Origin: a virus
Lineage: Duplodnaviria; Heunggongvirae; Uroviricota; Caudoviricetes
Direction: 5' to 3' (one strand)
Virus record (IMG/VR): IMGVR_UViG_3300022555_000023
Span: 8,095-72,094 of that record
Length of the DNA stretch: 64,000 nt
A program made the position numbers and the translations under genes. Every line of letters starts with the position of its first letter. Position 1 is the stretch's first letter. The notes under the pieces are model-generated. The model did not search any database. It saw nothing but the letters and a program-made list of their open reading frames with translations, and was not told the origin of the DNA. This document shows positions 1 through 64,000 of the stretch, one piece after another.

Positions 1-1115
1 CCACCAAAGTCACGGGCGATCTTGGCGGGCATTTTGCCTGCGGGTGTGGGGCGATCAGCAGCCTGCCGCACACCAATGCGAGCACGGTTCGCGTCGGCGG
101 CTGCCTTATCGGCGGCCTGCACCCGCCGCGACATCGCCTCGTCGGTCGTGCTCAGTTGCGGTTTGGCAGCCGGTGGCGGAGCAACCGGGGCAGGCGGTGC
201 CACTGGTGCTGGGTTGGCAGCCTGCCACATGGCCTTGTGAGCGTCGTAAGCCTTCGCCGCCATGCGGTGGTGATTCTCGTTTTCCAGGGCCAGGGCGAAC
301 ATGGCCATCTTGTCGGGATCTTTGATCTTGCCGATGCGACGTTCCAGGGCGGCGTCGTCCATCGTCCTGAGACGCTTGTACTCATGGTCCATCGCCTTCT
401 CATAGGCACGCTCGCCCATGCGGTTGCGTAGATCGTCATGATCCGGCATTCGGTACTTGGCTCGTGGGGCGGCACCGCCGGATCCACCGCCGTTATCCGG
501 AGCCAACTTTGCTCCGCCCGCACCGCCCGACCACTGGTTACCGTGGAAAGGATGACCCGCAAGATCACCAAGCTCAAGGTCAAGGCCGCGGGAAAGCTTG
601 CCCGTGGACGACTTGTCGTCGTGATCAACGGCGGCGTCTTCGTGGGCACGGGCTAACGCACTGTAGGCCGCAGAAAGCTTCTCGTGCATGTCCTGGTGGT
701 TCGCGCCGTGCTCGGATGCCTCGCGACTATCGGCACGGTTATACTCCCTGCCGCGTAGCGGGCCGTCCGTGGGGCCGTCCTCGGCTGACTGACTGTATTT
801 GGCCGCCATCTTCTCAGCGTAGTCCTGGGCCGCACCGTGTGCGTTGGAGGCGGTGTCGTGATCGCTGCTGTTGCACTTCGGGCCGCACTTGCTGCTGGCC
901 TTCTGGGCATCATCTGAGGACGCCGTTACCTCGTCATCGTCATGGGTATCGACGCCCCGTTTGTCCGCTACACGCTTCAGGCGTTCGACGGTGTCGCGAG
1001 CCTTACCTACAGCGGCCCAGCGACCGTTCTCGTCGCGGGCCTGGTCGCCGCCCAGAGAAATAGCCTTGCCGCTAACCGGAAGGCTGAGAAACATATCGAC
1101 GATGAAGTTCTGCAT
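1..1115 (-). CDS. virion-associated protein with GHxFHGNQ[YW] module (C-terminus beyond window edge)
   Basis: Hand translation: ATG at 1115 with AAGGTGG SD stays open to base 1, so it is missing from the ORF track. N-terminus MQNFIVDMFLS is paralogous to 1125..1646. LELGDLAGHPFHGNQW is encoded at 531..578. Confidence 0.75.
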   Translation of the reverse strand, partial: MQNFIVDMFLSLPVSGKAISLGGDQARDENGRWAAVGKARDTVERLKRVADKRGVDTHDDDEVTASSDDAQKASSKCGPKCNSSDHDTASNAHGAAQDYAEKMAAKYSQSAEDGPTDGPLRGREYNRADSREASEHGANHQDMHEKLSAAYSALARAHEDAAVDHDDKSSTGKLSRGLDLELGDLAGHPFHGNQWSGGAGGAKLAPDNGGGSGGAAPRAKYRMPDHDDLRNRMGERAYEKAMDHEYKRLRTMDDAALERRIGKIKDPDKMAMFALALENENHHRMAAKAYDAHKAMWQAANPAPVAPPAPVAPPPAAKPQLSTTDEAMSRRVQAADKAAADANRARIGVRQAADRPTPAGKMPAKIARDFG

Positions 1116-1124
1116 GATACCACC

Positions 1125-1646
1125 TTATTCGTAATATACGCCGCCCAGGTCTCCCCGCACCTTCTTCAGGCCGGCATCCAAGTTGGCTTGCTCCCGAGCA
1201 CTAACGCGTCGCGGCTTGGACTTGGCTTCAGGATGATCGGCCTCGATGGATTTGGCGGCAGCCTCGTTGGCTGCCTTGGCCTTCATCTGGGCACTGGCGG
1301 CTTCACCGTCACGAGTTACGTCGCGGTAGTCGACGTGATTGTAAGTATCCTCGTGCTCCAGCCACGCCTTCTTATGATATTTTGCTGCGGAACGGTAAGC
1401 CACAACGGCCTTGCCGAACTTGCCTTTGGCGAGATGACCCTTAGCCTCGTCTGCCTTGGCCTGGGCCATGTCCGCATGATTCTTGGCACCCATAGCACCG
1501 TTCAGTGCTCTGGTCTTAGCGTTGGCCTCGGACGACGCGGTCTCGGCTGATGCAGTATACTGATTGCCGTGAAACGCGTGACCCGCCACGTCGCCCAGAA
1601 CGAGCGACGGCTGGCTCAAGAATAGATCGACGATGTAATTCTGCAC
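1125..1646 (-). CDS. small Ala/Lys-rich protein with N-proximal GHxFHGNQY module
   Basis: GTG start after AAGGAGA. MQNYIVDLFLSQPSLVLGDVAGHAFHGNQY, module at 1557..1604. Confidence 0.75.
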   Translation of the reverse strand: MQNYIVDLFLSQPSLVLGDVAGHAFHGNQYTASAETASSEANAKTRALNGAMGAKNHADMAQAKADEAKGHLAKGKFGKAVVAYRSAAKYHKKAWLEHEDTYNHVDYRDVTRDGEAASAQMKAKAANEAAAKSIEADHPEAKSKPRRVSAREQANLDAGLKKVRGDLGGVYYE

Positions 1647-1664
1647 GGCGGTCTCCTTTGATAT

Positions 1665-3203
1665 TTACTTCGCCAGAGCAGCCATACGCTCGGCCATCAC
1701 CACTGTCGCGGGACGTTCCAGAACCCATGCACCCTGGCTGAACACCAGAGGCAGGTTCTCGCCACGGCTCAGGGACACCAAACGTTCACCCGCGGCCTTG
1801 GCGAGGTCGTGTTTTCCCGCCCGCTTAAGGGCACCGACGAAGCGTTCCAGTTTGTCCTTGTTCTTGATCTTGTTGATGCGAGTGGCCAAGTCGCGGTCGT
1901 TCATGGTCAGAATTCGCATCTGCTCATGCTCTTCATTCGATGTGGCGGCCACCACCTTCTTCTCGGCCCGCCCGTAACTCTTGGTCTGACGGGCAGCCGG
2001 CTTGACGTCGCTGCGGAGAACGGGCTTGCCTTCACCTGGGGCACGCTCGACAATCCGCTTGGCCGCCGCACGGGCTCCCACCGCAGCACCAGCCTCGCCA
2101 CCGGCGTACTGGTTGCCGTGGAACGCGTGCCCGGCCTGTTCGAGAACGAGGTCGCCGTGGCTCAGGGAGGTGTCCTGACCACCGCCCTTCGCGTCCCACT
2201 TGTCGCAGTCGGCATCGTGCTTGGCCATCAGGGCGTTCATGGACGCACGGCTCGGGGCACCCTTCTTGCCGAAGGCCAGTTTCAGATCACCGCGACTCAG
2301 GGCTGCCGGTGCGGCTGCGGCTTCATCGTGGGACGCCTGGTTGATTTTCTTCCATCCCTTGTCGCGGCTGGCCCGCAGGGAATAGATATCCTCTAGCGGG
2401 ATGGCCCGCACGGGAATCTTCTTCTCGATGCCGCCCTGCTCCGCTGCCTTGGGCTTGCTGTTGCCGCCTTGCAGGAGATTCTTCTTGAGTTCCTTCACCT
2501 CTTCCGCCGGCAGGACGCGGCCCGTGGCATTGTCACGCCACTGCTCGTGCTCGCGTCGCACGTTGCCCTTGGCGTCGGTGTGCGGACGAAGCTGGAGGTA
2601 TTCACGTCCGGTATCGACGTGCTTGATGATCTGGGGGTTGTCGGCATCGTGCTGGCCGGCACCTTCGGGATGGGCCTTCGAGACCCACATGGGCTGCTTC
2701 TCGAAGTCCTGATCGAGACCCTCACGGCCCTGCTGGGCCTGCACGTTCTTCTCGTAATTGAACCCGACGTGGAAACGACCGACCGCTTCGCGGGTGACGC
2801 CCTGCGGGTACAGCTCCTCGGTCTTCTTGCCCTTGTTCGGATGCTCGCCGCCGTCCGCTGCGATGCCACGGTGCTTCTTGACCAGTTCACCGTTGGCTGC
2901 GGAGAAGACCTTACGGTGGGCGACGCTGATGATGTTGTTGCCCTTCTTGAGGTCGTTGTTCAGGAACTCGCGGGTCTTCGCACCGTGGATGCTGCCCGGC
3001 CCGTACTGGTTCCCGTGGAACTCGTGTCCCGTCACATCGCCCAATCGAAGAACTTCAAACTCGCCGCAGCCAAGGGACAGAAGGAGAACATCCGTCGTCG
3101 GCTTGCTGCTCGTGCCCAGCTTGATTTCCTTCGTACCGAAAAGCTGGTTACTCAGGCTCATGGCCCAGTCACCCACCGGACGGTTATCGAACATCCTCGT
3201 CAT
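1665..3203 (-). CDS. large protein with two GHxFHGNQY modules
   Basis: ORF 1665..3293 trimmed to ATG 3203 (AAGGAGAA SD, 5-nt spacer). LRLGDVTGHEFHGNQY at 3003..3050 and LVLEQAGHAFHGNQY at 2106..2150. Confidence 0.75.
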   Translation of the reverse strand: MTRMFDNRPVGDWAMSLSNQLFGTKEIKLGTSSKPTTDVLLLSLGCGEFEVLRLGDVTGHEFHGNQYGPGSIHGAKTREFLNNDLKKGNNIISVAHRKVFSAANGELVKKHRGIAADGGEHPNKGKKTEELYPQGVTREAVGRFHVGFNYEKNVQAQQGREGLDQDFEKQPMWVSKAHPEGAGQHDADNPQIIKHVDTGREYLQLRPHTDAKGNVRREHEQWRDNATGRVLPAEEVKELKKNLLQGGNSKPKAAEQGGIEKKIPVRAIPLEDIYSLRASRDKGWKKINQASHDEAAAAPAALSRGDLKLAFGKKGAPSRASMNALMAKHDADCDKWDAKGGGQDTSLSHGDLVLEQAGHAFHGNQYAGGEAGAAVGARAAAKRIVERAPGEGKPVLRSDVKPAARQTKSYGRAEKKVVAATSNEEHEQMRILTMNDRDLATRINKIKNKDKLERFVGALKRAGKHDLAKAAGERLVSLSRGENLPLVFSQGAWVLERPATVVMAERMAALAK

Positions 3204-3231
3204 GACGATTCTCCTTTGTAAGATCATTTGA

Positions 3232-4299
3232 TTAGACAATACCCTGCAGCACGGCTGCTGTGCGTCCAACCATAGACGCGATGGTGACTCCAATCGGGTT
3301 CAGTAGCTGGCCCGCGTTCTTGGTTCCGCCGTTGGGCAGGATGACCCAATACGGATCGGTGCCCGCTGCTGGTGCGGCTATGCCAAGAATCTTACAGAAG
3401 TTGTAGGGACCGATGAGACCCGTAAGACCCAGACCGTTCGGGATGCCGGCGGCGGTCGGTGCTGTGCCGGTAATCGCCCGGTAGCACATGTAGGTGCTGC
3501 CGTTTGTCGCAAGCATCCCAGGAACGTAGGACGTACCGCCCGCGTAGGCTCCGGGCGAACCGATACTGGTCGTGGCCGTGATGCTGGTCAACCACCGCAT
3601 CGTGGTGTTGGGGTTGCCCCAGTCCTTGATGTTGTAAGCCTCGCTGTACTGAGCCAGACTTCCGCCCGTCGTCAGCAAGGTTCCAGGCTGGCGAGCGTTA
3701 CCGGACACTCCGTAGCCGTCGCTGACACCCTGCGAAACGTTGGGTCCGAAAAGCTGGGAGGTCTGACCTGCGGCGATGTTCTGCACGTCAACCCGCACCT
3801 GATCGAGGACGTCCACCACCGTACCGTAGACCGCCCGCAGTCCGATGACCGCACCCGTGCCGCTGCTGGCCGCACCGGAGGAGTTGACAGCCGTGGTCGT
3901 GGCGAAGCCCGCCTTGTATCCCGTACCGGGAACCAAGGGCAAGACGGCGGTCACACCGCCCGTCGCGCTGATTCTGGCCACCACCACCTTGCCGCCCGAC
4001 GCCCCGGTCTGCACCAGGGTCAGGATGTCGCCGATGCGGTAGTTCTGCCCCGCACCGCCCGGCTGTGTGGCAGCCTTGGCCCAGGGTAGAAGGTCCGAGC
4101 CTGACGTCAGCACCGCCCGTCGAAACGGCTTCTTGTAGAAGGCGTCGATGGCCGCGTACTGCGTGGCCGAGATGTAGCCCGCTGTCGTGCCCGGCCCAGT
4201 GTACATGAGGCGGGCCATTCGCAGCAGGGCGAACTGGAAGTAGCGAATCTTCCGCCGCGGCGGCATTTCGCTGGACTGGTAGGTCTTCAATGTGGCCAT
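3232..4299 (-). CDS. putative virion structural protein, Gly/Thr/Ala-rich
   Basis: 355-aa ORF with ACGGAG SD. The composition resembles beta-rich fibre or decoration proteins. No family recognised. Confidence 0.6.
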   Translation of the reverse strand: MATLKTYQSSEMPPRRKIRYFQFALLRMARLMYTGPGTTAGYISATQYAAIDAFYKKPFRRAVLTSGSDLLPWAKAATQPGGAGQNYRIGDILTLVQTGASGGKVVVARISATGGVTAVLPLVPGTGYKAGFATTTAVNSSGAASSGTGAVIGLRAVYGTVVDVLDQVRVDVQNIAAGQTSQLFGPNVSQGVSDGYGVSGNARQPGTLLTTGGSLAQYSEAYNIKDWGNPNTTMRWLTSITATTSIGSPGAYAGGTSYVPGMLATNGSTYMCYRAITGTAPTAAGIPNGLGLTGLIGPYNFCKILGIAAPAAGTDPYWVILPNGGTKNAGQLLNPIGVTIASMVGRTAAVLQGIV

Positions 4300-4320
4300 T
4301 GTAATGGTGCTCCGTATGGT

Positions 4321-4824
4321 TTACTGAACTTCGGCGTCCGCCGTGCCGGTGACACGCGCTTGCAGGCCCGCTTCCCGCATGGCACGCACCACGCGTGCCC
4401 CGCAGTCGATGATCACGATCATAGCGTCCGTCTCAATGCGGGCCTGTGCGCCATTTCGCGAGACGGTTTGTTGAATTGCGTAGGTGTCCGTTGACCGGCG
4501 ACGCAGAGTGGCCAGGGTGCGTTCCAACGCGTGCAGCCTGTTCACAATGGTCGGATCCGGTTCGGGCACGCTGCCCACCACCGTGGGATCGCCGAAGCGG
4601 CGTCGCAGGAGGATGCCCTGCATTTCCCAGATGGCTCGGGCCAATTCCGCCGTGCGGCTTGCCAGGCCATCACCTGTGGCGATGTCCTCGATATCGGCGA
4701 GGAGGACGTCAAGGACAGCCTCGTCGGGATATGGCGTGCGGGGCGGCGGAGTGTATTGCGGCTGCTCGCGGATGATGCGACGGCGGCTGCTGGTGTTCGT
4801 TGTTGATTCGGCTACTTCTGGCAT
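4321..4824 (-). CDS. hypothetical protein
   Basis: 167-aa ORF with TAGGAGA SD. Confidence 0.65.
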   Translation of the reverse strand: MPEVAESTTNTSSRRRIIREQPQYTPPPRTPYPDEAVLDVLLADIEDIATGDGLASRTAELARAIWEMQGILLRRRFGDPTVVGSVPEPDPTIVNRLHALERTLATLRRRSTDTYAIQQTVSRNGAQARIETDAMIVIIDCGARVVRAMREAGLQARVTGTADAEVQ

Positions 4825-4863
4825 TTCGGAAATCTCCTAATTCGGCTTCGGATGATCGCGGGC

Positions 4864-5559
4864 TTATTTGCCCGCCTTGTGCTGCTCCCATGCAGCTTTG
4901 TTGACGTAGTACTGGCTGTGCTCATGCACGCTTGGCGACTGCCCCTTGGGCGTGACCAGCACCTGATTGTTTTGGGATCGCGTCGCGCTGCCACCGGCGG
5001 GATTGTGCTCGACGTAATCGCCTGCGGGAAGATGACCCGCGTAGGGCACACCGGCCTGATATCCGTGCGACGGGATTTTGCCGGCGGGAACGGTGACGGC
5101 TGACGCGAGCTTTGTTGCTTCGGCGTCGTGATTGGCCGCCTCTTCGAGATGACCCTTGACCTTGTTCTGATACTCCCGCTTGTTCTCCTGCCACTTTTCT
5201 AATGGCTCGTAACCTTCATCCTCGTACCGTGACGCGGGGTATGGAACCTTGGGGGCGGCTGGGAAATCGTCGAGGGCCTCGTTGATGACACTGGCCGCAC
5301 GCCGGTTCAAGTCGGCTGCGGTCTTATGGGCCTCGGGCGTGTTCTTATCGTAAGCATCGTTCGTGGCGTCGATGGCCTTATCGGAAGCCTTATCGGGATC
5401 GCCGCCGTCCGTGTACTGATTGCCGCGAAACTTGTGGCCGGCAACATCACCCAGAACCAGGTCACCGCCACGAAGGTTATCATGACTCAAGGTCATGTCG
5501 GAAGCGTGGCCCGGCTTGATTCCCAAAAAGGTGTCAATGGTCTTGTTCAGGCTCGACAT
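4864..5559 (-). CDS. protein with GHxFRGNQY module
   Basis: ORF trimmed to ATG 5559 (MSSLNKTIDTF). LVLGDVAGHKFRGNQY at 5413..5460. Confidence 0.7.
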   Translation of the reverse strand: MSSLNKTIDTFLGIKPGHASDMTLSHDNLRGGDLVLGDVAGHKFRGNQYTDGGDPDKASDKAIDATNDAYDKNTPEAHKTAADLNRRAASVINEALDDFPAAPKVPYPASRYEDEGYEPLEKWQENKREYQNKVKGHLEEAANHDAEATKLASAVTVPAGKIPSHGYQAGVPYAGHLPAGDYVEHNPAGGSATRSQNNQVLVTPKGQSPSVHEHSQYYVNKAAWEQHKAGK

Positions 5560-5613
5560 GATGTTACCTATGATACGATATGACGCAGCAGCACTGCAAG
5601 GGCTTAACTGCAT

Positions 5614-5689
5614 TGACTTCCATAATACACGGTTGGGGCAATCTTAGCGATACCATTACTTTTCTCATTTTACAATGATCTAAGTATGA
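5614..5689 (-). promoter_or_regulatory. AT-rich intergenic spacer, candidate promoter
   Basis: One of the few AT-rich gaps in the window. The minus strand contains TTGTAA-N17-TATCGC and TGTATTATGG (extended -10-like). Confidence 0.3.
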
Positions 5690-8600
5690 TCAACCCTTGG
5701 CATGCTGCTCAGCTTGGCGACGATAGAATCGTGCCCGACCGAAGTGATTACTCGCTCGGTTCGTGCTGCCGGCAGCTCGGTGCTTCACGGCAGAATCGGC
5801 AAACGCCTCAGATGCCCTGACTGCCAACGAGGCTTTCTCGCCCGGTGATGCCGTGGATGCTCGGTACGCCTTGCCCGCCTGCTGGGCCGTCTTCATGGCC
5901 GCGTCAGCACGCTCCTGCATGGCCGCGTAAGCTGGATGATCCTTGAGCTTGCCCTTGCGGTCTTCAAACTCGTGGTCGCTGGCCCCGTGCTCGTGCAGGT
6001 GCATGAAGGCCATCAGGGCTCGGGCCTGCTCGTCATGGTCTTCGGTTCCGGGCTGGTCTCCGACCGCCTCGGCCAGCTTGGCGGCCTTCATGTGCTTCAC
6101 CGCGGCATCGCCCAGGCGGTTGCCGATCCAGTGGTGCATGGAATCCTCGATGTCGGGCGTCAGGGCCTGCGGCGGTCCACCGTGGTGGTGGGCGTTCATG
6201 GCCTCGCCCGCAGCTATGCGGGCGGCGTAGTCGGCCTGCTCGTACTGGATAGCCTTCTTCGCGTCGGGCTCCTTGGGCTGGCCAGCACTGTACTGATTGC
6301 CGCGGAATTCATGCCCCGCAACGTCACCAAGCTCCAGCGGCACATCCAGACTCAACCGAGCGTCGCGGGGGCGGCGGGGAGGATGGGCTTCAGCCTGGGC
6401 CTTGGCCGCGTTATCTCGCAGGGCCTGCATCCTGCCGGCGGATGGCAGTCTGACCACGTGCTCGCCTGCTCCGCGTATGCGTCGCGATTCCTCCTCGTGT
6501 TCGCGAGCCGCAGAGATTGCTGCCTTCTGGGCGGCGTGGTGCATGCTGGCGAACTCCAGGCTGACGTCACTGCCGTCTTCTTCATGATGCTGGGCGGCGA
6601 GAACATGACCTTTAGCAGCCTTCTGGAACTGCTCGGCGGCCTTATCATGATCTGCCGCCGCACCGGAGGCAATGGCTTTCTTCGCCGTCACCAGGGCCAC
6701 GTTGTTATCGCTGGTCGACGCGATGCTCTTGGCTAGTGCGCCCTTCTGCACCGTACCGGCTAGGGGGAACAACTTATAGTTCCGGATGGCGGCGTTAGCC
6801 TTGGCAGATGATTCTGTTGCCGTGAACTGGTTGCCATGAAACGCGTGCCCTGCGACGTCACCAAGCTCGATAGGTAGATCATGACTCAGGCCCTTGATCT
6901 GGAAATCATTCTGACGGCCCTGCACGTTGGCATTGTGAGCATCCCCGTACTTGCGACCATGCTCGTCATCATCTTCCGGGTTCCAGCCGGCGGCAATGGC
7001 CTGCCTACGCATCTCATCTGCCTGGAGACTCATGCGTTTTCCCTGAGCCATCGAAGTATGACGTGTTGCCAGGTCTTCCAGCTTCTCAGGATCATTGGCA
7101 GCACTCTTCGCCACGGGCAAACCACGGTTCTCATACACGCCCCGCACGGTTCTGCCGACAGCCGCAGCCTCCCTCAGATGACCCGCAGCATCGAGATGAT
7201 GCTGTATGGCCTCGGGTGTATCCCCGGCAGCCAGAGCCCGTGATGCTGCTTGTCCAGCCTGCGTTGTATGGTACTTGTGCTCAACGTAGGCTGACATACT
7301 TACATCATTTGCCGCCGCGTGCGTATCATCATGAAGTTGCTGAGCTGCCGTGACTGCATTGCTTTGCGCTACCGCCGGCAATGCAGTCAAATCTGTCTGG
7401 GGACGGTCATGATACGGCTCGATCATATTCTTACCCACGCTTTGCTGCGGGTTTATGGGCAGTCCCGCATCGTGCGTGATCACAACAGCATTGCCGCGGT
7501 CTTCGACGACCCGGAAGTCACGAGCATCATCTCCGGGATCCTGCCACTCCGGTTTGATGGCTACCCGCTGGCCTGCCAGGTACTGGCCGTGCTGCTCGGC
7601 GGCTCCCTCCAGATACTTAGCCGTCTCAATATGCTCTCGTGCCGCCATTCTGTGCTGGCCGCGTTCAAGCTGGGTCAGCCTTGGTGCCTCAGAGGCATTC
7701 GCATGACCTTCGGCGGCGTCGCGACAACGTGATGCTGCGGCAGAATACAGGCCGTCCTTGACGAGACGCTTCGCATCATCTGAAGCGTCCACATGACGTT
7801 TGCCAGCCCGTGCGCCCTTCGTACTGTTGGTGGCGTCACTAGCCTTCTTCACAGCATCAACGGCTCCCTGGTGCGTGTACTGATTCCCGTGGAACTCGTG
7901 ACCTGCAACGTCACCAAGCTCAAGATCAATATTTAGGCCATGACCTAAATTTAGGTCATCGGCTAACGCGGTGTCAGTTTGGCTCATGGCCATATCCTCT
8001 GGTTTGGTACTTCCAGTCCAAGACTGGAGATGATGGTTCGCCAGTTCCTGTAGGGCCTCGCCGGCAGAGCGACAGGCGTCGGCGGCGTCTTCATGATATG
8101 AATCGTGACCATCGGAACTGTTCAGGTCAGCATCGTTGTGCAGGTCGGCTGTGTGATGATACTCGTTCGCAGCCCTCGCACAGGCTTTGAAAGCAGCGTC
8201 GTTCGACCGGCCCGAGGCTGACTCCTTCAGGGCGACCACGGCTGCCGTGTTGGCCGCACCGTGTGCGTCGCGTGCGGCTGCTCCGCGGCGACCGGGCGGT
8301 GAGCCAATGGCTTCCTTGCTGGCCTTGGCGGCGTAGTCTACGGCCTCCTGTGCGGTCGCGGCGAACCTCCCACGGGCGTCCCGTTCCTGGCCCTCGCCGT
8401 GGCTGGCCCGCAGATCTCCCCGCAGGGCGGTAGCTCCGTCGCCAACAGCGTCGTCCTTGGGCTGGCACGTCTGGCCGCAGGTCGGGCACTTACCATCCTG
8501 ACACGCACCCTTGCAGGCCGGGCAGGTGGCATCCTGGCTCAATGCGGCGTCCTTACCGCCACCGATGAGAACCGGGTGTCCGTTGATCGTGACCCAATGA

Positions 8601-9442
8601 GCATCGTCCGGAAGTTTGGATCCGGCGTTGTGCGTGCGGGCCTTCACGCGGTGCTGGGATGCTGCATCGGACAGGCCCGCCTTCTCGGCCTTGCGGGCTG
8701 CGTCATTCCGGTCTAGATAAGCGTTCCTGTGCGCCCGCCGCAGGTTGACCAGATTGCCGTGGGACGGATCCGCACGGTGGGCGTCCTCGGCGGATTTGAC
8801 CTGGGACGCACGACGGTCGGCCCGTGCAGATGCCGTGGCGTGCTTCTTCAGGTTGCCAGCCTTTTCCTTTTCGGCCTTCTTGGCAGCTTCGGCCTTCGCC
8901 TTATCATCTGCAACCTTTTTATCGGCGGCGGCCTTCTCCCTGGCCAGTCGTTGGCTGCGGGCCACGAAGCCCTCCTGTGGAGTCTGGGCGAGATTTCTGC
9001 GGCCCACGTTAAGAACGCGTCCAATAGCACGGTCGCCAAACACGTTCGTGTTCCAGGCCCCGCCCCGTCCGCGGTTGCGGCCCGCGTCGGTTCGGTCCTT
9101 GACGAACTTCTGCCAGTGCTTCTTGTCGGCTGCGGACATCATATCATGGGAGATCTCGTGATGCCCGCCGGGGTTGGCCTCCTGGTCATGCATCATATCG
9201 TATGCATGGTCGGCAGACTTGGCCGGGCCGTACAGGTTACCTTCTGATATTCCGGGCTGCTCGATGTAGTCGCTGTGGAAGTCGCTGCCCATCTCCGACC
9301 GCATGCGGTCGGCTTTATCTTCATCGGGATAAGGTGCGACGGCGCAGTACCATTTGCCCTTCTCGGGTTCAAAGACCACGCAGTCCCGCTGCACGGACAG
9401 AATCAGGGCGGGCATCTCAACGGGGATATCTAGGGCTGACAT
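5690..9442 (-). CDS. very large Ala-rich protein with three GHxF[HR]GNQ[YF] modules and a Cys-rich knuckle
   Basis: Start moved to ATG 9442 (AAGGATG SD), giving 1250 aa. Modules at 7877..7924, 6824..6871 and 6290..6337. CPACKGACQDGKCPTCGQTC cluster. Confidence 0.8.
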   Translation of the reverse strand: MSALDIPVEMPALILSVQRDCVVFEPEKGKWYCAVAPYPDEDKADRMRSEMGSDFHSDYIEQPGISEGNLYGPAKSADHAYDMMHDQEANPGGHHEISHDMMSAADKKHWQKFVKDRTDAGRNRGRGGAWNTNVFGDRAIGRVLNVGRRNLAQTPQEGFVARSQRLAREKAAADKKVADDKAKAEAAKKAEKEKAGNLKKHATASARADRRASQVKSAEDAHRADPSHGNLVNLRRAHRNAYLDRNDAARKAEKAGLSDAASQHRVKARTHNAGSKLPDDAHWVTINGHPVLIGGGKDAALSQDATCPACKGACQDGKCPTCGQTCQPKDDAVGDGATALRGDLRASHGEGQERDARGRFAATAQEAVDYAAKASKEAIGSPPGRRGAAARDAHGAANTAAVVALKESASGRSNDAAFKACARAANEYHHTADLHNDADLNSSDGHDSYHEDAADACRSAGEALQELANHHLQSWTGSTKPEDMAMSQTDTALADDLNLGHGLNIDLELGDVAGHEFHGNQYTHQGAVDAVKKASDATNSTKGARAGKRHVDASDDAKRLVKDGLYSAAASRCRDAAEGHANASEAPRLTQLERGQHRMAAREHIETAKYLEGAAEQHGQYLAGQRVAIKPEWQDPGDDARDFRVVEDRGNAVVITHDAGLPINPQQSVGKNMIEPYHDRPQTDLTALPAVAQSNAVTAAQQLHDDTHAAANDVSMSAYVEHKYHTTQAGQAASRALAAGDTPEAIQHHLDAAGHLREAAAVGRTVRGVYENRGLPVAKSAANDPEKLEDLATRHTSMAQGKRMSLQADEMRRQAIAAGWNPEDDDEHGRKYGDAHNANVQGRQNDFQIKGLSHDLPIELGDVAGHAFHGNQFTATESSAKANAAIRNYKLFPLAGTVQKGALAKSIASTSDNNVALVTAKKAIASGAAADHDKAAEQFQKAAKGHVLAAQHHEEDGSDVSLEFASMHHAAQKAAISAAREHEEESRRIRGAGEHVVRLPSAGRMQALRDNAAKAQAEAHPPRRPRDARLSLDVPLELGDVAGHEFRGNQYSAGQPKEPDAKKAIQYEQADYAARIAAGEAMNAHHHGGPPQALTPDIEDSMHHWIGNRLGDAAVKHMKAAKLAEAVGDQPGTEDHDEQARALMAFMHLHEHGASDHEFEDRKGKLKDHPAYAAMQERADAAMKTAQQAGKAYRASTASPGEKASLAVRASEAFADSAVKHRAAGSTNRASNHFGRARFYRRQAEQHAKG

Positions 9443-9672
9443 GATACATCCTTGGTTAGCGGCGGGCATGCTTCATGCGGTTCATGGCATGCCAAACATC
9501 GCAGGCATAATGATGCTGCGATGAAATTTGTGGCTTCAGTGATGAACTTCTCACGACGAGACGCTTCGTCCTTCTCATAGCGGCGGAACTTCTCATACAG
9601 GTTCTCAGCCAGGCGGCGAGCAAACTCGTCGTGATTACGCATCGCATCTCGGGCCTCCGTATCACATAGCAT
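9430..9672 (-). CDS. hypothetical small helical protein
   Basis: Part of ORF 9430..9735. RNHDEFARRLAENLYEKFRRYEKDEA looks protein-like. Start uncertain. Confidence 0.4.
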   Translation of the reverse strand: MLCDTEARDAMRNHDEFARRLAENLYEKFRRYEKDEASRREKFITEATNFIAASLCLRCLACHEPHEACPPLTKDVSCQP

Positions 9673-9698
9673 AACGGATGAAGGCCGTTCAGGCGACG

Positions 9699-10139
9699 TT
9701 ATGGCTTGGGGCACGGCCCGCCCGCGGGGCAGCACGCTTTCTCTAGCGGCACCTTGATGGCGTAAGTGCAGACCGACTGATCGAACTTGCCCAACTGCTT
9801 AGCCTTATCATTGGAGTAGCTGGCTTCACATGTTCCCGGATACTCGCCGTTGGGCACGCAGGCACATAGCTCGTGTTTGACCACGCAGCCGCAGGGACTG
9901 ACGCTCTTGATCATGTGCAACGTCTTGGGCTGCTCGGGATTGGGCTTGCCGTCTTTGAACGCCGGCGGCTTGGTCATGTAGTCGTAGACCGTGGCTTTGC
10001 ACGGCCCATTCTTATGCGGGCACTCGGCAGGCACGGGAGCCGAGATGATGACCAGGCCGGGGTGCGTGACGTCGGGACATTCAATCTCGAAGTCGGCCCC
10101 AATGAAAGATGCTGCCAGTAGTAACGCTGCGGTTAACAT
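9699..10139 (-). CDS. secreted cysteine-rich protein
   Basis: TAGGAGA SD. Signal-like N-terminus MLTAALLLAASFIGA. 12 Cys in 146 aa. Confidence 0.7.
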   Translation of the reverse strand: MLTAALLLAASFIGADFEIECPDVTHPGLVIISAPVPAECPHKNGPCKATVYDYMTKPPAFKDGKPNPEQPKTLHMIKSVSPCGCVVKHELCACVPNGEYPGTCEASYSNDKAKQLGKFDQSVCTYAIKVPLEKACCPAGGPCPKP

Positions 10140-10160
10140 GATCTGTCTCCTAGAGGTTAG

Positions 10161-10337
10161 TTACTCAGACCAATCTGAGATTTGAGCGTAACGCTTTGCG
10201 ATATCCAGTTCGATCTGGAGCCGCTTGTTTTGTGCCCCGCTGCTGCACGCCTCGCCGCACCAATGATTCGCGGCGGCCAGCAAGATGATATTCAGGCAGA
10301 CAGAAATAATTAGGGCTGTGAGTAATACGGCGATCAT
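10161..10337 (-). CDS. small membrane protein (58 aa)
   Basis: Below the ORF-track cutoff. GGAGGAAAT then ATG 10337. MIAVLLTALIISVCLNIILLAAA transmembrane helix. 4-nt overlap with 10334..10579. Confidence 0.55.
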   Translation of the reverse strand: MIAVLLTALIISVCLNIILLAAANHWCGEACSSGAQNKRLQIELDIAKRYAQISDWSE

Positions 10338-10579
10338 ATTTCCTCCGTGTTGGTTCGACAGGTCGCTTCCTCCATACGAATGATCATGTCGTAGATACGA
10401 CGTGTTGACTCGTTGCAGGTTGCATCTGGCCCGGCCCGGCTGCCTACTTCATCGGTCTGCAACCACGATTCGTCTACGGCGGAGACCTTCGTATCGACGT
10501 GCGTGCGAGTGTTGGTCTCACGTATCCGCCCCAGGGTATTTTCCATGCGAAGCAAACGCTGCTTCAGGCTGTGTATCAT
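10334..10579 (-). CDS. hypothetical protein
   Basis: 81-aa ORF, AGGGGG upstream of ATG. Confidence 0.6.
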   Translation of the reverse strand: MIHSLKQRLLRMENTLGRIRETNTRTHVDTKVSAVDESWLQTDEVGSRAGPDATCNESTRRIYDMIIRMEEATCRTNTEEI

Positions 10580-11283
10580 ATTGAGCCCCCTGGAAATGCA
10601 GCCCGCCCAGTCATTGGGCTTAAACGTTGCTCGCCTCGGGTGCTTCTAGATTTAAATGTGGGGCGGGGGCCTGAATCTGTTGCCGGGTCGGAAAAGCGAG
10701 TGGCGGCTGTGTTTGGCGCGTCCGACCCGATTTTCAAAGCTGTAGTCCCCGTGACCCCCCGTCCATGAGAAGCATCACGTCTCCTGTCTACATAGATACT
10801 GTCTACATAGATACTGTCTACATAGATACTGTCTACATAGATACTGTCTACATCCGCCCCCATGACTTCCGTTTGCTTCGGTATGATATCCTTATCATAT
10901 TGTTGTTGAATCAACGTGTGACGCGACGCACAACCACGCAACATGTCTATACAGATCTTGTTACGTCGCTGTGCGTTCATTACGCTACTCCTGTACACCG
11001 TCTTCGATCACGCGACGCAACCGTGATCTCCTGCGATCACTGGATGTCTTGCGTTGCACACGTCCATTAGATTACAGTTACTGTTCGCGTGTGTATGATC
11101 TTCATTCATCGTTCGTTTCATGAAGACGCGTCCTGTCACGCGTCTCACGCTCGTCCTTGGGTTTAAATCTTCCCTTAGAGTTGCCCAGCCATCTGTATGA
11201 CGTACACATCGTGCAACGCACGCTGCGTCTACGCTTACCGTTGGTCTTACGTCGTGTGCCCATGTGCGTGTGTGATCTCGTGG
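10580..11283. other. ~700-bp non-coding gap with tandem repeat and hairpins (candidate origin or regulatory hub)
   Basis: Only low-complexity or Arg-rich ORFs here. Inverted repeats GATCACG-N9-CGTGATC (~11007) and GACGCGT-N6-ACGCGTC (~11124). Stem GGGTCGGA..TCCGACCC (~10686-10729). Confidence 0.5.
10784..10854. repeat. 15-bp tandem repeat CTGTCTACATAGATA x 4.7
   Basis: Perfect head-to-tail copies read directly from the sequence. Confidence 0.95.
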
Positions 11284-11478
11284 CTAACAGATGATCTTGG
11301 GTTGTTGGTCAGGCAGCGGGTCTCCAGTCGTTACCCTATTGGGCACACGTGGGTCCTGGATAGGCGGGCCAACAGGAAACGTCCCTAGCCCAGGCTGCAC
11401 TGTAGGCCCGCATGCACACGACCGCACCCACGGGGCGTTGGCCCTTCCACACTTCGGGCACGTCCATCCTTCGTTCAT
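11284..11478 (-). CDS. small zinc-ribbon protein
   Basis: WTCPKCGRANAPWVRSCACG, a RanBP2-like CxxC..CxC pattern. Confidence 0.65.
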   Translation of the reverse strand: MNEGWTCPKCGRANAPWVRSCACGPTVQPGLGTFPVGPPIQDPRVPNRVTTGDPLPDQQPKIIC

Positions 11479-11666
11479 GGCTTGGCTACCTCATGTGCCG
11501 TAATAGTGATACTGCCGCCCGCGTCAACGACCGGCTTATCGTTGGCGACCAATTGGCGTAACAGGCCGATGGCACTTAGGCCGTGAAATTGGGCCTCTGT
11601 GTAACTGGCCTGTGTGATGATCATGTTGTCCTTGTCCTTGGCGACAACGTTGTAGGTCATGGTCAT
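11475..11666 (-). CDS. hypothetical protein
   Basis: Trimmed to ATG 11666 (GGAGCC SD, ATGA overlap with the stop of 11663..12226). Confidence 0.55.
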   Translation of the reverse strand: MTMTYNVVAKDKDNMIITQASYTEAQFHGLSAIGLLRQLVANDKPVVDAGGSITITAHEVAKP

Positions 11667-12226
11667 GATTTCGGCTCCTGTGATGTTGAAAAGTAAATAC
11701 AATCGCTCTCGTGAAAATGCCTTGTTGTTCCGCCCTTGTAAATCTTGATTTCGGCCTGTGGGAATTCCTCGTGGAACATGGCCTCAGTTAATACGTGCAA
11801 ATGCAACTTGTCTGTGGGCCAGTTAATCGGCTCGAAGACTCGCAGCACTTTTGCACATGACTTCGCCTTCCTTAGTATCATTCTGGGATCGACTACATGC
11901 TGCAGCACGTTGAAGATCCACGCTTCATCGAAAATCGAGGGTGCCTCGTACTGCTCGAACGGCAGGGGGATGATCTCGACGTCGTCTCGTTGCAGCTTGT
12001 CATGATACGCGACCCACAGCGGATCAACGTTCACGGCTCTGCGAAACATCGGCAAGTTGCCGCATACCGGAAAGTTTCCACCGCCGATCTCCAGGATCGT
12101 TCTGTCTGCTACGTCCTCGGCTGTGATGGCGAGATACTGGAAAACCTCATAGTTTCGGCGACTAACATCAGCGTTCTGGCCGTGATGCTTCTCATGGCTC
12201 TGGGCCTCGATCCATTGTTTGTTCAT
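11663..12226 (-). CDS. class I SAM-dependent methyltransferase
   Basis: Motif I ILEIGGG. Later AWIFNVLQHVVDP is typical of Methyltransf_11/23-like folds. Confidence 0.75.
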   Translation of the reverse strand: MNKQWIEAQSHEKHHGQNADVSRRNYEVFQYLAITAEDVADRTILEIGGGNFPVCGNLPMFRRAVNVDPLWVAYHDKLQRDDVEIIPLPFEQYEAPSIFDEAWIFNVLQHVVDPRMILRKAKSCAKVLRVFEPINWPTDKLHLHVLTEAMFHEEFPQAEIKIYKGGTTRHFHESDCIYFSTSQEPKS

Positions 12227-12471
12227 TTTGGCCCCTTCAAGCTCGTCATACTATCGTACAACAGGAAAGCGGTTCGTTGAAATTCTCGCACTGCCTTTCT
12301 CAACTTGGTCTGGGCCTCGCTGGATGCGGCTTTAATATCCATCATTTTTAAGGCCCTTGTGTCGGCCTCGATATTCGCGGCCAGATGAGCGGCCCTCAAA
12401 TTGGCTTGTGGATCCGGCTCGGGTTTTACGGGATTTTCGGGCAAGCTGGCTATGGTCAGTTTACGATCCAT
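12223..12471 (-). CDS. hypothetical protein
   Basis: 82-aa ORF, 4-nt overlap with downstream gene. Confidence 0.55.
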   Translation of the reverse strand: MDRKLTIASLPENPVKPEPDPQANLRAAHLAANIEADTRALKMMDIKAASSEAQTKLRKAVREFQRTAFLLYDSMTSLKGPK

Positions 12472-12475
12472 GATA

Positions 12476-13177
12476 TTACGCCAGCCTGTACTTCGTGAAC
12501 GTCCAGAAGGTCTCGAACAATGGGCAGTAGCGGCAGAACCTGTGAAACTCCGCCGTAGCCTCGTCCTGGAGAAGCCTGATGATTCTGGTTTCAGACTTCG
12601 ACTTGTGCTCGCCGGTTTGTGATATGACCCACTTGCCGCGGAAGGCCCGCGCTAGATTGAGCCTGTAATCCTCGGATGCATGAGTCGGCTCGACAGTCAT
12701 ATCATCAAAAACAACGTCGTACTTGTCGGCGTTCTCGTACAAGTATCGGAACGCGTCACCTACGTTCACGTGCAGCTTGTGGGCCTCGCCGTTAAGGCTT
12801 ATGGGAAAGTGCCGCCGGCAAACGTCGAGAACCTCGCTATCAATCTCACAGCATGTGACTCGTGCCACGTTGGGCAGGTCGCATAGCTCGGCTGCCAGGC
12901 TGCCGTCGCCTCCGCCCATGATCAAGACCCGCATGTGATCCATGTCGGGCAGCAGGTCGAGCATAGCCCGATCATACTCAGTATCACTGTTGGCCGACAT
13001 AACATCGTCGCCCACGATGAGGGTCTTGCCATGAGCCTCATGATCCATGACCCTAATGATCTGAAAAGGCGACTTGCGCTCTTCGAGAATTCCAGAGAAC
13101 TTGTACCTGACCGGCCCGACGCGGTCTTCACTGTAGATAGTCAGGGATAATCCGTCATCGTCCCACTGTGAGTTCAT
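12476..13177 (-). CDS. spermidine synthase-like aminopropyltransferase
   Basis: SPFQIIRV..GKTLIVGDDVMSANSDTEYDRAM, VLIMGGGDGS and CEIDSEVLDVCRRHFP match the spermidine synthase (SpeE) family pattern. Confidence 0.7.
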   Translation of the reverse strand: MNSQWDDDGLSLTIYSEDRVGPVRYKFSGILEERKSPFQIIRVMDHEAHGKTLIVGDDVMSANSDTEYDRAMLDLLPDMDHMRVLIMGGGDGSLAAELCDLPNVARVTCCEIDSEVLDVCRRHFPISLNGEAHKLHVNVGDAFRYLYENADKYDVVFDDMTVEPTHASEDYRLNLARAFRGKWVISQTGEHKSKSETRIIRLLQDEATAEFHRFCRYCPLFETFWTFTKYRLA

Positions 13178-13718
13178 TTGTCTTTCCTGTCAGGTCATCG
13201 TGAGGTGCATCCCGATACAGGAAGTTAACTTTCCTGAACTTGGGCTTGAATCGTTCGTCGATCATCTTCAGGACGACCGACTGGTCATACGGCTTGCACG
13301 AGAAGATATCGAAGTACATGCTGCCGATGCGGTTGTCGCCGTGCATGGAGATGTTACTGGTTGTGATAAGCTGTAACGCACTCCAGCCACCATCGGAATC
13401 CGTGCCGAAGTTATACAGGAACGGCTCGCCCACGGCGGTCATCTTGATGGCCGCGACCAGATCCTTGATGAACTTCTTGATCTGCTTGCCGTCGTCGATG
13501 TTCTTGTTGCAGCCGGAGCAGTCCACCATCATGTGAAAGCCCCAATGCTCCTTGCCGTCTTCGCCCGTGAACAGATCATTTCGGGGATCGCGTTTGAGGT
13601 CGACTACGGGCGACTCGGGAATCGCGGCGGCATCTACGGGAGCGTCGCCCTGGGCCAGTTTGAGGTCGGCCTCGCGACCAGGCCGCAGGGACAGGAAAGA
13701 ATTCAGTTCGTGGTTCAT
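13155..13718 (-). CDS. S-adenosylmethionine decarboxylase-like (pyruvoyl proenzyme type)
   Basis: GFHMMVDCSGC.., LQLITTSNISMHGD.. and YFDIFSCKPYD resemble class 1 AdoMetDC. T-S sits where the E-S self-cleavage site normally lies. Confidence 0.6.
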   Translation of the reverse strand: MNHELNSFLSLRPGREADLKLAQGDAPVDAAAIPESPVVDLKRDPRNDLFTGEDGKEHWGFHMMVDCSGCNKNIDDGKQIKKFIKDLVAAIKMTAVGEPFLYNFGTDSDGGWSALQLITTSNISMHGDNRIGSMYFDIFSCKPYDQSVVLKMIDERFKPKFRKVNFLYRDAPHDDLTGKTNELTVGR

Positions 13719-14008
13719 ACTATTGCGCCTCTCGTGATATGAAAATGAGCGTGGCCCGCACTCGATGCGTCGATGCTCGGCTCGATGGTTATCGTGTCAA
13801 AGTCCTCGTCGCCAATCAACGTCCACGTATGATCCTGTCGTGCCGGATGGCACAAGATGTACTGGTCGTCGATGGCTTCGCGTCCCTTATGATGAAACTG
13901 TACCGCCAACCTGATATTCCTGCAACAGGGACAGTCGAACGTCAGGCCCACAAGTACGGTCTCGCCGGCGAAGGTCCACCACCGCGGGTTCAGTTCTCTC
14001 AGCCTCAT
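13715..14008 (-). CDS. DUF6527-like protein
   Basis: CPCC..W..IGDEDFDTITIEPSI..H.HFHITRGAIV pattern as I recall it for DUF6527. Confidence 0.45.
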   Translation of the reverse strand: MRLRELNPRWWTFAGETVLVGLTFDCPCCRNIRLAVQFHHKGREAIDDQYILCHPARQDHTWTLIGDEDFDTITIEPSIDASSAGHAHFHITRGAIV

Positions 14009-14607
14009 GATTTCCCTTCATGAAACTCGATGCCCACAATCCTGGGCACGCTGCCTTCGTACATCGTGGCTTGTTCGTTGGCTCGCCGGATGTCAACTTC
14101 GGTCTGCTTGAAGGGCAGGGTCAGGCATCGGAACCAGGCCGACACGACCTTGCCGTTGTGGGTCTCGATATCGAGGTAGTTACCCTCGCTATGCACGCTG
14201 CCGCCGTAGTATCGCGTGCCCTTGGCCCGGCAGGCGGCCTGTTGGTGCTTATGCCCACCGAAGGCCAGCAGGCCCGCTAGAAAGCCGTGTATGCGAGCCA
14301 GGGCCGTGGGCTTGGGCTGTTGTTCGCTTACAAAAGGCGGCTCGACGAGATGCTCGATGATATTGCGGGCGTCGCGTAGCAGGTCGCACGACATCCAGCG
14401 GCCCGCGTCTTTGTGCTGGCGGGACGCCTCGTCGAGTTGCTCCAGAACCGGCACTTCTTCGAGATTCTCCCGAATGAACACGGCCTTCTTCTCTGGGAAC
14501 CAGGCGGGCCACGAGCATACCATACAGTCGACTCCGCGATAGCCTTCGACTCGCAGCATAGTACCGTCGCCGGCACGATCACGAACGATACTGTTCTCGC
14601 GGATCAT
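14005..14607 (-). CDS. hypothetical protein
   Basis: ORF trimmed to ATG 14607 (ACGGAGA SD), which removes the overlap with 14621..15130. Confidence 0.6.
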   Translation of the reverse strand: MIRENSIVRDRAGDGTMLRVEGYRGVDCMVCSWPAWFPEKKAVFIRENLEEVPVLEQLDEASRQHKDAGRWMSCDLLRDARNIIEHLVEPPFVSEQQPKPTALARIHGFLAGLLAFGGHKHQQAACRAKGTRYYGGSVHSEGNYLDIETHNGKVVSAWFRCLTLPFKQTEVDIRRANEQATMYEGSVPRIVGIEFHEGKS

Positions 14608-14620
14608 AATATGATCTCCG

Positions 14621-15130
14621 TTAGGGCTTGTTGGCCTTCGGAATTTCCGGAGCCAGCGGGATATCAACCAGAGGAACCGTAGGATGCGGGCTATGCGTTC
14701 CCTGCCGCGACATCACGATCTTGACGGTCGATAGCACCTCGTCGATCTTCTTCTCGTTGTTCGCGGCGATACTGGCCGCAGCGTCGATCTTCTTGTTGCC
14801 GTCCTCGACTTTGGCGAGGGCTTTGTCGACATCGGTCTTGATGGCCGTAACAGTGGACTCGATGCCAGCCACCTTGGCCGATGTTTCGACTTGCCGAGTG
14901 CTCACCGTAGTAAGCCAAGTCTTCATGCTGTCCACCGTGACCTCGTCCTTGGTCTGCTGCACGAGCTTCGCGTCATGATCGGCCTGGCAATGGTTGCGAT
15001 ACTCGATATAGCCGATGACCACACCGATGCATCCGAACAGTCCTAACCACAATTCCCAACGGGTGTTGGTCTTTGGGCCGTGTTTGCTGGTCATCTTGAT
15101 TTCAACGTCGTTGGCGTCGGTCGACATCAT
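14621..15130 (-). CDS. single-pass membrane protein with coiled-coil ectodomain
   Basis: WELWLGLFGCIGVVIGYI transmembrane helix followed by heptad-like repeats. Confidence 0.6.
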   Translation of the reverse strand: MMSTDANDVEIKMTSKHGPKTNTRWELWLGLFGCIGVVIGYIEYRNHCQADHDAKLVQQTKDEVTVDSMKTWLTTVSTRQVETSAKVAGIESTVTAIKTDVDKALAKVEDGNKKIDAAASIAANNEKKIDEVLSTVKIVMSRQGTHSPHPTVPLVDIPLAPEIPKANKP

Positions 15131-15501
15131 TTGCCTCCAGTGGACTTGCCCTTCAGTTCTTCGATTTCTTTCTGCATATTCGAGATGACCACGCCTCGAT
15201 CAGAAAGTACCTTCTTCATGTCGTTGATATCTTCCTGCATGGTTTTCATATACTCGCCATTCTTGGCGATAGCTGCCGCATTACTCTTCATCTGGCTGGG
15301 CACGTATCCCGAGTCGCTGGCCAGATTGATCAACAGGATCGCGAGGAGCAAACCCATGAAGCCCAGCACCGCATATAGAATCTTGCGTAACGTCCTGATT
15401 TCCGGATCCGTGTATCGGCTCGCCTCCTGATGATTTGTGGGCTTAGTGCGAAGCCTCAGACAGCATCTTACCGTTTTCAGGAAATAACCGCCACATCGCA
15501 A
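15127..15501 (-). CDS. single-pass membrane protein with coiled-coil
   Basis: ILYAVLGFMGLLLAILLINL transmembrane helix plus helical tail. Start codon uncertain. Confidence 0.5.
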   Translation of the reverse strand: MRCGGYFLKTVRCCLRLRTKPTNHQEASRYTDPEIRTLRKILYAVLGFMGLLLAILLINLASDSGYVPSQMKSNAAAIAKNGEYMKTMQEDINDMKKVLSDRGVVISNMQKEIEELKGKSTGGK

Positions 15502-15502
15502 A

Positions 15503-15616
15503 TTACGGGCTGATAACTCGACGAAAAGATTCGCAGTGCATCAACACATAAACCGTAAGGCACGAGGTCATGATAGAAACTATCGCAGCCACGATCATAA
15601 CATAAGCCAACTTCAT
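15503..15616 (-). CDS. small membrane protein (37 aa)
   Basis: MKLAYVMIVAAIVSIMTSCLTVYVLM. Trimmed from ORF 15503..15700. Confidence 0.45.
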   Translation of the reverse strand: MKLAYVMIVAAIVSIMTSCLTVYVLMHCESFRRVISP

Positions 15617-15624
15617 GATATGCC

Positions 15625-15972
15625 TCACGCGAACAGTATGAACACCGAAAGCAGGGCTTCCAGTGCCGATAGGATCTGTGGCAAGTGACCCTCGATCCAA
15701 GTGATGATACTGCCCCAGTTGAACGTGGCCATCATCAGTTCGCCGATGCCGTAGCCGAGGTTATCAGCGGCGGCCATCGATGCGACCTTACCATGCATGA
15801 CGTCGATCAGGTTGCACGTCTCGCCTTTGTCGTTCTTCCGCATGGGCCGGGCTAGGGCTTCATGCACCGTGTCGGCCTGCTGCTGCGTGATCTTGCCCGC
15901 CCGCAACTGCGTGTGGGTCGCCCGATACATTGCCAAGCTGAACAGCGGATGGTGGAATAGGGCTTCGCTCAT
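15625..15972 (-). CDS. hypothetical protein
   Basis: ATG 15972 has an AAGGGA SD. Alternative start at 16047. Confidence 0.55.
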   Translation of the reverse strand: MSEALFHHPLFSLAMYRATHTQLRAGKITQQQADTVHEALARPMRKNDKGETCNLIDVMHGKVASMAAADNLGYGIGELMMATFNWGSIITWIEGHLPQILSALEALLSVFILFA

Positions 15973-16059
15973 GTTAAAAATCCCTTGGGTTTCAGGTGCG
16001 TTCCAGCCTAAGTAGCCAGTCGCGTGCGTGGTTTCGATACCGCCCATTATAGCCTGCTA

Positions 16060-16458
16060 TCAGAAACCGTCCTGAGCCTCGTTGCGGGCCGCAACCAGGC
16101 GTTCCAGTTCGGCCTCCAGATCGCGGACTCGCTCCTCGGTAGCAAAGTCGGCAACCCTGCCGCACATGCGTTCCATGAGGCTGAGCAGGTACATGCTCTT
16201 GCCACTGCGGGCATGACGGATCCAGTCGGCCACGAAGCCCTCCAGAACTTCATCCGTCATCTGGGCTCGGATAGCCGCCTGGATGCGGTTCTGCTCGCGC
16301 ACATACGGATTGCCGCCACTGCACCGATTACCTCTGAGAAACTTGCCCGACACCGGATCCCTGCCCGATGATGTCGACGTTGCTGCTTCGGTGGGCAACG
16401 CCGGCGGATCCTGCTTCGTATTCGGGTCGGAAGTGATACGCCTTCGATTGATACTCAT
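16060..16458 (-). CDS. hypothetical protein, possibly small-terminase-like; N-terminal RRRI tag
   Basis: MSINRRRITSDP. The GNRCSGGNPYVRE stretch is reminiscent of DUF5681-type small terminases (weak). Confidence 0.5.
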   Translation of the reverse strand: MSINRRRITSDPNTKQDPPALPTEAATSTSSGRDPVSGKFLRGNRCSGGNPYVREQNRIQAAIRAQMTDEVLEGFVADWIRHARSGKSMYLLSLMERMCGRVADFATEERVRDLEAELERLVAARNEAQDGF

Positions 16459-16607
16459 TATCGTCCTACCAGTTGAATTACCGGCTGCGTTCCGGTCGCC
16501 GTAGATCGCTACCGCGTGCGGCAGCCAGGCAACCCACAGATAAAAACGCAGCATCCATAACCATCGATCTTACATCGGGACCGGACTGCGTCAATACAAG
16601 TTAGCGG

Positions 16608-16850
16608 TTATTTCAGATCTTTCATCCAAAGATCATACTCTAACGCCACGTCGCGGTACTGCCTATGAAAGTGTTCCACGCTTTCGGCATCCCGCAGTTC
16701 GCTTGCGATCTGCATAGCACAAATGTTCCTGATCATTCGCAGATGGTAACCGATTACGCGTCGCAGTTGTTTGCACGCTTTGATCAACTGCCACGCACAT
16801 GCCAGGTTGATGAACGCGGCGGCGATAAAAACGAACCACATAACGGTCAC
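16608..16850 (-). CDS. small membrane protein
   Basis: MTVMWFVFIAAAFINLACAW transmembrane helix. Confidence 0.6.
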   Translation of the reverse strand: MTVMWFVFIAAAFINLACAWQLIKACKQLRRVIGYHLRMIRNICAMQIASELRDAESVEHFHRQYRDVALEYDLWMKDLK

Positions 16851-17599
16851 AGTTCACCACCGTTGGGCAGATTCTGGATGCGTCGTCGCTTCGGGCGTAA
16901 CTGCGGAGCAGTCGCACCAGGCGGGTCACGCAGATTGGGAATGCACGGCTCTTGGTCGATTTGCCGAATGCTGGCAAAAACGGCGGGCGGTATCTGCATC
17001 GCACGCATCACTCGCTGTTCTAACTCACGCATCTCCTCGGTGATATCTCGGGCTCGCGGCGTATTGGGGTTGCGCGGCTCACACGTCGGCCCAGTTGGTA
17101 CGACGTAGCGAAGATCGAGGGCGTCTTCAATACTACCGCCGTTGTGGACGCTTGGAATGACCGCGACCACCGAATCATGCATTGGGGCCGCTGTATAGCG
17201 GTGCCGATCCATCGCGTCGCGGAACGGCTCCATCGCTTCAAACGCACCATTCAGTGCCGTATCCAGGCCCGTACCAGCGAACACGTCCATCAGGGTGCGG
17301 CCCTGCGGCGGGTCTCGCAGTTCGGGCGGCTCAGGCCGCGGCGTTGCGCTCTGCACAGCCCACCGTAGACAATGCAAAGAGTTGATCATACAACTGCTCC
17401 ATCCCGATGGTGACGACGGATCAGGACTTGAATGTCTGATCACAGCTTCGCCCGCTTCCTTCAGAGCATCGCGATGCTGGGTGATGCGGGCGACGAAGTT
17501 GACCAGTTCATGATACTCCTCAGACGACGCATGGTTGCGTCGGGCTTGGTTGTAATTCCCCAGCAGTCTGTCCAGCGTTCGTCGTTCGTCTTGCGTCAT
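16847..17599 (-). CDS. hypothetical protein with C-terminal RRRIQ tag
   Basis: 250-aa ORF ending ..PKRRRIQNLPNGGEL*. Confidence 0.65.
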   Translation of the reverse strand: MTQDERRTLDRLLGNYNQARRNHASSEEYHELVNFVARITQHRDALKEAGEAVIRHSSPDPSSPSGWSSCMINSLHCLRWAVQSATPRPEPPELRDPPQGRTLMDVFAGTGLDTALNGAFEAMEPFRDAMDRHRYTAAPMHDSVVAVIPSVHNGGSIEDALDLRYVVPTGPTCEPRNPNTPRARDITEEMRELEQRVMRAMQIPPAVFASIRQIDQEPCIPNLRDPPGATAPQLRPKRRRIQNLPNGGEL

Positions 17600-17603
17600 G
17601 ATT

Positions 17604-18068
17604 TTACTCCATCCATGCCAGACACCCCGGCGTGCTACATCGTCCCCAGCAATGCCCGTTGATAGCCGCTATCGATAGCGTCAGCCGCCCGCCGCAGCCA
17701 GTCGGGCAATCTACGGTCTCCTGAGCGTTCTGGCGTTTGTGGCGGCTCCTGAAGGCATCCACGGTATCGGCGGCCATAGCATGACGTTCGAGAATACGGA
17801 TTAGTTCGATGTTCCTGGCTCGGCCCTCGGCCCGCGTGAACATAGCGAAATGATCACACGGCACGCGGTTTGAGTCCGATGCGTCGCTCAGTTTCCGGCA
17901 CGGTGCACGCAGTGCCCAGCCGATGTCAACCCCGCCTATCAGTCGCCTGATATCGATGTCCATAGCACACGGACGATCCTCTAACATGCCGCGAAAATGT
18001 CGGCATATCTGATCAGGCCCGGCCATCTTCGGGGCGGTTCTCATCCTGCGTCGTTCAGGCATGGTCAT
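17604..18068 (-). CDS. Cys-rich protein with N-terminal ERRRM tag
   Basis: MTMPERRRMRT.. CPTGCGG..GHCWGRCSTPGC. Confidence 0.65.
   Translation of the reverse strand: MTMPERRRMRTAPKMAGPDQICRHFRGMLEDRPCAMDIDIRRLIGGVDIGWALRAPCRKLSDASDSNRVPCDHFAMFTRAEGRARNIELIRILERHAMAADTVDAFRSRHKRQNAQETVDCPTGCGGRLTLSIAAINGHCWGRCSTPGCLAWME
17618..17625 (-). promoter_or_regulatory. GTGTCTGG junction motif
   Basis: 18 nt upstream of ATG 17599. Confidence 0.5.
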
Positions 18069-18111
18069 CTTTCAGTGGCGACGGCTTCATCATACGATGA
18101 CGCAATCACGA

Positions 18112-18963
18112 TCATAGTTCACCACCTTCACCCACGGGATTGTCGATGAAGTCCAGAAACTGTCGGCGTTGGTGGCCAGTCATGCTGCGAACTTGGTCTA
18201 CTGTCCAGCCATAGTATTCAGCCAGGCGTAGCTCGATGCAATCCTCGGGCGGTCGCAGGCCGATCATTACGATGTCCCACACGTTAGTGTTGTTGTTTCC
18301 GTTGCGGCCAACCAGCATGACCGTGCCCAGGGATAAGCTGCGTCGGACCGTGCTGGGCGACTCGCGGCCCGCACGAATGTTCTCCACGATGACTCCAGTA
18401 TCACGCACCTTGATCCGCACGCCAGACGGCTCCATACGGTCGGACATCAGCATCATGGCGTGTGCTTCGCCCAGTGGCCGCAGTTCCTCCAGCAGCACGC
18501 ACGACAGTATCTGGCTATATGAATCCGACCGCCGTCTGGTGAAGCATGACGTCATTTTGCGTCGTTCGACTGTTCTCGTGATTCGGAGTCGCTCCGGACG
18601 CTGCCGAACGTCATTGATCTCGATAACGATGAGGTTTTCTACAGTGCCACGATCACACCGCGGGTTAAATCGTGGGTCAGCAAACGTATTGCGATAACGT
18701 GGGTTTGGGTAGTTCTCATTCACGAGAGCATCACGACCATCGGAGAAACAGATCTCAGTCTCGGTTATGATCACCAAGTTTCGCGGCCCGCCAAAGTTGG
18801 ACCAGGCACATCGTAGCTCGACATCGTAGACTGACGGCACGCGTCCACCGACCAGAAGCGGCCTGATGTACATAACCAGGGCATTGACGTTGTGGCCCAG
18901 GCTGTCGGCGATGACCTTCATCATCACCTTGCCCGCCTTCGTGATCACGAGCATACCCGTCAT
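18112..18963 (-). CDS. hypothetical protein
   Basis: 283-aa ORF ending ..GEGGEL*. Confidence 0.65.
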   Translation of the reverse strand: MTGMLVITKAGKVMMKVIADSLGHNVNALVMYIRPLLVGGRVPSVYDVELRCAWSNFGGPRNLVIITETEICFSDGRDALVNENYPNPRYRNTFADPRFNPRCDRGTVENLIVIEINDVRQRPERLRITRTVERRKMTSCFTRRRSDSYSQILSCVLLEELRPLGEAHAMMLMSDRMEPSGVRIKVRDTGVIVENIRAGRESPSTVRRSLSLGTVMLVGRNGNNNTNVWDIVMIGLRPPEDCIELRLAEYYGWTVDQVRSMTGHQRRQFLDFIDNPVGEGGEL

Positions 18964-19247
18964 AAACTACACCGTAATCTTTCTAGAGTTGGATCGTAGC
19001 GATAGTTGTGCTTGACGCAGATATCCTGACACTGCTCCCAGGTGATGTTGCCCGCCTTGTACTGAGCAATCGCGTCGTTGGCCGCCGCCCGGTCGGCGTT
19101 CAGTTCGGCCCGCAGCTTCACCACCATATCGTGTAGCGGGCCGCGGTGCGGCTGGCACTTGTGCAGGGGCAGGCCCAGTGCCTGGAAGAACCGGCCCAGC
19201 CAGCCGATCTGGTCACCACACTTCTGACAACAGCTACTCGGGTACAT
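18960..19247 (-). CDS. hypothetical protein (N-terminal CxxC)
   Basis: 95-aa ORF, 4-nt overlap. Confidence 0.6.
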   Translation of the reverse strand: MYPSSCCQKCGDQIGWLGRFFQALGLPLHKCQPHRGPLHDMVVKLRAELNADRAAANDAIAQYKAGNITWEQCQDICVKHNYRYDPTLERLRCSL

Positions 19248-19518
19248 GATCTTCTCCTGGGCCTATCGCGGCCATCACTCGATGGTAGAGATCTTCAGGG
19301 AACTCGGGAAGCTGTAGTTCGCTTCTCACAATCTTCCCGATATCGGCACGCTCCAGTTCCAAACACGTGCGGATAATATCGTTTTGGGCGACGACGAACT
19401 CATCGTAGGGCTTCGTCGAGTCAAACTCGTTCTGGAACCGAATCAGCGTCTGCTGCGATACGCCCGATAGGTTCTTCCACACCTCACGCATCAACACAAC
19501 TCGATCATTTTCTGTCAT
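19234..19518 (-). CDS. hypothetical protein
   Basis: 94-aa ORF. Confidence 0.6.
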   Translation of the reverse strand: MTENDRVVLMREVWKNLSGVSQQTLIRFQNEFDSTKPYDEFVVAQNDIIRTCLELERADIGKIVRSELQLPEFPEDLYHRVMAAIGPGEDHVPE

Positions 19519-19570
19519 GATTTCGCCTTACAAATTAATCGTGGATCTCTTGTTTAGTAACGCCACCCAT

Positions 19571-19798
19571 TTAATTTGCCACCCATCCCAGGTTGTTGTG
19601 CCATACCACGTCGCCGCGCTCCCGCGGCGTCAGTTCACGATAGTAGTCTCGATGCGACCAGTGATAGTTACGATCCTCACCATCGTGGTGAACCCGCGGC
19701 TTCACATGCAGGAGGTTGCCGTCCACGTCACCGACAATGAACTCGCATCCCGCACGCGGGCCTTGTATCTGGATCACTATGTCACCCGCTTCGATCAT
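19571..19798 (-). CDS. hypothetical protein
   Basis: 75-aa ORF. Confidence 0.55.
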   Translation of the reverse strand: MIEAGDIVIQIQGPRAGCEFIVGDVDGNLLHVKPRVHHDGEDRNYHWSHRDYYRELTPRERGDVVWHNNLGWVAN

Positions 19799-20756
19799 TA
19801 TTTCGTACCTTCACGCAACGGTCCCACGACTCACCAAACACCCTCTCCCAGTCATTGCTGCTCACATCGAGGTAGCGGGCAACCCAGGATCGCACGTCAA
19901 GCCGGGTTTGCAGGCCCTCGCGGTGCTTGATCAGGGACAGGCCGGCGTCTGGCGTACCGGGCCGCAGGTCGTCGATGCTCAGGCGGGGCACGTCGGGCAG
20001 CAGTGGCCGCACCACGTCGCTGAAGGCCCGATAGTAGTCCGGAATGCCTGTGTCGCTAGGCAGGGCCAAACTGAACGCCAGGGGCGGGTATAGCTGGCCG
20101 TGCATTTCATCCTCCAGCCAGCAATGTACCTCCCGCACCTTGCCGCGAGCAAGCCTTCGCAGGGGCACGACATGCTCCTTCCACGTGAACTCGCCCGTGC
20201 CTTGCCAGATATCGAAGAATCCGCTGTCGTATGATCCCGGCTGGCAGTCCTTCAGGAACTGGAACAGGTCGGCTCGCACCACGCGTCGGTATTCCTTCCG
20301 CAGGGCCATGCGGCACAGATTCGGCCACACCAAGTCGATGATACGCTGGTCGTTCTCCACGACGGTGATGCCCTTGACCCGGCGATTGTAAGTCGCGTAT
20401 GTGGGAGCAACTCCCAAGCCCAGACCGCCGATCAGGGTATTGCCGTGCAGATACTGGACGGCGTCGTCCATCTGCCATAGCTCGCAGGGCACTGTGGACA
20501 TCCACGTGCCGCCCTCGTACTTCAGGGCGTTCGTGATGACGTCACTGGAGAACCGCAGCGAGACTGGTCGCTTTCCCATCAGAATCGCGTTACGCATCGA
20601 CACCAGATCGATGGGTACGCCGGCCTTGATGGTACTGATCACCACCTCGACGTCCTCGATCTTGCCGGGAGGTATCATCGGCATGCGTCGCAGCAGGCGG
20701 CACATGCGAGTGTTCGTATCCTCGGGCGTCTTGTTGCGTACCAGGGTTCGGCTCAT
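19782..20756 (-). CDS. Rossmann-fold SAM-methyltransferase/spermidine-synthase-like protein
   Basis: LIGGLGLGVAPTYA..GITVVENDQRIIDL..DSGFFDIW resembles motifs I, II and the post-I acidic residue. Confidence 0.5.
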   Translation of the reverse strand: MSRTLVRNKTPEDTNTRMCRLLRRMPMIPPGKIEDVEVVISTIKAGVPIDLVSMRNAILMGKRPVSLRFSSDVITNALKYEGGTWMSTVPCELWQMDDAVQYLHGNTLIGGLGLGVAPTYATYNRRVKGITVVENDQRIIDLVWPNLCRMALRKEYRRVVRADLFQFLKDCQPGSYDSGFFDIWQGTGEFTWKEHVVPLRRLARGKVREVHCWLEDEMHGQLYPPLAFSLALPSDTGIPDYYRAFSDVVRPLLPDVPRLSIDDLRPGTPDAGLSLIKHREGLQTRLDVRSWVARYLDVSSNDWERVFGESWDRCVKVRNNDRSG

Positions 20757-21016
20757 TGTCCATCACTCCTTTTCGTAAAATCACCGGGAAACACAGCACG
20801 TTCCAAACGATCAATACGTGCAAGTATGTCCGCACTAGCGGTCTCCGTAATAACTGAAATATTCGCTAGTGCGGAATCCAGCAGTTCATCGATGGCTTGT
20901 GATCTGTACATCCGCCTGCCGATCTGACCCTGACGCATAACACGATATGCCTCGATCTTTTGATACCGAGTTTTGCGAATTCGAGCGTCTTTCGATAGTT
21001 TTGGAACGTTCTCCAT
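20753..21016 (-). CDS. hypothetical protein
   Basis: 87-aa ORF, 4-nt overlap. Confidence 0.6.
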   Translation of the reverse strand: MENVPKLSKDARIRKTRYQKIEAYRVMRQGQIGRRMYRSQAIDELLDSALANISVITETASADILARIDRLERAVFPGDFTKRSDGQ

Positions 21017-21387
21017 TAGTCTCCAAGCTCCTCTTCGATCTGCTGGTCGATACCCGCCAGAAGCGTCGCTACCTGTATCTCGACCGAATGACGCAGGGCA
21101 CGCAGGGCCAGCAGCCGTGTCGAGTACAGAAACTTCGGATCCTGCGTCGTCGTATGATCATCTTGCCCAAAGGCATGGCTGACGCAGCCTGAACAGGCGG
21201 GCTCAACATGCGGCCCGCTGTGGCCACCGATGTAGTTGTTGTAGAGAAAGCCCTTGGTCAGGCCGCTGCCGCTGGGCGGGGCAACGTCGGGCCTCACGTC
21301 CTCGGTAAACCGCATGGCCTTCGCCAGCCTGAGTTCCTGCTGCAGGTCTGCCATTGCCTGCTGTTCCTTCTTCGTCATAGCCATCAT
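21016..21387 (-). CDS. hypothetical protein
   Basis: Trimmed to MMAMTKKEQQ (AAAGGA SD). Confidence 0.55.
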   Translation of the reverse strand: MMAMTKKEQQAMADLQQELRLAKAMRFTEDVRPDVAPPSGSGLTKGFLYNNYIGGHSGPHVEPACSGCVSHAFGQDDHTTTQDPKFLYSTRLLALRALRHSVEIQVATLLAGIDQQIEEELGD

Positions 21388-21532
21388 ACGTCCTTTACTC
21401 GGAAAGTGATCTTCAGTACGCCCGCCATCAACCGCTTTGCCACGGGTTCCCAAAGCTGGCCGTCGTAAAAGCGTGTACGGGGCCGCTGGTTACAAGAATA
21501 TTGGTCACGATAGTGATTCTCCTATGCCTTAT

Positions 21533-21540
21533 CCAGACAC
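21533..21540 (-). promoter_or_regulatory. GTGTCTGG junction motif
   Basis: 13 nt after stop 21554. Followed by ATAAGGCATAGGAG. Confidence 0.5.
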
Positions 21541-21553
21541 GGGAGGTTCAATA

Positions 21554-21733
21554 TCATTTGTGAATCAAATAGATCGTCGGCTGCGGCTGAGGTGATTCAG
21601 GCGTGCCACGGTAGTACTTAGCCGTAACCAGAGTGTTCTCGTCCAGGCGACCAAGCTCCAGGATTACCTGAGTCTGATCCAGTTCCTGCCGCGGTATCGC
21701 CTCAAGCCATTGCAGAAGTTGCAGGCCAGTCAT
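21554..21733 (-). CDS. small hypothetical protein (59 aa)
   Basis: Below the ORF-track cutoff: MTGLQLLQWLEAIPRQELDQ.. A junction motif follows its stop. Confidence 0.5.
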   Translation of the reverse strand: MTGLQLLQWLEAIPRQELDQTQVILELGRLDENTLVTAKYYRGTPESPQPQPTIYLIHK

Positions 21734-21747
21734 GATTTGTCACCTTA

Positions 21748-22098
21748 TCAGATCATCTCCACGATATCGTGGGCCAACTCATCGGGCCAACGGTCACCAC
21801 GACGTTGATCTTCAGCCAATTCAGTACCAAGCCATCGAATCTTCAGATCGGCGGCTGTCGGCCACACACGCTTGTACTTTACGGCGTTATGCATAACGTC
21901 GTCGGTGACACTCGTGTCGTATTCATCGACAACCGCGTTTGGAACGAAAACAACGGCGTCACGACCACGATGGCCGTACCACGGCTGATCTAGTCCGACG
22001 CTAAGGCGTCCTTTGGCGTTAGCTATCGCGTCCGATTTGCTCGTATGAATCGAACACATATAGCCATCTTTCAAGTTCTTAACAGCGTAAAGCAACAT
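21748..22098 (-). CDS. hypothetical protein
   Basis: 116-aa ORF. Confidence 0.65.
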   Translation of the reverse strand: MLLYAVKNLKDGYMCSIHTSKSDAIANAKGRLSVGLDQPWYGHRGRDAVVFVPNAVVDEYDTSVTDDVMHNAVKYKRVWPTAADLKIRWLGTELAEDQRRGDRWPDELAHDIVEMI

Positions 22099-22143
22099 GA
22101 TTCATACCTCCTATCACACTGGACACGGCCCGCCAATATGATA

Positions 22144-22455
22144 TTAGTTCATTTCGGGGCCGAAATGCGGAGAATTCGGATCGCCGACCGCCTGGTTCAG
22201 GCTTTCCGCCGGCGGATCCGCGATCACCTCGATGCCGGGCGGCGGTTCGGTCCACTGATCGCCCAGTTGCGATTTCCAGAACTCGATCATGCCGGGCAGG
22301 CAGTGTGCCGCGGCGTCAGCCCAGGTCGGCCAACGGCCACGCAGTTCGCGGAACCGCATTTGATAGTAGATGCTGCTCGCGTTATGAGGGAAATGCGGCT
22401 CATGTTTGTGGCCGCAGACCGGGCACATATCCTTGGACGGAGGGAGTAGAAGCAT
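22144..22455 (-). CDS. hypothetical protein (CxxC..H)
   Basis: MCPVCGHKHEPHFPHN..PTWADAAAHC. Confidence 0.6.
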   Translation of the reverse strand: MLLLPPSKDMCPVCGHKHEPHFPHNASSIYYQMRFRELRGRWPTWADAAAHCLPGMIEFWKSQLGDQWTEPPPGIEVIADPPAESLNQAVGDPNSPHFGPEMN

Positions 22456-23078
22456 TACGGTGCGAACTCCAGAGTTTCCATGTGCCTTCGACTCCTAAGT
22501 ATATCTTCGTGCGACACGCGAGGTGGTCTGAACTCGTTGCGCACCACGCGACCGTTCATGAGTTCGTTGTAATCAAAACGAACTTCAGTGGCCTGTCTAA
22601 ATGAGACGTCCTCACAGGCGAAGTCACACAGAGCGTTCTTAAATATGATAGCTATTCGTGGAATAAGAAGTTCGCCGCGAATGAACCTGCGTCCTCGATC
22701 ACGCAGACGATACCAGCCCTTCTTCAATACGCGTTCCTCGCGCCCGGCCACAATGATCAACTCAAATCGCTGCTCGACTACACCCCAGTGTCGCATATAC
22801 GATGAATCGCCCCATGATCCACTCGTGGTGTTATCGTGACCCTCAACTAGCCTGACAATCTCAATCCACTCCTCGCCGGTATTGTCGGTATATTCCTGCA
22901 TCCACTTCAGTATGCAGCAGTATTCACTAACGAATGGCCGTGGATAGAGACAGCACAGCCCTCCGCACACCTCACAGTGAAACTTCTCGCAGTCCCATAG
23001 ACGTCTCTCGTAATCTTCCTGCGTCTGGCGTATAACCGTCTCACGAGTAATAGTTTGCATCCGGCGTCGTTCGGGCAT
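22455..23078 (-). CDS. hypothetical protein with N-terminal ERRRMQT tag
   Basis: MPERRRMQTITRE after AAGGAGAA SD. Confidence 0.7.
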   Translation of the reverse strand: MPERRRMQTITRETVIRQTQEDYERRLWDCEKFHCEVCGGLCCLYPRPFVSEYCCILKWMQEYTDNTGEEWIEIVRLVEGHDNTTSGSWGDSSYMRHWGVVEQRFELIIVAGREERVLKKGWYRLRDRGRRFIRGELLIPRIAIIFKNALCDFACEDVSFRQATEVRFDYNELMNGRVVRNEFRPPRVSHEDILRSRRHMETLEFAP

Positions 23079-23235
23079 CGCGTTTCTCCTTCTCGTAAGC
23101 TAAGGCCAACGTCAGATTTACCGTTAGCACCGAGGATAAATGCTGCTGTTCAGGCGGCGTATTGATGTACCGCTGCACGGCTTCGCGGGCCGCTGGCGAT
23201 AGACTTTCAAGATAGCGGTCGATGTCGAACATCAT
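23041..23235 (-). CDS. hypothetical protein
   Basis: 64-aa ORF. Confidence 0.5.
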   Translation of the reverse strand: MMFDIDRYLESLSPAAREAVQRYINTPPEQQHLSSVLTVNLTLALAYEKEKRDARTTPDANYYS

Positions 23236-23420
23236 CCTATCCAGACATGCGGGTAGTCGCTCATGTGGCCCTCGTAAATCAACCAGAACACTTCGTCTCC
23301 GCCGATGGTCTCACCGCTTTCGGATGCATAATCATCGATCATGTTTCTGATCTCGGTTGGGCCGACGTTCTGGCCTGCGGTCAGGCGTTGCTGTAAGTAG
23401 TCTAGTAGGCTCATGATCAA
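23232..23420 (-). CDS. hypothetical protein
   Basis: 62-aa ORF, 4-nt overlaps on both sides. Confidence 0.55.
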   Translation of the reverse strand: MIMSLLDYLQQRLTAGQNVGPTEIRNMIDDYASESGETIGGDEVFWLIYEGHMSDYPHVWIG

Positions 23421-23794
23421 AGCTCCCAGCCAGGCCGCGATGATGGCGGCGGTGCAGGTGGTTCGGGCGGCGGTGTCTGCATGCGGCGGCGTACTATGAC
23501 TGGCCTCGTCAGTTCCCGTACCAGGGCGATCATAGCGTTTGTGGCAGTCTCAACGTCGGGCATGCGGCGACTCATGAAGGCCGCCTGCCTGTCTTCCAGT
23601 ATCTGCTTAATGCGGTTCTTGACGTCTTCGTCGGACATAACCTCGCGGCCACGCACGAAGTCCTCGGAGAACCGCATGATCTGGCCACGATACTCTGACT
23701 TACGATAGGCATCGTTGGCCGCGACGAGGCGGGTTAGTAGATTATGCAGAAAGTCGGTGTCGCCTTGGTTCATGCCTAACCAGACACGGCTCAC
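23417..23794 (-). CDS. hypothetical protein with C-terminal RRRMQT tag
   Basis: ..VRRRMQTPPPEPPAPPPSSRPGWEL*. Start is GTG 23794 or ATG 23773. Confidence 0.6.
   Translation of the reverse strand: MSRVWLGMNQGDTDFLHNLLTRLVAANDAYRKSEYRGQIMRFSEDFVRGREVMSDEDVKNRIKQILEDRQAAFMSRRMPDVETATNAMIALVRELTRPVIVRRRMQTPPPEPPAPPPSSRPGWEL
23780..23787 (-). promoter_or_regulatory. GTGTCTGG junction motif
   Basis: Between stop 23791 and ATG 23773. Confidence 0.5.
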
Positions 23795-24003
23795 CGAGAT
23801 GATTCAGGCACTGTCCCGCCCTGGGGTTTGGCTCGCTCTAGATTAGCCTCGCGTGCGCTCAGGTTGATGGGCTTCGACCGGCAGCCATGACACAGCGTGT
23901 GGTACTTTTCCTTCGGCTGGAACGTCTGATAACACCGCATACACGGTCGCTTCGGGGGCAGGTCTTCTGCGTCATCTTCTTCGATTAGAACGTCCGTGCT
24001 CAT
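23791..24003 (-). CDS. small zinc-ribbon protein
   Basis: CMRCYQ..CHGCR. Confidence 0.6.
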   Translation of the reverse strand: MSTDVLIEEDDAEDLPPKRPCMRCYQTFQPKEKYHTLCHGCRSKPINLSAREANLERAKPQGGTVPESSR

Positions 24004-24256
24004 GCTGCTTCCTTATTTCTACAAGTCGGCGGGCCGTCACCTCGATGGCCCCGGCTCGCACAGCTACTGCCCGCCGTGCTCGGGTTAGGTCGTAATGATC
24101 GCCGTGCCGCCATCCCCTTCGCAAGCCGATACTGCGGGCGAACGCTTCGAGTTCCGCGTCGCTGTCGGCCATAAGATGACAGGCTTCAGCATAGGGCCAG
24201 TTGCGGATAAACGCCATAGACGTATCACGTAGATCATCCACGTAGACCGACATCAC
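23972..24256 (-). CDS. DUF4031-like protein
   Basis: CHLMADSDAELEAFARSIGLRRGW..DHYDL..R..AVRAGA matches my memory of DUF4031. Confidence 0.5.
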   Translation of the reverse strand: MMSVYVDDLRDTSMAFIRNWPYAEACHLMADSDAELEAFARSIGLRRGWRHGDHYDLTRARRAVAVRAGAIEVTARRLVEIRKQHEHGRSNRRR

Positions 24257-24560
24257 TACTCTGCTGCCTCTCCATCCTGGCCATCATTTCGTTGTAGCTC
24301 GTCACGTCACGCGGCAGGATGGGTCGAGGCTGCCTCCCAGTGTAGTGCGTAAATAACTTGGCGTGTTCCTCGCAGTAGAACGTCGTCCAGCCCATCACAT
24401 AGTCCATAACCGACTTGCCGCCCAGGCCACTGAAGAACACCGGCGTCTGAATTTCCTCAAAGGCCAGGGTGGGTTTGGTCCTGCACTCCTCGCCTGGCTT
24501 ACCGAGAAACTTACCATAGAAGTTATGGTTGTGCTGACAAACGTGAATATCTGTGCTCAT
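24234..24560 (-). CDS. hypothetical protein
   Basis: 108-aa ORF. Confidence 0.6.
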   Translation of the reverse strand: MSTDIHVCQHNHNFYGKFLGKPGEECRTKPTLAFEEIQTPVFFSGLGGKSVMDYVMGWTTFYCEEHAKLFTHYTGRQPRPILPRDVTSYNEMMARMERQQSSDVGLRG

Positions 24561-24901
24561 GACTTCGGCTTTTGCTTCAGTTCGTCGATGTATCGGCCCA
24601 GACGTTCAGACACGTGCAGCAAGTCCTCGTTCTCATATACGGCGTTGCAATCCTCCTCGGTTTCGCACGGCAGCACGGCGCAGCACAACAGTTCGTACCG
24701 CAGCCGGCGGTTGATGATGTGCATCTCCGATAGCTGGCACTCCAAGGAGTGTTGGTCCCGTCCATCGGAATCGATGCGGCTGCCACACACCCATGCGTAT
24801 GGCATGCCGCTGATTCTCCTGGTCGGCTGGGCACCACACTTCTGACAGTGATCCTTTGGAAACTTACTGTCGGGGCAGTAGTTCTGTAGATCGGTGTTCA
24901 T
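24557..24901 (-). CDS. Cys-rich hypothetical protein
   Basis: Trimmed to MNTDLQNYCPD.., ATGA overlap with 24898..25041. Confidence 0.55.
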   Translation of the reverse strand: MNTDLQNYCPDSKFPKDHCQKCGAQPTRRISGMPYAWVCGSRIDSDGRDQHSLECQLSEMHIINRRLRYELLCCAVLPCETEEDCNAVYENEDLLHVSERLGRYIDELKQKPKS

Positions 24902-25041
24902 GATCGCGGACTCATTAGAACGAGGCAAACCAGAGCGGCTACAGTCAGCACCACCATCACGATAAACGTCCAGCAGCCCATCGCGTTGCAGCGGCACGGC
25001 CAGTAGCCGCACTCCTGGCACTTCATAGTTCGGTCGTTCAT
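24898..25041 (-). CDS. small zinc-ribbon/transmembrane protein (47 aa)
   Basis: MNDRTMKCQECGYWPCRCNAMGCWTFIVMVVLTVAALVCLVL. ATGA overlaps at both ends. This is the last 47 codons of the spurious long ORF 24898..25419. Confidence 0.5.
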   Translation of the reverse strand: MNDRTMKCQECGYWPCRCNAMGCWTFIVMVVLTVAALVCLVLMSPRS

Positions 25042-25328
25042 TGTCGCGGGGCTGGCTTGTCGGCGGGGCCATGATGACCCTCGGCAACGGGGCCTTCGAC
25101 GTAGTCGGGCTGCGTCATGACCGGCTTCTCGCTGATCACGTTCAGGCGGCACACATCCATCCAGTACTGGTCGAGGCGTTTGCCGTCTTTGTCGAAGCCG
25201 AGGTCCAGGGTCGCCTGGATGCAACCGTACAGGTCGAACGAGATCGACGAGCAGACGCCCTCCAGTCCGGTGACCTTGTCTTTGACCTTGTGGCCCAGCA
25301 GGGCCAGATGCTGTTGTACGTTCGTCAC
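25038..25328 (-). CDS. hypothetical protein
   Basis: 96-aa ORF, GTG after AAGGAGA. Confidence 0.6.
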   Translation of the reverse strand: MTNVQQHLALLGHKVKDKVTGLEGVCSSISFDLYGCIQATLDLGFDKDGKRLDQYWMDVCRLNVISEKPVMTQPDYVEGPVAEGHHGPADKPAPRQ

Positions 25329-25844
25329 TTATGATTCTCCTTGGGTTTGTATTTTGCGTCGTTCGATCACCTTCTCCTCGGCGGCGATGCGGCGTGCCAG
25401 GCTGGCAACAAATCTCCACGTCGGGGCCGAGGAATCGAACCAGGGCGCACTTACGGTTACCTTACCAAACACCGTAGCACCAGGGGCTCCCCACCATCTC
25501 TGGCCACGAGTTGTGATCGGCATGATCTCGATGAGCCCAGCCCACTGTGGGATATCATCGTGCGTCAGCAGGCCACCAGGCGTTGCGTAGTAAAACTCGT
25601 TGCACAGCATCCTGGCCCGGCGTTGCTTCATGCGATTCTTAACGTCGCTGCGAAAATCGGGGCGTGATACTTTGATCTCGATGGATACCCGCCGGCAGCG
25701 ACGGTCGGATTCTATTCCCCATAAGTCCATCGTGCGCTCGCCGTCGTCGCCGAAGCCTGACCCGACACGCATCTGCCGCATCCAGATCATTTTTCCCCAG
25801 GCCCGCATGTTCCGCACGGCGTGTTCGACTTCATCGGCAGTCAC
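25329..25844 (-). CDS. PD-(D/E)xK nuclease-fold protein (MmcB-like), C-terminal ERRKIQT tag
   Basis: D..SIEIKVSRPDF..NEFYYATPGGL pattern. Ends VIERRKIQTQGES*. Confidence 0.55.
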   Translation of the reverse strand: MTADEVEHAVRNMRAWGKMIWMRQMRVGSGFGDDGERTMDLWGIESDRRCRRVSIEIKVSRPDFRSDVKNRMKQRRARMLCNEFYYATPGGLLTHDDIPQWAGLIEIMPITTRGQRWWGAPGATVFGKVTVSAPWFDSSAPTWRFVASLARRIAAEEKVIERRKIQTQGES

Positions 25845-26028
25845 GCAGTATCTCCAGCATGGTGTCGGTGATCTCGACGTTGGTGGCCAGCAGCCTGCCG
25901 TTATGCAGTACGCGACCGTCCGCTTTGAACCGCAATTGGTTATCAGGGCCGGCAGCCAAGACGATCTCGTTAGATTCGGTGGCCTTAGCGTGGCGACCGA
26001 TCACTATCGTATCGTGTACGTCGATCAT
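25831..26028 (-). CDS. hypothetical protein
   Basis: 65-aa ORF. Confidence 0.5.
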   Translation of the reverse strand: MIDVHDTIVIGRHAKATESNEIVLAAGPDNQLRFKADGRVLHNGRLLATNVEITDTMLEILRDCR

Positions 26029-26234
26029 CTCGACCTCACGGGCTTCAGCACGGGGCGACCGTTCTCGATCACAGACTGCACCATATCATCGGAGAAGTCC
26101 GGGGCGTCGATGGCCTCGGTTAGAATGACTCCCGTGACGGTGGCTCCATCACGAACGGATCCGTCTGGAACCACCATCGTCAGCGGCGGGCCATTATTGA
26201 ACTCAAGCGTCAGCATGCGTACCTTCATTTGCAA
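26025..26234 (-). CDS. hypothetical protein
   Basis: 69-aa ORF, 4-nt overlap. Confidence 0.5.
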   Translation of the reverse strand: MQMKVRMLTLEFNNGPPLTMVVPDGSVRDGATVTGVILTEAIDAPDFSDDMVQSVIENGRPVLKPVRSR

Positions 26235-26590
26235 TGAATCCTTACCTTACGTGATGCGTCCTCAAACTTCCGCAGGCCGCTCAGGAACTTCGCGGTATCC
26301 CGCTGACTGCGGGCCGCCTTGACTGTAATGGCGTTGATTTCAGCACGCACGACGCCCTCCGCCCGCCTCTCGATCTTCAGCAGAGCCTTGGCCATCATCC
26401 AGCAGTGCCAATGCGCTTCTTCAAGCGTGAACTCGAACCCGCGACCGAAGTCGAAGTACTGATTGCCAACCACAAGCCATGTGCGGCACTCCTTGCGGCC
26501 CGTGACGCGAATCCAGCGATCAGCACAGTCCCGTTCTTGCACGGTAGCCTTTGGCGGAAGTACCGGCTTGTAATGTCGCGTCGTGATCAT
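26225..26590 (-). CDS. hypothetical protein
   Basis: Trimmed to ATG 26590 (ATGA overlap with upstream stop). Confidence 0.55.
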   Translation of the reverse strand: MITTRHYKPVLPPKATVQERDCADRWIRVTGRKECRTWLVVGNQYFDFGRGFEFTLEEAHWHCWMMAKALLKIERRAEGVVRAEINAITVKAARSQRDTAKFLSGLRKFEDASRKVRIHCK

Positions 26591-26793
26591 AGTTGATGCC
26601 TCCAGTGCGTCGGTTGATAGTAAACGTACATGCCACCATCCATGAACCACAGTCGCCCGTTCGAGCCACCACGCCGCATCCGCTGGATGTTCCGTTCGCC
26701 CTCGTGGTCGCTGATTTTGGTCTCGACGGCTACATCCATCGGCGGCGAAGTGTCCGTGATCGGCTGCCAGGTTTGTATGTAGCGTCGGGTCAT
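26587..26793 (-). CDS. DUF551-like small protein with N-terminal TRRYIQT
   Basis: Trimmed to ATG 26793 (ATGA overlap). W.PI..P...THW pattern. Confidence 0.45.
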   Translation of the reverse strand: MTRRYIQTWQPITDTSPPMDVAVETKISDHEGERNIQRMRRGGSNGRLWFMDGGMYVYYQPTHWRHQL

Positions 26794-27221
26794 CGCTTCA
26801 TCACCTTCGTTAGTGTTCGGATCGCGTAGCAAACATGGCTGCCGCAGGCACAGTTCTCACCATGCAGCAGCACCGGAGCAGGCAGGTCGCGTCTCAAGGC
26901 GGCAATAGATTCATCGATAGCCGCAGCAAGCTCACCCTGACGGTTGCTGACGGCCAGGGCGGGCCGCAGTAGGGCATCGAGTTTTGGCAAAGGAAAGAAC
27001 TTGTGTGCCTTACCTCCCTTGCCTACGTTCATCATGGCCATCACTGCCTCGCCGGGATTATTCTTGTCCGGCGGCATCCGAGACCACAGGCCCTGCTTGC
27101 CGTCGATCATGAACACCTGTCGCCCGCAATGAATGATGCGTGCCGAGACTGTGTTGGGGTAGTTTTCGATATGGGCCATTTCTCGCACGTCGATTTCTTT
27201 TTGACAGTGAGGACACTTCAT
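26790..27221 (-). CDS. zinc-ribbon protein
   Basis: MKCPHCQ.., later CACGSHVC. Confidence 0.6.
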   Translation of the reverse strand: MKCPHCQKEIDVREMAHIENYPNTVSARIIHCGRQVFMIDGKQGLWSRMPPDKNNPGEAVMAMMNVGKGGKAHKFFPLPKLDALLRPALAVSNRQGELAAAIDESIAALRRDLPAPVLLHGENCACGSHVCYAIRTLTKVMKR

Positions 27222-27625
27222 TTACACGTTCCCATGTTCTGGCCGCACCGCGGGCATACGCCTTCGATGGTCTTGCCGCACACGCATACGAGGTCGGGCT
27301 GATCCTTCATGACGTTAGTCCCTCGTGCCATATTTGCAACCGCTAGGTCTACGGGCGGCTTCGACATCTCCTCCACCCAGGCAATCCATCTATCCCATCG
27401 AGCCACCGTCGCCATCTGCTTCTCGTACCGGCGGGCACGTTCGCCGTCGCTCAGGCAGCTATGCGGCTTCGCAAACTTGTCGGCCCACTGCTGGCTCTTC
27501 GCCCGCTGGGCCTTCAGGTAGATCAGCAGGCCGATAGCCGGGGCCTTCTCCGCATCAGTCTGCTTGAATCCGCAGGCCGGGCAATAGGGCGTCGTGACTT
27601 CGGTTCCGCAGCGGCAAGTGCTCAT
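27218..27625 (-). CDS. double zinc-ribbon protein
   Basis: Trimmed to ATG 27625 (GGAGGAG SD, ATGA overlap). CRCG..CPACG and CVCG..CPRCG. Confidence 0.6.
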   Translation of the reverse strand: MSTCRCGTEVTTPYCPACGFKQTDAEKAPAIGLLIYLKAQRAKSQQWADKFAKPHSCLSDGERARRYEKQMATVARWDRWIAWVEEMSKPPVDLAVANMARGTNVMKDQPDLVCVCGKTIEGVCPRCGQNMGTCK

Positions 27626-27840
27626 GTGGGCTCCTCCATCGCCTTGCGGTTGCTGTGCTGGTACTGAGCGAATGTATCGGCCAGCCAGTATGAGCGACTC
27701 GCCAAGCAGTCCACGCACACCAGGGTGATGCTGGCGTTCCCCGGCATGTTGGCCCGCGGATGCGGGATCTCGCCGTAGGTCGCCAGTCGCCACGTGCGAT
27801 GGCCGCAGAACAGCCTCTTCAAGAAGTGGATGATTCTCAT
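27622..27840 (-). CDS. hypothetical protein
   Basis: 72-aa ORF. Confidence 0.5.
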   Translation of the reverse strand: MRIIHFLKRLFCGHRTWRLATYGEIPHPRANMPGNASITLVCVDCLASRSYWLADTFAQYQHSNRKAMEEPT

Positions 27841-28082
27841 GGCTTCTCCGCCTTCATGCTGATCACGCAGAACGACTCGCTGCGGGAAATCTGGCCACCG
27901 TTCTGATAGTTGAACTTGTGGTACAAAATATGATGCCCCTGCCAGTCGAAGGTAGACCAGCCGTTGCCCACCTCGCGGACGTTCGTCGCTCCCGTGGGAA
28001 GGGTGTCACTGGTCGGGGCCACCGTGGTTTCGCCGCAGCCGATACATAAAACCAGCAGGGCTAGAGCTAGAAGTCGTTTCAT
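27837..28082 (-). CDS. lipoprotein
   Basis: AAGGAGGA SD, MKRLLALALLVLCIGCG lipobox. Confidence 0.7.
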   Translation of the reverse strand: MKRLLALALLVLCIGCGETTVAPTSDTLPTGATNVREVGNGWSTFDWQGHHILYHKFNYQNGGQISRSESFCVISMKAEKP

Positions 28083-28474
28083 GTTTGGATCCTCCTTCGC
28101 GTTGGGGTGGCAGGGGCCGCTGTTTGGCCCCACAGGCGGTCAAAGTCACTGGCCAGCCGTTCTATCGACCTGCGGGCGACGGGCTCACGTGCGGCCACAG
28201 GCGGCGTCACAGCGGGTCGTGACGGGGCCTGGGCTGGCGTTCGGGTAGTTAAGGCCGATACATCGGCCAGGGGCTTGTCCCAGGCGGGCAAACCGGCGTC
28301 TTCCTCGCCCCACGGCAAATGGCCGGGAGCCTCGCCGGTCTCGGACCTCGTGTACTGGCCGAACTTGTCCCGAACCATGACCACCGGCGGCCCAGACTTA
28401 TTTATGAGCCCGTGGAAGATGATCTCGGCAGTAGCTTGGTCGATGTCGTGCATGGTGCTTTCAATACTGGACAC
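28079..28474 (-). CDS. hypothetical protein ending in RRRIQT
   Basis: ..ATPTRRRIQT*. Here the tag codons CGA AGG AGG ATC CAA ACA double as the SD of the lipoprotein gene. Confidence 0.6.
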   Translation of the reverse strand: MSSIESTMHDIDQATAEIIFHGLINKSGPPVVMVRDKFGQYTRSETGEAPGHLPWGEEDAGLPAWDKPLADVSALTTRTPAQAPSRPAVTPPVAAREPVARRSIERLASDFDRLWGQTAAPATPTRRRIQT

Positions 28475-28617
28475 CGCTGCGGCGTATGATTATCCCAGGG
28501 CAGCCTCTCGTATTCACGATCTGGATGATGACAGGAGAACCCGCCGTGGCTGTCCAGGTTATGAACGCAGCCCCAGCAATACGGCCCATCGTCGCACTGC
28601 TTCGGTCCAACTTGCAT
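28402..28617 (-). CDS. Cys/His-rich small protein (71 aa)
   Basis: MQVGPKQCDDGPYCWGCVHN.., TGATG junction with 28617..28889. Its 3' end overlaps the next gene. Confidence 0.45.
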   Translation of the reverse strand: MQVGPKQCDDGPYCWGCVHNLDSHGGFSCHHPDREYERLPWDNHTPQRCPVLKAPCTTSTKLLPRSSSTGS

Positions 28618-28889
28618 CACCCGTCCTCCATCAGTCGCACGTTGTTTTCTTCCCACGGGCTTGGATCGTCGCTCCCGCCATGTTCCATCGGACAGCCTGG
28701 GCCGGCTGAGAATAGCTGGGCCGGTCGGCTGCTGATCGTGTCGCGGAACAGTTCGTCGGCACACTCACGGCAGTACATCATCTCGTGGCAGTGCGGCGTG
28801 ATGCCGGCTCGCGATAGCTTATCCATACGATTTGATGGATCGAATCTACACCGGCACGCTTTGCAGGTAGGCCGCAGGTCACTCATCAT
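28617..28889 (-). CDS. zinc-ribbon protein
   Basis: CKACRC..HCH..CREC, ATGA overlap with the upstream gene. Confidence 0.6.
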   Translation of the reverse strand: MMSDLRPTCKACRCRFDPSNRMDKLSRAGITPHCHEMMYCRECADELFRDTISSRPAQLFSAGPGCPMEHGGSDDPSPWEENNVRLMEDG

Positions 28890-29251
28890 AGCCCCTTCTG
28901 ATCACGCTCCAGTTTGATGCGGGGACTGTTCAAGTACCTGTGCATCTCACGCCACAGGCGGCGGGACTCATCGGTCAGCCATATTAGGTAGTCCAGTGGA
29001 ACAGCATCGATACGCTTACCCTCGTACTTCCCAAACCTCATGGTCGCCGTCTGGCCATAGGCTTTGGCCTCGACATCGTTCATGGGTACGGTCGCCGCAG
29101 TTCCCTGTTCCGGACGAACAGGTGCTGGTAGCCAGGGACTTATCAGTTCGCCTAAACGATTAGCAACAATACGACGACCGAGATCATTCATATCACTAAC
29201 TTCGCTAATGACCAAGGCTGCCAACTCGGATGCAACTTCACCTGGACTCAT
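28886..29251 (-). CDS. DUF3820-like protein
   Basis: MRFGKYEGKRIDAVPLDYLIWL signature. The N-terminal 42 aa are paralogous to 30046..30177. Confidence 0.6.
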   Translation of the reverse strand: MSPGEVASELAALVISEVSDMNDLGRRIVANRLGELISPWLPAPVRPEQGTAATVPMNDVEAKAYGQTATMRFGKYEGKRIDAVPLDYLIWLTDESRRLWREMHRYLNSPRIKLERDQKGL

Positions 29252-29793
29252 TTAGGTTGATTCCTTACTAAATTCCGTTCCACAATCGCCTCTGCAACTC
29301 GAAGTAAAGGCCCCTCACCCCAGACACCCATAGCGTTATTCACTAGTAACCAAACAATTCTAATGTTACCCTGAACGTAACCACACGATGGATCAATACG
29401 ATCTAACGACATCTTTCCGTAGTCAGTAGTTTGCTCAAACGGCATAGCCGTTATAGCACAAACACCGCCCTGTAAATCATAAACCTGACGCAGGTATTCT
29501 AGCGATATGTTGCAATCCAGGTTACGTCTGGCACTACGAGCACGTGCGTTTCGCATCATACACTCTAACGCTATGGAAACATCTACGTGACGACGATCTC
29601 GATGCTTGCGTTGACTCTTGCCAATTATCGCCCTTGCCTTGTCTGGATCATTCTTCCAAAGTTCTGCCCATCTTTTTGCACTACGCATATTTATAGATTC
29701 ACGATTCCGTAGGTAACACTGGCGATTTGTGTACCTCTTTCTAGCCTTCCTAATTTCTTCAGGACTTGTTTGAATTCGTCGTCGTTCTAGCAT
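29248..29793 (-). CDS. HNH homing endonuclease, N-terminal ERRRIQT
   Basis: TAAGGAGC SD before ATG 29793 (MLERRRIQT). ..SLDRIDPSCGYVQGNIRIVWLLVNNAMG. Locally AT-richer than its surroundings. Confidence 0.75.
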   Translation of the reverse strand: MLERRRIQTSPEEIRKARKRYTNRQCYLRNRESINMRSAKRWAELWKNDPDKARAIIGKSQRKHRDRRHVDVSIALECMMRNARARSARRNLDCNISLEYLRQVYDLQGGVCAITAMPFEQTTDYGKMSLDRIDPSCGYVQGNIRIVWLLVNNAMGVWGEGPLLRVAEAIVERNLVRNQPK

Positions 29794-29926
29794 GGCGATG
29801 CTCCTTATGCAGTCCGCCAGAGGCCCTGGAGCATCGCCAAACGCAGACAGGGCGTGGCGGACATGATTTGGGCATTGGCGATGCTCGACTAGACTCATGG
29901 TACATTAAACCACAGCCGATAGCAAC

Positions 29927-30177
29927 TCACGGCTTCACCTTCGCTTTCGCCGCCTTCTCCCGCATCGCCGCGGTCGCCCGCAGGAACGCCTCGGCGTAGT
30001 CAAGCTGGCCCTGAACGTAGCCGTCGTGCCAGTCCTGCGAAGAGTTTACATCAGGAAGGGCTGGATGACCTCGGCGAGCCTATTGGCCACAATACGCCGA
30101 CCAAGGTCGTCCATACCCTTCACCTCATCGTTGAGGATGGCTACAAGCTCGGCTGCGACTTCTGCTGGGCTGTTCAT
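29927..30177 (-). pseudogene. frameshifted paralogue of the 5' part of 28886..29251
   Basis: The 43-aa ORF 30046..30177 (MNSPAEVAAELVAILNDEVKGMDDLGRRIVANRLAEVIQPFLM*) is about 60 percent identical to the N-terminus of 28886..29251. Similarity (LPDVN vs LPAPV) continues in another frame down to stop 29927. Confidence 0.5.
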
Positions 30178-30410
30178 GGCATGTGTCCGAAATAGCGGCT
30201 AACCGCGGTATATGATGCTTCGCCGTAGCACACGTGCATCCAAATGGCAGCAGCGATCCACCGAGGCAATTGTGCCCAAGATTTATCCCATTGATAGAGT
30301 GCCCAACTAATCGTTGACCACCCAAAGTAAAACGCCAAAGCATCGTATCCCACGGACAGAACGACCGCCGTGCAACAGATGCTCGCTAGTATGATCGATA
30401 GCGTGCTCAT
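30174..30410 (-). CDS. membrane protein
   Basis: Two or three hydrophobic helices, ATGA overlap downstream. Confidence 0.6.
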   Translation of the reverse strand: MSTLSIILASICCTAVVLSVGYDALAFYFGWSTISWALYQWDKSWAQLPRWIAAAIWMHVCYGEASYTAVSRYFGHMP

Positions 30411-30463
30411 GTTTGTTAACCTCCTACGTTCAGGTTAACAGTCATCCGCAAGCCGTGCAAGGC

Positions 30464-31177
30464 TTACGGCATCGTTGTCATTCTCCGTTTGCTCATGAGC
30501 TTGGTGTAGACATGCTGGAGGCCACCCTGCACCTCGGCGAAGAACTCATCGTCGGCATCGCAGCGGTCCAGAAGCTCCTCCAGCCAGGCGTTGGCCCACT
30601 TCGTGATCTTCTTGCGGCTACCCTCGGCCACCTCTTCCAGTTCAGCCACCTTCTTCTTCAGGTCGGTGATGGTTTTCTCGTGCAGGCCGATGAGCTTCAC
30701 CAGTTGCAAGGCTTCGGGCTTGTCTGTGTCGCAGCCCCACACCAGGGCATGGATGATATCCCGCAAATCCGGGTAACCTTCGCCCTTAACGCCGGTAGCC
30801 TTGACGACGATGTTGCAGCACGCGATGTTCTTCGCCACCAGCATCTCGGCCAGTTCCTTCACGCCCGTGCCGGGCGGGACGTCCTTCGGGTTGAGGTGAT
30901 GCTCCATGATCGCCTTCGCCCGGTACATGGCCTCGACGCTACAGTGCTTGGCCGCGGCCAACTGCTCGTTCGCCTTGTCGAGTTCCATGCCACGCAGGTT
31001 GGACTCGAAGCTGTGATGATCTTTCAGGCGTTCGGCGTTCTTCAAACGAGACATCACCGCTTTGGCGGCGTCCACGATGTCGACGATGCTGTCGTCAGGC
31101 TCGGGTATCAGAACGTCCCGCACCTCCTTCAGTATCTTGGAAAGGTCGTGGGCCGGTCCTACGCTACTATCGCTCAT
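30464..31177 (-). CDS. hypothetical helical protein
   Basis: 237-aa ORF with AAGGAGAA SD. Confidence 0.7.
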   Translation of the reverse strand: MSDSSVGPAHDLSKILKEVRDVLIPEPDDSIVDIVDAAKAVMSRLKNAERLKDHHSFESNLRGMELDKANEQLAAAKHCSVEAMYRAKAIMEHHLNPKDVPPGTGVKELAEMLVAKNIACCNIVVKATGVKGEGYPDLRDIIHALVWGCDTDKPEALQLVKLIGLHEKTITDLKKKVAELEEVAEGSRKKITKWANAWLEELLDRCDADDEFFAEVQGGLQHVYTKLMSKRRMTTMP

Positions 31178-31199
31178 GGTTTGTTCTCCTTATGCTGTA

Positions 31200-31207
31200 C
31201 CAGACAC
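31200..31207 (-). promoter_or_regulatory. GTGTCTGG junction motif
   Basis: 22 nt upstream of ATG 31177, just after two hairpins. Confidence 0.5.
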
Positions 31208-31223
31208 ATGCTAAATGAGGGCA

Positions 31224-31250
31224 GGGAGTAGAACGTGAGATACTACTCCC
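31224..31250 (-). terminator. 8-bp stem hairpin GGGAGTAG/CTACTCCC
   Basis: Lies after the stop of 31284..32711. A second hairpin GCGAAT/ATTCGC sits at 31262..31276. No clear U-tract. Confidence 0.4.
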
Positions 31251-31283
31251 CTGACAATGCTGCGAATACAATTCGCGGCTTGT

Positions 31284-32711
31284 TTACTTCACGGCCTCGG
31301 CGGTCTTGACCGCAGCCTTGGCCTTCGCGGGCGGCACGTCCGCTGTGGGCATCGACAATAGCATGGTTGGCCCTGCACCGCTGCTGCCGTTCATTAGGTA
31401 CACCGGCATGCGGCCATCCCAGGTCTCCAGCATGCGGCTCTGGATTTCAAGCTGCTTCAGCATCAGGTACGCCTGCGGGTTCTCCTGAAGTTTCTGTAGC
31501 TCATACGCCTTGGCGTCGGCGACAGCCTGGATGCCCTTGGCTTCGCCCTGCTTGATGGCCAGCACCTTGGCTGCCTCGCCCTCGCCCACGGCCTGCAAAG
31601 CCTTCTTACGCTCCGTGGCGGCTTCCTGTTCGGCCTTGGCGACGTTCTTGTCCTGCTGCTGCTGGAAGACCTTGTCAATGGATGTCTGGATGTTAGGATT
31701 TGCGTAGGTCAAACCACCCTTCATACCAATGCTTGTGATGGTAATTCCTCGCTCGACGAAGTACTTCTGAGCCTCGTCTCGCATCGCCTTCAGGAACTCG
31801 GTCTTCCTATTGCGACCTTCATCCATCGTGTACTTGGCCGCCTCGTCGGAGAAAACCCGCTGGAGAACGGCTCGCACCTCGGTATCCATGACGTCTTCAA
31901 GCCCTACGGTCTTAACGACGTAGTCATCCTTGTATCCGCCGCCCGCCTTGATGACCCTATCCTTGTTCGCCGGATAGTTGAAGAAGAACTTAACCGCGTC
32001 TTCCTCAGTCAGAATACGGGCAACGATGGAGATGCCGCAGGAGAAGTTCACCGAATCACTGGACTCGACGTCAATGGCCTGGTCCCTGAACGACGTTCCT
32101 GTGTGCGGGGCTGCGGTCCACTCTCGCGTACATGGAACGCGATCTACAATGAAAACCTGAGCGTCGGGGATAAACTTGCCGTTGTTCCAACCATGACCCA
32201 TGTCCTGCCAGCGGTACGGAATAAGGATGCGCTTCGACTGCACCCAGGGTTTGCCCTCGGCAGTCTGCTGAATGAACATCTGCGTGGTCTTCGTCGCCGT
32301 TTGCTTGCTGTTGTCCTCCTTCTTCACCATGAATGCCGTCTCGGAATTACCGACATCGACGAAGACCGGAGTATCGTAGGGCGACTGACACCCACCGACA
32401 AGCAATAGCAGCAACAACGCTGGTGACATACTGGTCGCAAAGGTTTTGCCCGCCTTCGTGGCGCGCTTCAGTTCGGGCATGAAGGTCAGCAAGGTCAGCA
32501 GGGAGAACGAAGTCCAGATGATCGTGCCTGGGTACTGCTTGGCGACTTGCCAGAATCGCATGTTCTGCTGCTCATGCCGGGAGCGACTGTGATCAAGCTG
32601 GTTGTAAGCCATTTGGTCGTTCACCTCCGGAACGACAGCGTAGTGCCAGTAGCTGTGAGCCACCAATGCAGCCACGAACATGAATCCTATCAGAAACACT
32701 TTTGCAAACAT
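31284..32711 (-). CDS. SPFH/band-7 (prohibitin/HflK-like) membrane protein
   Basis: N-terminal transmembrane helices and an internal lipobox-like LLLLLVGGC. The SPFH core and Ala/Glu/Lys-rich coiled coil (..QQQDKNVAKAEQEAATERKKAL..) are typical of the family. Confidence 0.8.
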   Translation of the reverse strand: MFAKVFLIGFMFVAALVAHSYWHYAVVPEVNDQMAYNQLDHSRSRHEQQNMRFWQVAKQYPGTIIWTSFSLLTLLTFMPELKRATKAGKTFATSMSPALLLLLLVGGCQSPYDTPVFVDVGNSETAFMVKKEDNSKQTATKTTQMFIQQTAEGKPWVQSKRILIPYRWQDMGHGWNNGKFIPDAQVFIVDRVPCTREWTAAPHTGTSFRDQAIDVESSDSVNFSCGISIVARILTEEDAVKFFFNYPANKDRVIKAGGGYKDDYVVKTVGLEDVMDTEVRAVLQRVFSDEAAKYTMDEGRNRKTEFLKAMRDEAQKYFVERGITITSIGMKGGLTYANPNIQTSIDKVFQQQQDKNVAKAEQEAATERKKALQAVGEGEAAKVLAIKQGEAKGIQAVADAKAYELQKLQENPQAYLMLKQLEIQSRMLETWDGRMPVYLMNGSSGAGPTMLLSMPTADVPPAKAKAAVKTAEAVK

Positions 32712-32753
32712 AAATCACCTCCGGGTCTAGAAATAGGGTAAAACGTCATTGAG

Positions 32754-32789
32754 CATCCAGACACGTCGGGTTCGTATGACGCCTGGATG
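32754..32789 (-). promoter_or_regulatory. hairpin CAUCCAG-G-CGUC/GACG-UGU-CUGGAUG containing the junction motif
   Basis: Imperfect inverted repeat read from the sequence, between lipoprotein stop 32792 and SPFH start 32711. Confidence 0.5.
32757..32764 (-). promoter_or_regulatory. GTGTCTGG junction motif
   Basis: 45 nt upstream of ATG 32711. Forms the 3' arm of the hairpin. Confidence 0.5.
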
Positions 32790-32791
32790 AT

Positions 32792-32938
32792 TTAGCGAGC
32801 CACCTCAACTGCGACGGTGGTCGCTACGATATCGGGGTGGCCGTCCTGATGAGTGTCGGTGATCGCGTACCGCGTCACCACCTTCGATCCTGCACAACCC
32901 GCACATACTAACAGAACCAGAATAGCTACGATCCGCAT
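32792..32938 (-). CDS. small lipoprotein (48 aa)
   Basis: Below the ORF-track cutoff. MRIVAILVLLVCAGCAG lipobox. Confidence 0.55.
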   Translation of the reverse strand: MRIVAILVLLVCAGCAGSKVVTRYAITDTHQDGHPDIVATTVAVEVAR

Positions 32939-32968
32939 GATATCATCCTTGACTCTAGGGTTTGTAAT

Positions 32969-33385
32969 CTACTCGCACACTGGTTTGATTCGGCTGCCCG
33001 GCACGTTGTTCTTGAGGCACGCGGGACACAGCACCGGGTCTTCGGTCTGCCAGCCCTTGGCCTCGTGGTCGTCCTTGCGTTGCAGGCGGGTGCAGTAATG
33101 GCACTGGAGGCGTTGCGGCTTCCCACGTCGCACACGCAGGCCCGACAGTGGCATACCTGCGGCGGCCATAGCCAGTAGCGGCGAGAAGGACATCGGGCGT
33201 CGTTTTACGGGCATGCCGGTCTTGGGCGGGCCTGCTATCTGTACCATAACGGCGTCTTTGCCAGTCTCGTCCTTCACCACCTGCATGGCATCTTCCAGGT
33301 TGGCGGGCGGTATGCTGCTGTCGGAAGTATTCACAATAATCGTTCCTCCATTATTGATGATGTCGCGTAAGCGTTCTTTGTCCAT
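32969..33385 (-). CDS. hypothetical protein
   Basis: 138-aa ORF, C-terminal CHYC..CPAC. Confidence 0.6.
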   Translation of the reverse strand: MDKERLRDIINNGGTIIVNTSDSSIPPANLEDAMQVVKDETGKDAVMVQIAGPPKTGMPVKRRPMSFSPLLAMAAAGMPLSGLRVRRGKPQRLQCHYCTRLQRKDDHEAKGWQTEDPVLCPACLKNNVPGSRIKPVCE

Positions 33386-33428
33386 TGGTCACCGTACTAA
33401 GTTGAAGCAGTGGTCGTTCAGCCGTACC

Positions 33429-33626
33429 TTATCTCCTGGTTTCACGTTTGTCCCGCACTAGACGCCGGCGGTCGGTCGAAACTGGATCGGCCTTGCGTCG
33501 TTCTTTGGCCCTGGTGGCTCGACGGGCGTCCCGCCACCATACCATACGATGATACGTTACGTCTATAAACACCACCAGCAGTAGACCCAGGCCACCACCT
33601 ATCATCACGCACATGATCTCACGCAT
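33429..33626 (-). CDS. small membrane protein
   Basis: MCVMIGGGLGLLLVVFIDV transmembrane helix. Confidence 0.55.
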   Translation of the reverse strand: MREIMCVMIGGGLGLLLVVFIDVTYHRMVWWRDARRATRAKERRKADPVSTDRRRLVRDKRETRR

Positions 33627-34609
33627 TACAGTTCTCCCGTGGACTGAATCCTTCGTCGCACGACGGTTCGCTTGCCGCGTGTAATCTTTCTTCGTTTGAC
33701 TGGTTCCGGACCAAGACGGTTCAACGTCCAGCCGACCGGCAGGACGATGCCATGCTCGGTTTCTCTGTCCATCAGGCCGGCAAGTATCGTGATAGCCAGT
33801 TGGCTGTTGCTGACAACTCGGCTGCCCTGGCGAGACTCACCGGGCGGGTATGTCAGCACCCATATCACGCGGTCGGTATTTGCCTCGACGTGGGCAATAA
33901 TACGTTGTTCAGCATTAACGAACGTTCGCGGCAGCGTGTAGCCCACGGGAAGCCGCTGGACGTTCGGCTCGGCGGGCGTCACCTGGCTGTGGGATCGCAG
34001 TCGTCGCAGATCGGCTTCTGTAATATAGGGCTGATGTTGCTGCTCAACTGCTGCTTCCAGTCGGCGTATAAACTCCGCTCGCGGTACGTCACCACGACCG
34101 AAAAGGTTGCTGAATGACATCGCGTCAGCGTGTGCGCTCGAATAGTTACTGTCCTGCGTCAGCAAGCTGCCCGGTATTCCCAGCGACTCATTAGCCCGCC
34201 GTGCGGCGTCGGTGGTAACAGCGGCTATGGCCTCGGGCGTCGGTGGTGGCGGTGTTGGCCCCAAGCGATGCTGTCGCCGCTCGGGTGGCCGGGCTCCATA
34301 CATAGGCGGAATATCCAGTCGGGATCCACGTCGACGGGCTTCGATGATGTTGGCCGCATGACCGTAGTCCTCACGGTTCCGCTGCGGGTAGAGATGAATA
34401 ATACTGTCAGTATCACTAATCTGCTGACCAAACGGCAGCCCTTCCTGAATAACGATGTATTCTCCGGTTCGCAGGCCGTAGAGGGACACAAGGTGCATGG
34501 CGTCGATGAAATGGCGGTCGCCGTCAGACATGCTGGTGACGTAGCCGGGATGCACTGCGTACCGCGGCCCGTTCATCGGTTCAGGATTGTTTGGGTTCTG
34601 CTGTGGCAT
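33626..34609 (-). CDS. hypothetical protein, YPPG-domain paralogue with C-terminal RRRIQS tag
   Basis: ..VIWVLTYPPGESRQGSRVVSNSQLAITILAGL.. and ..VVRRRIQSTGEL*. Paralogous to 37026..37583. Confidence 0.7.
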   Translation of the reverse strand: MPQQNPNNPEPMNGPRYAVHPGYVTSMSDGDRHFIDAMHLVSLYGLRTGEYIVIQEGLPFGQQISDTDSIIHLYPQRNREDYGHAANIIEARRRGSRLDIPPMYGARPPERRQHRLGPTPPPPTPEAIAAVTTDAARRANESLGIPGSLLTQDSNYSSAHADAMSFSNLFGRGDVPRAEFIRRLEAAVEQQHQPYITEADLRRLRSHSQVTPAEPNVQRLPVGYTLPRTFVNAEQRIIAHVEANTDRVIWVLTYPPGESRQGSRVVSNSQLAITILAGLMDRETEHGIVLPVGWTLNRLGPEPVKRRKITRGKRTVVRRRIQSTGEL

Positions 34610-34764
34610 GACGCTAAGCTCCTACCTTCGACGCGAAAGATCACTGCCCCGCACCCAGGTTAGTCCGCCACCTCGATGATTTCCGTTGTGTCCTTGCCAG
34701 TACGAGCATCGACAGCCGCGACACTCTTCTGGACACGGGCCGAACAGCCATCGTAAGAGTCTCT

Positions 34765-35175
34765 TCACGGCTTCACCGCAATCTGTCGTTCCAATTCGTG
34801 GATACGGGCCTGGGCCTGCCGGTACAGCTCAACCGGCACGGTCGTGGGGTCGACCTTCACCGCCCGGTTCTGGAGACGCTGAATGGCTCGCAGATCTTCC
34901 AGGCTTTTGTCGCGGCGACGATTGAGAATGGCACGAAGCTGAAAGTTCTCATCCTTGATCTCCTCCAGAGCCTCGACCAAGGGTATGCCGCCGTACTGCA
35001 AGGTCACGCCCGCCAGGAGCCCTTCCAGTTCCTCGATGCGGTTACGGGCGGCCTGAGCCATCTCGGAGCAGTGTGCCCCGTACAACGGCCCCTTGCGGGC
35101 GATCTCGGCCAGGGCTTGCAAGAGAAGTTCGTTAGCTTCATCTACCGGATCGGCATTGTCGATGGGCGGTTCCAC
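34765..35175 (-). CDS. hypothetical coiled-coil protein
   Basis: Start moved to GTG 35175 (AAGGAGA SD). Confidence 0.55.
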   Translation of the reverse strand: MEPPIDNADPVDEANELLLQALAEIARKGPLYGAHCSEMAQAARNRIEELEGLLAGVTLQYGGIPLVEALEEIKDENFQLRAILNRRRDKSLEDLRAIQRLQNRAVKVDPTTVPVELYRQAQARIHELERQIAVKP

Positions 35176-35255
35176 GGCGTTTCTCCTTTTGGGCCAGCAC
35201 ACGGCGGCCACGTTCGGTAATCGTGATGCTGCAGTATCGTCGCCGCACCCACCGT

Positions 35256-35693
35256 TTAACCAGACACTGCACTTCTATCACGGTAATGTACTTTGCGATG
35301 ACAGTTTGAACAAAGCACTATGCACTTCCGAACCTCGGCTATGATTAGATCAATGGGAACACTAGTATTTATCATGTGCCTAACGCTATCAACTTTCTCG
35401 CCAGTAACATGATGAAAATCTAAACACGCAATATGCGTTTCCCCACACGAGCATCTATCAACACCGAGCACAGCAAGTAGACGTAACTTCATGTTCTCGC
35501 TACGCTTCCGATAACGTATACGACATGATTCCCGTGCATAGCTCGTTCTTACATAAATCCTCGCAGCCTCTCTTCGGCATGATAGACACGTGGATACGGG
35601 CCGACCGCGTGACATACAGAAGTTGCCCGTAATCGGTTTAGTGTACCCACATTTAGCACATCGCTTCGTTGCTATTTTCTGTCGTTCAACCAC
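35256..35693 (-). CDS. HNH homing endonuclease
   Basis: CSCGE..LDFHHV..N..CSNCHRKVH. N-terminus MVERQKIAT. AT-richer than its flanks. Confidence 0.8.
   Translation of the reverse strand: MVERQKIATKRCAKCGYTKPITGNFCMSRGRPVSTCLSCRREAARIYVRTSYARESCRIRYRKRSENMKLRLLAVLGVDRCSCGETHIACLDFHHVTGEKVDSVRHMINTSVPIDLIIAEVRKCIVLCSNCHRKVHYRDRSAVSG
35260..35267 (-). promoter_or_regulatory. GTGTCTGG junction motif
   Basis: Overlaps the last codons and stop of HNH gene 35256..35693. Confidence 0.5.
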
Positions 35694-35715
35694 GACTGTT
35701 CTCCAAACGCCGCCC

Positions 35716-35760
35716 GCCCCACCAGCAGAAGTAGCCGCGAAGTTAGATCGCTGGTGGGGC
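35716..35760 (-). terminator. perfect 11-bp stem hairpin GCCCCACCAGC/GCTGGTGGGGC
   Basis: Read from the sequence, 23-nt loop, about 20 nt upstream of the HNH start. Confidence 0.4.
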
Positions 35761-35822
35761 GTTTGGCGTGTACGGGAGTTCGCGGCTACCGTCGAGTTAA
35801 CAACTCAGTATAGCTTATCATA

Positions 35823-36005
35823 TCAAACAGTACAACACATATCCACGGTTCGGCGTTGCAGCAACTCATCCAGACACCGCGACTCAAATCGAGACACCCG
35901 TATCATCTGCCTGAATCGCAGTCCGTAGACACTGTCCCAGATATAGGCCATGTCCCAGCCGTACTTGGCCGTATCCCGCAGGATTTGTAGCTGCCGGCGG
36001 GTCAT
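35823..36005 (-). CDS. small hypothetical protein
   Basis: 60-aa ORF, MTRRQLQIL.., 4-nt overlap with the epimerase stop. Confidence 0.45.
   Translation of the reverse strand: MTRRQLQILRDTAKYGWDMAYIWDSVYGLRFRQMIRVSRFESRCLDELLQRRTVDMCCTV
35870..35877 (-). promoter_or_regulatory. GTGTCTGG junction motif
   Basis: In or near small ORF 35823..36005. Degenerate copy GTGTCTCG at 35890..35897. Confidence 0.4.
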
Positions 36006-37012
36006 ATCGTGTCATGCACCGTGCGTTTGCCGGCCTTGCGGTCGTGATACTGAGCTTCTATCCAAGCAAATGTTCGTGCCAGGCCGACGCGGAACGATGT
36101 CCGTGGCTGCCAGCCCAGGTAGTGCTGAATCATCGTGTTGTCGCTGTTGCGACCAGCCACACCCTTGGGGGCACTGAGATCGTACAGTCGCTTCAGCTTC
36201 ACGCCTCCGATTTCCTCGGCGATATCCACCAAGTCATTGACAGAGATCGACTCATTGGATCCGAGGTTGATGGGCGTCGCGATAAGATCACTGCATTGCG
36301 TAATACGGTCGATGCCGTCCAGACAGTCCTCGATCCACATGTAGCTGCGATTCTGCGTGCCGTCGCCCCATATCGTGATCTCGTGCTTGCCGGTTTCCCT
36401 GGCCTCGATCACCTTGCGGCAGATAGCTGCTGGTGCCTTCTCACGGCCACCGTCCCACGTGCCGTGCGGGCCGTAGACGTTGTGGAAGCGGGCGATGAAG
36501 GTCTTCATGCCGCGTTCGGCCCAATACTCCTGACAGAACATCTCCGAGAGGAGCTTCTCCCAGCCGTAACCACGCTCCGCCATCGCGGGGTAGGCATCAG
36601 TCTCCTTCAGTGCCAGGCACTCGGCAGTCTTCTGCAAGTTGATGTTGTAGGCACAGGCTGACGATGAGTAGAAATACTTCTGGCAACCAGCACGCCAGGC
36701 GGCTTCGATCATGTGAGTATTAATCAACACGCTTCGCAGGCACTGGATACGGAACCTCTCGATGAAGCCCATGCCACCCATATCGGCTGCCAGGTTGTAG
36801 ACTGCGGTCGCGCCCTCACATACGCGATGGCAGTTCTCCTCGATGCTCACATCAAGACTCAGGTTCTCGACGCCGTCGCTGACCTGATACCAGTCGGGCA
36901 GTGGCTTCTTATCCACAGCCCTGATGTGAACATGACCTTTCTCGTTAAGTCGTCGCACTAATGATCCGCCGATGAACCCACCGGACCCTGTAACCACAAT
37001 CACGTCGCTCAC
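36002..37012 (-). CDS. NAD-dependent sugar-nucleotide epimerase, GDP-mannose 3,5-epimerase-like
   Basis: Start moved to GTG 37012 (TAAGGAGAA SD) just before VTGSGGFIGG. NLAADMGGMGFI, YSSSACAY, YGWEKL and GTWDGGREKAPAA closely match my memory of the GDP-mannose 3,5-epimerase (GME) family. Confidence 0.8.
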   Translation of the reverse strand: MSDVIVVTGSGGFIGGSLVRRLNEKGHVHIRAVDKKPLPDWYQVSDGVENLSLDVSIEENCHRVCEGATAVYNLAADMGGMGFIERFRIQCLRSVLINTHMIEAAWRAGCQKYFYSSSACAYNINLQKTAECLALKETDAYPAMAERGYGWEKLLSEMFCQEYWAERGMKTFIARFHNVYGPHGTWDGGREKAPAAICRKVIEARETGKHEITIWGDGTQNRSYMWIEDCLDGIDRITQCSDLIATPINLGSNESISVNDLVDIAEEIGGVKLKRLYDLSAPKGVAGRNSDNTMIQHYLGWQPRTSFRVGLARTFAWIEAQYHDRKAGKRTVHDTI

Positions 37013-37025
37013 GCTTAATTTCTCC

Positions 37026-37583
37026 TTAGATTTCACCACTATCGGGTAATGTTTGAATACGTCGCCGCACCGGCCTGGGTGCGTCTTCCATCGCTGGCGT
37101 CCATAACTGGCCACCGTTGGTTTCGATCCACTGCGGAATCACAGGCGGACCTACGCTCTCCAGCCGCCATCCTATTTCACCAGGCTCGGAGGCAGGAAGG
37201 GCTACACCCACCGGCCAGCGGTCGCAGCTTTCCAGGGCCTGTAGTATTTGAACCGATAATTCACAGTTTTCGACTTCCCTGCCACCCTGATAAGATCTGC
37301 CGGGCGGATAGTACAGCACCCAGGCACGCTGGTTCGACGGGCAGGCTGCGGCGATTGCCGACTCTGGCCTGTTCGTGTGCCGCCGGCGGTCGATCCACTC
37401 CCGCATCTTCTGGTAGGCTTCACTCGATGGCAACACGCTCAGATACACGCAGTCACCTACATAATTGGCTGTTGGCATGAATACGTCGTATTCACCAACC
37501 ACCAAACCGTAGTTCTGCACTAGCATACGGGCTTCGGTTATGTCACCGTTCCGTTGCGGGCATATTATATAGTGACTCGGCAT
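37026..37583 (-). CDS. hypothetical protein, YPPG-domain paralogue with C-terminal RRRIQT tag
   Basis: ..AWVLYYPPGRSYQGGREVENCELSVQILQAL.. and ..PVRRRIQTLPDSGEI*. Confidence 0.7.
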   Translation of the reverse strand: MPSHYIICPQRNGDITEARMLVQNYGLVVGEYDVFMPTANYVGDCVYLSVLPSSEAYQKMREWIDRRRHTNRPESAIAAACPSNQRAWVLYYPPGRSYQGGREVENCELSVQILQALESCDRWPVGVALPASEPGEIGWRLESVGPPVIPQWIETNGGQLWTPAMEDAPRPVRRRIQTLPDSGEI

Positions 37584-38210
37584 TTACTTCACGCCAGAAA
37601 ATACCCACGCCGACAGCCTCTGGTACGTTCCGCCGAACATATTAACGACGTGTCGAATGCCCTTCATCACCACCTCGCTGGCAAACGTCCACACGAAGCT
37701 CCAGGGCCACAGGGTCACCCAGGCCACGAGCCTCTTGCGGTTCGGAGCGAACGACGGCGGCTGAATGTGCGGTGGCTTGTCCTCCGACCACTTCATGCCG
37801 TAGTTATTAATGAACCGATAGGATCCGTTCTTGACCCAACCGTCCTCGGTGTTGGGGTTATCAACGTAGTGATCGTTGACGTAGTTACGTGACACGCCGT
37901 TCAGATACGCAGCGTGTGCAGCGTTATATTCCTTCAGCACCCGCTTCAGGAATATGATCCATCGGGGAAAGCTCCAGAGCATTCCAAGAACCACCCAGGC
38001 AATCGGATAAAGCACAAAGTGCCAGGGATGCTCCAGCATCAGCGGCCACAGATTGCCGAATAACAGCCAGGCCAACAGGAATGCGACCACACCGAATACG
38101 GTCCAGCCGGGAGCATCATCGTTCTCGGCACAGAAAAAGAACATGGCGGTTGCCACCACCAGCAGCAAGTAGAATGCTAGGCTGCCGAGGACAAAGATCG
38201 AGGTAAACAT
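37584..38210 (-). CDS. multi-pass membrane protein
   Basis: Trimmed to ATG 38210 (AAGGAGA SD). Several hydrophobic helices. Confidence 0.65.
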   Translation of the reverse strand: MFTSIFVLGSLAFYLLLVVATAMFFFCAENDDAPGWTVFGVVAFLLAWLLFGNLWPLMLEHPWHFVLYPIAWVVLGMLWSFPRWIIFLKRVLKEYNAAHAAYLNGVSRNYVNDHYVDNPNTEDGWVKNGSYRFINNYGMKWSEDKPPHIQPPSFAPNRKRLVAWVTLWPWSFVWTFASEVVMKGIRHVVNMFGGTYQRLSAWVFSGVK

Positions 38211-38226
38211 GACGTGTCTCCTTGTG

Positions 38227-38412
38227 TTAAGATTCTTCCTCGCCTTCGGTTTTGTCCGATAGGCTTTCCATCCAGCGTGCGATACCGTCTCGCTCACCAG
38301 CATCATCAGTGTAACGCATCGCCAGCCGCAGGGTCACCAGGGCGTCGGCGTAATGCCCACCCTCCTGCTGCTGCGATGCTTGTCTCAGAAGGTCATCGTA
38401 TCGCGGGCTCAT
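38227..38412 (-). CDS. small hypothetical protein
   Basis: 61-aa ORF. Confidence 0.5.
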   Translation of the reverse strand: MSPRYDDLLRQASQQQEGGHYADALVTLRLAMRYTDDAGERDGIARWMESLSDKTEGEEES

Positions 38413-38681
38413 GCTTCGTACTTCGCCTCGGCGACGCGGGCCTTGGCCTCCATCTCCCTCGCGGCAGAGGTGTACTTCGTCATCTCTACGCTGTCACCGT
38501 CTGCATCCAGGTGCGACGGGGGCCATCCGTGCTTGCGAACGGAAAGCATCATGCGGTTCCAGCACTTGAGTAACGTATTACAAACGGCGGTGATAACACC
38601 AGCAAACAGGGCCAATATCATGAACGTCCCGCAAAACGACCAGAAGCCAGCGGTGCCATGTTCCAAGATGTTCTCGATCAT
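38409..38681 (-). CDS. membrane protein
   Basis: Trimmed to MIENILEHG.. FWSFCGTFMILALFAGVITAV transmembrane helix. Confidence 0.5.
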   Translation of the reverse strand: MIENILEHGTAGFWSFCGTFMILALFAGVITAVCNTLLKCWNRMMLSVRKHGWPPSHLDADGDSVEMTKYTSAAREMEAKARVAEAKYEA

Positions 38682-38683
38682 AT

Positions 38684-38881
38684 TTATTGTCCTGCCAAGT
38701 ACAGCCCCAGGCGTATCGACGTCAGAATTACGGCGGATAGCACGCAGAGCACTACTGCACCTAACACGCACGCATGACGACAGTCACAATCAGGATGACG
38801 TTTGATCTGCACCAGGGCATAGATACTCAGTATCAAGGCTAAGGTCACAGACGAGAGAACGGCGACGCATACGATTATCAT
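38684..38881 (-). CDS. small two-helix membrane protein
   Basis: Trimmed to MIIVCVAVLSSVTLALIL (GAGG SD). Confidence 0.5.
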   Translation of the reverse strand: MIIVCVAVLSSVTLALILSIYALVQIKRHPDCDCRHACVLGAVVLCVLSAVILTSIRLGLYLAGQ

Positions 38882-38889
38882 ATTATACC

Positions 38890-39108
38890 TCACCAGCTTC
38901 TCTGGCGACATTCGGTCACCAGCCTCTGCCAACATGCATCACAGTGTACACCAGCAACCAGTCCGTTGTCGATACGCCACTGACCGGGCCTACCACAAGA
39001 ACATAACCGTTCCTTCTTCAATTTGGCCTTTCGCTTCTTCATCATACGACGGTAGTCTCTCCACGTCCGCCGGCGTTCGCTGCCGTTCATGTATCGTCGA
39101 GGGTTCAT
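38890..39108 (-). CDS. basic Cys4 protein
   Basis: CSCG..CDAC, Arg/Lys-rich N-terminus. Confidence 0.5.
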   Translation of the reverse strand: MNPRRYMNGSERRRTWRDYRRMMKKRKAKLKKERLCSCGRPGQWRIDNGLVAGVHCDACWQRLVTECRQRSW

Positions 39109-39137
39109 GGGGGATATGAGGCAGTTGTGTTGTCGCC

Positions 39138-40289
39138 TTACGTGGCATCTGGACCCCGCCGTGCATAAGCATCCCAGCCAAGGGCCGTAACGTCCTCATG
39201 CGAGGCTTCCGATATCATCACCAGAGCGTCGATCAGCTTCAAGTCTCGCAAAGCGGCCAGATGCTGCTTGATGCCGTCCAGTAGGGTAACGCAGCCCTCG
39301 CTTTGCAGATGCTCTAGAAACAGACTGCGAATCTCCTGCCGTTCACGATGATACACTTCATTCATGCGTTCCACCTCGGTGATACTGAGGTGAACCTCCT
39401 GCATGAGATCGTCCACCATAATCTCGATGTTCGGATCCTTGTCCTGGAGCTTGCGGCAGTTCCGCCACCAGAACACGGCGTTCTCCCGCAGCTTCTTCGC
39501 CTCGCCATCCAGCTTCTGACGTTCCTGCATAAACACCATGAGGTTGTGGAACTCGATAGACCAACCGTGCTGACCTTCCTGGAGATCGATCTCGTCACCT
39601 CGCAGGCCGTGGGCGATAGCCTGGAATTTAGCCCGCACTGCTTCGTATTCTACTCGTGTAGCGTTGTAATCTGTCTCCAGTGCCGCCATCTTCCGCGTAA
39701 TCTCGTGGCACTTCTTTTCCCAAGTGTCACGACTGAGTTTCAGGCCGTGAACCATCGTCAGCACGCGACCCAGCGTCGGGTTGCCTGGTTTGCTGGCAAC
39801 GTACTGGTCGCAAATCTTGTCGATGCTGTTCAGCACACCCAGGGCTGCATGCAGCTTCTTGAACAGGACGTCGGAGCAGGAATGCCCACCGTGCGTGCCT
39901 GTGGGCCACGCGTAGCCGCACGTGCAGCATACGCTAGTCTTCGGGTCGCGTACCGGCTGCATGAACGCAGGCTGCTGCTTCTCCTCCAGGCCGATAGCTC
40001 GACGAATGATACGGTTCAAAGCCTCCAGAGGTTTCACGCGGGCTTCCGGTTCCAGGTTGAGCAGGGAGGCACAGATCACCTTCTCGTCCATGCACTCGTG
40101 GCACTCGCAGGGCCTGCCCGTAGGCTCGCCACGCACCGTAGCCTGCATGCCGTGGCAGCGATGCTCCCAGCCGTCCCGCACGTTACAGCCGTCGCAGATG
40201 TTCGGCGGCAGGTCGATGTGGGCTACCGTGCAGCCCTCGGCCTGTAACTCAGCGGTCGTCTTCTCTGGTTCATCGATCAGGTCGGCCAC
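39138..40289 (-). CDS. hypothetical protein (N-terminal Cys/His cluster, helical C-terminus)
   Basis: 383-aa ORF. Confidence 0.7.
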   Translation of the reverse strand: MADLIDEPEKTTAELQAEGCTVAHIDLPPNICDGCNVRDGWEHRCHGMQATVRGEPTGRPCECHECMDEKVICASLLNLEPEARVKPLEALNRIIRRAIGLEEKQQPAFMQPVRDPKTSVCCTCGYAWPTGTHGGHSCSDVLFKKLHAALGVLNSIDKICDQYVASKPGNPTLGRVLTMVHGLKLSRDTWEKKCHEITRKMAALETDYNATRVEYEAVRAKFQAIAHGLRGDEIDLQEGQHGWSIEFHNLMVFMQERQKLDGEAKKLRENAVFWWRNCRKLQDKDPNIEIMVDDLMQEVHLSITEVERMNEVYHRERQEIRSLFLEHLQSEGCVTLLDGIKQHLAALRDLKLIDALVMISEASHEDVTALGWDAYARRGPDAT

Positions 40290-40710
40290 GGTCCTGCCGC
40301 AGTGCGAGCATCCGCCGGTGCAGACAGCCGTGCGGGGTCATCGGCCCGTGACAGGTTGGGCATGTATTCATAGCAGTCTCCTTTACAAGATTCGGGTAGG
40401 GCATACGGGCCAGCAGCTTGTCGGCCTCCTCGGGCGTGACGCTGACCGGAAGATCGTAATCTTCGGTGTTGGCCAGGATGCCGTCCGCACAGAAGTCAAG
40501 GGTGATGTCGCTGTGCCGCACCGCCTCTTCGACCACGCGGATGGCGTCGGCCCGCGTGAAGCACAGGGCGAACTCCTGCGAGTCATAAGCCTTGATGATC
40601 GTATCGACGGCGAGGCAGTGATCCGAAGCGCACTGGAGAACGCCAGTGCGGTTGCGTGCCCGCAGGAACTCGATGGCCTGCTGCAACGATGACTTGACGG
40701 TATCGCTCAT
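40270..40710 (-). CDS. hypothetical protein
   Basis: 146-aa ORF. Confidence 0.6.
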   Translation of the reverse strand: MSDTVKSSLQQAIEFLRARNRTGVLQCASDHCLAVDTIIKAYDSQEFALCFTRADAIRVVEEAVRHSDITLDFCADGILANTEDYDLPVSVTPEEADKLLARMPYPNLVKETAMNTCPTCHGPMTPHGCLHRRMLALRQDRGRPDR

Positions 40711-41354
40711 GATTTATCCTTGGGAAGTAGTTTGAACTCTTCGGGCTTGTAACCACCGCGGGTGCCATCGTCGAAACGGATGGTGTACAACAAACCGATC
40801 ATCTCGTTGAACCCCACGATCTCGCCAGGTACGCCCCACTTACGTTCGCCGAGAAGATCGGCAAACAACTGATTCTCGGTCTCGGTGCGAACGGTACGCG
40901 ACCTCGTCGTCACGACTCGCGTGCCCAGCGGTATCGGGGGCCACATCACCTCAACATCGCTGGCGTCCTCCAGCGTCTCCAGTTCGGCCCGTTCGTATTC
41001 ATAGCTGGAACGATCTCGCAGGATGTGCCAGGCCAGCCAGCCGTTGTTGGTGTCGATGGCCCGCTTGATGCGGTTGTAATCATCGGTCTCCTGCTGCCAG
41101 GCGTTCAGCGACCGCCGGTACTGCTTGAACGTCTCCTTCGCCGCAGCCTGCATGGACGCTGGCATCTTCTCGATGTCGGCCTCCGCGAAGTCGGGCTTCG
41201 TGGGAGCGACGCCAGGGGCGTAGTACCAGCCGCCCTCATCGAAACGGGCCTTCAGGACTGACAGTGCAGCCTGGGCCAGCAGTTTGTCGGTCGATGCGTC
41301 GAAGTGGCGGGTGCCGTGCTTTTCTTCCAGAACGAGAATGCGTTTCATGATCAT
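40707..41354 (-). CDS. hypothetical protein
   Basis: 215-aa ORF, 4-nt overlaps. Confidence 0.65.
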   Translation of the reverse strand: MIMKRILVLEEKHGTRHFDASTDKLLAQAALSVLKARFDEGGWYYAPGVAPTKPDFAEADIEKMPASMQAAAKETFKQYRRSLNAWQQETDDYNRIKRAIDTNNGWLAWHILRDRSSYEYERAELETLEDASDVEVMWPPIPLGTRVVTTRSRTVRTETENQLFADLLGERKWGVPGEIVGFNEMIGLLYTIRFDDGTRGGYKPEEFKLLPKDKS

Positions 41355-42040
41355 CCACGGGGTTCGTCGCCGGGAACGACAGCTTCGCCCAGCGGCATGG
41401 GTCGGTTCTCAGGGTATTCGGGATACGTCTTGGGATGGGCGGCGTGCCATGCAACAGCAGCCTCCTGATTCTTGCGATCCTCGTCGTCGCGGGCCTGTGT
41501 AATACGCTTGTGGGCCTCGATCAGTTCCAGGCGGGCCTCCTCCTTCTTCGCCTCTTCATCCAGGTCGGGGGCGATCTCCACAACCGCCTCGGTATCCGGG
41601 TCGGTTGCCGGCAGTTCGGTCTGATCGTCGCCGCTGCTGTGGCTATGCTCCATCTCGGCGGGCATATCACCGAACGTCTCGCCCAGGTAGCGGAAGACGT
41701 AGTCGAGGATGCTCTTGGCATACCGCACGCACGTCTCGCCCTTGGTGTAACCCATAGGCTCAAACTTCGTGTGGCTGAACTTCTCCACGAGCTTGTACAG
41801 CGGCCACCCGCTTTGCAGGCAGAAGCTGGTCAGGGTGGCGATGCCGTCGAGCAGGCCGTCGATGGTGCTGCCCTCCTTCCGCGTCGTCAGGAAGATCTCG
41901 CACAGCCTGCCGTCAGGAAAGGTGTTCGAGATGATGAAGAATTCGACCGGATCGGGCGACGTGCCGTCATCGGACATGGCGAGGATGGTGGCCTTGTGCG
42001 TCAGGCCAAATCGGGTCTCGGTTGGTTTTTCACGGTTCAT
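41351..42040 (-). CDS. TSCPD-domain-like protein
   Basis: Trimmed to ATG 42040 (AAGGAGA SD). GRLCEIFLTTRKEGSTIDGLLDGIATLTSFCLQSGWP..AKSILDYVFRYL resembles the ribonucleotide-reductase-associated TSCPD domain. Confidence 0.5.
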   Translation of the reverse strand: MNREKPTETRFGLTHKATILAMSDDGTSPDPVEFFIISNTFPDGRLCEIFLTTRKEGSTIDGLLDGIATLTSFCLQSGWPLYKLVEKFSHTKFEPMGYTKGETCVRYAKSILDYVFRYLGETFGDMPAEMEHSHSSGDDQTELPATDPDTEAVVEIAPDLDEEAKKEEARLELIEAHKRITQARDDEDRKNQEAAVAWHAAHPKTYPEYPENRPMPLGEAVVPGDEPRG

Positions 42041-42189
42041 ATCGGTCTCCTTGATAAGGGCGGAACGGGCGAGCGACGCCTCCGAATCACAGAGAGTCAC
42101 TAGGCCCGAAGGCCACGCCATTCTAAGGGATGCCGTGCGTAGCGATCCCAACCATCCCTGCGTCGTAACGCCGCCCGCACCATGCATCA

Positions 42190-42197
42190 CCAGACAC
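42190..42197 (-). promoter_or_regulatory. GTGTCTGG junction motif
   Basis: 3 nt after the stop of 42201..42686. Confidence 0.5.
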
Positions 42198-42200
42198 GAA

Positions 42201-42686
42201 CTACATACCGGAAAACACAATAATCCAGTCGTGCAATGAACTGCCTGACGATACGTTAGCTACATAAACTTGCTGGCTTTTTAGCCCGAGGGCATTCACA
42301 TACAGCTCCTTGACCACCCAGTGTTCATCCTGCCACGCCAACTGAACTGTAATTGGTGATTTAAGGCTTGCCGCACGAGCATCGTCTTTCCATTCGGATG
42401 ACGGTATAGAGTACTCGTCGCGGAACGTAACCGTCGCCGTGTACGGCGTTATCATCGAATCCGTCTTCTTGACATCATAATGCAAGTCATGAGCAGTCGC
42501 ACCACGCGGCGTGCCGCGTGCCACGCGAGCCAGAATATCCTTCATGGCCGAGACTGGATCGGGTTTGACCGGAACGGAAACCAGGACAGGATCAGCAGAC
42601 TGTTTGGCGTTGGGTGTCGACGTTACGGATGTCTCGAACGAGCATCCGGCAACGATCAACAAAAGTACGAGACTCGCAAACTTCAT
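42201..42686 (-). CDS. lipoprotein
   Basis: Trimmed to MKFASLVLLLIVAGCS lipobox. Confidence 0.7.
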   Translation of the reverse strand: MKFASLVLLLIVAGCSFETSVTSTPNAKQSADPVLVSVPVKPDPVSAMKDILARVARGTPRGATAHDLHYDVKKTDSMITPYTATVTFRDEYSIPSSEWKDDARAASLKSPITVQLAWQDEHWVVKELYVNALGLKSQQVYVANVSSGSSLHDWIIVFSGM

Positions 42687-42732
42687 GATACTACCTTTCG
42701 AGTTAGTGGAGATGTAAACCTGCATCACGTCA

Positions 42733-42740
42733 CCAGACAC
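42733..42740 (-). promoter_or_regulatory. GTGTCTGG junction motif
   Basis: Abuts stop TAG of 42740..43669, 46 nt upstream of ATG 42686. Confidence 0.5.
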
Positions 42741-43669
42741 TACTCAAGCGGTGCATTTCCGATATCATATCTCCCGTCACCGGCTCGCGTCAGGGTGCGG
42801 TACTGAAACGGCATTACGCCAGCGTTGGGCGGGGATTGGCTATCGGGTACGATATCGAACGATGGATGATATACAATGAACGCAAACGCCGCACGATGCG
42901 GCTCGTGGTGAACGCTGCGTATGACAGCCCCGTGCGGCAATTCGGGGTCGATGCCGACCACGATGTAGTCGGGATCCTCGCGGTAGAAGGCGATCAGCAG
43001 TTCTCGCTCGCGGATGTAGTATATCATCTCGCGGCGTTCCCGGTTGGGGGCATGGGACATGTCCATGACTCGCCCGCGGGCCACGCCACGCAAATCTTCA
43101 CCGATGGCGGGGCATCGCGGTTGGGCCTCGCAGATGACTCCCGATTGACCGTTTCCCATGTGGAACGCTAGGTTCTCGGGGCCACCCAGCGGTAACGGGG
43201 CTGCCCGCCCGCCTGAACGCGGCACGTTGCTCACGTTGGGCCTTGCGGAAGATACGCGGCCCGTTTCCGTACTATGCCACTGAAGCCGCCTGTCGAGGTT
43301 TACGGCCTCGTCAAAGGCTACGCCGCTGATCTCCTGTCCGCGAAGCGGTACGTTATCCGGTGGAACCCACAGCCCGGCGATACCGGCACGCTGCCCTGGC
43401 GGGTAGGCCACCTCCATGTTCAGCACCACCTGACCGTTACACACATAAGCTGTACAGTTCCTAACCGTCGCCGGCTCACCGTTGATGTTGATGAATCGGT
43501 TCATCAAGTCGACGTTGATGTTGCCCGGGTCAGGGCTCGCGATCCTCATACCGAATTGACCGGCACGCATCGGTTCGGGGCGTAGGGACGGCGGAACGGG
43601 TGGCGGACCACCTGTGTTCATACGTCGTCGAACTACAGGCGGTGTCTGGATGCGTCTACGTTCGGGCAT
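42740..43669 (-). CDS. hypothetical protein with doubled N-terminal tag
   Basis: MPERRRIQTPPVVRRRMNTGGPP.. after TAGGAGCA SD. Confidence 0.7.
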   Translation of the reverse strand: MPERRRIQTPPVVRRRMNTGGPPPVPPSLRPEPMRAGQFGMRIASPDPGNINVDLMNRFININGEPATVRNCTAYVCNGQVVLNMEVAYPPGQRAGIAGLWVPPDNVPLRGQEISGVAFDEAVNLDRRLQWHSTETGRVSSARPNVSNVPRSGGRAAPLPLGGPENLAFHMGNGQSGVICEAQPRCPAIGEDLRGVARGRVMDMSHAPNRERREMIYYIRERELLIAFYREDPDYIVVGIDPELPHGAVIRSVHHEPHRAAFAFIVYHPSFDIVPDSQSPPNAGVMPFQYRTLTRAGDGRYDIGNAPLE

Positions 43670-43697
43670 GACTTGCTCCTATACGACGTCTAGACAC
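43642..43697 (-). promoter_or_regulatory. imperfect inverted repeat bracketing SD and ATG of 42740..43669
   Basis: Minus strand: GTGTCTAGACGTCG..TAGGAG..ATG..GACGCATCCAGACAC. Outer 6-8 bp plus an inner CGUC/GACG pairing are possible. Confidence 0.4.
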
Positions 43698-44519
43698 GAA
43701 GATTCGCTTTACTTCGTCCACATCGGTGCGGAGCGTAACCAGTTGCCGCATGATTGCCAGTCCATCATCGCGGAACTTCAGCAGGGCGGCCCTGCGGGAC
43801 GCGCTGACCTTAACTGAATCGATGTTATCGTAAATAGCGTCGATGCTGCCCCACTGCCGAATAGCCTCGCTGGCCGTCTTCTCGCCCCATCCCGGACAAC
43901 CAGGCACACCGTCTCCAGAATCACCAGCGAGGGTCTGATAATCAATCCACTGACGCGGCGTCAGGCCCTTCTGATCGAGAAGAAGCTGCGGCGTCATCCA
44001 CTCAATGTTTGTGATACCCGATCCCAACAGGTGGAACTTCTTGATGATCGTTACGCGGTCGGCAACCAAGCACTGGTTGAGGTCTTTGTCGGGCGACGCG
44101 AGCACGGCATCACTGCCCACGGCGACCGCCCTGGCGGCTAAGGCAGCTAGGCAATCATCCGCTTCAAAACCGTTTACCTGAACCACCACGGCCCAGTCCT
44201 TCAGCACGCCCAGAGCATTCTCCAGTACGAAGTGCAGGTTCTCGTCGTGCGGGCGTTCGCCCCGTTTGGCCTTATAGGGCGGATAGAGATCATGCCGGAA
44301 GCTCCTGCGGTCGAGGCACACCACCACCAGCTTCGGCTGTAGGTTCCGCGTCAGGGCGTCGATGCGGCGCACCACAGTCTCCAGCACATCGTGCCCGTTG
44401 TTGGCATGGTAGATAGTGTGCAGCCAGTTCGTACCGTCGATGCCGAGATAGACTTGACGGCTGGCCCGTGTGGTAGCGACATCGAACAATGATCGATCCG
44501 GGCGGCGGATTGCCATCAT
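43656..44519 (-). CDS. 5'-3' exonuclease / flap endonuclease (Pol I N-terminal domain family)
   Basis: IDGTNWLH, YKAKRGERP, GFEADDCLAALA and a helix-3-turn-helix segment LAGDSGDGVPGCPGWGEKTA. C-terminus ..SRRRIGASHART*. Confidence 0.85.
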   Translation of the reverse strand: MMAIRRPDRSLFDVATTRASRQVYLGIDGTNWLHTIYHANNGHDVLETVVRRIDALTRNLQPKLVVVCLDRRSFRHDLYPPYKAKRGERPHDENLHFVLENALGVLKDWAVVVQVNGFEADDCLAALAARAVAVGSDAVLASPDKDLNQCLVADRVTIIKKFHLLGSGITNIEWMTPQLLLDQKGLTPRQWIDYQTLAGDSGDGVPGCPGWGEKTASEAIRQWGSIDAIYDNIDSVKVSASRRAALLKFRDDGLAIMRQLVTLRTDVDEVKRIFVSRRRIGASHART

Positions 44520-44995
44520 ATCCTCACGGATACGTGAACTCCGGTCAGCAGCGACTTGGTCACTCCCGCCGGCATCTCGGAGCTTGAATATTCCTTGCGG
44601 CCCAGCGATATGCTCAGCACGGTCAGGCCGGTCCGTAGCTCGAACTCTCGCACCAGCGTGCCCACCGATTCAGCTAACGCTATTTTGGCTCGCTTGGCCT
44701 CGTCGATGTTCATGCTTTGGATTTCCGGTACTTTGACCTCGTTCATCAGGGCGCACATCTTACGGATGGCCTTCTCCTCGATCTGGCGGATGCGGGCGAC
44801 GGTGGTCTTGAAGATGTGGGCCACCTCCTGAAATGTGTAGCAGTAGCCATCGCCAAAACCGAACCGCAGCTTGAGTATCTCACGCTCGCGATAGGTGATC
44901 TTGCTGAGATGAATCACTACAGCGTCTTTGCCCAGCACGGAGATCGCCGTGCCGAACTTTTGCAGTACTTCAGATCTTGTTGGTTTTTTGGTCAT
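44516..44995 (-). CDS. sigma-70 region-4-like helix-turn-helix protein
   Basis: Trimmed to ATG 44995. REREILKLRFGFGDGYCYTFQEVAHIFKTTVARIRQIEEKAIRKM is a region 4.2 signature. I recognise no region 2. Confidence 0.65.
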   Translation of the reverse strand: MTKKPTRSEVLQKFGTAISVLGKDAVVIHLSKITYREREILKLRFGFGDGYCYTFQEVAHIFKTTVARIRQIEEKAIRKMCALMNEVKVPEIQSMNIDEAKRAKIALAESVGTLVREFELRTGLTVLSISLGRKEYSSSEMPAGVTKSLLTGVHVSVRI

Positions 44996-44996
44996 A

Positions 44997-46211
44997 TTAC
45001 TTCTTTCCGAATCTAAGCCAAATATCACTGCCACTACCACAGGCCGGGCTGAACCAAACACGCTCGCGGCCCGCGTTCCCGCGAAGAAACTGCCCGCCCT
45101 TCTCTACCTTCTTGTTAGCCCCATCCTGACCCTGGTTTCCGTAGCCTCCTGCGGCTGTCCACGCGTGAACTGCCCATCCGTTCTGCTCAAGGATATCACC
45201 TTCCGGTGTATAGCCGCAGTACGCGATGCGGTAGATATTCGTGTCTTTGTTCGCTCGGCACCACGCGGGGTCGGTATGCTGGATGCACCACTCCTTGATC
45301 TTGGTGCTGATGTCGGCATCCTGATTTGTGTATAGGGTGCCGTTGAAGTTGGCATCAGCACCGTAGGGCGGGTCGAACATGATGCCTATTTTGCCCGTTC
45401 CCGTGAACGCGGGCGTCACGGCCCGCGACCAGTCACCGCTGAGGACTAATGTCTGTCGCATGCGGTACGACAGGGCTCGCATCCACGACTTGAGGTAGTC
45501 AAGCTCCTGCCGCAGCACGCCCCGGTTCCCCACGCAGGGCACGCTACAGGTGATGCCGTTGCCGTCCCGTCGCGGGTCGTCCTTCTCCAGGCACACAAGC
45601 TCGTCGTTGATGACGTACCACGGGCCGTCGCCGCTACAGAACCCACCGCCCAGCTTCATGCAGATGCCCCACAGCCACCACGCGCCGAGCTTCACGTCAC
45701 AGAAGTCGGTACTGCCGCCCACGAGCTTCCGCATGCGATCCCTGGATCGCGTGAGGTGCGAGTGGATGGCGTGCAGTTCCATCTCGGCCAGCATGATACC
45801 GTTGCAGATCTCAGCCACCTCGTCGGGATGACGGCTGATGGCCCTCCACGCGTTCACCAGGAGGGCATCGTAGTCGTTGAGGACTTCACGGCCCACCCAC
45901 GGCTGTGGTCGCACGAGGTACGTTGCTGCGGATCCCATGCACGGCTCGATATAGCAGTCGAGGGTCTTGGGATCCAGGCGACTCCATATCTCATTAGCGA
46001 CACCGCTTTTTCCGCCGAAGTACGGATAGGGGGCAACAAGTAGCTTCTCGTCCACGTTCCCGCTATCACCAATATGCCTGCGAGCAGGGGTCGCAATCGA
46101 GCGACGGACGAGGGTACGCTGGTCGGATGTCGGTTCTTCCGCGACGGGAACCTCCACGGACGAGATGATGCGGCGTCGTGTAGGTACGGTTTCGATATTT
46201 CGGCGTTCCAT
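44997..46211 (-). CDS. Dam-like (D12 class) N6-adenine DNA methyltransferase
   Basis: YPYFGGKSGVANEIW..YIEPCMGSAA..NDYDALLVN and catalytic DPPY (IMFDPPYGA). N-terminus MERRNIETVPTRRRII. Confidence 0.8.
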   Translation of the reverse strand: MERRNIETVPTRRRIISSVEVPVAEEPTSDQRTLVRRSIATPARRHIGDSGNVDEKLLVAPYPYFGGKSGVANEIWSRLDPKTLDCYIEPCMGSAATYLVRPQPWVGREVLNDYDALLVNAWRAISRHPDEVAEICNGIMLAEMELHAIHSHLTRSRDRMRKLVGGSTDFCDVKLGAWWLWGICMKLGGGFCSGDGPWYVINDELVCLEKDDPRRDGNGITCSVPCVGNRGVLRQELDYLKSWMRALSYRMRQTLVLSGDWSRAVTPAFTGTGKIGIMFDPPYGADANFNGTLYTNQDADISTKIKEWCIQHTDPAWCRANKDTNIYRIAYCGYTPEGDILEQNGWAVHAWTAAGGYGNQGQDGANKKVEKGGQFLRGNAGRERVWFSPACGSGSDIWLRFGKK

Positions 46212-46442
46212 TTACTTCGGCTTTCCTTTACTCCCTAGTTTAGACGCGGCCCATTCCAGTCGATCCTGGGCGACGCGAGCGATGCGTCGTAGCTCAGCCG
46301 AATCAAACCGGCTGGCCTGCATAACTTCAACAAACTCAACATCGGTTTTGGCCATCCGAGCCATATCAAGGGGATCGGTGGGCCACAGAGATTCACTGTG
46401 AATTCTGTTCGTGGGTTTGTGCGGCTGCGGCCTGGGCTTCAT
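46212..46442 (-). CDS. hypothetical protein
   Basis: 76-aa ORF. Confidence 0.55.
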   Translation of the reverse strand: MKPRPQPHKPTNRIHSESLWPTDPLDMARMAKTDVEFVEVMQASRFDSAELRRIARVAQDRLEWAASKLGSKGKPK

Positions 46443-46552
46443 GGTGATCTCCTATTCCATCGCCTGACTGCTTCGGTCAGGCCCGCGGCTGCGATCTTGG
46501 GATACCAGTAGCTCAGACAGTTCTTCTGAATGTTGTCGATGATACTACTCAT
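46439..46552 (-). CDS. small hypothetical protein (37 aa)
   Basis: AAGAGGA SD before ATG 46552. Confidence 0.35.
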   Translation of the reverse strand: MSSIIDNIQKNCLSYWYPKIAAAGLTEAVRRWNRRSP

Positions 46553-46682
46553 CGGAATCCTCTTCGTTACAGATTTCTTTGTGACCACAGTCGACGTTCC
46601 TCGCCTTTCTTCTTGTACGGGGCTCGATATAGTGATTTGCATACAGGGCAAGGTTGGCAACCGTACATATTGCTGTTTGCAT
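46545..46682 (-). CDS. small hypothetical protein (45 aa)
   Basis: MQTAICTVANLALYANHYIEP.., the tail of ORF 46545..46826. Confidence 0.35.
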   Translation of the reverse strand: MQTAICTVANLALYANHYIEPRTRRKARNVDCGHKEICNEEDSDE

Positions 46683-46699
46683 GGTCGTGCTTGATGATG

Positions 46700-46882
46700 T
46701 TACTCGCCAGCTTCGGCATGTCTCGTCACCCATGTCGCCCGGCGTACCCGTCGCTGGCGACGCTCGATGTCGTGGTGTCGCTGGCAGTACCGCCCGGCCA
46801 CGGCCTTCTCTGGGCACTTGATGCACAGACCGGCCCGCTGGTGCAGTATCTGGTACTTCCGCTGCCGCGATACATGTTCCAT
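46700..46882 (-). CDS. small CxxC..CxxH protein
   Basis: Trimmed to MEHVSRQRKY..CIKCPEKAVAGRYCQRHH. Confidence 0.5.
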   Translation of the reverse strand: MEHVSRQRKYQILHQRAGLCIKCPEKAVAGRYCQRHHDIERRQRRVRRATWVTRHAEAGE

Positions 46883-46884
46883 GA

Positions 46885-47106
46885 CTAACCTATACCCGGC
46901 ACCTGAATAGAGCAGACCGTGTCGTTCGGCGTCGTACTGCTCCACGTGTCGCCGCGTTCATGGCCGACCACGTATGCTTGCAGGAGGCTCAGGCCCTTCT
47001 GAATCACCAGGGATGGTGTAAGGTCGTAAGCATCGCACATGTGGTCGATGAAGGCTTCGGCTTCCGGTGTGAACTCTATTTCCATGATATTACATCCATT
47101 GTCCAA
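46885..47106 (-). CDS. hypothetical protein
   Basis: 73-aa ORF. Confidence 0.55.
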   Translation of the reverse strand: MDNGCNIMEIEFTPEAEAFIDHMCDAYDLTPSLVIQKGLSLLQAYVVGHERGDTWSSTTPNDTVCSIQVPGIG

Positions 47107-48949
47107 GGTGGGATCCGCTTTCGTCGCGGGTCACGGTAAGTACACCATCAAACAACCCGCTGTCCAGGCTGCGGTGATCGACGATAAAGATTCGTTTGTT
47201 TTCCACGCGGGCTCGCGTGCGTAGAAAGTCCAGCAAGTCGGCAACACCCTGCACGTTCAGGTGTGCTGTCGGCTCGTCCCATATCTCGCAGTCGCACATC
47301 ACGCCTGCGTAGTCGCTGACCAGCTTCATCATGCCAACCGTAGTCGCTATCCGCAGACGCTGCACCTCGCCGCCGCAGTATGATTCCCACTTCGACGCAA
47401 TCTCCGAACCCGGAGGTGCGATCATGGTCTGCATGCCGTGGGATAAAGTGCCGGCCTTGGTTTTGCGTTCGACGACGAACTCCACATTCCATCCGTCCAG
47501 GCCGAGGGTCGCCACGTCGCTGTTCACGTGCGTTTCAAGCTGACGGAGAGCGTCCTCCATGATGCTCAGCCGCAGGTTCTTGAAGCCGCGGGTGGCCCAG
47601 AACTCCATGAACCGCTCATTCCGCTTCGCCACCCGCAGGTCGAACAGGCAGTCCCGCATGCTTTCGCCGAGGGCTCGCATGTTCTCCAGAGTTTCCTCAT
47701 ATTCCAGGGTGCGTTCACCGCTGGCACTAGCAGTCGCCTCCAGCCTCGCGATATCGGCCCGCACATGACGCAGATCGGCCTCGGATTGCTCGCGGGCGGA
47801 ATCGGTGCGGCGTACCTGGGTCTCCATCTCCTGCCGGGACCGCTGGAGGGTACTGACCGTGCGGTCATGCCCCGCCACCGTCTGGCGGATTTCGGTGAGG
47901 GATCGGCGGGCCTCAGTTTCAACGGTCTCCAGTTCCTGCCGTTTGGTCTTGGCCGCGGCCACCTTGTTCGCCCGCGTTGCAAGCTCGGTGTCGAAATGAT
48001 CTCGCGACACCACCTGCCCGCACTCCACGCAGCGGGGGAATGCCCGCTTCAGGCGTTCTACCTCGCCGCTCAGGCGTATGATCTCGGTTTTCTGGGCGGT
48101 TACCTTGGCCGACGCCCCGGCCTGTGCCGCCACAAGGTCTTCCACCTGTATCTGGGCCTCACGTCTCGCCGCTGTGGCCTCGTCTACGGCCCGCTGGGCT
48201 ATGTGTACCTTTCGCCGCATCCAGGCCACGTCCCGCCGCATAGAGGCTATGTCGGCCTCGTATTGGGTCGCTTCGGCCTCCAGGCGTGTACGGTCTTCCT
48301 CAAGCTGACGGCGGCTGCGGGTGATAATGGCGTCGAGGCTCGCCAATCGGTCGGCCACCTCCTCGTAACGGCCCTTCACCTGGGCTTGGTTGGTGCTGGC
48401 CTCCGCCGCCTTGATGGCTGCGGCGTTAGCGGCGTCCCTGGCTCGGGCAGCACACTCCTGCCAATAGTCCAGGCCAAGAACGAAACTGAACAGGGCCAGT
48501 TTCTCGGCGGGTAGCAGGTCAACGAAGTGGCGGGCGAACTGCCCAACCAATGCTGCGAAGCTGAAGCAATCGAAGTTCAGACCGATGGCTTGGTTCGCTG
48601 CGTCCTGATCGATTTCCTGGCCGTCGAGGGTGATGCTTCCGGGCTGCGTAGACCGCCGCATGATATGCTGCTGGTTGCCCTTCAGGTACTTCACCTCGAC
48701 CGCAGATGATCGCGGCCCGTTCCACGATGCCACTTCCCCGCCACGCAGGCCGCGTGACGTCTTGCCATAGAAACACCACGGGATGGACTCGACGAGGGTA
48801 GACTTGCCCGCACCGTTGGAATGTAGCTGGGGGGCGACGGTGTTGTCACCCCCAATCATGTATAATCCGGGACGTTCAGGAAGAACCCAGCGTGTTTCCT
48901 CGGCGAACGACTTGAATCCCTTCAGGGTGACTTCCTGTATATGCATCAT
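47090..48949 (-). CDS. Rad50/SbcC-like SMC-type recombination ATPase
   Basis: Walker A SNGAGKST, long coiled coil with a central CVECGQ hook-like CxxC, and C-terminal Walker B/D-loop RIFIVDH. Confidence 0.8.
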   Translation of the reverse strand: MMHIQEVTLKGFKSFAEETRWVLPERPGLYMIGGDNTVAPQLHSNGAGKSTLVESIPWCFYGKTSRGLRGGEVASWNGPRSSAVEVKYLKGNQQHIMRRSTQPGSITLDGQEIDQDAANQAIGLNFDCFSFAALVGQFARHFVDLLPAEKLALFSFVLGLDYWQECAARARDAANAAAIKAAEASTNQAQVKGRYEEVADRLASLDAIITRSRRQLEEDRTRLEAEATQYEADIASMRRDVAWMRRKVHIAQRAVDEATAARREAQIQVEDLVAAQAGASAKVTAQKTEIIRLSGEVERLKRAFPRCVECGQVVSRDHFDTELATRANKVAAAKTKRQELETVETEARRSLTEIRQTVAGHDRTVSTLQRSRQEMETQVRRTDSAREQSEADLRHVRADIARLEATASASGERTLEYEETLENMRALGESMRDCLFDLRVAKRNERFMEFWATRGFKNLRLSIMEDALRQLETHVNSDVATLGLDGWNVEFVVERKTKAGTLSHGMQTMIAPPGSEIASKWESYCGGEVQRLRIATTVGMMKLVSDYAGVMCDCEIWDEPTAHLNVQGVADLLDFLRTRARVENKRIFIVDHRSLDSGLFDGVLTVTRDESGSHLGQWM

Positions 48950-48964
48950 TTCTCCTTGAACCGA

Positions 48965-49312
48965 CTACCACGTGCGGTAGATGATCGGGTCGTCCACCCA
49001 CACCACGCGGCGGGTATATCCGTGACGTTGCTCGATGTAAGACGGCGGCTGAACTTGCTTCTTGCAGTTTCGCTGCTCGATACGGGACGGCGGCTGTACC
49101 TGATGCCAGACACCGCACTCGCCGCACTTCCGCCACTCGGGAGCAGGAACCACGGTGATCTCATACGTTGATTCCACCCACACCGGGGCCGGATAGACGG
49201 TGACGTTGTATGTCGTCTCGTCCCACACCTCTTGCCACGCCGCATTCGCCGTTCCGCAAAGCAGCATCATGGCACAAATCAAACCAGCAAACCACTTCAT
49301 GATGACCTCCAC
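48965..49312 (-). CDS. secreted protein with short internal repeats
   Basis: Signal-like MKWFAGLICAMMLLCGTANA. VQPPSRIEQR/VQPPSYIEQR duplication. Confidence 0.6.
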   Translation of the reverse strand: MEVIMKWFAGLICAMMLLCGTANAAWQEVWDETTYNVTVYPAPVWVESTYEITVVPAPEWRKCGECGVWHQVQPPSRIEQRNCKKQVQPPSYIEQRHGYTRRVVWVDDPIIYRTW

Positions 49313-49346
49313 AAGTTAGTATAGACCGACTGCCGCCGGCGTTCAA

Positions 49347-49646
49347 TCAACCACTACCGTCGCGGTAGTTTATTTCGTTATCGTCGTCATCTCCACCCGC
49401 AGACGCGTGCAGTAGCACGGCCTCACGTATGCCGCATGCAGCCGCCTGCTGAAAGAACCTAATTGCCTGGTCGGGGAACTCCGTGAACCGCCGGCGTACT
49501 GATTCCACGTCCTCGGTAGCCAGCCAGTTAAATAGGAAGTCCTGCACAGCATCATCTGTTTTCTCCCAGACGCTGCGTAGCTCCTCCAGAGCCATGTCCT
49601 GGTTCGACCGGCCACGCAGGAAAGCAATGCGTTCGTCTTCATTCAT
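49347..49646 (-). CDS. hypothetical protein
   Basis: 99-aa ORF. Confidence 0.6.
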   Translation of the reverse strand: MNEDERIAFLRGRSNQDMALEELRSVWEKTDDAVQDFLFNWLATEDVESVRRRFTEFPDQAIRFFQQAAACGIREAVLLHASAGGDDDDNEINYRDGSG

Positions 49647-49882
49647 GATTTCACCTCAGCCGCGTATGCGGCGTCCTCCTCGGCCTGGTTTCGTAAACCA
49701 AGCTCGACGTCCCATGTATTACCTCGTTGTAGGCTACACCACATGAACGATACATTCTTCCCACTATCGGTTTTTACTACATAAGTTTTACCGCTAGGTC
49801 CGCACTCATCGATAACGCCATGTAGCCCACGATGTTCCGCGGGATCGCATAGGACTTCTTCGCCTACACTGAACGTAGTCAT
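49643..49882 (-). CDS. hypothetical protein
   Basis: 79-aa ORF, 4-nt overlaps. Confidence 0.55.
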   Translation of the reverse strand: MTTFSVGEEVLCDPAEHRGLHGVIDECGPSGKTYVVKTDSGKNVSFMWCSLQRGNTWDVELGLRNQAEEDAAYAAEVKS

Positions 49883-50175
49883 GATTTCTTTTTCCCACCT
49901 CGGCGTTCCTCAATCCAGCCTGTAGCCCACTTCCGAGTCACATTCTCCAGAGCCTCACTAGCCAGCTTGGATTCCTTCGCTATGCGGGTCACGTCCTTCG
50001 TCATCTTCTTGGCGATCACGTCGCCGTGCTTGGCCATGATTCGCATGTAGCTGGCATGGCTCGCGAGCTTACCCACTCCCTCAGCCAGAGCGTAACGGAT
50101 GGTGTTCAACTGCGACAGAGTCATGGTCAAGGTGACCACGCTGGTTCGTTTGCTAGAATCAACGCTGATCTTCAT
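49879..50175 (-). CDS. hypothetical protein
   Basis: 98-aa ORF. Confidence 0.55.
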   Translation of the reverse strand: MKISVDSSKRTSVVTLTMTLSQLNTIRYALAEGVGKLASHASYMRIMAKHGDVIAKKMTKDVTRIAKESKLASEALENVTRKWATGWIEERRGGKKKS

Positions 50176-50468
50176 GATCTGCCCCGCTTTTTCTGTTCCG
50201 GATTACCAGTTCGCACTGCCCGATGCCGTTCACCCATACGTTCCAGCACCATATCAGCCAGCGTGCCCTTAACCCAGGACCGCTTGGCGAAGAACTCGAT
50301 TCTCAGTCGGGTTGCCGGAGGCGAGCAGCCGTTGTGATCGAAGAACGGTGTCTCGTTGCAAAAGTCGCCAACCTGATATTCCTTACCCCGATAGTAGATC
50401 GGGTCTTGGCCGCACCCAAGTGCGTCCAGAATATAGGCGGCCACCTCGGCTGTAACGTAGTTCGTCAT
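50172..50468 (-). CDS. hypothetical protein
   Basis: 98-aa ORF. Confidence 0.55.
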   Translation of the reverse strand: MTNYVTAEVAAYILDALGCGQDPIYYRGKEYQVGDFCNETPFFDHNGCSPPATRLRIEFFAKRSWVKGTLADMVLERMGERHRAVRTGNPEQKKRGRS

Positions 50469-50830
50469 GATTGGTCTTTCTTCTCTCGCCGGGCTGCTAT
50501 CAGCTTATGCAAAGCATGCCGGGCAGGCGACTGTGGGTCTTTGACCTTCTCGACAGCATCCTTCGACTCCTGGCGGCGGGTCTTGCGTGCTTTGCTGATC
50601 TTCGCCTGGTCGCCGGCATCCAGAAGTTCTACGATGCGGACAGCCAATTCGGTGTAGCGGGCCGCAATAAGATCAGCATGAGCAATCCTACCCGCAGCCA
50701 CCTCCTCGCTGGTCTTGCCAGCGGCGAGATCCTTCCGGACGTATCGCTTCGAGTGTCGCCGATAAGCTCGGGCTTGTTGCAGGGCCGCAAGCGTCGTCAG
50801 CAAATCGTAGCGGGACAGGTGCAGGAACAT
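50465..50830 (-). CDS. hypothetical protein
   Basis: 121-aa ORF. Confidence 0.55.
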   Translation of the reverse strand: MFLHLSRYDLLTTLAALQQARAYRRHSKRYVRKDLAAGKTSEEVAAGRIAHADLIAARYTELAVRIVELLDAGDQAKISKARKTRRQESKDAVEKVKDPQSPARHALHKLIAARREKKDQS

Positions 50831-51183
50831 CAGCGGCTACTCCGGGTCGATTCGGCCATAATGATTTCGCGGCAAAAACTACATGTGTGGGAGTAAAACA
50901 CGGCGTTCACGCACCCACATCGAACACAGGTCTCGTCTACAGAAACTCCACGCCTTATCAGACACTCGTAGCCGTCAGCGTTGGACGTTAGATCATCCAC
51001 GGCGATCCAGTATTCGGACGTTCCGCGGCTCGCACACCACACGTCCCAGTTCAGGTACAGATCGCCGGGCTTCACCGCACCACGCCATACACGATAGTGT
51101 CCTATCGGCAGTTCAATGACCGCTGGTTTGCCCTCCCGTAGTGGATCGTTGCCGAACTCCTGCGTGATGACCAAGGTATTCAT
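50830..51183 (-). CDS. hypothetical protein
   Basis: 117-aa ORF, C-terminal CVRCGC..CSFC. Confidence 0.55.
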   Translation of the reverse strand: MNTLVITQEFGNDPLREGKPAVIELPIGHYRVWRGAVKPGDLYLNWDVWCASRGTSEYWIAVDDLTSNADGYECLIRRGVSVDETCVRCGCVNAVFYSHTCSFCREIIMAESTRSSR

Positions 51184-51404
51184 CGTTTGCCTCCGATGTT
51201 CACGCCAAACATGGTTTCACCGTGCAGGCAGCGGCAGCACGGGCACATGCACGCAGGCTGGCACGGCATGTTGCCAGGATGACCGATATAGCCCTTGTGG
51301 CCACAGCCTAGATACATGCACTGCACGCCGGTGCTGCCGTCATCCAGCTTGCAGGCCCGGTACGATGGGAAACCCGAAGGTGCTGTGCCGTCGCCGATGA
51401 TCAT
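51180..51404 (-). CDS. small Cys-rich protein
   Basis: 74 aa with 10 Cys. Confidence 0.5.
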   Translation of the reverse strand: MIIGDGTAPSGFPSYRACKLDDGSTGVQCMYLGCGHKGYIGHPGNMPCQPACMCPCCRCLHGETMFGVNIGGKR

Positions 51405-51847
51405 ACTTGCCTCTCGACGTAAGTTGTGGAATCTCCCCAGGCCACGCCGGTCATATCCATGCTGATTAATCCTGCCTTGCGAACGTAATGCGTCACCAGC
51501 AAGTCGTTCTCAGGTTCGGGCAGGTAACCTATCGGCAGGCCCAGTTCCGCAGCGAAGAGTCGCTCCTCTCGCAGACCGACCGATTCCTGCCATCCCTCGA
51601 TCTCCGTGATCAGCATCGCCTGGCTACGTTCCAGCATCATGTGGTCGAACCGCTTCCAGTATTCCCAGTCCAGAGGCAGCCCGTGGGCCACAGCAATTGG
51701 GTGAGCATGCACGATAGGTGCGAACACGAAGCACCCGGCCCGCTTCAGAATCGATGCGCAGTGCGTCACGATCTCAAACCGCCGTCGCCTCACATCAGCG
51801 TCCTTGTGCGTGTACGGCGACGATAGGTAGATCAGCTTCCCTGTCAT
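51401..51847 (-). CDS. DUF1937 / nucleoside 2-deoxyribosyltransferase-like protein
   Basis: IYLSSPYTH..VFAPIVHAHP..W..D..GWQESVGLREE pattern. Confidence 0.5.
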   Translation of the reverse strand: MTGKLIYLSSPYTHKDADVRRRRFEIVTHCASILKRAGCFVFAPIVHAHPIAVAHGLPLDWEYWKRFDHMMLERSQAMLITEIEGWQESVGLREERLFAAELGLPIGYLPEPENDLLVTHYVRKAGLISMDMTGVAWGDSTTYVERQV

Positions 51848-52149
51848 TCTTCGTTACTCCCTAATCCCATGCCCGGCCTTACGCATGGCGGTACGGGCAA
51901 ATGATCGACGGTGCAGACCGTGTGGAACTCGCTGTGCTGCCCACGCGTCGTAACCTTGGATCCCAGGTAACTGGCGAGGTTCTCGGTAACCTCCTCCTGC
52001 GTTGCCTTCTTGCTCGTGTATAACTTCAACACCTTGCGAATCTCCTCAACCATGATTTCTCTGGTGAGGGTGATGTCCACCTCGTAGCAGTCAACGTCAT
52101 CGTTGATGGGACTGATGCATCTCAGGTCGGTGGTGTGTGTTACAATCAC
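51844..52149 (-). CDS. hypothetical protein
   Basis: 101-aa ORF. Confidence 0.55.
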   Translation of the reverse strand: MIVTHTTDLRCISPINDDVDCYEVDITLTREIMVEEIRKVLKLYTSKKATQEEVTENLASYLGSKVTTRGQHSEFHTVCTVDHLPVPPCVRPGMGLGSNEE

Positions 52150-52490
52150 AGCCCGCGCCTCCCTAGTATGCGACGGATGTCGGAAACTCCACTAATCGTG
52201 TTACCAACATTCCGAAACGGGGTCATGTTCCCTGGACGCAAACCGGATGAATTCGTCATCGGCGGTATTGGTTCCAGTTCCCGTTCCTCGGTGATCGGAG
52301 GCCCGCCCACGATGTTACCGTTTCGATTCTTCGCCGGGCGGGCAAGCAAATGCGTCACGGTGTCGTAACGAAGCACGTCGACCTGCTGACGGGTAGTTTT
52401 GTCCCGCACGCCGCGTCGCCATTCAGCAGGAATAGGGACGACATTGTCGTTGTCGTCGAATGCATGTCCCACCTCCCAGTCGATCAGCAT
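52146..52490 (-). CDS. hypothetical protein
   Basis: 114-aa ORF. Confidence 0.55.
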   Translation of the reverse strand: MLIDWEVGHAFDDNDNVVPIPAEWRRGVRDKTTRQQVDVLRYDTVTHLLARPAKNRNGNIVGGPPITEERELEPIPPMTNSSGLRPGNMTPFRNVGNTISGVSDIRRILGRRGL

Positions 52491-52741
52491 GACTTCAGTC
52501 TCTTTGCTATCGCGTCCAGTTCATCGAGCTTAGCCTTTAACCCACGCCACGCCTGAAGTTCGGTATCGGCCATGAACCCTTGATCCTTCAAGCCGTCGCT
52601 CCACGCGACATAAACCCAATACCGACCGTTGGCGTACCGCGTAATATCGTAATTAGAGAATCCGGGCAGCTTCATGCACTGCCGCTTGATGCTGTTGATC
52701 TCGTTGGCTGGTGCCCGTCTACTTGTTCCCATTGCCGACAC
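52484..52741 (-). CDS. hypothetical protein
   Basis: 85-aa ORF, start GTG 52741 or ATG 52732. Confidence 0.55.
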   Translation of the reverse strand: MSAMGTSRRAPANEINSIKRQCMKLPGFSNYDITRYANGRYWVYVAWSDGLKDQGFMADTELQAWRGLKAKLDELDAIAKRLKSC

Positions 52742-52765
52742 CTTACAGGTTATTTCTTATGCTAT

Positions 52766-52773
52766 CCAGACAC
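52766..52773 (-). promoter_or_regulatory. GTGTCTGG junction motif
   Basis: 13 nt after stop 52787, 24 nt upstream of start 52741. Confidence 0.5.
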
Positions 52774-52786
52774 TTGGCTGTCCGCG

Positions 52787-53149
52787 TCAGCCGCCACGCC
52801 GATAGTCGCGGGCGGCTTCATTGTAGCCAGCCGCGTTGCCCTCGGCAATCACGTCCTGTAGAAACCACCAGTACTTCTTCTTGATTTCCTGCCAGGCCGT
52901 CTCACCAGCAATCAGCTTGGCGTACACTTCATCATTCGTCCCATCACACTCCAGGCAAACGAACGGGTTGCCGCCCGGAACGCCAAGCTGGCAACACTGC
53001 GGCGTATTGGTCATGATGAACCGCAGTACATCGCCCTCCACGAAGTCATGCCCGCACAGGGCACAGGCAAACTGGCGATGCCTCGACCACGCCACCACTG
53101 TTGCGGCGTCAACTACATGCTGCTCTCCGTCGCACATTCCCCTGGGCAT
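52787..53149 (-). CDS. Cys-rich hypothetical protein
   Basis: 120-aa ORF, CALCGH..CLEC. Confidence 0.6.
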   Translation of the reverse strand: MPRGMCDGEQHVVDAATVVAWSRHRQFACALCGHDFVEGDVLRFIMTNTPQCCQLGVPGGNPFVCLECDGTNDEVYAKLIAGETAWQEIKKKYWWFLQDVIAEGNAAGYNEAARDYRRGG

Positions 53150-53151
53150 GA

Positions 53152-53511
53152 TTAATCCAACCGTTCTACCTTGTCCACAGTGTACTGCGATCCCTGCTGG
53201 GCCGGTGCAATCATGTACTGGTGATAATGAATCTTGACCTTGTGTCCGTCCAGGGCTTCCAGTTGCTGGCCGATGCCGTCGTCGCGGCTGGAGAACTCGA
53301 ACACATTCGTGCCCTTGTCCTCGCCGGACTTCCGCAAGTTGAAGTCGGACAGCTTCAGTTCGCCCTCCCAGGACTTCCAGATCACGCCCTTATTACTGAT
53401 CTTGTAAAGCTCGCCTGTACGCGAACCATCCGAATACTCGGGCATGAAACCGCCGCCTAGCTTGATGGCGGCACAGGACGGGATGAGAATTAGGGCTGCG
53501 ATAATAACCAC
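53152..53511 (-). CDS. lipoprotein
   Basis: VVIIAALILIPSCAA lipobox. The true start may lie upstream, because AAGGAG sits at about 53570 with no canonical start codon. Confidence 0.55.
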   Translation of the reverse strand: MVIIAALILIPSCAAIKLGGGFMPEYSDGSRTGELYKISNKGVIWKSWEGELKLSDFNLRKSGEDKGTNVFEFSSRDDGIGQQLEALDGHKVKIHYHQYMIAPAQQGSQYTVDKVERLD

Positions 53512-53615
53512 GATGCCCAGCTTGGCATTGCCGTCGAGGCGTCTGGGGGACTGATAGGAACGCGTAATGATCTCCTTGGGTCTGGTGTGCCTCGCGTTAC
53601 GTTACGCCCGGCTGA

Positions 53616-54686
53616 TCATTCAGACACAGATGATTCTAGACGTCGCCGCGTCAATTGCCGGCCTACGGTTTCCTCCGGGTTGGCCCGTGGAAACTGCGGG
53701 CCGGCCAAGCACGCCTTGCCCGCTGCCTTCAGGTCGTCGCTGATCTGGTCGGCGTTGCTGGCGCAGTAGTGATTGAACAGGTCACCGGGCGGCAGACGCC
53801 GGGCGGCCAAGTCCATCGGGCTCATGTGGTGAACATCGCGTTCCACGAGCCTGCACCCGCACAGCACGGCCCTTTGGCGTTCGGCAAACTCCTGCACCCG
53901 CCGGCGGCACTCGTTCCAGGTGTCAAACTCGGCCCGCTTCAGCCGCACCTCGATCTTGATCATGTCGCCGGGGTTCACCCGCATATCGGTAAGCCGGTCG
54001 GTGCCATCGATGACCAGCTTCCGCTTGGCCGGGAACGGCGGGTTGATATCCTCGTAGTCCCGACCACTGTCGAAGATCACCCGCGGTATGTATTCATCGC
54101 CGAAGTCAACGTGGTACGGTGCCCCGACATACTCGATGTTCGCCAGCCGCTGCGGAACATGAACGTCCCCGCAGTATACCCTCGCCCGCGTACCCGAGAA
54201 CGTCGAAGTCGGCAGGCCATCTAAACGCTTCCCGCCGCCGATACTGGCCCCGTGGAATGTCTGGTGGGCGAATATGTAGTCGAAGTCGGACATCCTGTAG
54301 CCTTCGGCGTACTGCCGCACAGCCCGCGTGTGAGGCAGGAACAGGCACTTGGACTCGCCGAGGGTGCGCTTGGTAGGCTCCAGAAAGAACTCCACGCCCG
54401 TATGCCGCAGCCAACGGAAGTAGGGCACGTCGGGGTTCACGTAATCGTGGTTGCCCATCAGAACGATAGTCGGAGCGGCGTCGTCGAGGAGTTTCAGCCC
54501 ATCGGCAATAGCGTTCGCCAGGGCCGAAGAGTGTCGATCCTTGGATTCCGTCAAATCCCCAAGGATTATGATATAGTTCACGTGCCGCCGCGTCGCCTCA
54601 CCCGCCAGCCACTCAAAGATTCTCAATCGATAGGCGTCTCGCAGGTTATCGGTCTCGTGCAGGTCGCTGGCTATCAGTAAGTTCAT
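53616..54686 (-). CDS. Mre11/SbcD-like metallophosphoesterase nuclease
   Basis: LIASDLHE, ILGDLTE, MGNHD and FAHQTFHGA calcineurin-like motifs. C-terminus ..LTRRRLESSVSE*. Confidence 0.8.
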   Translation of the reverse strand: MNLLIASDLHETDNLRDAYRLRIFEWLAGEATRRHVNYIIILGDLTESKDRHSSALANAIADGLKLLDDAAPTIVLMGNHDYVNPDVPYFRWLRHTGVEFFLEPTKRTLGESKCLFLPHTRAVRQYAEGYRMSDFDYIFAHQTFHGASIGGGKRLDGLPTSTFSGTRARVYCGDVHVPQRLANIEYVGAPYHVDFGDEYIPRVIFDSGRDYEDINPPFPAKRKLVIDGTDRLTDMRVNPGDMIKIEVRLKRAEFDTWNECRRRVQEFAERQRAVLCGCRLVERDVHHMSPMDLAARRLPPGDLFNHYCASNADQISDDLKAAGKACLAGPQFPRANPEETVGRQLTRRRLESSVSE

Positions 54687-54808
54687 GATGGTTCCTTAAC
54701 TCCGTAGCGGAACGGGCTTGTGATGTAGCCGTCAGTTCCTTCGCATAGTTCGGGCGTGTTCAGGTGGCGGATACATTCACGATACTTGTTGTATCGGGTG
54801 CTGTCCAC
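54683..54808 (-). CDS. small hypothetical protein (41 aa)
   Basis: GTG 54808, ATGA overlap with the Mre11-like start. Below the ORF-track cutoff. Confidence 0.35.
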   Translation of the reverse strand: MDSTRYNKYRECIRHLNTPELCEGTDGYITSPFRYGVKEPS

Positions 54809-54833
54809 CCGTACTAACAGACACCCGCACCGT

Positions 54834-55451
54834 TCACATCGCGGCTGAATTGATTCCGCCATTCGTCACCACGCCATAGTATGTGATCAGCAGGGCGTCG
54901 CATACCGCCATTTGCTCCTTCTTCGTCTTCTGCCACACGTCCAGATCGGGCATCAGTTCCTGAGCCCGCTTGCGGATATCCTCTTTGTGTTCAGCCTGGA
55001 GCAGTGCTTTGACCGCCTTGGTCGTCCGTGTGCTGCCGTCCTGCTTGCGGAAGTCCACGGGCACTGGCTTGCGGGTCGTCGGGATGTTCATGGCCCGCTG
55101 CCAAGTGGCGGGCTGCACCTTAACCGGGATGATATCCAGAGCTGTCATGAACGCCAGAAGTCGCCCGTAACCTACGCCAAACTTGAATGCCCCAGCCACG
55201 CCCATCGCATAGGCATGCACGGCCTCGATGTAGACGCTGACGTTGCTTGGATCCGCGATATGCTGCCGCAGCCAAGCCCACAGTTCGTCGTTCCCTTCGG
55301 GCATCCGCTTGACCAACATGATCGCGTTGGGTCCGGTCTCGGTGACAGCCAAGCCACCGTTCATGCCGGGATCGATACCCATGATCAGTCTGCGTTCGGG
55401 AGTGATCACCTCACGCCAGTCGGTAGTTTTAATGCGGCGGCGTTCGGTCAC
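54834..55451 (-). CDS. RuvC-like Holliday junction resolvase, N-terminal ERRRIKT
   Basis: IMGIDPGMNGG, VYIEAV, ..PATWQRAM.., VCDALLI catalytic pattern. Confidence 0.75.
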   Translation of the reverse strand: MTERRRIKTTDWREVITPERRLIMGIDPGMNGGLAVTETGPNAIMLVKRMPEGNDELWAWLRQHIADPSNVSVYIEAVHAYAMGVAGAFKFGVGYGRLLAFMTALDIIPVKVQPATWQRAMNIPTTRKPVPVDFRKQDGSTRTTKAVKALLQAEHKEDIRKRAQELMPDLDVWQKTKKEQMAVCDALLITYYGVVTNGGINSAAM

Positions 55452-55699
55452 GCGGTCTCCAGTTTATGCACCAGCCGTAGAAGCTCGATACCGACGTCCT
55501 TCAGGTCTGGGTAGTGCTGGCTTGCGGCAGCATAGGCCACAGCAGCCTCGCGGCACGAGGCGATGTGGCCTATGCTGCCACCACTGTCCAGACGCAGTAC
55601 GAAGTACACGGCGTTCGGGTCGCACGTCGTACCATCGGCCTTGGTGACCTTATACCGCTGGTGAAGTCCGTTAGGATTCTCTTCGGCTGTTGGTATCAT
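55448..55699 (-). CDS. hypothetical protein
   Basis: 83-aa ORF. Confidence 0.55.
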   Translation of the reverse strand: MIPTAEENPNGLHQRYKVTKADGTTCDPNAVYFVLRLDSGGSIGHIASCREAAVAYAAASQHYPDLKDVGIELLRLVHKLETA

Positions 55700-56013
55700 C
55701 CTATCTCATCCCTTGGGGTTCGGTTGCTCGGAACTTCACGATCACGCATGGCGTTGATCGCCTCCTGTGCCTTGCCTACGTTGGCGAAGGTACGAATGCC
55801 ATCAGTCTTGGCCACGTGATGCCGGCACCAGCCCGCACCATCGATAGGGAGATGCAGGGCTGGGTTCAGTTCGCAGTGCTCGGCCTCGGCGTTGTGGTTG
55901 CCGCTACAGTCGCTCTCCCTGTAATGAACACAGGTCGAACAGCAGCGTACCGGGTCATGGTAACCCATCTCATCCAGCAGGGCCTTCACCACGCTATCGT
56001 TCTTACTTCTCAC
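55696..56013 (-). CDS. Cys/His-rich hypothetical protein
   Basis: CCSTCVHY..C..HC..CRHH. Confidence 0.55.
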   Translation of the reverse strand: MRSKNDSVVKALLDEMGYHDPVRCCSTCVHYRESDCSGNHNAEAEHCELNPALHLPIDGAGWCRHHVAKTDGIRTFANVGKAQEAINAMRDREVPSNRTPRDEIG

Positions 56014-56024
56014 CTTCGACCTCC

Positions 56025-56564
56025 TTACGAATCTGCTCGCACTAAACCACCGTTTCGTATCTTCACCAGCATCGGGTCACCGTGCCGCTTGAACCGCTGG
56101 TAGTGCTTCCGACACATTCCTAATTCAAAGGACTGATCACCACAAAAACATACTACACTAGTTTTCCGCTTTCCTCGTTTCCCGTGCTGCCAGTGCCACT
56201 TAGTATGACATCGCGGGCATAGCGTCATTCGGTTAGACGGATCGTTGTTCTCTTTGTCGCCATCGATGTGATGTGTTCCTAACCGCTTCCGCTGTCGTTT
56301 GCACATCTCGCACCGCCGTTTCTTCGGCAGTTTGCTGTTCCTGGTTGCTACGGTCTCCAGAGACAGCTTCGGCACCTCGATCAGCTTGTAGCCGATGCGC
56401 TCGTTACGGCACAAGGCGACCTGCCGGTCGGCGGGCACGTGCGGCGTCTCGTTGCCGGCACCGACATAGGTCTGCTGCGATACGCCCCACACGTAGAAGG
56501 GCATGATGTATTCACCGTCCACGATCACGTGAACCGTATCGCCGGGTTTCGGTAAGGTAATCAT
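56025..56564 (-). CDS. HNH homing endonuclease
   Basis: CEMCKR..THHIDGDKENNDPSNRMTLCPRCHTKWH plus C-terminal CG..MCRKHYQRFKRHGDP. Confidence 0.85.
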   Translation of the reverse strand: MITLPKPGDTVHVIVDGEYIMPFYVWGVSQQTYVGAGNETPHVPADRQVALCRNERIGYKLIEVPKLSLETVATRNSKLPKKRRCEMCKRQRKRLGTHHIDGDKENNDPSNRMTLCPRCHTKWHWQHGKRGKRKTSVVCFCGDQSFELGMCRKHYQRFKRHGDPMLVKIRNGGLVRADS

Positions 56565-56731
56565 CCTAAGTCTTCTCCACAGTTATTACAGCGCATGTCA
56601 GGCTCCAGGGCGTTCACGTTATACCACACCACGCCGCCTGGATGATTTCGCACGCGGCACCAGAAATTCGTCCAACCCGTGCAGCCGTCGAACAGGTATA
56701 GCCACCAACTTAAACTAAACCATTTCATCAT
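56561..56731 (-). CDS. small hypothetical protein (56 aa)
   Basis: MMKWFSLSWWLYLFDGC..CNNCG, ATGA overlap with the HNH start. Confidence 0.45.
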   Translation of the reverse strand: MMKWFSLSWWLYLFDGCTGWTNFWCRVRNHPGGVVWYNVNALEPDMRCNNCGEDLG

Positions 56732-56821
56732 CGCATCCACAGGGTTGTTGCTAAATCACCCGGCACTTCGCGGGCCAGACGCACCTTGAAGTCGGGGAAC
56801 GGTACGTCATACACAACCAGT

Positions 56822-56829
56822 CCAGACAC
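56822..56829 (-). promoter_or_regulatory. GTGTCTGG junction motif
   Basis: Intergenic, 90 nt upstream of ATG 56731. Confidence 0.45.
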
Positions 56830-56863
56830 GGTGGCGTTGTACGCGTTGCAGATACGTGGTATA

Positions 56864-56871
56864 GTGTCTGC
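56864..56871 (+). promoter_or_regulatory. GTGTCTGC variant co-oriented with a plus-strand gene
   Basis: 1 nt upstream of ATG 56873 of the plus-strand HNH gene. Confidence 0.4.
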
Positions 56872-56872
56872 T

Positions 56873-57265
56873 ATGGATATCACGTGTAACCTCTGCGGCG
56901 TTCCTCAACCGACCACCGAATTTTCGGGACTACGCAACCGTTCGTATAGATGTAAAACGTGCTGCACAAAAAGGAAAAACGAGTGGCGACGTCAGGTACG
57001 GGTTGCTGTACTACAAATGCTCGGCGGATGTTGCTGCAAATGTGGGTACAACAAACATCCTGAAATATTACAAGCAGATCATATTGTTGCTATCGGCGGC
57101 GGACGTCATAGAACTGGTGATAACACGGTCAGGGCCTATAAAAACCCCGAACTCTACCAACTCATGTGCCCAAACTGCCATGCTCTGAAAACTATCAAGG
57201 ATAAGATCATTCTTCGGAACAAACAGACTAAACATTCAACGCCAAAGGCTACACCCGCCGCTTAG
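56873..57265 (+). CDS. HNH homing endonuclease (plus strand)
   Basis: Trimmed to MDITCNLCG. CCKCGY..ADHIVAIGGG..NPELYQLMCPNCHALK. GTGTCTGC lies 1 nt before the ATG. Confidence 0.75.
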   Translation: MDITCNLCGVPQPTTEFSGLRNRSYRCKTCCTKRKNEWRRQVRVAVLQMLGGCCCKCGYNKHPEILQADHIVAIGGGRHRTGDNTVRAYKNPELYQLMCPNCHALKTIKDKIILRNKQTKHSTPKATPAA

Positions 57266-57934
57266 AATGACCGACATCACCACGTCGCTCGGCACGTCTG
57301 GAAGCAGTTGTATCCTAAGATTCGTAAACTCAACATCATAGACCTTCAGCTTTGGTACGATCACTCGCGTACCACCCATCGCACGCCATTGTTGGAGTGG
57401 GATATTCCACCCATAACCATATCCAAAACTGCCCCATCCGATGGTCTTGCCGTTGCGGGACAGTGCGTTGTTCAGCAGCTTCGGCCCGCGATGTCCGTAA
57501 GCCTTCCAGATCATTCGCAGCGGAACCACAATCACGTCTTGCATTAGCCTGGCAATTTCATGATATAGCTCGGTCTTACTCTCAGCCTTCGAGACCTGGC
57601 AGTGGTGATGCCAGAACCAGTAGCATAACTGGTAGCCGCGGAGGCAGAAGTCGGCGTCCTTGCGCAGGCGGCTCTGATAGATGATCGCCTGGTCAGTGTT
57701 GCCGACCGACTTGCTCTCGAAGAACAGCCGGCGGGAATACTGGATGTCTGGACAAATCTCGCAGCGGCAGTCCGTCCGGAGTCGCACGCTGCTGGTGAGG
57801 CATGCGGTTGCTTCCTCCATGAAATCGCCCACCATCACGCGACACATACCGTGCGTCATCTCTTGCGTATCAAACATCATACGTTGACGTTCAACTGATC
57901 TCGGCTTCGGGAGTTGGTGTCGATTCAGCCTCAT
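57236..57934 (-). CDS. putative PD-(D/E)xK nuclease-fold protein
   Basis: CPDIQYSRRLFFESKSVG fits a D..(E/D)xK motif. N-proximal SVERQRMMF. Start uncertain. Confidence 0.4.
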   Translation of the reverse strand: MRLNRHQLPKPRSVERQRMMFDTQEMTHGMCRVMVGDFMEEATACLTSSVRLRTDCRCEICPDIQYSRRLFFESKSVGNTDQAIIYQSRLRKDADFCLRGYQLCYWFWHHHCQVSKAESKTELYHEIARLMQDVIVVPLRMIWKAYGHRGPKLLNNALSRNGKTIGWGSFGYGYGWNIPLQQWRAMGGTRVIVPKLKVYDVEFTNLRIQLLPDVPSDVVMSVILSGGCSLWR

Positions 57935-58005
57935 GATATCGTCTTTCCGTAACAACTCTTGCGTATTAGCAATAGCTTTGCTACAATAAAGCAAAGGAGA
58001 TAACT

Positions 58006-58479
58006 ATGTCCCGCCACGCCATACCACTTGATGTTAGATTCCACACTGTGCCCAAACGCCGAAGAATCGGAGGATGTTTGATCTGGATGGGCGGAACCAG
58101 AAGTGGCTATGGAATGATAGGATCCGGTGGCACGAACTCGAAGCCACTGTACGCCCACCGCGTCGCTTATGAACTCGCTTACGGCCCAATACCGGATGGT
58201 ATGTATGTCTGTCACCACTGTGATAACCCACCGTGCGTCGAGCCTACACACCTGTTCCTCGGAACACAGCAAGATAACGAAGACGACTGTGTTTCCAAAA
58301 GACGGCACATGCACGGAGCCACCCACTATAACGCTAAGATGACTACACCCCAGGTTATTGAAGCTCGTCTCCTTTACGCGACTGGTGAATTTGGGTACTA
58401 CCGACTCGGAATACGATTTAACGTCAACCCCACAACGATTCGTAACATCATCAAGGGCTATACACGACAGCTTGAATAG
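58006..58479 (+). CDS. HNH_3-type homing endonuclease (plus strand)
   Basis: AAGGAG SD. YAHRVAYELAYGPIPDGMYVCHHCDNPPCVEPTHLFLGTQQDN. Confidence 0.85.
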   Translation: MSRHAIPLDVRFHTVPKRRRIGGCLIWMGGTRSGYGMIGSGGTNSKPLYAHRVAYELAYGPIPDGMYVCHHCDNPPCVEPTHLFLGTQQDNEDDCVSKRRHMHGATHYNAKMTTPQVIEARLLYATGEFGYYRLGIRFNVNPTTIRNIIKGYTRQLE

Positions 58480-58483
58480 ACGT

Positions 58484-59044
58484 TCAAAATGGGACATCGT
58501 CCACCCTACCACGGTTCGCGGCTATGGTTCGCAGCCTAAGATTCCTATAAGAACAGTTCGCCCTATTCTTATCTCGATGATCTACATCGTAACCATCCGG
58601 TATTAGTTTTCGGCGAACGGCCATGTAAACTAATCTGTGAACCATAGCACCCTTGCGGTGACCGTTCCAGTAGATGCGGACGCTGGGGTAACCATTACGG
58701 TCTAAATCCTGCTTGAGGATGACCCACTGCTTCGTCCACTCGTGACAAACCTTGCGGTGCTTACGAACCACGCCGGTTATCGGATTGACCTTGAGATGAC
58801 CTTCCTCGATCAGTTGTAGTATTTGATCATCGGTCATCCTGCGGTATTTGCGCTCGCGGTAGTTTCGCAGCTTCTCGACGTAGACTGCGTCGGTTCGCCA
58901 TTTGCCGCCGCAGGCAAGGCACTTCACCTCGGAATACTTACTGGCCACCTCGTCGCCGGTCGTCGATGTAGCCACGAACCGCCGCGTGCAAACGTAGTTA
59001 CTCCGGGTTCTACATCCCGGCAGACAGCGGCAGCCTTGAGCCAT
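58484..59044 (-). CDS. HNH_3-type homing endonuclease
   Basis: NGYPSVRIYWNGHRKGAMVHRLVYMA..DVDHRDKNRANCSYRNLRL. Confidence 0.8.
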   Translation of the reverse strand: MAQGCRCLPGCRTRSNYVCTRRFVATSTTGDEVASKYSEVKCLACGGKWRTDAVYVEKLRNYRERKYRRMTDDQILQLIEEGHLKVNPITGVVRKHRKVCHEWTKQWVILKQDLDRNGYPSVRIYWNGHRKGAMVHRLVYMAVRRKLIPDGYDVDHRDKNRANCSYRNLRLRTIAANRGRVDDVPF

Positions 59045-59048
59045 AGTC

Positions 59049-59198
59049 TCATCCCTTGGTATTCCTGATGAATGGGCGTAGGAACCACCAGGGACGGCGT
59101 TCGGGCTGACCTGGGATATGGTGAACGAGACCCCACAGCCTGTCGTATTGTTGCTCGCTGAGCTTCAGGCCGTTAACGGCCCGGATAAATGCCCACAT
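59049..59198 (-). CDS. small hypothetical protein (49 aa)
   Basis: MWAFIRAVNGLKLSEQQYDRLWGLVHH.. Below the ORF-track cutoff. Confidence 0.4.
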   Translation of the reverse strand: MWAFIRAVNGLKLSEQQYDRLWGLVHHIPGQPERRPWWFLRPFIRNTKG

Positions 59199-59203
59199 GG
59201 TTC

Positions 59204-59416
59204 TCAGCGAGTCCACGGTTCACCTCTGTGGTTTAATCTCATGCGACGGTCGATGATACGTCGGGCCACACGCGATGCGCAGTCCAGATCTTCGGGCGAC
59301 AGAATACCTTGCTGTACAAGCTGAATCATGTGCATCGCCGCCTCATGAATCTTCGGATCATTCTGGTAACGCCGTTCGTCGTCCTCGGCCTGGCAGTTCA
59401 ACGGGTCGTCGTCCAT
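59204..59416 (-). CDS. hypothetical protein
   Basis: 70-aa ORF. Confidence 0.55.
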   Translation of the reverse strand: MDDDPLNCQAEDDERRYQNDPKIHEAAMHMIQLVQQGILSPEDLDCASRVARRIIDRRMRLNHRGEPWTR

Positions 59417-59417
59417 A

Positions 59418-59672
59418 TCATTCGTACCTCGGCTTTATTAACCACAGGTCGGGTCGGCCCTGAACTGATGTGATGCTAATAGAATGGGCGAAGGGAAACA
59501 TGGCCTTCGCCTGCTCCATCGCCTCGCCCGTGGTTTTGCCCAACACGATATGAGAATCGGGACGCGTGCTATCGTAAATCTCCGGTGATGACTCCAGCAC
59601 GCCGCGGACGACGAAGCCCACCACGTATCCTACAGCCACCGCAATTCCGGTTACGATCCACATGGCCGTCAC
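59418..59672 (-). CDS. small membrane protein
   Basis: MTAMWIVTGIAVAVGYVVGFVV transmembrane helix. Confidence 0.55.
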   Translation of the reverse strand: MTAMWIVTGIAVAVGYVVGFVVRGVLESSPEIYDSTRPDSHIVLGKTTGEAMEQAKAMFPFAHSISITSVQGRPDLWLIKPRYE

Positions 59673-59675
59673 CTC

Positions 59676-60248
59676 CTAGCGACGTCCGCGTCGTGCCGCC
59701 CAGCGAGCAAATAGGCCCTGGCGTTCGCGCCCGCCCCGTGACGATCCGTACTGATCACCCTGCGGTGTCGTTTCAGGGGCGACGGCTGGGGGCGTCTGGC
59801 CGACTTCGCGTCGGGCCTCGGCTGTTTGCAGGGGATGCGTGATAGCCCGCACAGCGTTTGCCACAGGGCCGTTGGGTCGATTGCCCACGAATAACTGGCA
59901 GAACTTGACCCCGTTGTTGTATGACGCTGCGGCCCCGGCGTAGGTAAAGTTGCCGGTTGTATTGCACGCCAGCCAGCCACTGCTGATAGCTCCGCCGTCG
60001 CAGCCGCCGAAGTCGGCCCATGATCCCCTGGGCAGGAACGCGAAGTCGTTCCCGGTGTGGTGATGCATGCCGTAACTGGCACGATAGTCGGCGCAGGCCA
60101 TCGCACCCTGCGTCATCGCTGCGTCCCGCTGGAATGCAGGCATACCGTGCTGGGCACGAATTGCGTTCACTTCATCGAGAGCATCGGTCGCGGCATTGGC
60201 AATGCCCGCAATGCATACGACCACAAAGAACAAAACTGACTTCATCAT
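59676..60248 (-). CDS. secreted CAP/SCP/PR-1-like protein
   Basis: Trimmed to ATG 60248 (TAGGAGGA SD). Signal MMKSVLFFVVVCIAGIANA. ALDEVNAIRAQHGMPAFQRDAAMTQGAMACAD resembles the SCP-like family. Confidence 0.55.
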   Translation of the reverse strand: MMKSVLFFVVVCIAGIANAATDALDEVNAIRAQHGMPAFQRDAAMTQGAMACADYRASYGMHHHTGNDFAFLPRGSWADFGGCDGGAISSGWLACNTTGNFTYAGAAASYNNGVKFCQLFVGNRPNGPVANAVRAITHPLQTAEARREVGQTPPAVAPETTPQGDQYGSSRGGRERQGLFARWAARRGRR

Positions 60249-60276
60249 CTTCTTCCTCCTAATGGTGAAATTCGCC

Positions 60277-61470
60277 TTAGCTACCGTACTTCGAGAAGTT
60301 CGGCGAGAATGACTCCTCGATCTTGTCCCACTCGGCCCGCACCACTGCGGACATACGCTTGGATTCGCTAATGTACATTTCACGCGGCTGTTTGTCCAGC
60401 CACTTCAGGTACGTTCCAGGTTTTCGTTCATCGAACAGTTCCCACTTCTTCACCTCAACTAACCAGTCTGCCATCGATTCGATGTCATCGATGCCGTAGT
60501 CAAAGATCACGGGGAACTCGCACTCGCGGAACGGCGGGCCACACTTGTTCTTCTTGCACTTGGCCTTGATGCGAACACCGACCACGCGTTCGATGCCGTT
60601 GACCGAGCGTTTGATCTGGCCAATATGCGACAGCCACACCACCCACGAAGCGTAGAAGTCCAGGGCTTTGCCGCCGGCACGCGTCGCCTTCTCGCCGAAC
60701 GATACATTCAGCTTGTCGCGTAGCTGCGAGATGACTATCAGGGTCACCTTGGCGGAGTTCAAAGGGCCGGCCAGGGTGCGGAAGAACTGTGACATGCGTT
60801 TGGCCTTCGCCATACCGTAACTGGCCTTGTCCATACCGCCATCCAGTTCGGCCTGATCGCTCAGGGCATCAAGGCTATCGATGATATACAAGCCTGGCAC
60901 GCGACGGCGTTCACACTCGGCAATGAAGTCCTTCACGTCCTGAAAGAACACCTCGACGATACGGCACTCCTCGACGAAGCTGATTCTGTCCATCGGCAGT
61001 CCCATGCGGCGGGCATAATTCACATCGAACGCGGCCTCGGCGTCGTTATATCGCGTGATGCCGGTCGGATAGGCGATGGAAAAGTTGGCACACGCCTCGA
61101 TGCATACGCCTGTCTTGTTCGTTGACTGCCAGCCAGCGAAGTTCACCACGCGGCCTTCAGGGAACGCTCCGCCACCACCACCACCAATCTCGCAGTCCAG
61201 AAGGGTACAGCCCGAACCGAATCGTTTAACACGGATATCCTCCATGTCGCCCGTGAGCCCGTAGGCCCCACCGTCGCGTACCAACGGCTCGTCATCGGTA
61301 TCGCGGGCGGTCTTGCGGCGAGTAGCCTTAGCCGTGCGACGTGGGGCTGCACGTGACCCGCGGGCCGGTGTTTCATCTTCGGTTGACTCGACGTCTTCGT
61401 CCTCTTCCTCACGCTGCGGAGGTGGGGGCGTTGCCGTTACGAGACGTCGTCGAACTATTTTCTTCGCCAT
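60277..61470 (-). CDS. RecA-fold recombinase-like ATPase
   Basis: Degenerate P-loop GWQSTNKTG, Walker B LYIIDSLDAL, GGKALDFYAS as in RecA. Acidic N-terminal region preceded by MAKKIVRRRLVT. Confidence 0.65.
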   Translation of the reverse strand: MAKKIVRRRLVTATPPPPQREEEDEDVESTEDETPARGSRAAPRRTAKATRRKTARDTDDEPLVRDGGAYGLTGDMEDIRVKRFGSGCTLLDCEIGGGGGGAFPEGRVVNFAGWQSTNKTGVCIEACANFSIAYPTGITRYNDAEAAFDVNYARRMGLPMDRISFVEECRIVEVFFQDVKDFIAECERRRVPGLYIIDSLDALSDQAELDGGMDKASYGMAKAKRMSQFFRTLAGPLNSAKVTLIVISQLRDKLNVSFGEKATRAGGKALDFYASWVVWLSHIGQIKRSVNGIERVVGVRIKAKCKKNKCGPPFRECEFPVIFDYGIDDIESMADWLVEVKKWELFDERKPGTYLKWLDKQPREMYISESKRMSAVVRAEWDKIEESFSPNFSKYGS

Positions 61471-61613
61471 GATCTAACCTTCCTGATGCCCCGTATGCAC
61501 AGTCCTATGAAGAAGACATACAACATTCCGGGTGCGGTCAAAATGATGAACGGGAAAGTCCAAATCTTGTGAACTTTCTCCGCCTCGTCGCATACGTCTA
61601 AAAACCAGTTCAT
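61455..61613 (-). CDS. small membrane protein (52 aa)
   Basis: GAGG SD, MNWFLDVC..FPFIILTAPGMLYVFFIGLCI. Overlaps the recombinase start. Confidence 0.45.
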   Translation of the reverse strand: MNWFLDVCDEAEKVHKIWTFPFIILTAPGMLYVFFIGLCIRGIRKVRSWRRK

Positions 61614-61638
61614 AGTTACCTCGGCTGACTAGACACGA

Positions 61639-61887
61639 TCACGGTTGCTTTCCCGTTTCCGTAGTCTGATACCGCATCCGCATCTCGACGCCTGACATAC
61701 CACAGCGAGGACAGCGTTGCCTGATGGAATCGTACTTGAACCAGTACGGCATGAAGAAGCACGGATGCGGTAGGCCACGGAGGCGTTCGCCTGGATCCAT
61801 CCGGTCAGCACTCGCCTGTCGAAGAAGTAGATCGATCTCGGCATCGTCATTATCGACAGGCGAGGTGACCGGACTCGCTGGAACCAT
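61639..61887 (-). CDS. hypothetical protein
   Basis: GGAGA SD 9 nt upstream. C-terminal CPRCG. Confidence 0.55.
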   Translation of the reverse strand: MVPASPVTSPVDNDDAEIDLLLRQASADRMDPGERLRGLPHPCFFMPYWFKYDSIRQRCPRCGMSGVEMRMRYQTTETGKQP

Positions 61888-61989
61888 AGCTCATGATCTC
61901 CATATAAAGCGAGCCCGGCTATTTCGGAATCGCCGCCGGGCGGGGCACGTGCAGGCCCCTCAGAGACCGTCGTCATCTGCATGCCTGCA

Positions 61990-62457
61990 CTTGTTCATTC
62001 TGCCGTAGAACGATCATATCGTTCGCGCCTGCATGTCGTTGACGCATTGCTGGCTTAACCGTTTTCGATACCATCGGTCGCTACGAGCTACCTACTGCAT
62101 CGTTCGTATCTAACCACCTCCGCTATCACCGTAGTATGCTAGGTAGGAGTGCAAACCCAGCGCGTCTACGAGCACATCGTCGTCTGATCCAAGAACAAAC
62201 CCGTCGCTTCGCAATCGGGTGGTGAAGGCTGGTCTCGCAGGCAACCCTGCCGCCTTGCGTTGACAGGCCATGCTGCGGTCGAGTGGAACGCCCATCAGGT
62301 GTGCTCAAGCGCGTCCATCCCAATCCGTCCTGATTCCGGCCAGCCCTCACCACCCGCCTCTCCCCCACTGGGACTGAGAGGCGAAGCCTTGCGGCTACCC
62401 ACCAGTCTACCCGTCGCCGGGTTTTCCTTCTAGTGCAGGTAGTCGCAATCATTCGGT
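61990..62457 (-). ncRNA. candidate structured non-coding RNA
   Basis: No convincing ORF. 17-bp long-range helix (62340..62356 with 62215..62232; its G-U pair is only valid on the minus-strand transcript). GCAA tetraloop hairpin at 62385..62396. 7-bp hairpin at 62356..62382. Confidence 0.35.
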
Positions 62458-63780
62458 TCAGCTTTCGCTGCGGCGGCGTCCCTCGGCCACGCGATCCCGC
62501 AAGCTCGTGCGTGCGGGCGGGGCGTCGTCGGCATCGGCGTCGCGGCTTCGGCTGCGGGTCTCGCGGGCCGGTGGGTCAGTAGCCTCCTCGGCAGCACGGC
62601 TGCTGCGGCGGCGGGCTGGCGGGGCGTCGTCGTGGCCCGTGTCGCGGGCTGGCGGCGGGTCACGGTCGTCATCGACGTCCGCGTCGGCTTCTCGGCTGCG
62701 GCCCCCGTTGCGGCCAGCACGGGCCGGTGGCGGGTCATCGTCGTGGTCGTCGCGGTCGCGTCCTCGCCCACGTGCGGGCGGCGGATCATCATCAACGTCA
62801 GCGTCGCGTCCCCGGATCGCCGGTCGGCGGGCTCGGTTGTCGTCATCGTCGTCGGCGATATCGCGTGCTCGGCTACGGCTGCCGCGATCACCATCGTCGT
62901 CGTCGCGGGCGTGCCTGCGGTCGTCACCGCGATTTCCACCGCCTCGGCGATCATCTCCACCTTCGTCGCGGTTGCGGCGTTGCCCGGCCAGAGCAGCCTT
63001 GATGTGCTCATAGTCGTGGAAGGTGAGAAGCTCGGGAATCGGATTCTCGGCGATGGTACGCAACCAGTCGTCCTGACGGTCAGGGTTGTCGCTCAGCGGC
63101 GTGCTGCGGCGAGCAATGGCGATGCCACCGTACTTCGTCTTGATGCCGGTGCCGGTCACAGAAAACTCGATGTCGAATCCCTCCTCGGGATGATCGATGC
63201 ACACGGCTTCGCGGGTTTCCTTGTCCATGCTCAGCTTGTTCAAGTCGCGGTCCATCGACCACGCCATGTTCCAAAGCTGCGGGCCACTGTTGCGTTCGTC
63301 GCGGTCGATCACGTATGCGATCACCCGCTTTGTCGGCTGAAGGTTGCGGATGTAATCGTCGAAGTCCTTATCCGCCATCGACATCCCAGCAGCACCCAGT
63401 GCGGCGACGCGTTCACGCTCTTCGCACACCGGGCAGGCTTCGCCCTTCATCTTCTTCAGGCAGAAGTACTTCTGATTGTCCGCGCCCACGCTGAAGTGAA
63501 CATAGACCTCCAGGCCAAAGTCATCGGCACCTTCCGGATCCCAGTCGTCGGAACGTGTGGGATGGACGATCCCCAGTTCTTCCAGCAGATGATCGTTCCA
63601 CGACGGCGGGCAGATACGCAGCCGCCAGTCGCCCTCCTTGATGGAGACGACGTCAACATCGCTGCGGAACAGCGAGTCGAAAGCACCACCGCTCTGGTTG
63701 GCACGCCGCTGTACGGTGGCCGATGAGCGTTCGCGGTATTGAAAACCGCCGCGATTTCGGTCGTTGCCTCTTGTAGGCAT
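62458..63780 (-). CDS. gp32-like single-stranded DNA-binding protein with repetitive Asp/Arg/Pro tail
   Basis: H-x11-C-x8-C-x2-C (YVHFSVGADNQKYFCLKKMKGEACPVCEE) mirrors the T4 gp32 zinc site. The C-terminal ~170 aa carry six D-rich (P)PPAR repeats. Confidence 0.75.
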   Translation of the reverse strand: MPTRGNDRNRGGFQYRERSSATVQRRANQSGGAFDSLFRSDVDVVSIKEGDWRLRICPPSWNDHLLEELGIVHPTRSDDWDPEGADDFGLEVYVHFSVGADNQKYFCLKKMKGEACPVCEERERVAALGAAGMSMADKDFDDYIRNLQPTKRVIAYVIDRDERNSGPQLWNMAWSMDRDLNKLSMDKETREAVCIDHPEEGFDIEFSVTGTGIKTKYGGIAIARRSTPLSDNPDRQDDWLRTIAENPIPELLTFHDYEHIKAALAGQRRNRDEGGDDRRGGGNRGDDRRHARDDDDGDRGSRSRARDIADDDDDNRARRPAIRGRDADVDDDPPPARGRGRDRDDHDDDPPPARAGRNGGRSREADADVDDDRDPPPARDTGHDDAPPARRRSSRAAEEATDPPARETRSRSRDADADDAPPARTSLRDRVAEGRRRSES

Positions 63781-63885
63781 GGGTTCACCTCATTGGTTAC
63801 AGGTTCTTGGTTCCAGCGTTACGGGTCGCCTTATCGTCCCGCTTGCTACTCCTACACTAAACACATCTGCCGTTGGCTTCCGCGA

Positions 63886-63999
63886 TCATTCTCGCGAGGT
63901 GCTGTTCATGCGACGTCGCTGGTCCGCCACGGCTTGGCGGGCCTCGTCACCTGCACGTTCTTCGGCGGCACGTCGGTCACCGGCGAGGCTTGCGTTGGC
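63886..63999 (-). CDS. hypothetical protein, 5' end beyond window
   Basis: Open frame from the window edge to TGA at 63886..63888. Confidence 0.4.
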   Translation of the reverse strand, partial: ANASLAGDRRAAEERAGDEARQAVADQRRRMNSTSRE

Positions 64000-64000
64000 C

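Follow-up and report, generated by a model that had tools for sequence, protein, structure and literature searches.

In the phage examined here, which is uncultured and has a genome of ~192.5 kb, at least two dozen proteins that otherwise show no relationship carry a genuine short linear peptide motif on an N- or C-terminal extension. The motif is seven residues long and arginine-rich, with the consensus (E/V/T)-R-R-(R/K)-(I/M/L)-x-(T/S). Including weak copies, 24 tagged proteins lie within the window (the whole stretch of 64,000 nucleotides that was analyzed), while two more, the clamp loader and a second (D12) methyltransferase, lie just beyond it. In our preferred reading, in which we place about as much belief as doubt, the tag works at the peptide level as a docking or targeting signal and brings DNA enzymes together at a shared hub, for which the gp32-like SSB is the likeliest candidate. 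If true, the motif would represent a common address label for phage DNA enzymes, with a putative receptor. The earlier note knew of no described phage system using such a tag, and our literature searches likewise turned up no published equivalent.

Copies of the motif and the proteins that carry them

All 19 copies listed in the earlier note are present in the genes given for them, where they are read in frame from the minus (coding) strand; the tag and SSB coordinates below refer to that strand. At N-termini, ERRRMRT (18036..18056, within MTMPERRRMRT) and ERRRMQT (23052..23072, within MPERRRMQT) open a 154-aa protein (17604..18068, phrog_31210) and a 207-aa protein (22455..23078, phrog_2693), both of unknown function. 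ERRRIQT (29767..29787, within MLERRRIQT) opens an HNH/endonuclease VII-like protein (29248..29793), ERRRIKT (55425..55445) a RuvC-like Holliday junction resolvase (54834..55451), and NRRRITS (16429..16449, within MSINRRRITS) a 132-aa protein (16060..16458). Double tags are found on a 309-aa protein (42740..43669; MPERRRIQTPPVVRRRMNT, 43613..43663), for which Pfam and PHROG searches gave no match, and on a D12-class (Dam-like) DNA methyltransferase (44997..46211; MERRNIETVPTRRRIIS, 46161..46208). The RecA/UvsX-like recombinase (60277..61470) begins MAKKIVRRRLVT, in which VRRRLVT (61435..61455) leads into an acidic, Pro-rich linker. Weak N-terminal copies are ERQKIAT (35667..35687) on an HNH endonuclease (35256..35693), TRRYIQT (26770..26790) on a small protein (26587..26793), and ERQRMMF (57872..57892), ~15 residues from the N-terminus of the protein at 57236..57934. 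The starts before most N-terminal copies have a recognizable Shine-Dalgarno sequence, that of 17604..18068 being weak.

Near C-termini, KRRRIQN (16871..16891) lies in the ending KRRRIQNLPNGGEL of a 250-aa protein (16847..17599), ERRKIQT (25344..25364) in the ending IERRKIQTQGES of a PD-(D/E)xK-like DNA repair protein (25329..25844), and VRRRIQT (37050..37070) in the ending VRRRIQTLPDSGEI of the protein at 37026..37583. VRRRMQT (23474..23494) stands 18 residues from the C-terminus of the protein at 23417..23794 and precedes a Pro-rich tail. TRRRLES (53631..53651) is carried by an Mre11-like phosphoesterase (53616..54686) and SRRRIGA (43674..43694), another weak copy, by a 5'-3' exonuclease (FEN/RNase H-like; 43656..44519). 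A 327-aa protein (33626..34609) ends in the double tag KRRKITRGKRTVVRRRIQSTGEL (33641..33697), whose second copy, KRRKITR, adds to the original list. TRRRIQT (28082..28102) forms the extreme C-terminus of the protein at 28079..28474; its tag codons double as an AGGAGG ribosome-binding site for the next gene.

Further carriers extend the list of 19. QRRRMNS (63901..63921) lies in the ending QRRRMNSTSRE of a 169-aa protein, whose gene is upstream of that for the SSB and runs past the window end. Weak TRRFVAT (58967..58987) occupies residues 20-26 of an HNH_3 endonuclease (58484..59044). Possible copies are SRRRIIR (4768..4788; residues 13-19 of a 167-aa protein, 4321..4824) and weak PRRKIRY (4240..4260; residues 14-20 of a 355-aa protein, 3232..4299); family searches with these two proteins gave no match. 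Just outside the window, the clamp loader begins MAERRKLTR and the D12 methyltransferase ends PRRKIQRV. The sole clearly internal copy, the double ERLRITRTVERRKMTS (18547..18597; residues ~123-138 of a 283-aa protein, 18112..18963), counts against the reading as a terminal tag.

Both the frequency and the position of the motif depart from expectation. The pattern proposed in the earlier note gave 7 matches versus 0.03 expected from 1000 residue shuffles, and RR[RK][IML][QKRENTVI][TNSA] gave 17 in the window versus 0.30 in residue shuffles (maximum of 3). Sixteen of these 17 lie within 30 residues of a protein end, zones that hold 36.5% of residues (binomial p ~1e-6 by our arithmetic). Furthermore, all-versus-all BLASTP similarity among the carriers was restricted to the tag, with the single exception of 33626..34609 and 37026..37583, whose C-domains are paralogous (E=7e-11).

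The annotations previously proposed for the HNH, RuvC-like, PD-(D/E)xK, Dam-like, 5'-3' exonuclease, Mre11-like, and RecA proteins were all confirmed. No function is known for approximately half of the carriers. Those with an annotation all act on DNA, and nearly all that can be identified are replication, recombination, or nuclease enzymes; the tagged enzymes include the RecA/UvsX-like recombinase, clamp loader, Mre11-like nuclease, FEN-like 5'-3' exonuclease, RuvC-like resolvase, two DNA methyltransferases, PD-(D/E)xK nuclease, and several HNH endonucleases. The tag is absent from the identifiable metabolic and secreted proteins and from an SPFH-domain protein; annotated proteins without it include an epimerase, AdoMet decarboxylase, spermidine synthase, the SPFH protein, a CAP-domain protein, and a TSCPD protein. 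This division between carriers and noncarriers fits the proposal that DNA enzymes share one docking or targeting tag. Counting against it, one HNH endonuclease (56025..56564), the clamp, PolA, and Rad50 are untagged. Targeting to the capsid, another option that had been raised, is an improbable role for the tags on RecA, Mre11, and the clamp loader.

Selection on the peptide and its conservation

The tags sit on flexible, Pro-rich extensions to which AlphaFold assigns no structure. Their flanks are depleted in hydrophobic residues and contain 14.8% Pro versus 5.0% in the proteome (p=4e-8). In the RuvC-like protein, for example, residues 1-16, the tag region, have pLDDT <50, versus 85-95 in the adjoining core.

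The data support selection on the peptide and not on a nucleotide site, as the earlier note had argued, because the element occurs in frame only, RRR is kept under synonymous Arg changes, and the tag forms a conserved island in indel-prone linkers. Specifically, a 21-nt matrix recovered 21 of its 22 training sites, while its other minus-strand matches numbered only 7 (two per codon phase and one noncoding) and its plus-strand matches 4, so that there was no excess in other frames, noncoding DNA, or the opposite strand. Wobble positions of the tag codons are variable, and Arg codons differ synonymously between orthologues that retain RRR. Nevertheless, peptide selection alone does not account for the codon bias of the tag. 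The suspected excess of CGA is real (23 of 61 tag Arg codons versus ~20% in gene ends, p=0.002), and A makes up 43% of third positions; a GAA bias largely reflects a genome-wide preference for GAA-CGN pairs (59:23). The link suggested with the GTGTCTGGAT junction motif finds no support and is put down to coincidence: its reverse complement is exact in only one tag copy, and the motif is a separate, mostly intergenic coding-strand element (13 copies versus ~1 expected).

Orthologues of 57-83% identity in related contigs keep the tag on the same terminus, although codons have changed synonymously and the linkers diverge and carry indels. This holds for RuvC, RecA, the clamp loader, Mre11, an HNH endonuclease, and the 169-aa protein. 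RuvC homologues (61-83% identity) retain M[TSP]ERRRI[KI]xT; RecA orthologues (59-68%) keep MAKKIVRRRPIA and MAKKVVRRRVIA with synonymously changed Arg codons; Mre11 orthologues end QRRRLGTVSG and QRRRLDSTVSG; and an orthologue of the 169-aa protein ends QQRRRVSTTRSE. Orthologues of the HNH endonuclease at 58484..59044 have TRRRLAT and TRRRVAT in place of weak TRRFVAT. A 5'-3' exonuclease homologue at 64% identity ends SRRRIGAN, while those at 37-47% identity are without the tag extension, as are distant RuvC homologues. On this reading, the enzyme cores gained the tag within this lineage.

Looser forms extend further. In a relative with a 57%-identical RecA, three proteins (a methyltransferase, RecA, and one other) carry a shifted consensus, RKRF; the PD-(D/E)xK nuclease of this relative, of the same Pfam family as 25329..25844, ends YRRRLKP. 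Basic-then-hydrophobic termini occur on RecA, RuvC, SSB, and others in distantly related phages, among them cultured phages of Edwardsiella and Vibrio. The pattern [KR]3[VILMF] is found in 35 of 120 RecA N-termini versus 5.5 in shuffles. Looser counterparts of the tag span a wide phage group that shares a clamp, PolA, clamp-loader, SSB, RecA, RuvC, Mre11, and Rad50 module.

The SSB as a candidate hub

The tag would bring enzymes that act on DNA together at a single hub where phage DNA replicates or recombines. By analogy and from the list of clients, we tentatively favor the gp32-like SSB (62458..63780), with either its core or its acidic, mixed-charge tail as the docking site, at somewhat less than an even chance. 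Its folded core (~residues 35-270) is accompanied by a disordered, acidic/mixed-charge tail of ~150 residues with six DD(D)PPPAR-type units, and a multivalent array of SSB on ssDNA would bind doubled tags with added avidity. In two loci, a very small sample, the SSB ends in IPF, a bacterial-type tip, and the clamp loader, 169-aa homologue, and PD-(D/E)xK nuclease are without RRR[ILM] tags.

The proposal that the acidic tail is the partner is plausible; however, the SSB itself terminates in a conserved basic helix, SLRDRVAEGRRRSES, and a quarter of its homologues have an RRRV-type copy in their own tails; [KR]3[VILMF] occurs in 27 of 111 SSB tails versus 10.3 in shuffles, with a cluster 24-33 residues before the end. 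Because of this basic end and these tag-like copies, the SSB may not be the hub but one more client, docking on some other receptor; alternatively, the site bound by the tag may be the SSB core instead of the acidic tail. To our knowledge, an SSB is not a classical partner of methyltransferases or HNH homing endonucleases, which counts against the SSB as hub.

The favored reading, in which the tag would bind the SSB through tail or core, draws on phage T4. In T4, the KRKST peptide of gp32 (residues 3-7) binds the adjacent gp32 core, and the acidic C-domain of gp32 brings in proteins of replication and recombination (PMC12893549; PMC11551737). The T4 enzymes recruited by gp32 correspond to those tagged here, and docking of the N-terminal KRKST "LAST" motif on a neighboring gp32 offers a proposed parallel for docking of the Arg tag on the SSB.

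Genome setting and relatives

The window comes from an uncultured phage and consists of one long series of genes on the minus strand; 10 kb of it gave no nucleotide match by megablast among the 50,697 phage records of INPHARED. Its RecA protein (60277..61470) is identical to one encoded on contig ERZ27245846 k141_83342 (192,532 bp), where RecA lies at 167.6 kb and the gene located at 1125..1646 in the window lies at 35 kb; in the window the same two genes are 59 kb apart. Because the window thus spans the ends of that contig, the genome must be circular or circularly permuted, with a length of ~192.5 kb. Searches of Pfam and PHROG bear out the functions that the earlier note had assigned: a gp32-like SSB (62458..63780, minus strand), a RecA/UvsX-like recombinase, Rad50-like and Mre11-like proteins (the latter at 53616..54686), a RuvC-like resolvase (54834..55451), a FEN-like 5'-3' exonuclease (43656..44519), a D12 (Dam-like) methyltransferase, a PD-(D/E)xK repair protein, and HNH endonucleases. 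Of the phages in culture, Edwardsiella phage vB_EpM_ZHS and the Vibrio MAR10/SSP002 group stand closest, with RecA proteins ~40% identical to that of the window. These phages have in common with the window phage a module that comprises clamp, PolA, clamp loader, SSB, RecA, RuvC, Mre11, and Rad50. A eukaryotic virus with a true NLS was rejected on the basis of the Shine-Dalgarno sites, the overlapping ATGA junctions, and the phage gene set.

Several other features of the region deserve mention. Adjoining genes at 12476..13177 and 13155..13718 encode a spermidine/spermine synthase-like protein and an AdoMet decarboxylase, which together form a polyamine biosynthesis pair. A lower-GC segment (~0.53) in which no gene is called holds a perfect tandem array of 4.7 copies of the 15-bp unit CTGTCTACATAGATA (10784..10853), which could represent iterons or an origin-like or regulatory array. 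Downstream of the window, on L092, there is a 921-aa protein with intein-splicing and LAGLIDADG domains (15015..17780).

An arginine-rich tag on the disordered termini of unrelated DNA enzymes

A seven-residue peptide with the consensus (E/V/T)-R-R-(R/K)-(I/M/L)-x-(T/S) is a lineage-conserved short linear motif on the disordered termini of unrelated DNA enzymes. All 19 copies of this tag listed in the earlier note are present where it had placed them, each in frame with its gene on the coding strand. A Shine-Dalgarno sequence can be recognized before the starts of most N-terminal copies and is weak at 17604. To these we add one at the C-terminus of a 169-aa protein encoded upstream of SSB and a weak one in the HNH endonuclease at 58484..59044, whose orthologues carry a good copy. 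The protein at 33626..34609 has a second copy, and that at 18112..18963 a double copy in its interior; 4321..4824 and 3232..4299 hold two possible further copies. Just outside the window, the clamp loader begins MAERRKLTR and a second D12 methyltransferase ends in PRRKIQRV.

The observation is solid. When the 115 called proteins were subjected to 1000 residue shuffles, the pattern proposed in the earlier note ([ER]R[RQK][RKN][IML][QKRE][TNS]) was found 7 times against a shuffle mean of 0.03, RR[RK][IML][QKRENTVI][TNSA] 17 times against 0.30 (maximum 3), and the short form RR[RK][IML] 23 times against 2.96 (maximum 9). The terminal bias that had been described is equally clear: 16 of the 17 matches to RR[RK][IML][QKRENTVI][TNSA] lie no more than 30 residues from a protein end, a zone that contains 36.5% of residues (p ~1e-6). 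In an all-versus-all BLASTP comparison, the tagged proteins had only the tag in common, with the exception of one paralogous pair.

The tagged proteins to which a function can be assigned are all DNA-acting; ten unannotated ones gave no match in Pfam or PHROG. The annotated proteins without a tag include an NAD-dependent epimerase, the AdoMet decarboxylase, the spermidine synthase, an SPFH protein, and a TSCPD protein. By eye, an untagged CAP-domain protein has a hydrophobic, signal-peptide-like N-terminus, and several small untagged proteins have hydrophobic N-termini that are signal-peptide-like or lipoprotein-like. Rad50, PolA, the clamp, and one HNH endonuclease also do without the tag, and no terminal tags were found in the downstream genes, which are putatively structural and have a different N-terminal motif in common.

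Two other sets of proteins have terminal peptides of their own. Proteins of 173, 820, 328, and 1676 aa, encoded at 1125..1646 and in L092 10532..20522 (downstream of the window's left end), share the N-terminal motif x-x-(F/Y/I)-I-V-D-(L/M)-F-L-S, followed by GD-x-AGH-x-F-x-GNQYT. The motif may mark a second terminal module, one that virion-internal proteins, for instance, might have in common. A weak Pfam match to PI3/PI4-kinase was found in the 1676-aa protein. In addition, PolA-UDG fusion polymerases of three related loci begin with MGDGKFFTRIDLKAP, MAGFGLFQTRVELLKP, and MGFFHQKG (L060 838..3477, L059 1635..4226, and L086 20074..22728). The peptide of this clade, GxF(F/Q)TR(I/V)(D/E)L, differs from the arginine tag, and that it is a clamp-binding motif is speculation.

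Within the tag, the aliphatic residue (I, M, or L) is present in 22 of 22 sites and the final T or S in 19 of 22, and Gln is frequent. Glu directly precedes 9 of the 13 N-terminal copies and only one C-terminal copy. An acidic stretch often follows the tag directly, as in RecA (VRRRLVTATPPPPQREEEDEDVE) and in the tails of SSB homologues (RRRV[TE][DE]DD), and in three proteins the tag is doubled, with the copies 9-12 residues apart. The 12 residues on the domain side are rich in Pro (14.8% versus 5.0% in the proteome, p=4e-8) and contain few hydrophobic residues. In the AlphaFold2 model of the RuvC-like resolvase, residues 1-16 have pLDDT values below 50 and the adjoining core values of 85-95. 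The tag therefore has the attributes of a short linear motif in a disordered tail: a short conserved peptide in a fast-evolving flank, seen in the Pro-rich flanks, the low pLDDT, and the indels in the linker adjoining an invariant ERRRI, as well as convergent presence on unrelated proteins, with retention at the same end in orthologues.

It can be asked whether the peptide is the accidental translation of a nucleotide-level element, such as a promoter, a recombination or junction sequence, or an RNA operator near translation starts, of which the RegA sites of T4 are an example. The copies do all lie near gene junctions, and at the C-terminus two of them also supply the ribosome-binding site for the following gene. 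Codon usage in the tag is biased as well. Among tags between 16060 and 63921, CGA is unusually frequent, as the earlier note had remarked (23 of 61 Arg codons versus ~20% at gene ends, p=0.002), CGG is avoided (3 of 61), and third positions are 43% A compared with 20-23% at gene ends generally. A general translation-start effect accounts for only part of this bias, and the CGA excess remains; the exclusive use of GAA for the Glu of the tag is mostly explained by a genome-wide preference for the pair GAA-CGN (59:23). A non-coding look-alike, GAACGTAGGAGGTTAACAAAC, stands directly before an ATG at 30411..30431, where it forms a ribosome-binding site inside a small inverted repeat (TTAACCT...AGGTTAA).

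Nevertheless, most of the evidence favors selection on the peptide. A 21-nt matrix built from 22 tag sites recovered 21 of them and only 7 other matches on the coding strand (2 in each codon phase and 1 non-coding), with 4 on the opposite strand, so that there is no out-of-frame population. One candidate out of frame, ARRRIET at 52339, follows a possible TTG, but the open stretch there has just 32 codons, lies within another gene, and is probably due to chance. The distance from the tag to the nearest start codon, counted manually, ranges from about -138 to +45 nt, and an operator or promoter therefore does not fit; moreover, every C-terminal copy shares the reading frame of the gene upstream. 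The codons for Arg, Ile/Met/Leu, Gln, and Thr vary within the genome, as had been claimed, and among RecA orthologues RRR is retained through changes of CGA/CGC and of CGT/CGC/AGG. When 2.9 million viral contigs of IMG/VR were searched for the exact nucleotide consensus, there were only 31 matches, all of them single and due to chance. Taken together, these results largely refute the nucleotide-level reading already, and we regard it as highly improbable.

The suggestion that the tag is tied to the junction motif GTGTCTGGAT did not survive. That motif is separate and mostly intergenic, and its reverse complement occurs in one tag only. As GTGTCTGG(A/T), it has 13 copies on the coding strand against ~1 expected, and 1 on the other strand. 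The 13 copies, at 56829, 52773, 49113, 42740, 42197, 35877, 35267, 32764, 31207, 29327, 23787, 21540, and 17625 (minus strand), lie mostly between genes, with a start 20-50 nt downstream of them, and are often followed by (A/T)..GCAT(A), as in GTGTCTGGATAGCATAAG. This element looks like a phage-specific promoter or processing signal and is unrelated to the peptide tag.

Conservation among related phages

In related contigs the tag is kept at the same end of the protein, while the flanks diverge. RuvC-like homologues at 61-83% identity all begin M[TSP]ERRRI[KI]xT, with a 9-residue indel in the linker behind the tag; those at 30-34% identity are without the N-terminal extension. RecA orthologues at 68% and 59% identity begin MAKKIVRRRPIA and MAKKVVRRRVIA. 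Tags are also kept in the related loci L089 and L091, by the clamp loader (MVERRKLER), the 169-aa protein (ending in QQRRRVSTTRSE), Mre11 (ending in QRRRLGTVSG or QRRRLDSTVSG), an HNH endonuclease (ending in PRRKIQTV), and another protein (ending in ARRRITS). The FEN-like exonuclease retains its tag in a 64%-identical homologue (SRRRIGAN at the C-terminus) and has none at 37-47% identity. In L059, where RecA is 57% identical, the consensus has shifted to RKRF, which is found in RecA, at the N-terminus of a methyltransferase, and at the C-terminus of another protein; in the same locus the PD-(D/E)xK nuclease ends in YRRRLKP and the clamp loader begins MKRKKMSE. As a separate observation, a RuvC-like gene is interrupted at L089 10001..11559: a 220-aa version is followed by an HNH_3 endonuclease ending in PRRKIQTV and then by a 137-aa duplicate of the C-terminal half of RuvC, which looks like a homing-endonuclease insertion.

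At greater distances the signal becomes looser. The pattern [KR]3[VILMF] occurs in the first 25 residues of 35 of 120 RecA homologues, compared with 5.5 in shuffles (maximum 13), and in the last 60 residues of 27 of 111 SSB homologues, compared with 10.3 (maximum 21). In the SSB homologues it clusters 24-33 residues from the end as (S/T)RRRV(T/E)(D/E)DD. Among cultured phages, MAR10 has RecA beginning MTETRRRRTK, RuvC ending in SRRKRRVTKK, and gp063 beginning MALLRRRVIHT. Phage vB_EpM_ZHS has one protein ending in PRKRVPLE, RuvC ending in PRRERIHLL, RecA with PRKRERVEVE, and a further protein ending in PRRSRVQLV. The strict pattern RRR[IML][QKRE][TNS] was absent from the coding strand of RecA-anchored loci in IMG/VR and JGI metagenomes (RecA at 39-48% identity). 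C-terminal [KR]3[ILMFV] was in modest excess in RecA-anchored metagenome loci in one tally, in which contigs were duplicated (13 versus ~3.4 expected), and in another tally of such loci it reached ~9 versus ~4.5, which we do not consider significant.

A candidate hub, rival functions, and known systems

We propose that the tag would dock on, or target its enzymes to, one shared hub, for which the leading candidate is the gp32-like SSB. This docking or targeting mechanism is moderately supported. In the AlphaFold model of the SSB, residues 35-270 form a confident core and residues 427-439 a C-terminal helix (pLDDT 68-79), while the 150-residue tail, which contains six DD(D)PPPAR-type units, is disordered; the N-terminus of the protein is MPTRGNDRNRGG, and the C-terminal helix is basic (SLRDRVAEGRRRSES). 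Members of the SSB family (111 homologues, P0131-P0241) contain long mixed-charge RD/RS/DDD low-complexity regions, often at both ends, and nearly all finish in a conserved basic amphipathic tip, ..S-D-R-L-R-R-M-R-E-R-R-D. Only two members, both distant homologues of the phage SSB, have the bacterial-type ends DDDIPF or DEIPF. At two loci with an SSB ending in IPF, a very small sample, three client families are without RRR[ILM] tags. The tagged proteins of the window broadly parallel the partners of T4 gp32. In T4, replication and recombination proteins are recruited by the acidic C-domain of gp32 (PMC12893549; PMC11551737). Yet, an argument can be made against the SSB as the hub. Its family has a tag-like RRRV and basic tip of its own, so that the SSB may itself be a client, and HNH endonucleases and methyltransferases would be unusual SSB partners.

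Alternatively, the tag could be a minimal non-specific nucleic-acid anchor, that is, a basic tail that binds DNA and raises the local concentration of the enzyme with no protein receptor. Such a role would suit the three arginines and the fact that the annotated clients are all DNA-acting. It would also fit the termini of the cultured relatives, which are simply basic and less stereotyped (RRRRTK, SRRKRRVTKK, and SRRRRSR), the basic peptides of the SSB itself, and the T4 gp32 peptide KRKTS, almost identical to KRKST, which sits in the ssDNA-binding trough (PMC12893549). However, the non-basic positions of the tag are strongly constrained, from the aliphatic residue and the T/S to the frequent Gln and the Glu before N-terminal copies, and acidic stretches directly after the tag would be awkward for DNA binding. 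We consider an anchor of this kind possible but unlikely. A reading that overlaps with the docking hub is that the tag, as an analogue of an NLS, directs DNA enzymes to a replication compartment or condensate that the phage builds, for example on a scaffold of SSB tails. The inclusion of HNH endonucleases and methyltransferases and the exclusion of metabolic and secreted proteins fit this better than they fit a classical SSB interactome, and the tag occurs at either end and is sometimes doubled. The mixed-charge tails at both ends of SSB-family proteins are typical of condensate scaffolds, and the tag is expanded in large genomes (192 kb, and a contig of at least 79 kb), whereas copies are fewer and looser in the cultured relatives, with genomes of 71-79 kb. 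Still, a non-systematic reading of ~85 kb of the 192.5 kb identified no gene for a shell, import, or tubulin protein, and no conserved linear signal was found for import into the chimallivirus phage nucleus (the PicA pathway), for which published work points to patches on folded surfaces (PMC11087766). On balance, sorting into a compartment seems quite unlikely. It is conceivable, but again unlikely, that the tag represents the first linear "address label" in a bacteriophage, NLS-like and usable at either end. Such a label would sort replication, recombination, modification, and homing enzymes into a phage-organized replication compartment or SSB-scaffolded condensate, in a dialect that differs between lineages (RRRIQT in the window phage, RKRF in one relative, and apparently PR[KR]xR[VI] in ZHS).

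Other functions for a terminal peptide of this type appear more remote. Basophilic Ser/Thr kinases act on R-x-R-x-x-S/T, and ClpX recognizes the RRKKAI end of MuA. The tag could accordingly be a regulatory site, whether a kinase substrate, a place of arginine modification, or a terminal degron that times the removal of early enzymes. Most copies fit the kinase motif through RRR-x-x-T/S, and accessible termini suit both modification and proteolytic recognition. But the T/S position is lost in the relative with the RKRF variant (RKRFKA, RKRFSA, and RRRLKP), and in the neighborhood of the tagged genes neither a kinase nor an ADP-ribosyltransferase was identified; the weak PI3/PI4-kinase match on the putative structural side is the sole hint of one. 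Nor is there an obvious reason for RecA, the clamp loader, and Mre11 to be degraded jointly, and we find a regulatory site very unlikely. The option of capsid targeting raised in the earlier note was rejected on sequence context. A Tat signal peptide, which consists of N-terminal S/T-R-R-x-F-L-K and then a hydrophobic h-region, was rejected as well: the tag has Pro-rich or acidic flanks and no h-region behind it, almost half of its copies stand at the C-terminus, and its carriers are DNA enzymes of the cytoplasm.

Should the tag indeed serve in docking or targeting, one portable peptide would organize the whole DNA-metabolism toolkit of a large phage, and selfish homing endonucleases and methyltransferases would appear to have taken up the same label. 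For about ten tagged proteins without known function, the tag predicts action on phage DNA. Because the cultured relatives vB_EpM_ZHS, MAR10, and SSP002 carry recognizable versions, the system is directly testable, and if seven portable residues can bring cargo to the sites of phage replication, they would make a useful tool. More generally, the tag bears on how phages that have no chimallin nucleus concentrate their own enzymes and exclude others.

The earlier note knew of no phage system with such a tag, and our search of the literature likewise found no equivalent. Among known systems, the LAST motif of T4 gp32, (Lys/Arg)3(Ser/Thr)2, resembles the tag in having three consecutive basic residues with Ser/Thr close behind, at residues ~3-9 of a flexible terminal segment, and in belonging to the replication and recombination apparatus of a phage whose SSB is of the gp32 type. 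In T4, the sequence KRKST (residues 3-7) docks on the core of the neighboring gp32 (PMC12893549). The tag, however, is found on about two dozen candidate partner enzymes and at either end, rather than on the SSB N-terminus, and an aliphatic residue, in most cases with Gln after it, always separates its arginines from Thr/Ser. Only RRRITS, RRKMTS, and RRRMNST come close to (Lys/Arg)3 followed directly by (Ser/Thr)2, and in place of an N-terminal site for SSB-SSB cooperativity, the SSB has its basic C-terminal helix.

Clamp-binding motifs, the bacterial QL[SD]LF type and the PIP box QxxLxxFF, are terminal peptides on flexible tails, sometimes duplicated, that recruit replication, repair, nuclease, and methyltransferase proteins to a single hub. 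The tag is like them in being one short terminal peptide on many unrelated DNA enzymes, with flexible tails and occasional duplication, but it is Arg-rich with a single aliphatic residue and has neither an aromatic pair nor a hydrophobic plug. There is a beta-clamp-like gene just outside the window; we down-weighted the sliding clamp as receptor since the tag is unlike any clamp-binding motif and, to our knowledge, RecA- and SSB-type proteins are not clamp clients. In bacteria, the SSB C-terminal tip DDDIPF is a hub, with the peptide on SSB and the pockets on its partners. In both cases one short peptide may organize many DNA-metabolism enzymes around SSB, but the polarity here would be inverted, as the shared peptide is on the proposed partners and the SSB ends in a basic helix.

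The capsid targeting sequence of T4 is N-terminal only, is not Arg-rich, and is cleaved by the prohead protease from virion proteins. It, too, is a short peptide common to the termini of unrelated phage proteins, which it directs to the same place, but the tag is found at both ends and on replication and recombination enzymes. Finally, the chimallivirus nucleus is the only phage sorting system for DNA enzymes that we know of. There, as among the tagged proteins, DNA replication and recombination enzymes are selectively gathered and metabolic proteins are excluded; the difference is that the enzymes described here carry a clear linear tag at their termini.

What the first reader, a model, noticed from the sequence alone, without database searches (positions are those of the whole stretch)
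17618..61635. Strand-specific 8-mer GTGTCTGG concentrated at gene junctions
**Counts (by eye).** I found 13 exact minus-strand copies:
- 17618, 21533, 23780, 29320, 31200, 32757, 35260, 35870, 42190, 42733, 49106, 52766, 56822

I also found one-mismatch variants:
- ATGTCTGG at 23241
- GTGTCTGA at 24606, 50958 and 53620
- GTGTCTAG at 43690 and 61628
- GTGTCTG at 54818

Only one exact copy lies in the opposite orientation (43642..43649). About one copy per strand is expected by chance for an 8-mer in 64 kb.

**Position.** Roughly 17 of the 20 copies lie within ~60 nt of a stop/start junction. Typically they sit 0-15 nt after the upstream stop, or overlap it in any reading frame (for example SAVSG*, HVWIG*, GCLAW). 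They sit 10-90 nt before the next start codon and upstream of the SD. At 31200 the order is stop, two hairpins, motif, AAGGAG, ATG.

**Orientation.** One of the two plus-strand genes has a co-oriented variant GTGTCTGC 1 nt before its ATG (56864). The motif therefore follows transcription direction rather than replication strand. It often extends to GTGTCTGGAT(A/G).

**Interpretation.** This resembles phage-specific promoter or transcription-start elements, the stoperator and start-associated sequences described for some mycobacteriophage clusters, or an RNA-processing site. The window also encodes a sigma region-4-like protein (44516..44995) that could read such a site.
Basis: seen in the sequence. 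Interest (0 to 1): 0.7.

Follow-up and report, generated by a model that had tools for sequence, protein, structure and literature searches.

The report
Strand-specific phage gene-junction motif GTGTCTRG
An uncultivated ~192 kb phage and its close relatives carry a short, exactly conserved DNA word just in front of many replication and other non-structural genes, always pointing in the direction of transcription; it is most likely a phage-specific promoter of a previously undescribed sequence type.

Summary
GTGTCTGG occurs 13 times on the minus (coding) strand and once on the plus strand, against about 1 expected per strand.

- **Shape:** it is a sharply bounded word. Positions 1-6 are invariant and positions 7-8 are tolerant (GTGTCTAG, GTGTCTGA), followed by an A/T base and a loose T-A-R-G-C.
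- **Location:** in an 89 kb reconstruction of the source genome, 24 copies lie on the coding strand and 1 on the other. They are enriched at gene junctions (p about 1e-6).
- **Module:** the motif is confined to the non-structural gene block. There are none in 26 kb of the terminase/structural block (P about 5e-5).
- **Conservation:** relatives with 78-81% protein identity keep it at orthologous junctions while the flanks diverge. In one reversed gene block of a relative it flips strand with the genes. Phages at about 30% identity lack it.
- **Distance to genes:** ten copies sit 15-25 nt before a start codon, with the Shine-Dalgarno sequence in between. That excludes a -35-type role.

The best reading (about 0.5) is a single-element, -35-less promoter, analogous in architecture to T4 late promoters but different in sequence and gene class. 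Rivals are an RNA 5'-UTR or processing element, an operator, and a sequence-specific terminator.

The parts
17618..17625 (-). GTGTCTGG, junction copy. GGAG and then ATG follow 18 nt downstream (250-aa gene 16847-17599).
21533..21540 (-). GTGTCTGG, 13 nt after the stop of 21554-21733, in a 169-nt spacer. Followed by ataagGCATAGGAG.
23780..23787 (-). GTGTCTGG, 3 nt after the stop of 23791-24003. ttaggcATG follows, with the ATG 6 nt downstream; this would be a leaderless start under the promoter model.
29320..29327 (-). GTGTCTGG inside the 3' part of gene 29248-29898, 68 nt upstream of the next ATG (29251).
31200..31207 (-). GTGTCTGG in the 106-nt spacer after the Band_7 gene. The order is stop, two hairpins, motif, tacaGCATAAGGAG, ATG (22 nt downstream).
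32757..32764 (-). GTGTCTGG in an 80-nt spacer, 27 nt after a stop and 45 nt before the ATG of the 475-aa Band_7 gene.
35260..35267 (-). GTGTCTGG overlapping the last codons and stop of an uncalled HNH ORF (35256-35693), 84 nt before the next gene.
35870..35877 (-). GTGTCTGG inside a doubtful 60-aa ORF, 177 nt upstream of the HNH ORF start.
42190..42197 (-). GTGTCTGG, 3 nt after the stop of 42201-42725, at the 5' edge of a 160-nt spacer before the TSCPD-domain gene. Followed by tgatGCAT.
42733..42740 (-). GTGTCTGG overlapping the TAG stop of 42740-43669, 46 nt before the ATG of a lipoprotein-like gene. Conserved at the orthologous junction in L004 (20857) while the flanks diverge.
43690..43697 (-). 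GTGTCTAG variant, 20 nt before the AGGAG-preceded ATG (43669) of the 309-aa gene.
49106..49113 (-). GTGTCTGG inside a 111-aa gene that is absent from the relatives, 159 nt upstream of the SbcC-like ATG. May be a chance or internal copy.
52766..52773 (-). GTGTCTGG in a 54-nt spacer, 13 nt after a stop and 33 nt before the ATG. Aligned with L004 4980.
53620..53627 (-). GTGTCTGA variant at the 3' end of the SbcD-like gene. The orthologous position in L004 (3290) carries exact GTGTCTGG.
54817..54824 (-). GTGTCTGT variant, 9 nt into the 147-nt spacer upstream of the SbcD-like gene.
56822..56829 (-). GTGTCTGG in a poorly coding region (only a 51-aa ORF is called), 257 nt upstream of an HNH gene. It lies back-to-back with plus-strand GTGTCTGC (56864-56871).
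61629..61636 (-). GTGTCTAG variant, 2 nt after a stop and 15 nt before the GAGG-preceded ATG of the small ORF leading into the RecA/UvsX-like gene.
43642..43649 (+). The only opposite-strand exact copy. As CCAGACAC on the minus strand it can pair with the GTGTCTAG at 43690-43697, enclosing the SD and ATG (hairpin of -18 kcal/mol). It may be a chance copy.
44516..44995 (-).
1..17600 (-). Motif-free block leading into the terminase/portal (structural) module. There is no GTGTCT at all on the coding strand from here through 8.3 kb beyond the window.

Best explanation
**Claim.** GTGTCT(G/A)G, extended consensus c-GTGTCTRG-W-K-A-R-G-C, is the core of a phage-specific, single-element promoter with no -35 element. 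It drives the non-structural genes (replication, recombination, small accessory genes) of this ~192 kb phage and its close relatives.

**Inferred geometry.** The 8-mer occupies roughly -14 to -7. A short A/T-rich discriminator follows. Transcription starts about 7 nt downstream, often at the A of a G-C-A. This gives 12-17 nt leaders that contain only the Shine-Dalgarno sequence, and in a few cases leaderless mRNAs.

**Shown.** Strand specificity, junction location, restriction to one gene module, orthologous conservation, the strand flip with gene orientation, and the spacing to SD/ATG.

**Inferred.** That the word acts on DNA as a promoter element, and where the start site lies.

**Unknown.** Which polymerase or factor reads it.
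For: 1. 13 vs 1 copies in the window and 24 vs 1 in 89 kb. Only the full word is strand-biased.
2. Junction enrichment at p about 1e-6. Apart from SD words and one tandem array, it is the only dispersed word enriched in non-coding DNA.
3. Sharp boundaries. Positions 1-6 never vary at junction sites, and position +1 is A/T in 24/25 sites. This is the signature of a protein-read site.
4. Module specificity. There are 24 sites in 63 kb of non-structural genes and 0 in the next 26 kb holding the terminase (P=5e-5). There are none on the coding strand of the relatives' terminase/portal loci.
5. In relative L107 the one copy lies on the opposite strand, inside a reversed gene block. It has the full layout GTGTCTAG-atca-GCAT-aga-AGGAG-N7-ATG.
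6. Conserved at orthologous junctions while flanks diverge. These are the DNA-pol junction (GG vs AG, both 25 nt before the ATG), the SbcD end, the exonuclease-downstream junction and the 52766 junction.
7. Motif-to-start distance is 15-25 nt at 10 sites with the SD in between (GGAG within 14 nt in 10/30 sites vs 1.7 expected). This is compatible with a start about 7 nt downstream and incompatible with a -35 role.
8. A/T-rich +1 to +3 (54/75, p=1.5e-7), G-C at +5/+6 (16 and 13 of 25) and GCA within +3 to +7 in 9/25 sites (p=8e-4). This resembles a discriminator plus a C(-1)A(+1) start.
9. Where hairpins occur, the order is stop, hairpin, motif, SD, ATG.
10. Sigma70-type promoters are not above shuffle expectation in the 40 kb scanned (17001-57000).
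11. Architectural precedent. The T4 late promoter is a lone, highly conserved 8-mer at -13 to -6 (PMC1524935).
Against: - There are no transcript 5'-end data, so nothing here distinguishes a DNA-level from an RNA-level role directly.
- The word is G+C-rich (5/8), which is unusual for an element that nucleates melting.
- At 23780 and at L004 12356 the start codon is only 6-8 nt downstream. Those genes would need leaderless translation or another promoter.
- About half of the junction copies hug the upstream stop codon (0-13 nt) and have 46-149 nt to the next start. A 3'-end signal would explain this equally well.
- No cognate sigma or RNA polymerase was found in the 89 kb available. The remaining ~103 kb could not be read.
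- The GCA feature was noticed post hoc and is present in only about a third of sites.
Confidence: 0.5

Rival explanations
1. RNA-level element. GUGUCURG acts in the transcript, in 5' UTRs or intercistronic regions. It could be a sequence-specific endonuclease processing site that cuts polycistronic RNA just upstream of each SD. Or it could be the binding site of a phage RNA-binding regulator that controls translation or stability.
For: - The motif is strand-specific and co-oriented with transcription.
- It lies between the stop and the SD, 6-10 nt upstream of the SD at about 10 sites.
- The downstream 40 nt are less structured than random (p=1e-4).
- At the DNA-pol junction a stable hairpin abuts the motif on its 5' side, as expected for a protected 3' end after cleavage.
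- The phage encodes a CsrA-family RNA-binding protein that is conserved in the relative.
- One site can pair with an inverted copy to sequester the SD and ATG.
- No other promoter-like signal is needed for this reading.
Against: - CsrA proteins read GGA cores, and this one keeps the canonical residues. Only 10 of 25 junction copies have A after GG, and 14 have T.
- An exact 8-nt single-stranded RNA recognition site with no structural context would be unusual.
- If the motif is purely an RNA signal, promoters must lie elsewhere. None are detectable above chance in the 40 kb scanned.
- The G-C-A feature at +5 to +7 fits a start site better.
Confidence: 0.2
2. DNA operator. The 8-9-mer is the asymmetric binding site of a phage DNA-binding regulator. 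It could be a repressor or roadblock, as at mycobacteriophage stoperators, or an activator. It would coordinately switch the non-structural genes off or on.
For: - The site is asymmetric, oriented with transcription, present in many copies at gene junctions and clade-specific in sequence. These are the hallmarks of stoperators (PMC6550527).
- Sharp boundaries and invariant positions are typical of a protein-DNA site.
- The window encodes an HTH protein (sigma region 4.2) of unknown role.
Against: - No integrase or immunity repressor was seen in 89 kb.
- The sites are absent from the structural block, whereas stoperators are distributed across the genome.
- 8-9 bp is short compared with the 13-bp stoperator.
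- The candidate HTH gene is missing from relatives that keep the motif.
- The consistent 15-25 nt spacing to start codons and the A/T-rich, G-C-A flank are not required of a roadblock.
Confidence: 0.15
3. Sequence-specific transcription pause or termination signal. This would be like the hairpin-independent class II ATCTGTT signal of T7-type polymerases (recalled from memory). It would be placed just after stop codons to end or attenuate upstream transcription units.
For: - About half of the junction copies start between -12 and +13 nt relative to the upstream stop codon, even when the downstream spacer is long. Examples are 42190, 42733, L010 4977, L010 6440 and L004 20857.
- The motif is strand-specific.
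- Canonical intrinsic terminators are not enriched.
Against: - In long spacers the motif is often next to the start rather than the stop. Examples: 31200 is 76 nt after the stop and 22 nt before the ATG; L111 6268 is 114 and 25; L107 is 24 nt before an ATG.
- Hairpins precede the motif rather than follow it.
- No U-tract follows.
- No single-subunit polymerase gene was found in the 89 kb.
Confidence: 0.06
4. A DNA-level, expression-independent oriented word. Candidates are a Chi-like recombination hotspot, primase or packaging sites, or a restriction/modification-related asymmetric site. Alternatively it is a compositional or codon artefact.
For: - It is an oriented 8-mer at about one copy per 3-4 kb, on the strand that would be the lagging-strand template if replication and transcription are co-directional.
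- The phage encodes RecA-, SbcCD- and exonuclease-type recombination genes and several methyltransferases.
Against: - The motif is absent from 26 kb of the same strand in the structural block (P=5e-5).
- It is concentrated in the 8% of the DNA that is non-coding.
- It flips strand with gene orientation in L107.
- It has a fixed relation to SD and ATG.
- Its sub-words are not strand-biased, so composition and codon usage do not explain it.
- It overlaps gene ends in different reading frames.
Confidence: 0.04

Closest known systems
Bacteriophage T4 late promoters (TATAAATA at -13 to -6, read by gp55 with gp33 and the gp45 clamp; PMC1524935)
   Same: - A lone, almost invariant 8-bp element with no -35 partner.
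- Strand-specific.
- Many copies per genome, just upstream of short leaders.
- Often overlapping the end of the upstream gene.
- Serves one temporal or functional gene class.
   Different: - The sequence is unrelated and G+C-rich (GTGTCTRG).
- It serves the non-structural block and is absent from the terminase/portal block.
- No gp55/gp33 homologue was found in the 89 kb read.
- The replication module uses a family A polymerase, not the T4 type.
Stoperators of Cluster A mycobacteriophages (13-bp asymmetric repressor sites; PMC6550527, PMC9283540)
   Same: - Asymmetric and oriented with transcription.
- Dozens of copies, mostly at gene boundaries.
- The consensus is specific to a narrow clade.
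   Different: - 8-9 bp instead of 13 bp.
- Restricted to one gene module rather than spread over the genome.
- No repressor or integrase seen.
- Consistent spacing to the SD and start codon.
Start-associated sequences (SAS) of Cluster K mycobacteriophages (GGGATAGGAGCCC; PMC3203893)
   Same: - One orientation.
- Restricted to the non-structural half of the genome.
- Associated with gene starts and conserved across subclusters in front of unrelated genes.
- Function still unknown.
   Different: - An SAS contains the SD itself and lies 3-7 bp from the start codon.
- This motif lies upstream of a separate SD, 15-75 nt from the start, and has no AGGAG core.
-10 elements of ECF sigma factors (GTC-containing; RpoE/AlgU-type TCTGA). 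Recalled from memory, not tested against a database.
   Same: The word contains G-T-C and T-C-T-G-(G/A). If transcription starts at the downstream G-C-A, these fall at about -12 to -8.
   Different: - ECF promoters need a GGAAC-type -35 element 16-17 bp upstream, and none is present.
- No ECF-type sigma (regions 2 plus 4) was found.
- The only sigma-like ORF is region 4.2 alone.
Promoter-stem-loop cassettes (PeSL) of T4-type hyperplastic regions. Recalled from memory.
   Same: - Small accessory genes are individually flanked by a hairpin and a promoter-like word.
- Gene content varies between relatives at motif-bearing junctions.
   Different: - PeSL promoters are sigma70 early promoters.
- Here hairpins accompany only a few copies.
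- No recombination role was demonstrated.

Membership tests
T4-type late promoter | Single short, highly conserved element without a -35 partner | tested here: met
   Flanks carry essentially no information upstream. The core 8-mer is invariant at positions 1-6.
T4-type late promoter | Consensus TATAAATA (A/T-rich) | tested here: not met
   The consensus is GTGTCT(G/A)G.
T4-type late promoter | Located 5' of late (virion) genes | tested here: not met
   0 copies in 26 kb containing the terminase, and none on the coding strand of the relatives' terminase/portal loci.
T4-type late promoter | gp55/gp33/gp45 recognition machinery | tested here: inconclusive
   No gp55/gp33-like hit among the proteins scanned or in the precomputed Pfam of 89 kb. 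A clamp loader is present. About 103 kb of the genome is unread.
Cluster A stoperator | Asymmetric site predominantly in one orientation relative to transcription | tested here: met
   24 vs 1 copies. The strand flips with a reversed gene block in L107.
Cluster A stoperator | Sites distributed throughout the genome, including structural genes | tested here: not met
   Absent from the structural block (P=5e-5). Definition from PMC6550527.
Cluster A stoperator | Bound by the phage immunity repressor to block elongation | not testable with these tools
   No repressor or integrase was recognised in the 89 kb. Binding needs an experiment.
Cluster K start-associated sequence | One orientation, restricted to the non-structural half | tested here: met
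   Definition from PMC3203893.
Cluster K start-associated sequence | Occupies the RBS position, contains AGGAG, 3-7 bp from the start codon | tested here: not met
   The motif lies upstream of a separate SD. The distance to the start is 15-25 nt at 10 sites and up to about 75 nt at others.
Sigma70-type promoter | -35 TTGACA and -10 TATAAT hexamers 16-18 bp apart | tested here: not met
   No conserved partner at any fixed offset from -45 to +44. Consensus matches are at or below shuffle expectation.
ECF sigma promoter | GGAAC-type -35 element 16-17 bp upstream of a GTC-type -10 | tested here: not met
   GTC is present in the word, but no AAC or other enriched word lies at -40 to -10.
Chi-like recombination hotspot | Oriented octamer spread along the genome irrespective of gene boundaries and following replication polarity | tested here: not met
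   Junction-concentrated, module-restricted, and flips with transcription.
CsrA/RsmA binding site | GGA core (A(N)GGA), often in a hairpin loop or the SD | tested here: not met
   Position +1 after GG is A in only 10/25 junction copies and T in 14. The phage CsrA keeps the canonical residues.

The most novel reading that the evidence does not exclude
The G+C-rich 8-9-mer is the complete promoter for a transcription system that has not been described. One possibility is an unrecognised phage-encoded RNA polymerase or sigma-like factor encoded in the unread ~103 kb. Another is a host polymerase whose -35 recognition is disabled by the phage, for example by the stand-alone sigma region-4.2 decoy at 44516-44995 occupying the beta-flap, so that only this -10-position word is read. 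The phage may infect little-studied PVC-group bacteria.
Probability: 0.15. Interest if true: 0.7.

Novelty: new variant of a known kind. Interest (0 to 1): 0.45.

Why it matters
If it is a promoter, the motif maps transcription units across the whole non-structural half of an uncultivated ~192 kb phage lineage. That lineage has no cultured relative closer than about 30-40% protein identity.

It also points to a promoter-recognition mechanism with no -35 element and a G+C-rich core. Such a mechanism is not covered by known sigma70, ECF or T4-late rules.

In practice, the word can be used to:
- annotate gene starts, including small and possibly leaderless ORFs;
- sort genes into temporal classes;
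- recognise further members of the clade in metagenomes.

The same genomes carry a phage CsrA and an orphan sigma region-4.2 domain. Together these suggest layered takeover of host gene expression that could be tested once a host is found.

Tried and rejected
- **Fixed-register partner element (-35 or -10).** Information content from -45 to +44 shows nothing except the A/T at +1 to +3 and G at +5.
- **Sigma70-like promoters and intrinsic terminators.** Neither is above shuffle expectation in the 40 kb scanned (17001-57000).
- **tRNA or Rfam RNA association.** None found.
- **Close relatives in GenBank phages or IMG/VR.** None found.
- **The motif in about 90 distant relatives (about 30% SbcC identity).** It is not enriched there. 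Their top words are coding or tandem repeats, except L033.
- **A second dispersed junction word, ATGTAGACAG.** It turned out to be a 15-bp tandem array.
- **'Iteron-like' cluster of GTGTCT words at 35.2-35.9 kb.** It is explained by an uncalled HNH ORF.
- **Sigma region-4-like protein as reader.** Rejected on geometry, absence from relatives and altered helix residues.
- **CsrA site.** Rejected because the GGA core is lacking in most copies.
- **Literature search for the raw 8-mer.** It returned only macrophage primer noise.
- **Walking the genome downstream via the 1676-aa protein.** The search returned only a 59% homologue. That homologue did supply the relatives' late loci.
- **Host identification via the epimerase gene.** Best hits are Verrucomicrobiota and Planctomycetota MAGs at 72-74%, but the enzyme is similarly conserved in many phyla, so this is only a weak hint.

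Full report
**1. The observation**

GTGTCTGG occurs 13 times on the minus strand at exactly the coordinates given, and once on the plus strand at 43642.
- 100 dinucleotide-preserving shuffles give a mean of 2.5 for both strands together. The maximum is 6 and none reaches 14.
- An order-3 Markov model expects 1.05 copies on the minus strand. It is the most abundant strongly over-represented 8-mer on that strand.
Two coordinates are off by one.
- The asymmetry belongs to the whole word. GTGTCT is 25 vs 8 in an 80 kb composite, while GTCTGG, GTGTC and TGTCT are symmetric. Codon usage or base skew therefore does not explain it.

**2. What the window is**

The window is phage DNA with 57.7% G+C, and nearly all genes are on the minus strand.
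- It encodes a RecA/UvsX-like recombinase, an SSB-like protein, SbcC- and SbcD-like nuclease subunits, a 5'-3' exonuclease and methyltransferases.
- It matches a circular ~192.4 kb metagenomic contig (ENA ERZ27245846 k141_83342). The fetched stretches of that contig overlap the window at 99.99-100% identity apart from a 30-bp repeat-number difference.
- No GenBank phage is close. The best RecA match is 41% and the best PolA match 30%, to Edwardsiella phage ZHS and the Vibrio MAR10 group. IMG/VR has no close relative either.
- Using loci fetched around window genes and the DNA polymerase, I built an 89 kb reconstruction with the source pipeline's gene calls.
- In transcription order it runs: accessory/metabolic genes (including a CsrA homologue), DNA polymerase, clamp loader, SSB, RecA, SbcD, SbcC, exonuclease, many small genes, polyamine genes, an 895-nt gene-free region, large proteins, and the large terminase, which contains an intein.

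**3. Anatomy of the motif**

*Boundaries.* Aligned on the 13 exact copies, the flanks carry almost no information.

*Junction variants.* These change only positions 7-8: GTGTCTAG four times in the 80 kb composite (five in the 89 kb reconstruction), GTGTCTGA, and GTGTCTGT. None of the 51 variants at positions 1-6 lies in non-coding DNA.

*Extended consensus.* From 25 junction copies in three lineages it is c-GTGTCT(G/A)G-W-K-A-R-G-C.
- Position +1 is A or T in 24/25 sites.
- A/T at +1 to +3 is 54/75 against 42% expected (p=1.5e-7).
- G is present at +5 in 16/25 and C at +6 in 13/25.
- GCA lies within +3 to +7 in 9/25 (p=8e-4; this feature was noticed post hoc).

*Downstream features.*
- The 40 nt downstream are less structured than random 40-mers (p=1e-4).
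- The strongest downstream feature is the Shine-Dalgarno sequence. GGAG lies within 14 nt in 10/30 copies against 1.7 expected (p=3e-6).
- At ten sites an SD-preceded start codon lies 15-25 nt after the motif. The other sites have 33-75 nt.

*Upstream features.*
- About half of the junction copies begin within 13 nt after the preceding stop codon or overlap it, in different reading frames.
- Where hairpins exist, the order is stop, hairpin(s), motif, SD, ATG. This is seen at 31200 and at the DNA-pol junction.

**4. Distribution**

In the 89 kb reconstruction, GTGTCT(GG/AG/GA) occurs 24 times on the coding strand and once on the other.
- 14/24 lie in junction territory, which is 16% of the sequence (p=3.5e-6).
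- 10/24 lie in strictly non-coding DNA, which is 8.4% of the sequence (p=1e-5).
- An unbiased ranking of all 6- to 8-mers by non-coding enrichment returns only SD words, GTGTCT and one tandem array.
- All 24 copies lie in the first 63 kb. The following 26 kb, which lead into and include the terminase, have none (P=5e-5). They contain no GTGTCT hexamer at all on that strand.

**5. Relatives**

*Close relatives keep the motif.* Two lineages with 78-81% SbcC identity (about 70-78% nucleotide identity) carry it on the coding strand only. L004 has 6 vs 0 in 21 kb and L010 has 3 vs 0 in 8.7 kb.

*Orthologous junctions keep it while the flanks diverge.*

| Window-phage site | Relative's site | Note |
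|---|---|---|
| 42733 (GTGTCTGG) | L004 20857 (GTGTCTGG) | exonuclease-downstream junction |
| 52766 (GTGTCTGG) | L004 4980 (GTGTCTGG) | |
| 53620 (GTGTCTGA) | L004 3290 (GTGTCTGG) | end of the SbcD-like gene |
| DNA-pol junction (GTGTCTGG) | L111 6268 (GTGTCTAG) | both 25 nt before the ATG, with unrelated upstream flanks |

- One junction shows gain or loss.
- The relatives' terminase/portal loci (L107-L109) have no copy on the coding strand.
- The single copy in L107 is on the opposite strand, inside a block of five reversed genes. It reads GTGTCTAG-atca-GCAT-aga-AGGAG-ccgtatc-ATG. This is the best evidence that the word follows transcription rather than a replication strand.

*Distant relatives lack it.* About 90 loci from phages with about 30% SbcC identity show no enrichment of the word. 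It is therefore specific to a narrow clade.

**6. Mechanism**

*What the data exclude.*
- Chance, composition, and genome-wide DNA-level roles (Chi-like, primase, packaging, restriction-related). Such sites would not be confined to one gene module, concentrated in the 8% non-coding DNA, or flip with gene orientation.
- A -35-type role. The start codon is only 15-25 nt downstream at ten sites.

*The best-supported reading* is a single-element promoter.
- The 8-mer lies at about -14 to -7.
- It is followed by an A/T-rich discriminator.
- Transcription starts at the A of G-C-A about 7 nt downstream.
- This gives 12-17 nt leaders that hold only the SD.
- At 23780 the A of the ATG itself sits at that distance, which would make the mRNA leaderless.

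This is the architecture of T4 late promoters, a lone conserved 8-mer at -13 to -6 (PMC1524935). The sequence is different, and the motif serves the non-structural rather than the virion genes. Sigma70-like promoters and intrinsic terminators are not above shuffle expectation in the 40 kb scanned (17001-57000), so no other recurrent signal competes there.

I put this at about 0.5. Nothing computed here separates a DNA-level from an RNA-level role directly, the word is G+C-rich, and no cognate factor was found.

*Rivals, in order.*
1. An RNA 5'-UTR or processing element (0.2). It fits the position between stop and SD and the hairpin abutting the DNA-pol copy.
2. An operator or stoperator-like site (0.15).
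3. A hairpin-independent terminator (0.06).
4. An expression-independent DNA word (0.04).

**7. The sigma-like protein**

ORF 44516-44995 has a Sigma70_r4 domain at residues 30-80.
- A HMMER scan of 1.8 billion representatives finds no full-length homologue. Only residues ~23-88 match, at 55-70% identity, to region 4.2 of bacterial sigmas.
- Against solved sigma structures it aligns to VTRERIRQIEAKALRKL as TTVARIRQIEEKAIRKM. The R-E pair that contacts the -35 element in E. coli sigma70 (from memory) is therefore V-A.
- The gene is absent between the orthologous methyltransferase and exonuclease genes of L004 and L005. tblastn does not find it in any retrieved DNA of the motif-bearing relatives.

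Together with the geometry argument, this makes it an unlikely reader. It could instead be a region-4 decoy. That is speculation.

**8. Comparison with known systems and novelty**

*Works like:* T4 late promoters in architecture. It resembles stoperators and start-associated sequences in genomic distribution (PMC6550527, PMC3203893).

*Member of:* none. Each family fails at least one defining feature that was tested (see the membership table). I therefore file it as a new variant of a known kind, namely phage-specific gene-expression signals. It belongs to an uncultivated phage clade whose host is unknown. The only host hint is weak: an epimerase gene has its best matches, 72-74%, in Verrucomicrobiota and Planctomycetota MAGs.

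**9. Verdict**

The feature is real, statistically robust, conserved and clade-specific. It is most likely a promoter, and the reader protein is unknown. Interest is moderate (0.45). It is a useful and somewhat unusual signal, but it is not outside known categories unless the reading machinery proves novel.

Noticed in passing
L110:6091-6288 (same genome, about 16 kb beyond the window's right end); orthologue at L111:2238-2432: The phage encodes a 65-aa CsrA-family RNA-binding protein (Pfam PF02599). It keeps the canonical motifs (VTVTVL, VSVRRVE) and is conserved in the 79%-identity relative. A GTGTCTGG / GTGTCTAG copy lies 199 nt upstream, inside the preceding gene, in both phages.
   Followed up: partly
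window 44516-44995 (-): An orphan 159-aa protein made of a stand-alone sigma70 region 4.2 (res. 30-80, 55-70% identical to bacterial sigmas) plus a unique C-terminal half. The recognition-helix R-E is replaced by V-A. It has no full-length homologue among 1.8 billion representatives and is absent from the L004 lineage. It may be a beta-flap or anti-sigma decoy.
   Followed up: partly
window 10784-10853, within the gene-free region 10580-11474: A perfect 15-bp tandem array (plus-strand unit CTGTCTACATAGATA, 4.7 copies). The ENA contig has two more units (a 30-bp difference). It lies in an 895-nt gene-free region between the non-structural and structural blocks. It could be an origin or an iteron-like regulatory region.
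   Followed up: partly
window 35256-35693 (-) and 35700-35800: An A/T-richer HNH endonuclease ORF (…CSNCHRKVH…SAVSG*) that the source pipeline did not call. It is preceded by two interleaved inverted repeats (GTAGCCGCGAA…TTCGCGGCTAC and CGCCCCACCAGC…GCTGGTGGGGCG, in the order 1-2-1'-2'). That order implies a pseudoknot or mutually exclusive hairpins.
   Followed up: no
window 43642-43697 (-): The GTGTCTAG variant and the only reverse-complement copy (CCAGACAC) flank the SD and ATG of the 309-aa gene. They can form a hairpin of -18 kcal/mol that would sequester the translation start.
   Followed up: partly
window 57940-58005 (+), upstream of the HNH gene 58006-58479 (+): The plus-strand HNH_3 endonuclease gene has no GTGTCT motif. 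It has a good sigma70-like promoter, TTGCGT-17 nt-TACAAT, followed by AGGAG and ATG. Host-type promoters therefore do occur, on this mobile gene.
   Followed up: no
window 56822-56871: Back-to-back arrangement: minus-strand GTGTCTGG (56822-56829) and plus-strand GTGTCTGC (56864-56871) lie 34 nt apart. They sit in a poorly coding 670-nt region next to HNH genes. This may be a divergent control region.
   Followed up: partly
L033 (IMGVR_UViG_3300037067_013176), e.g. 6109, 7410, 12382, 15251, 17606: A distant relative carries 11-13 dispersed, strand-specific copies of (G)GAGCAGTTTGTATG. This appears to be a conserved SD + spacer + ATG unit, like a start-associated sequence. Two copies fall inside the tblastn match to the SbcC-like protein (10001-11689).
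   Followed up: no
L004:17755-19563; L015:16572-19337; P0016 (L111:6301-9858): Mobile elements differ between the lineages. L004 has a TnpB (Cas12f1-like_TNB) gene inserted after the exonuclease gene. The window phage has an intein with a LAGLIDADG domain in its large terminase, and the relative's terminase lacks it. The relative's DNA polymerase is 306 aa longer.
   Followed up: no
window 12476-13718 (-); L110:1-1735 and 7028-8308: Auxiliary metabolic genes: S-adenosylmethionine decarboxylase plus spermidine synthase (polyamine synthesis), an amidoligase with a GATase, and an OMP decarboxylase / phosphoribosyltransferase fusion.
   Followed up: no
window 36002-37012 (-): The NAD-dependent epimerase gene is 72-74% identical to genes of Verrucomicrobiota and Planctomycetota MAGs, which are the best of 600 or more matches. 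It is almost as similar to genes of many other phyla, so this is only a weak host hint.
   Followed up: partly
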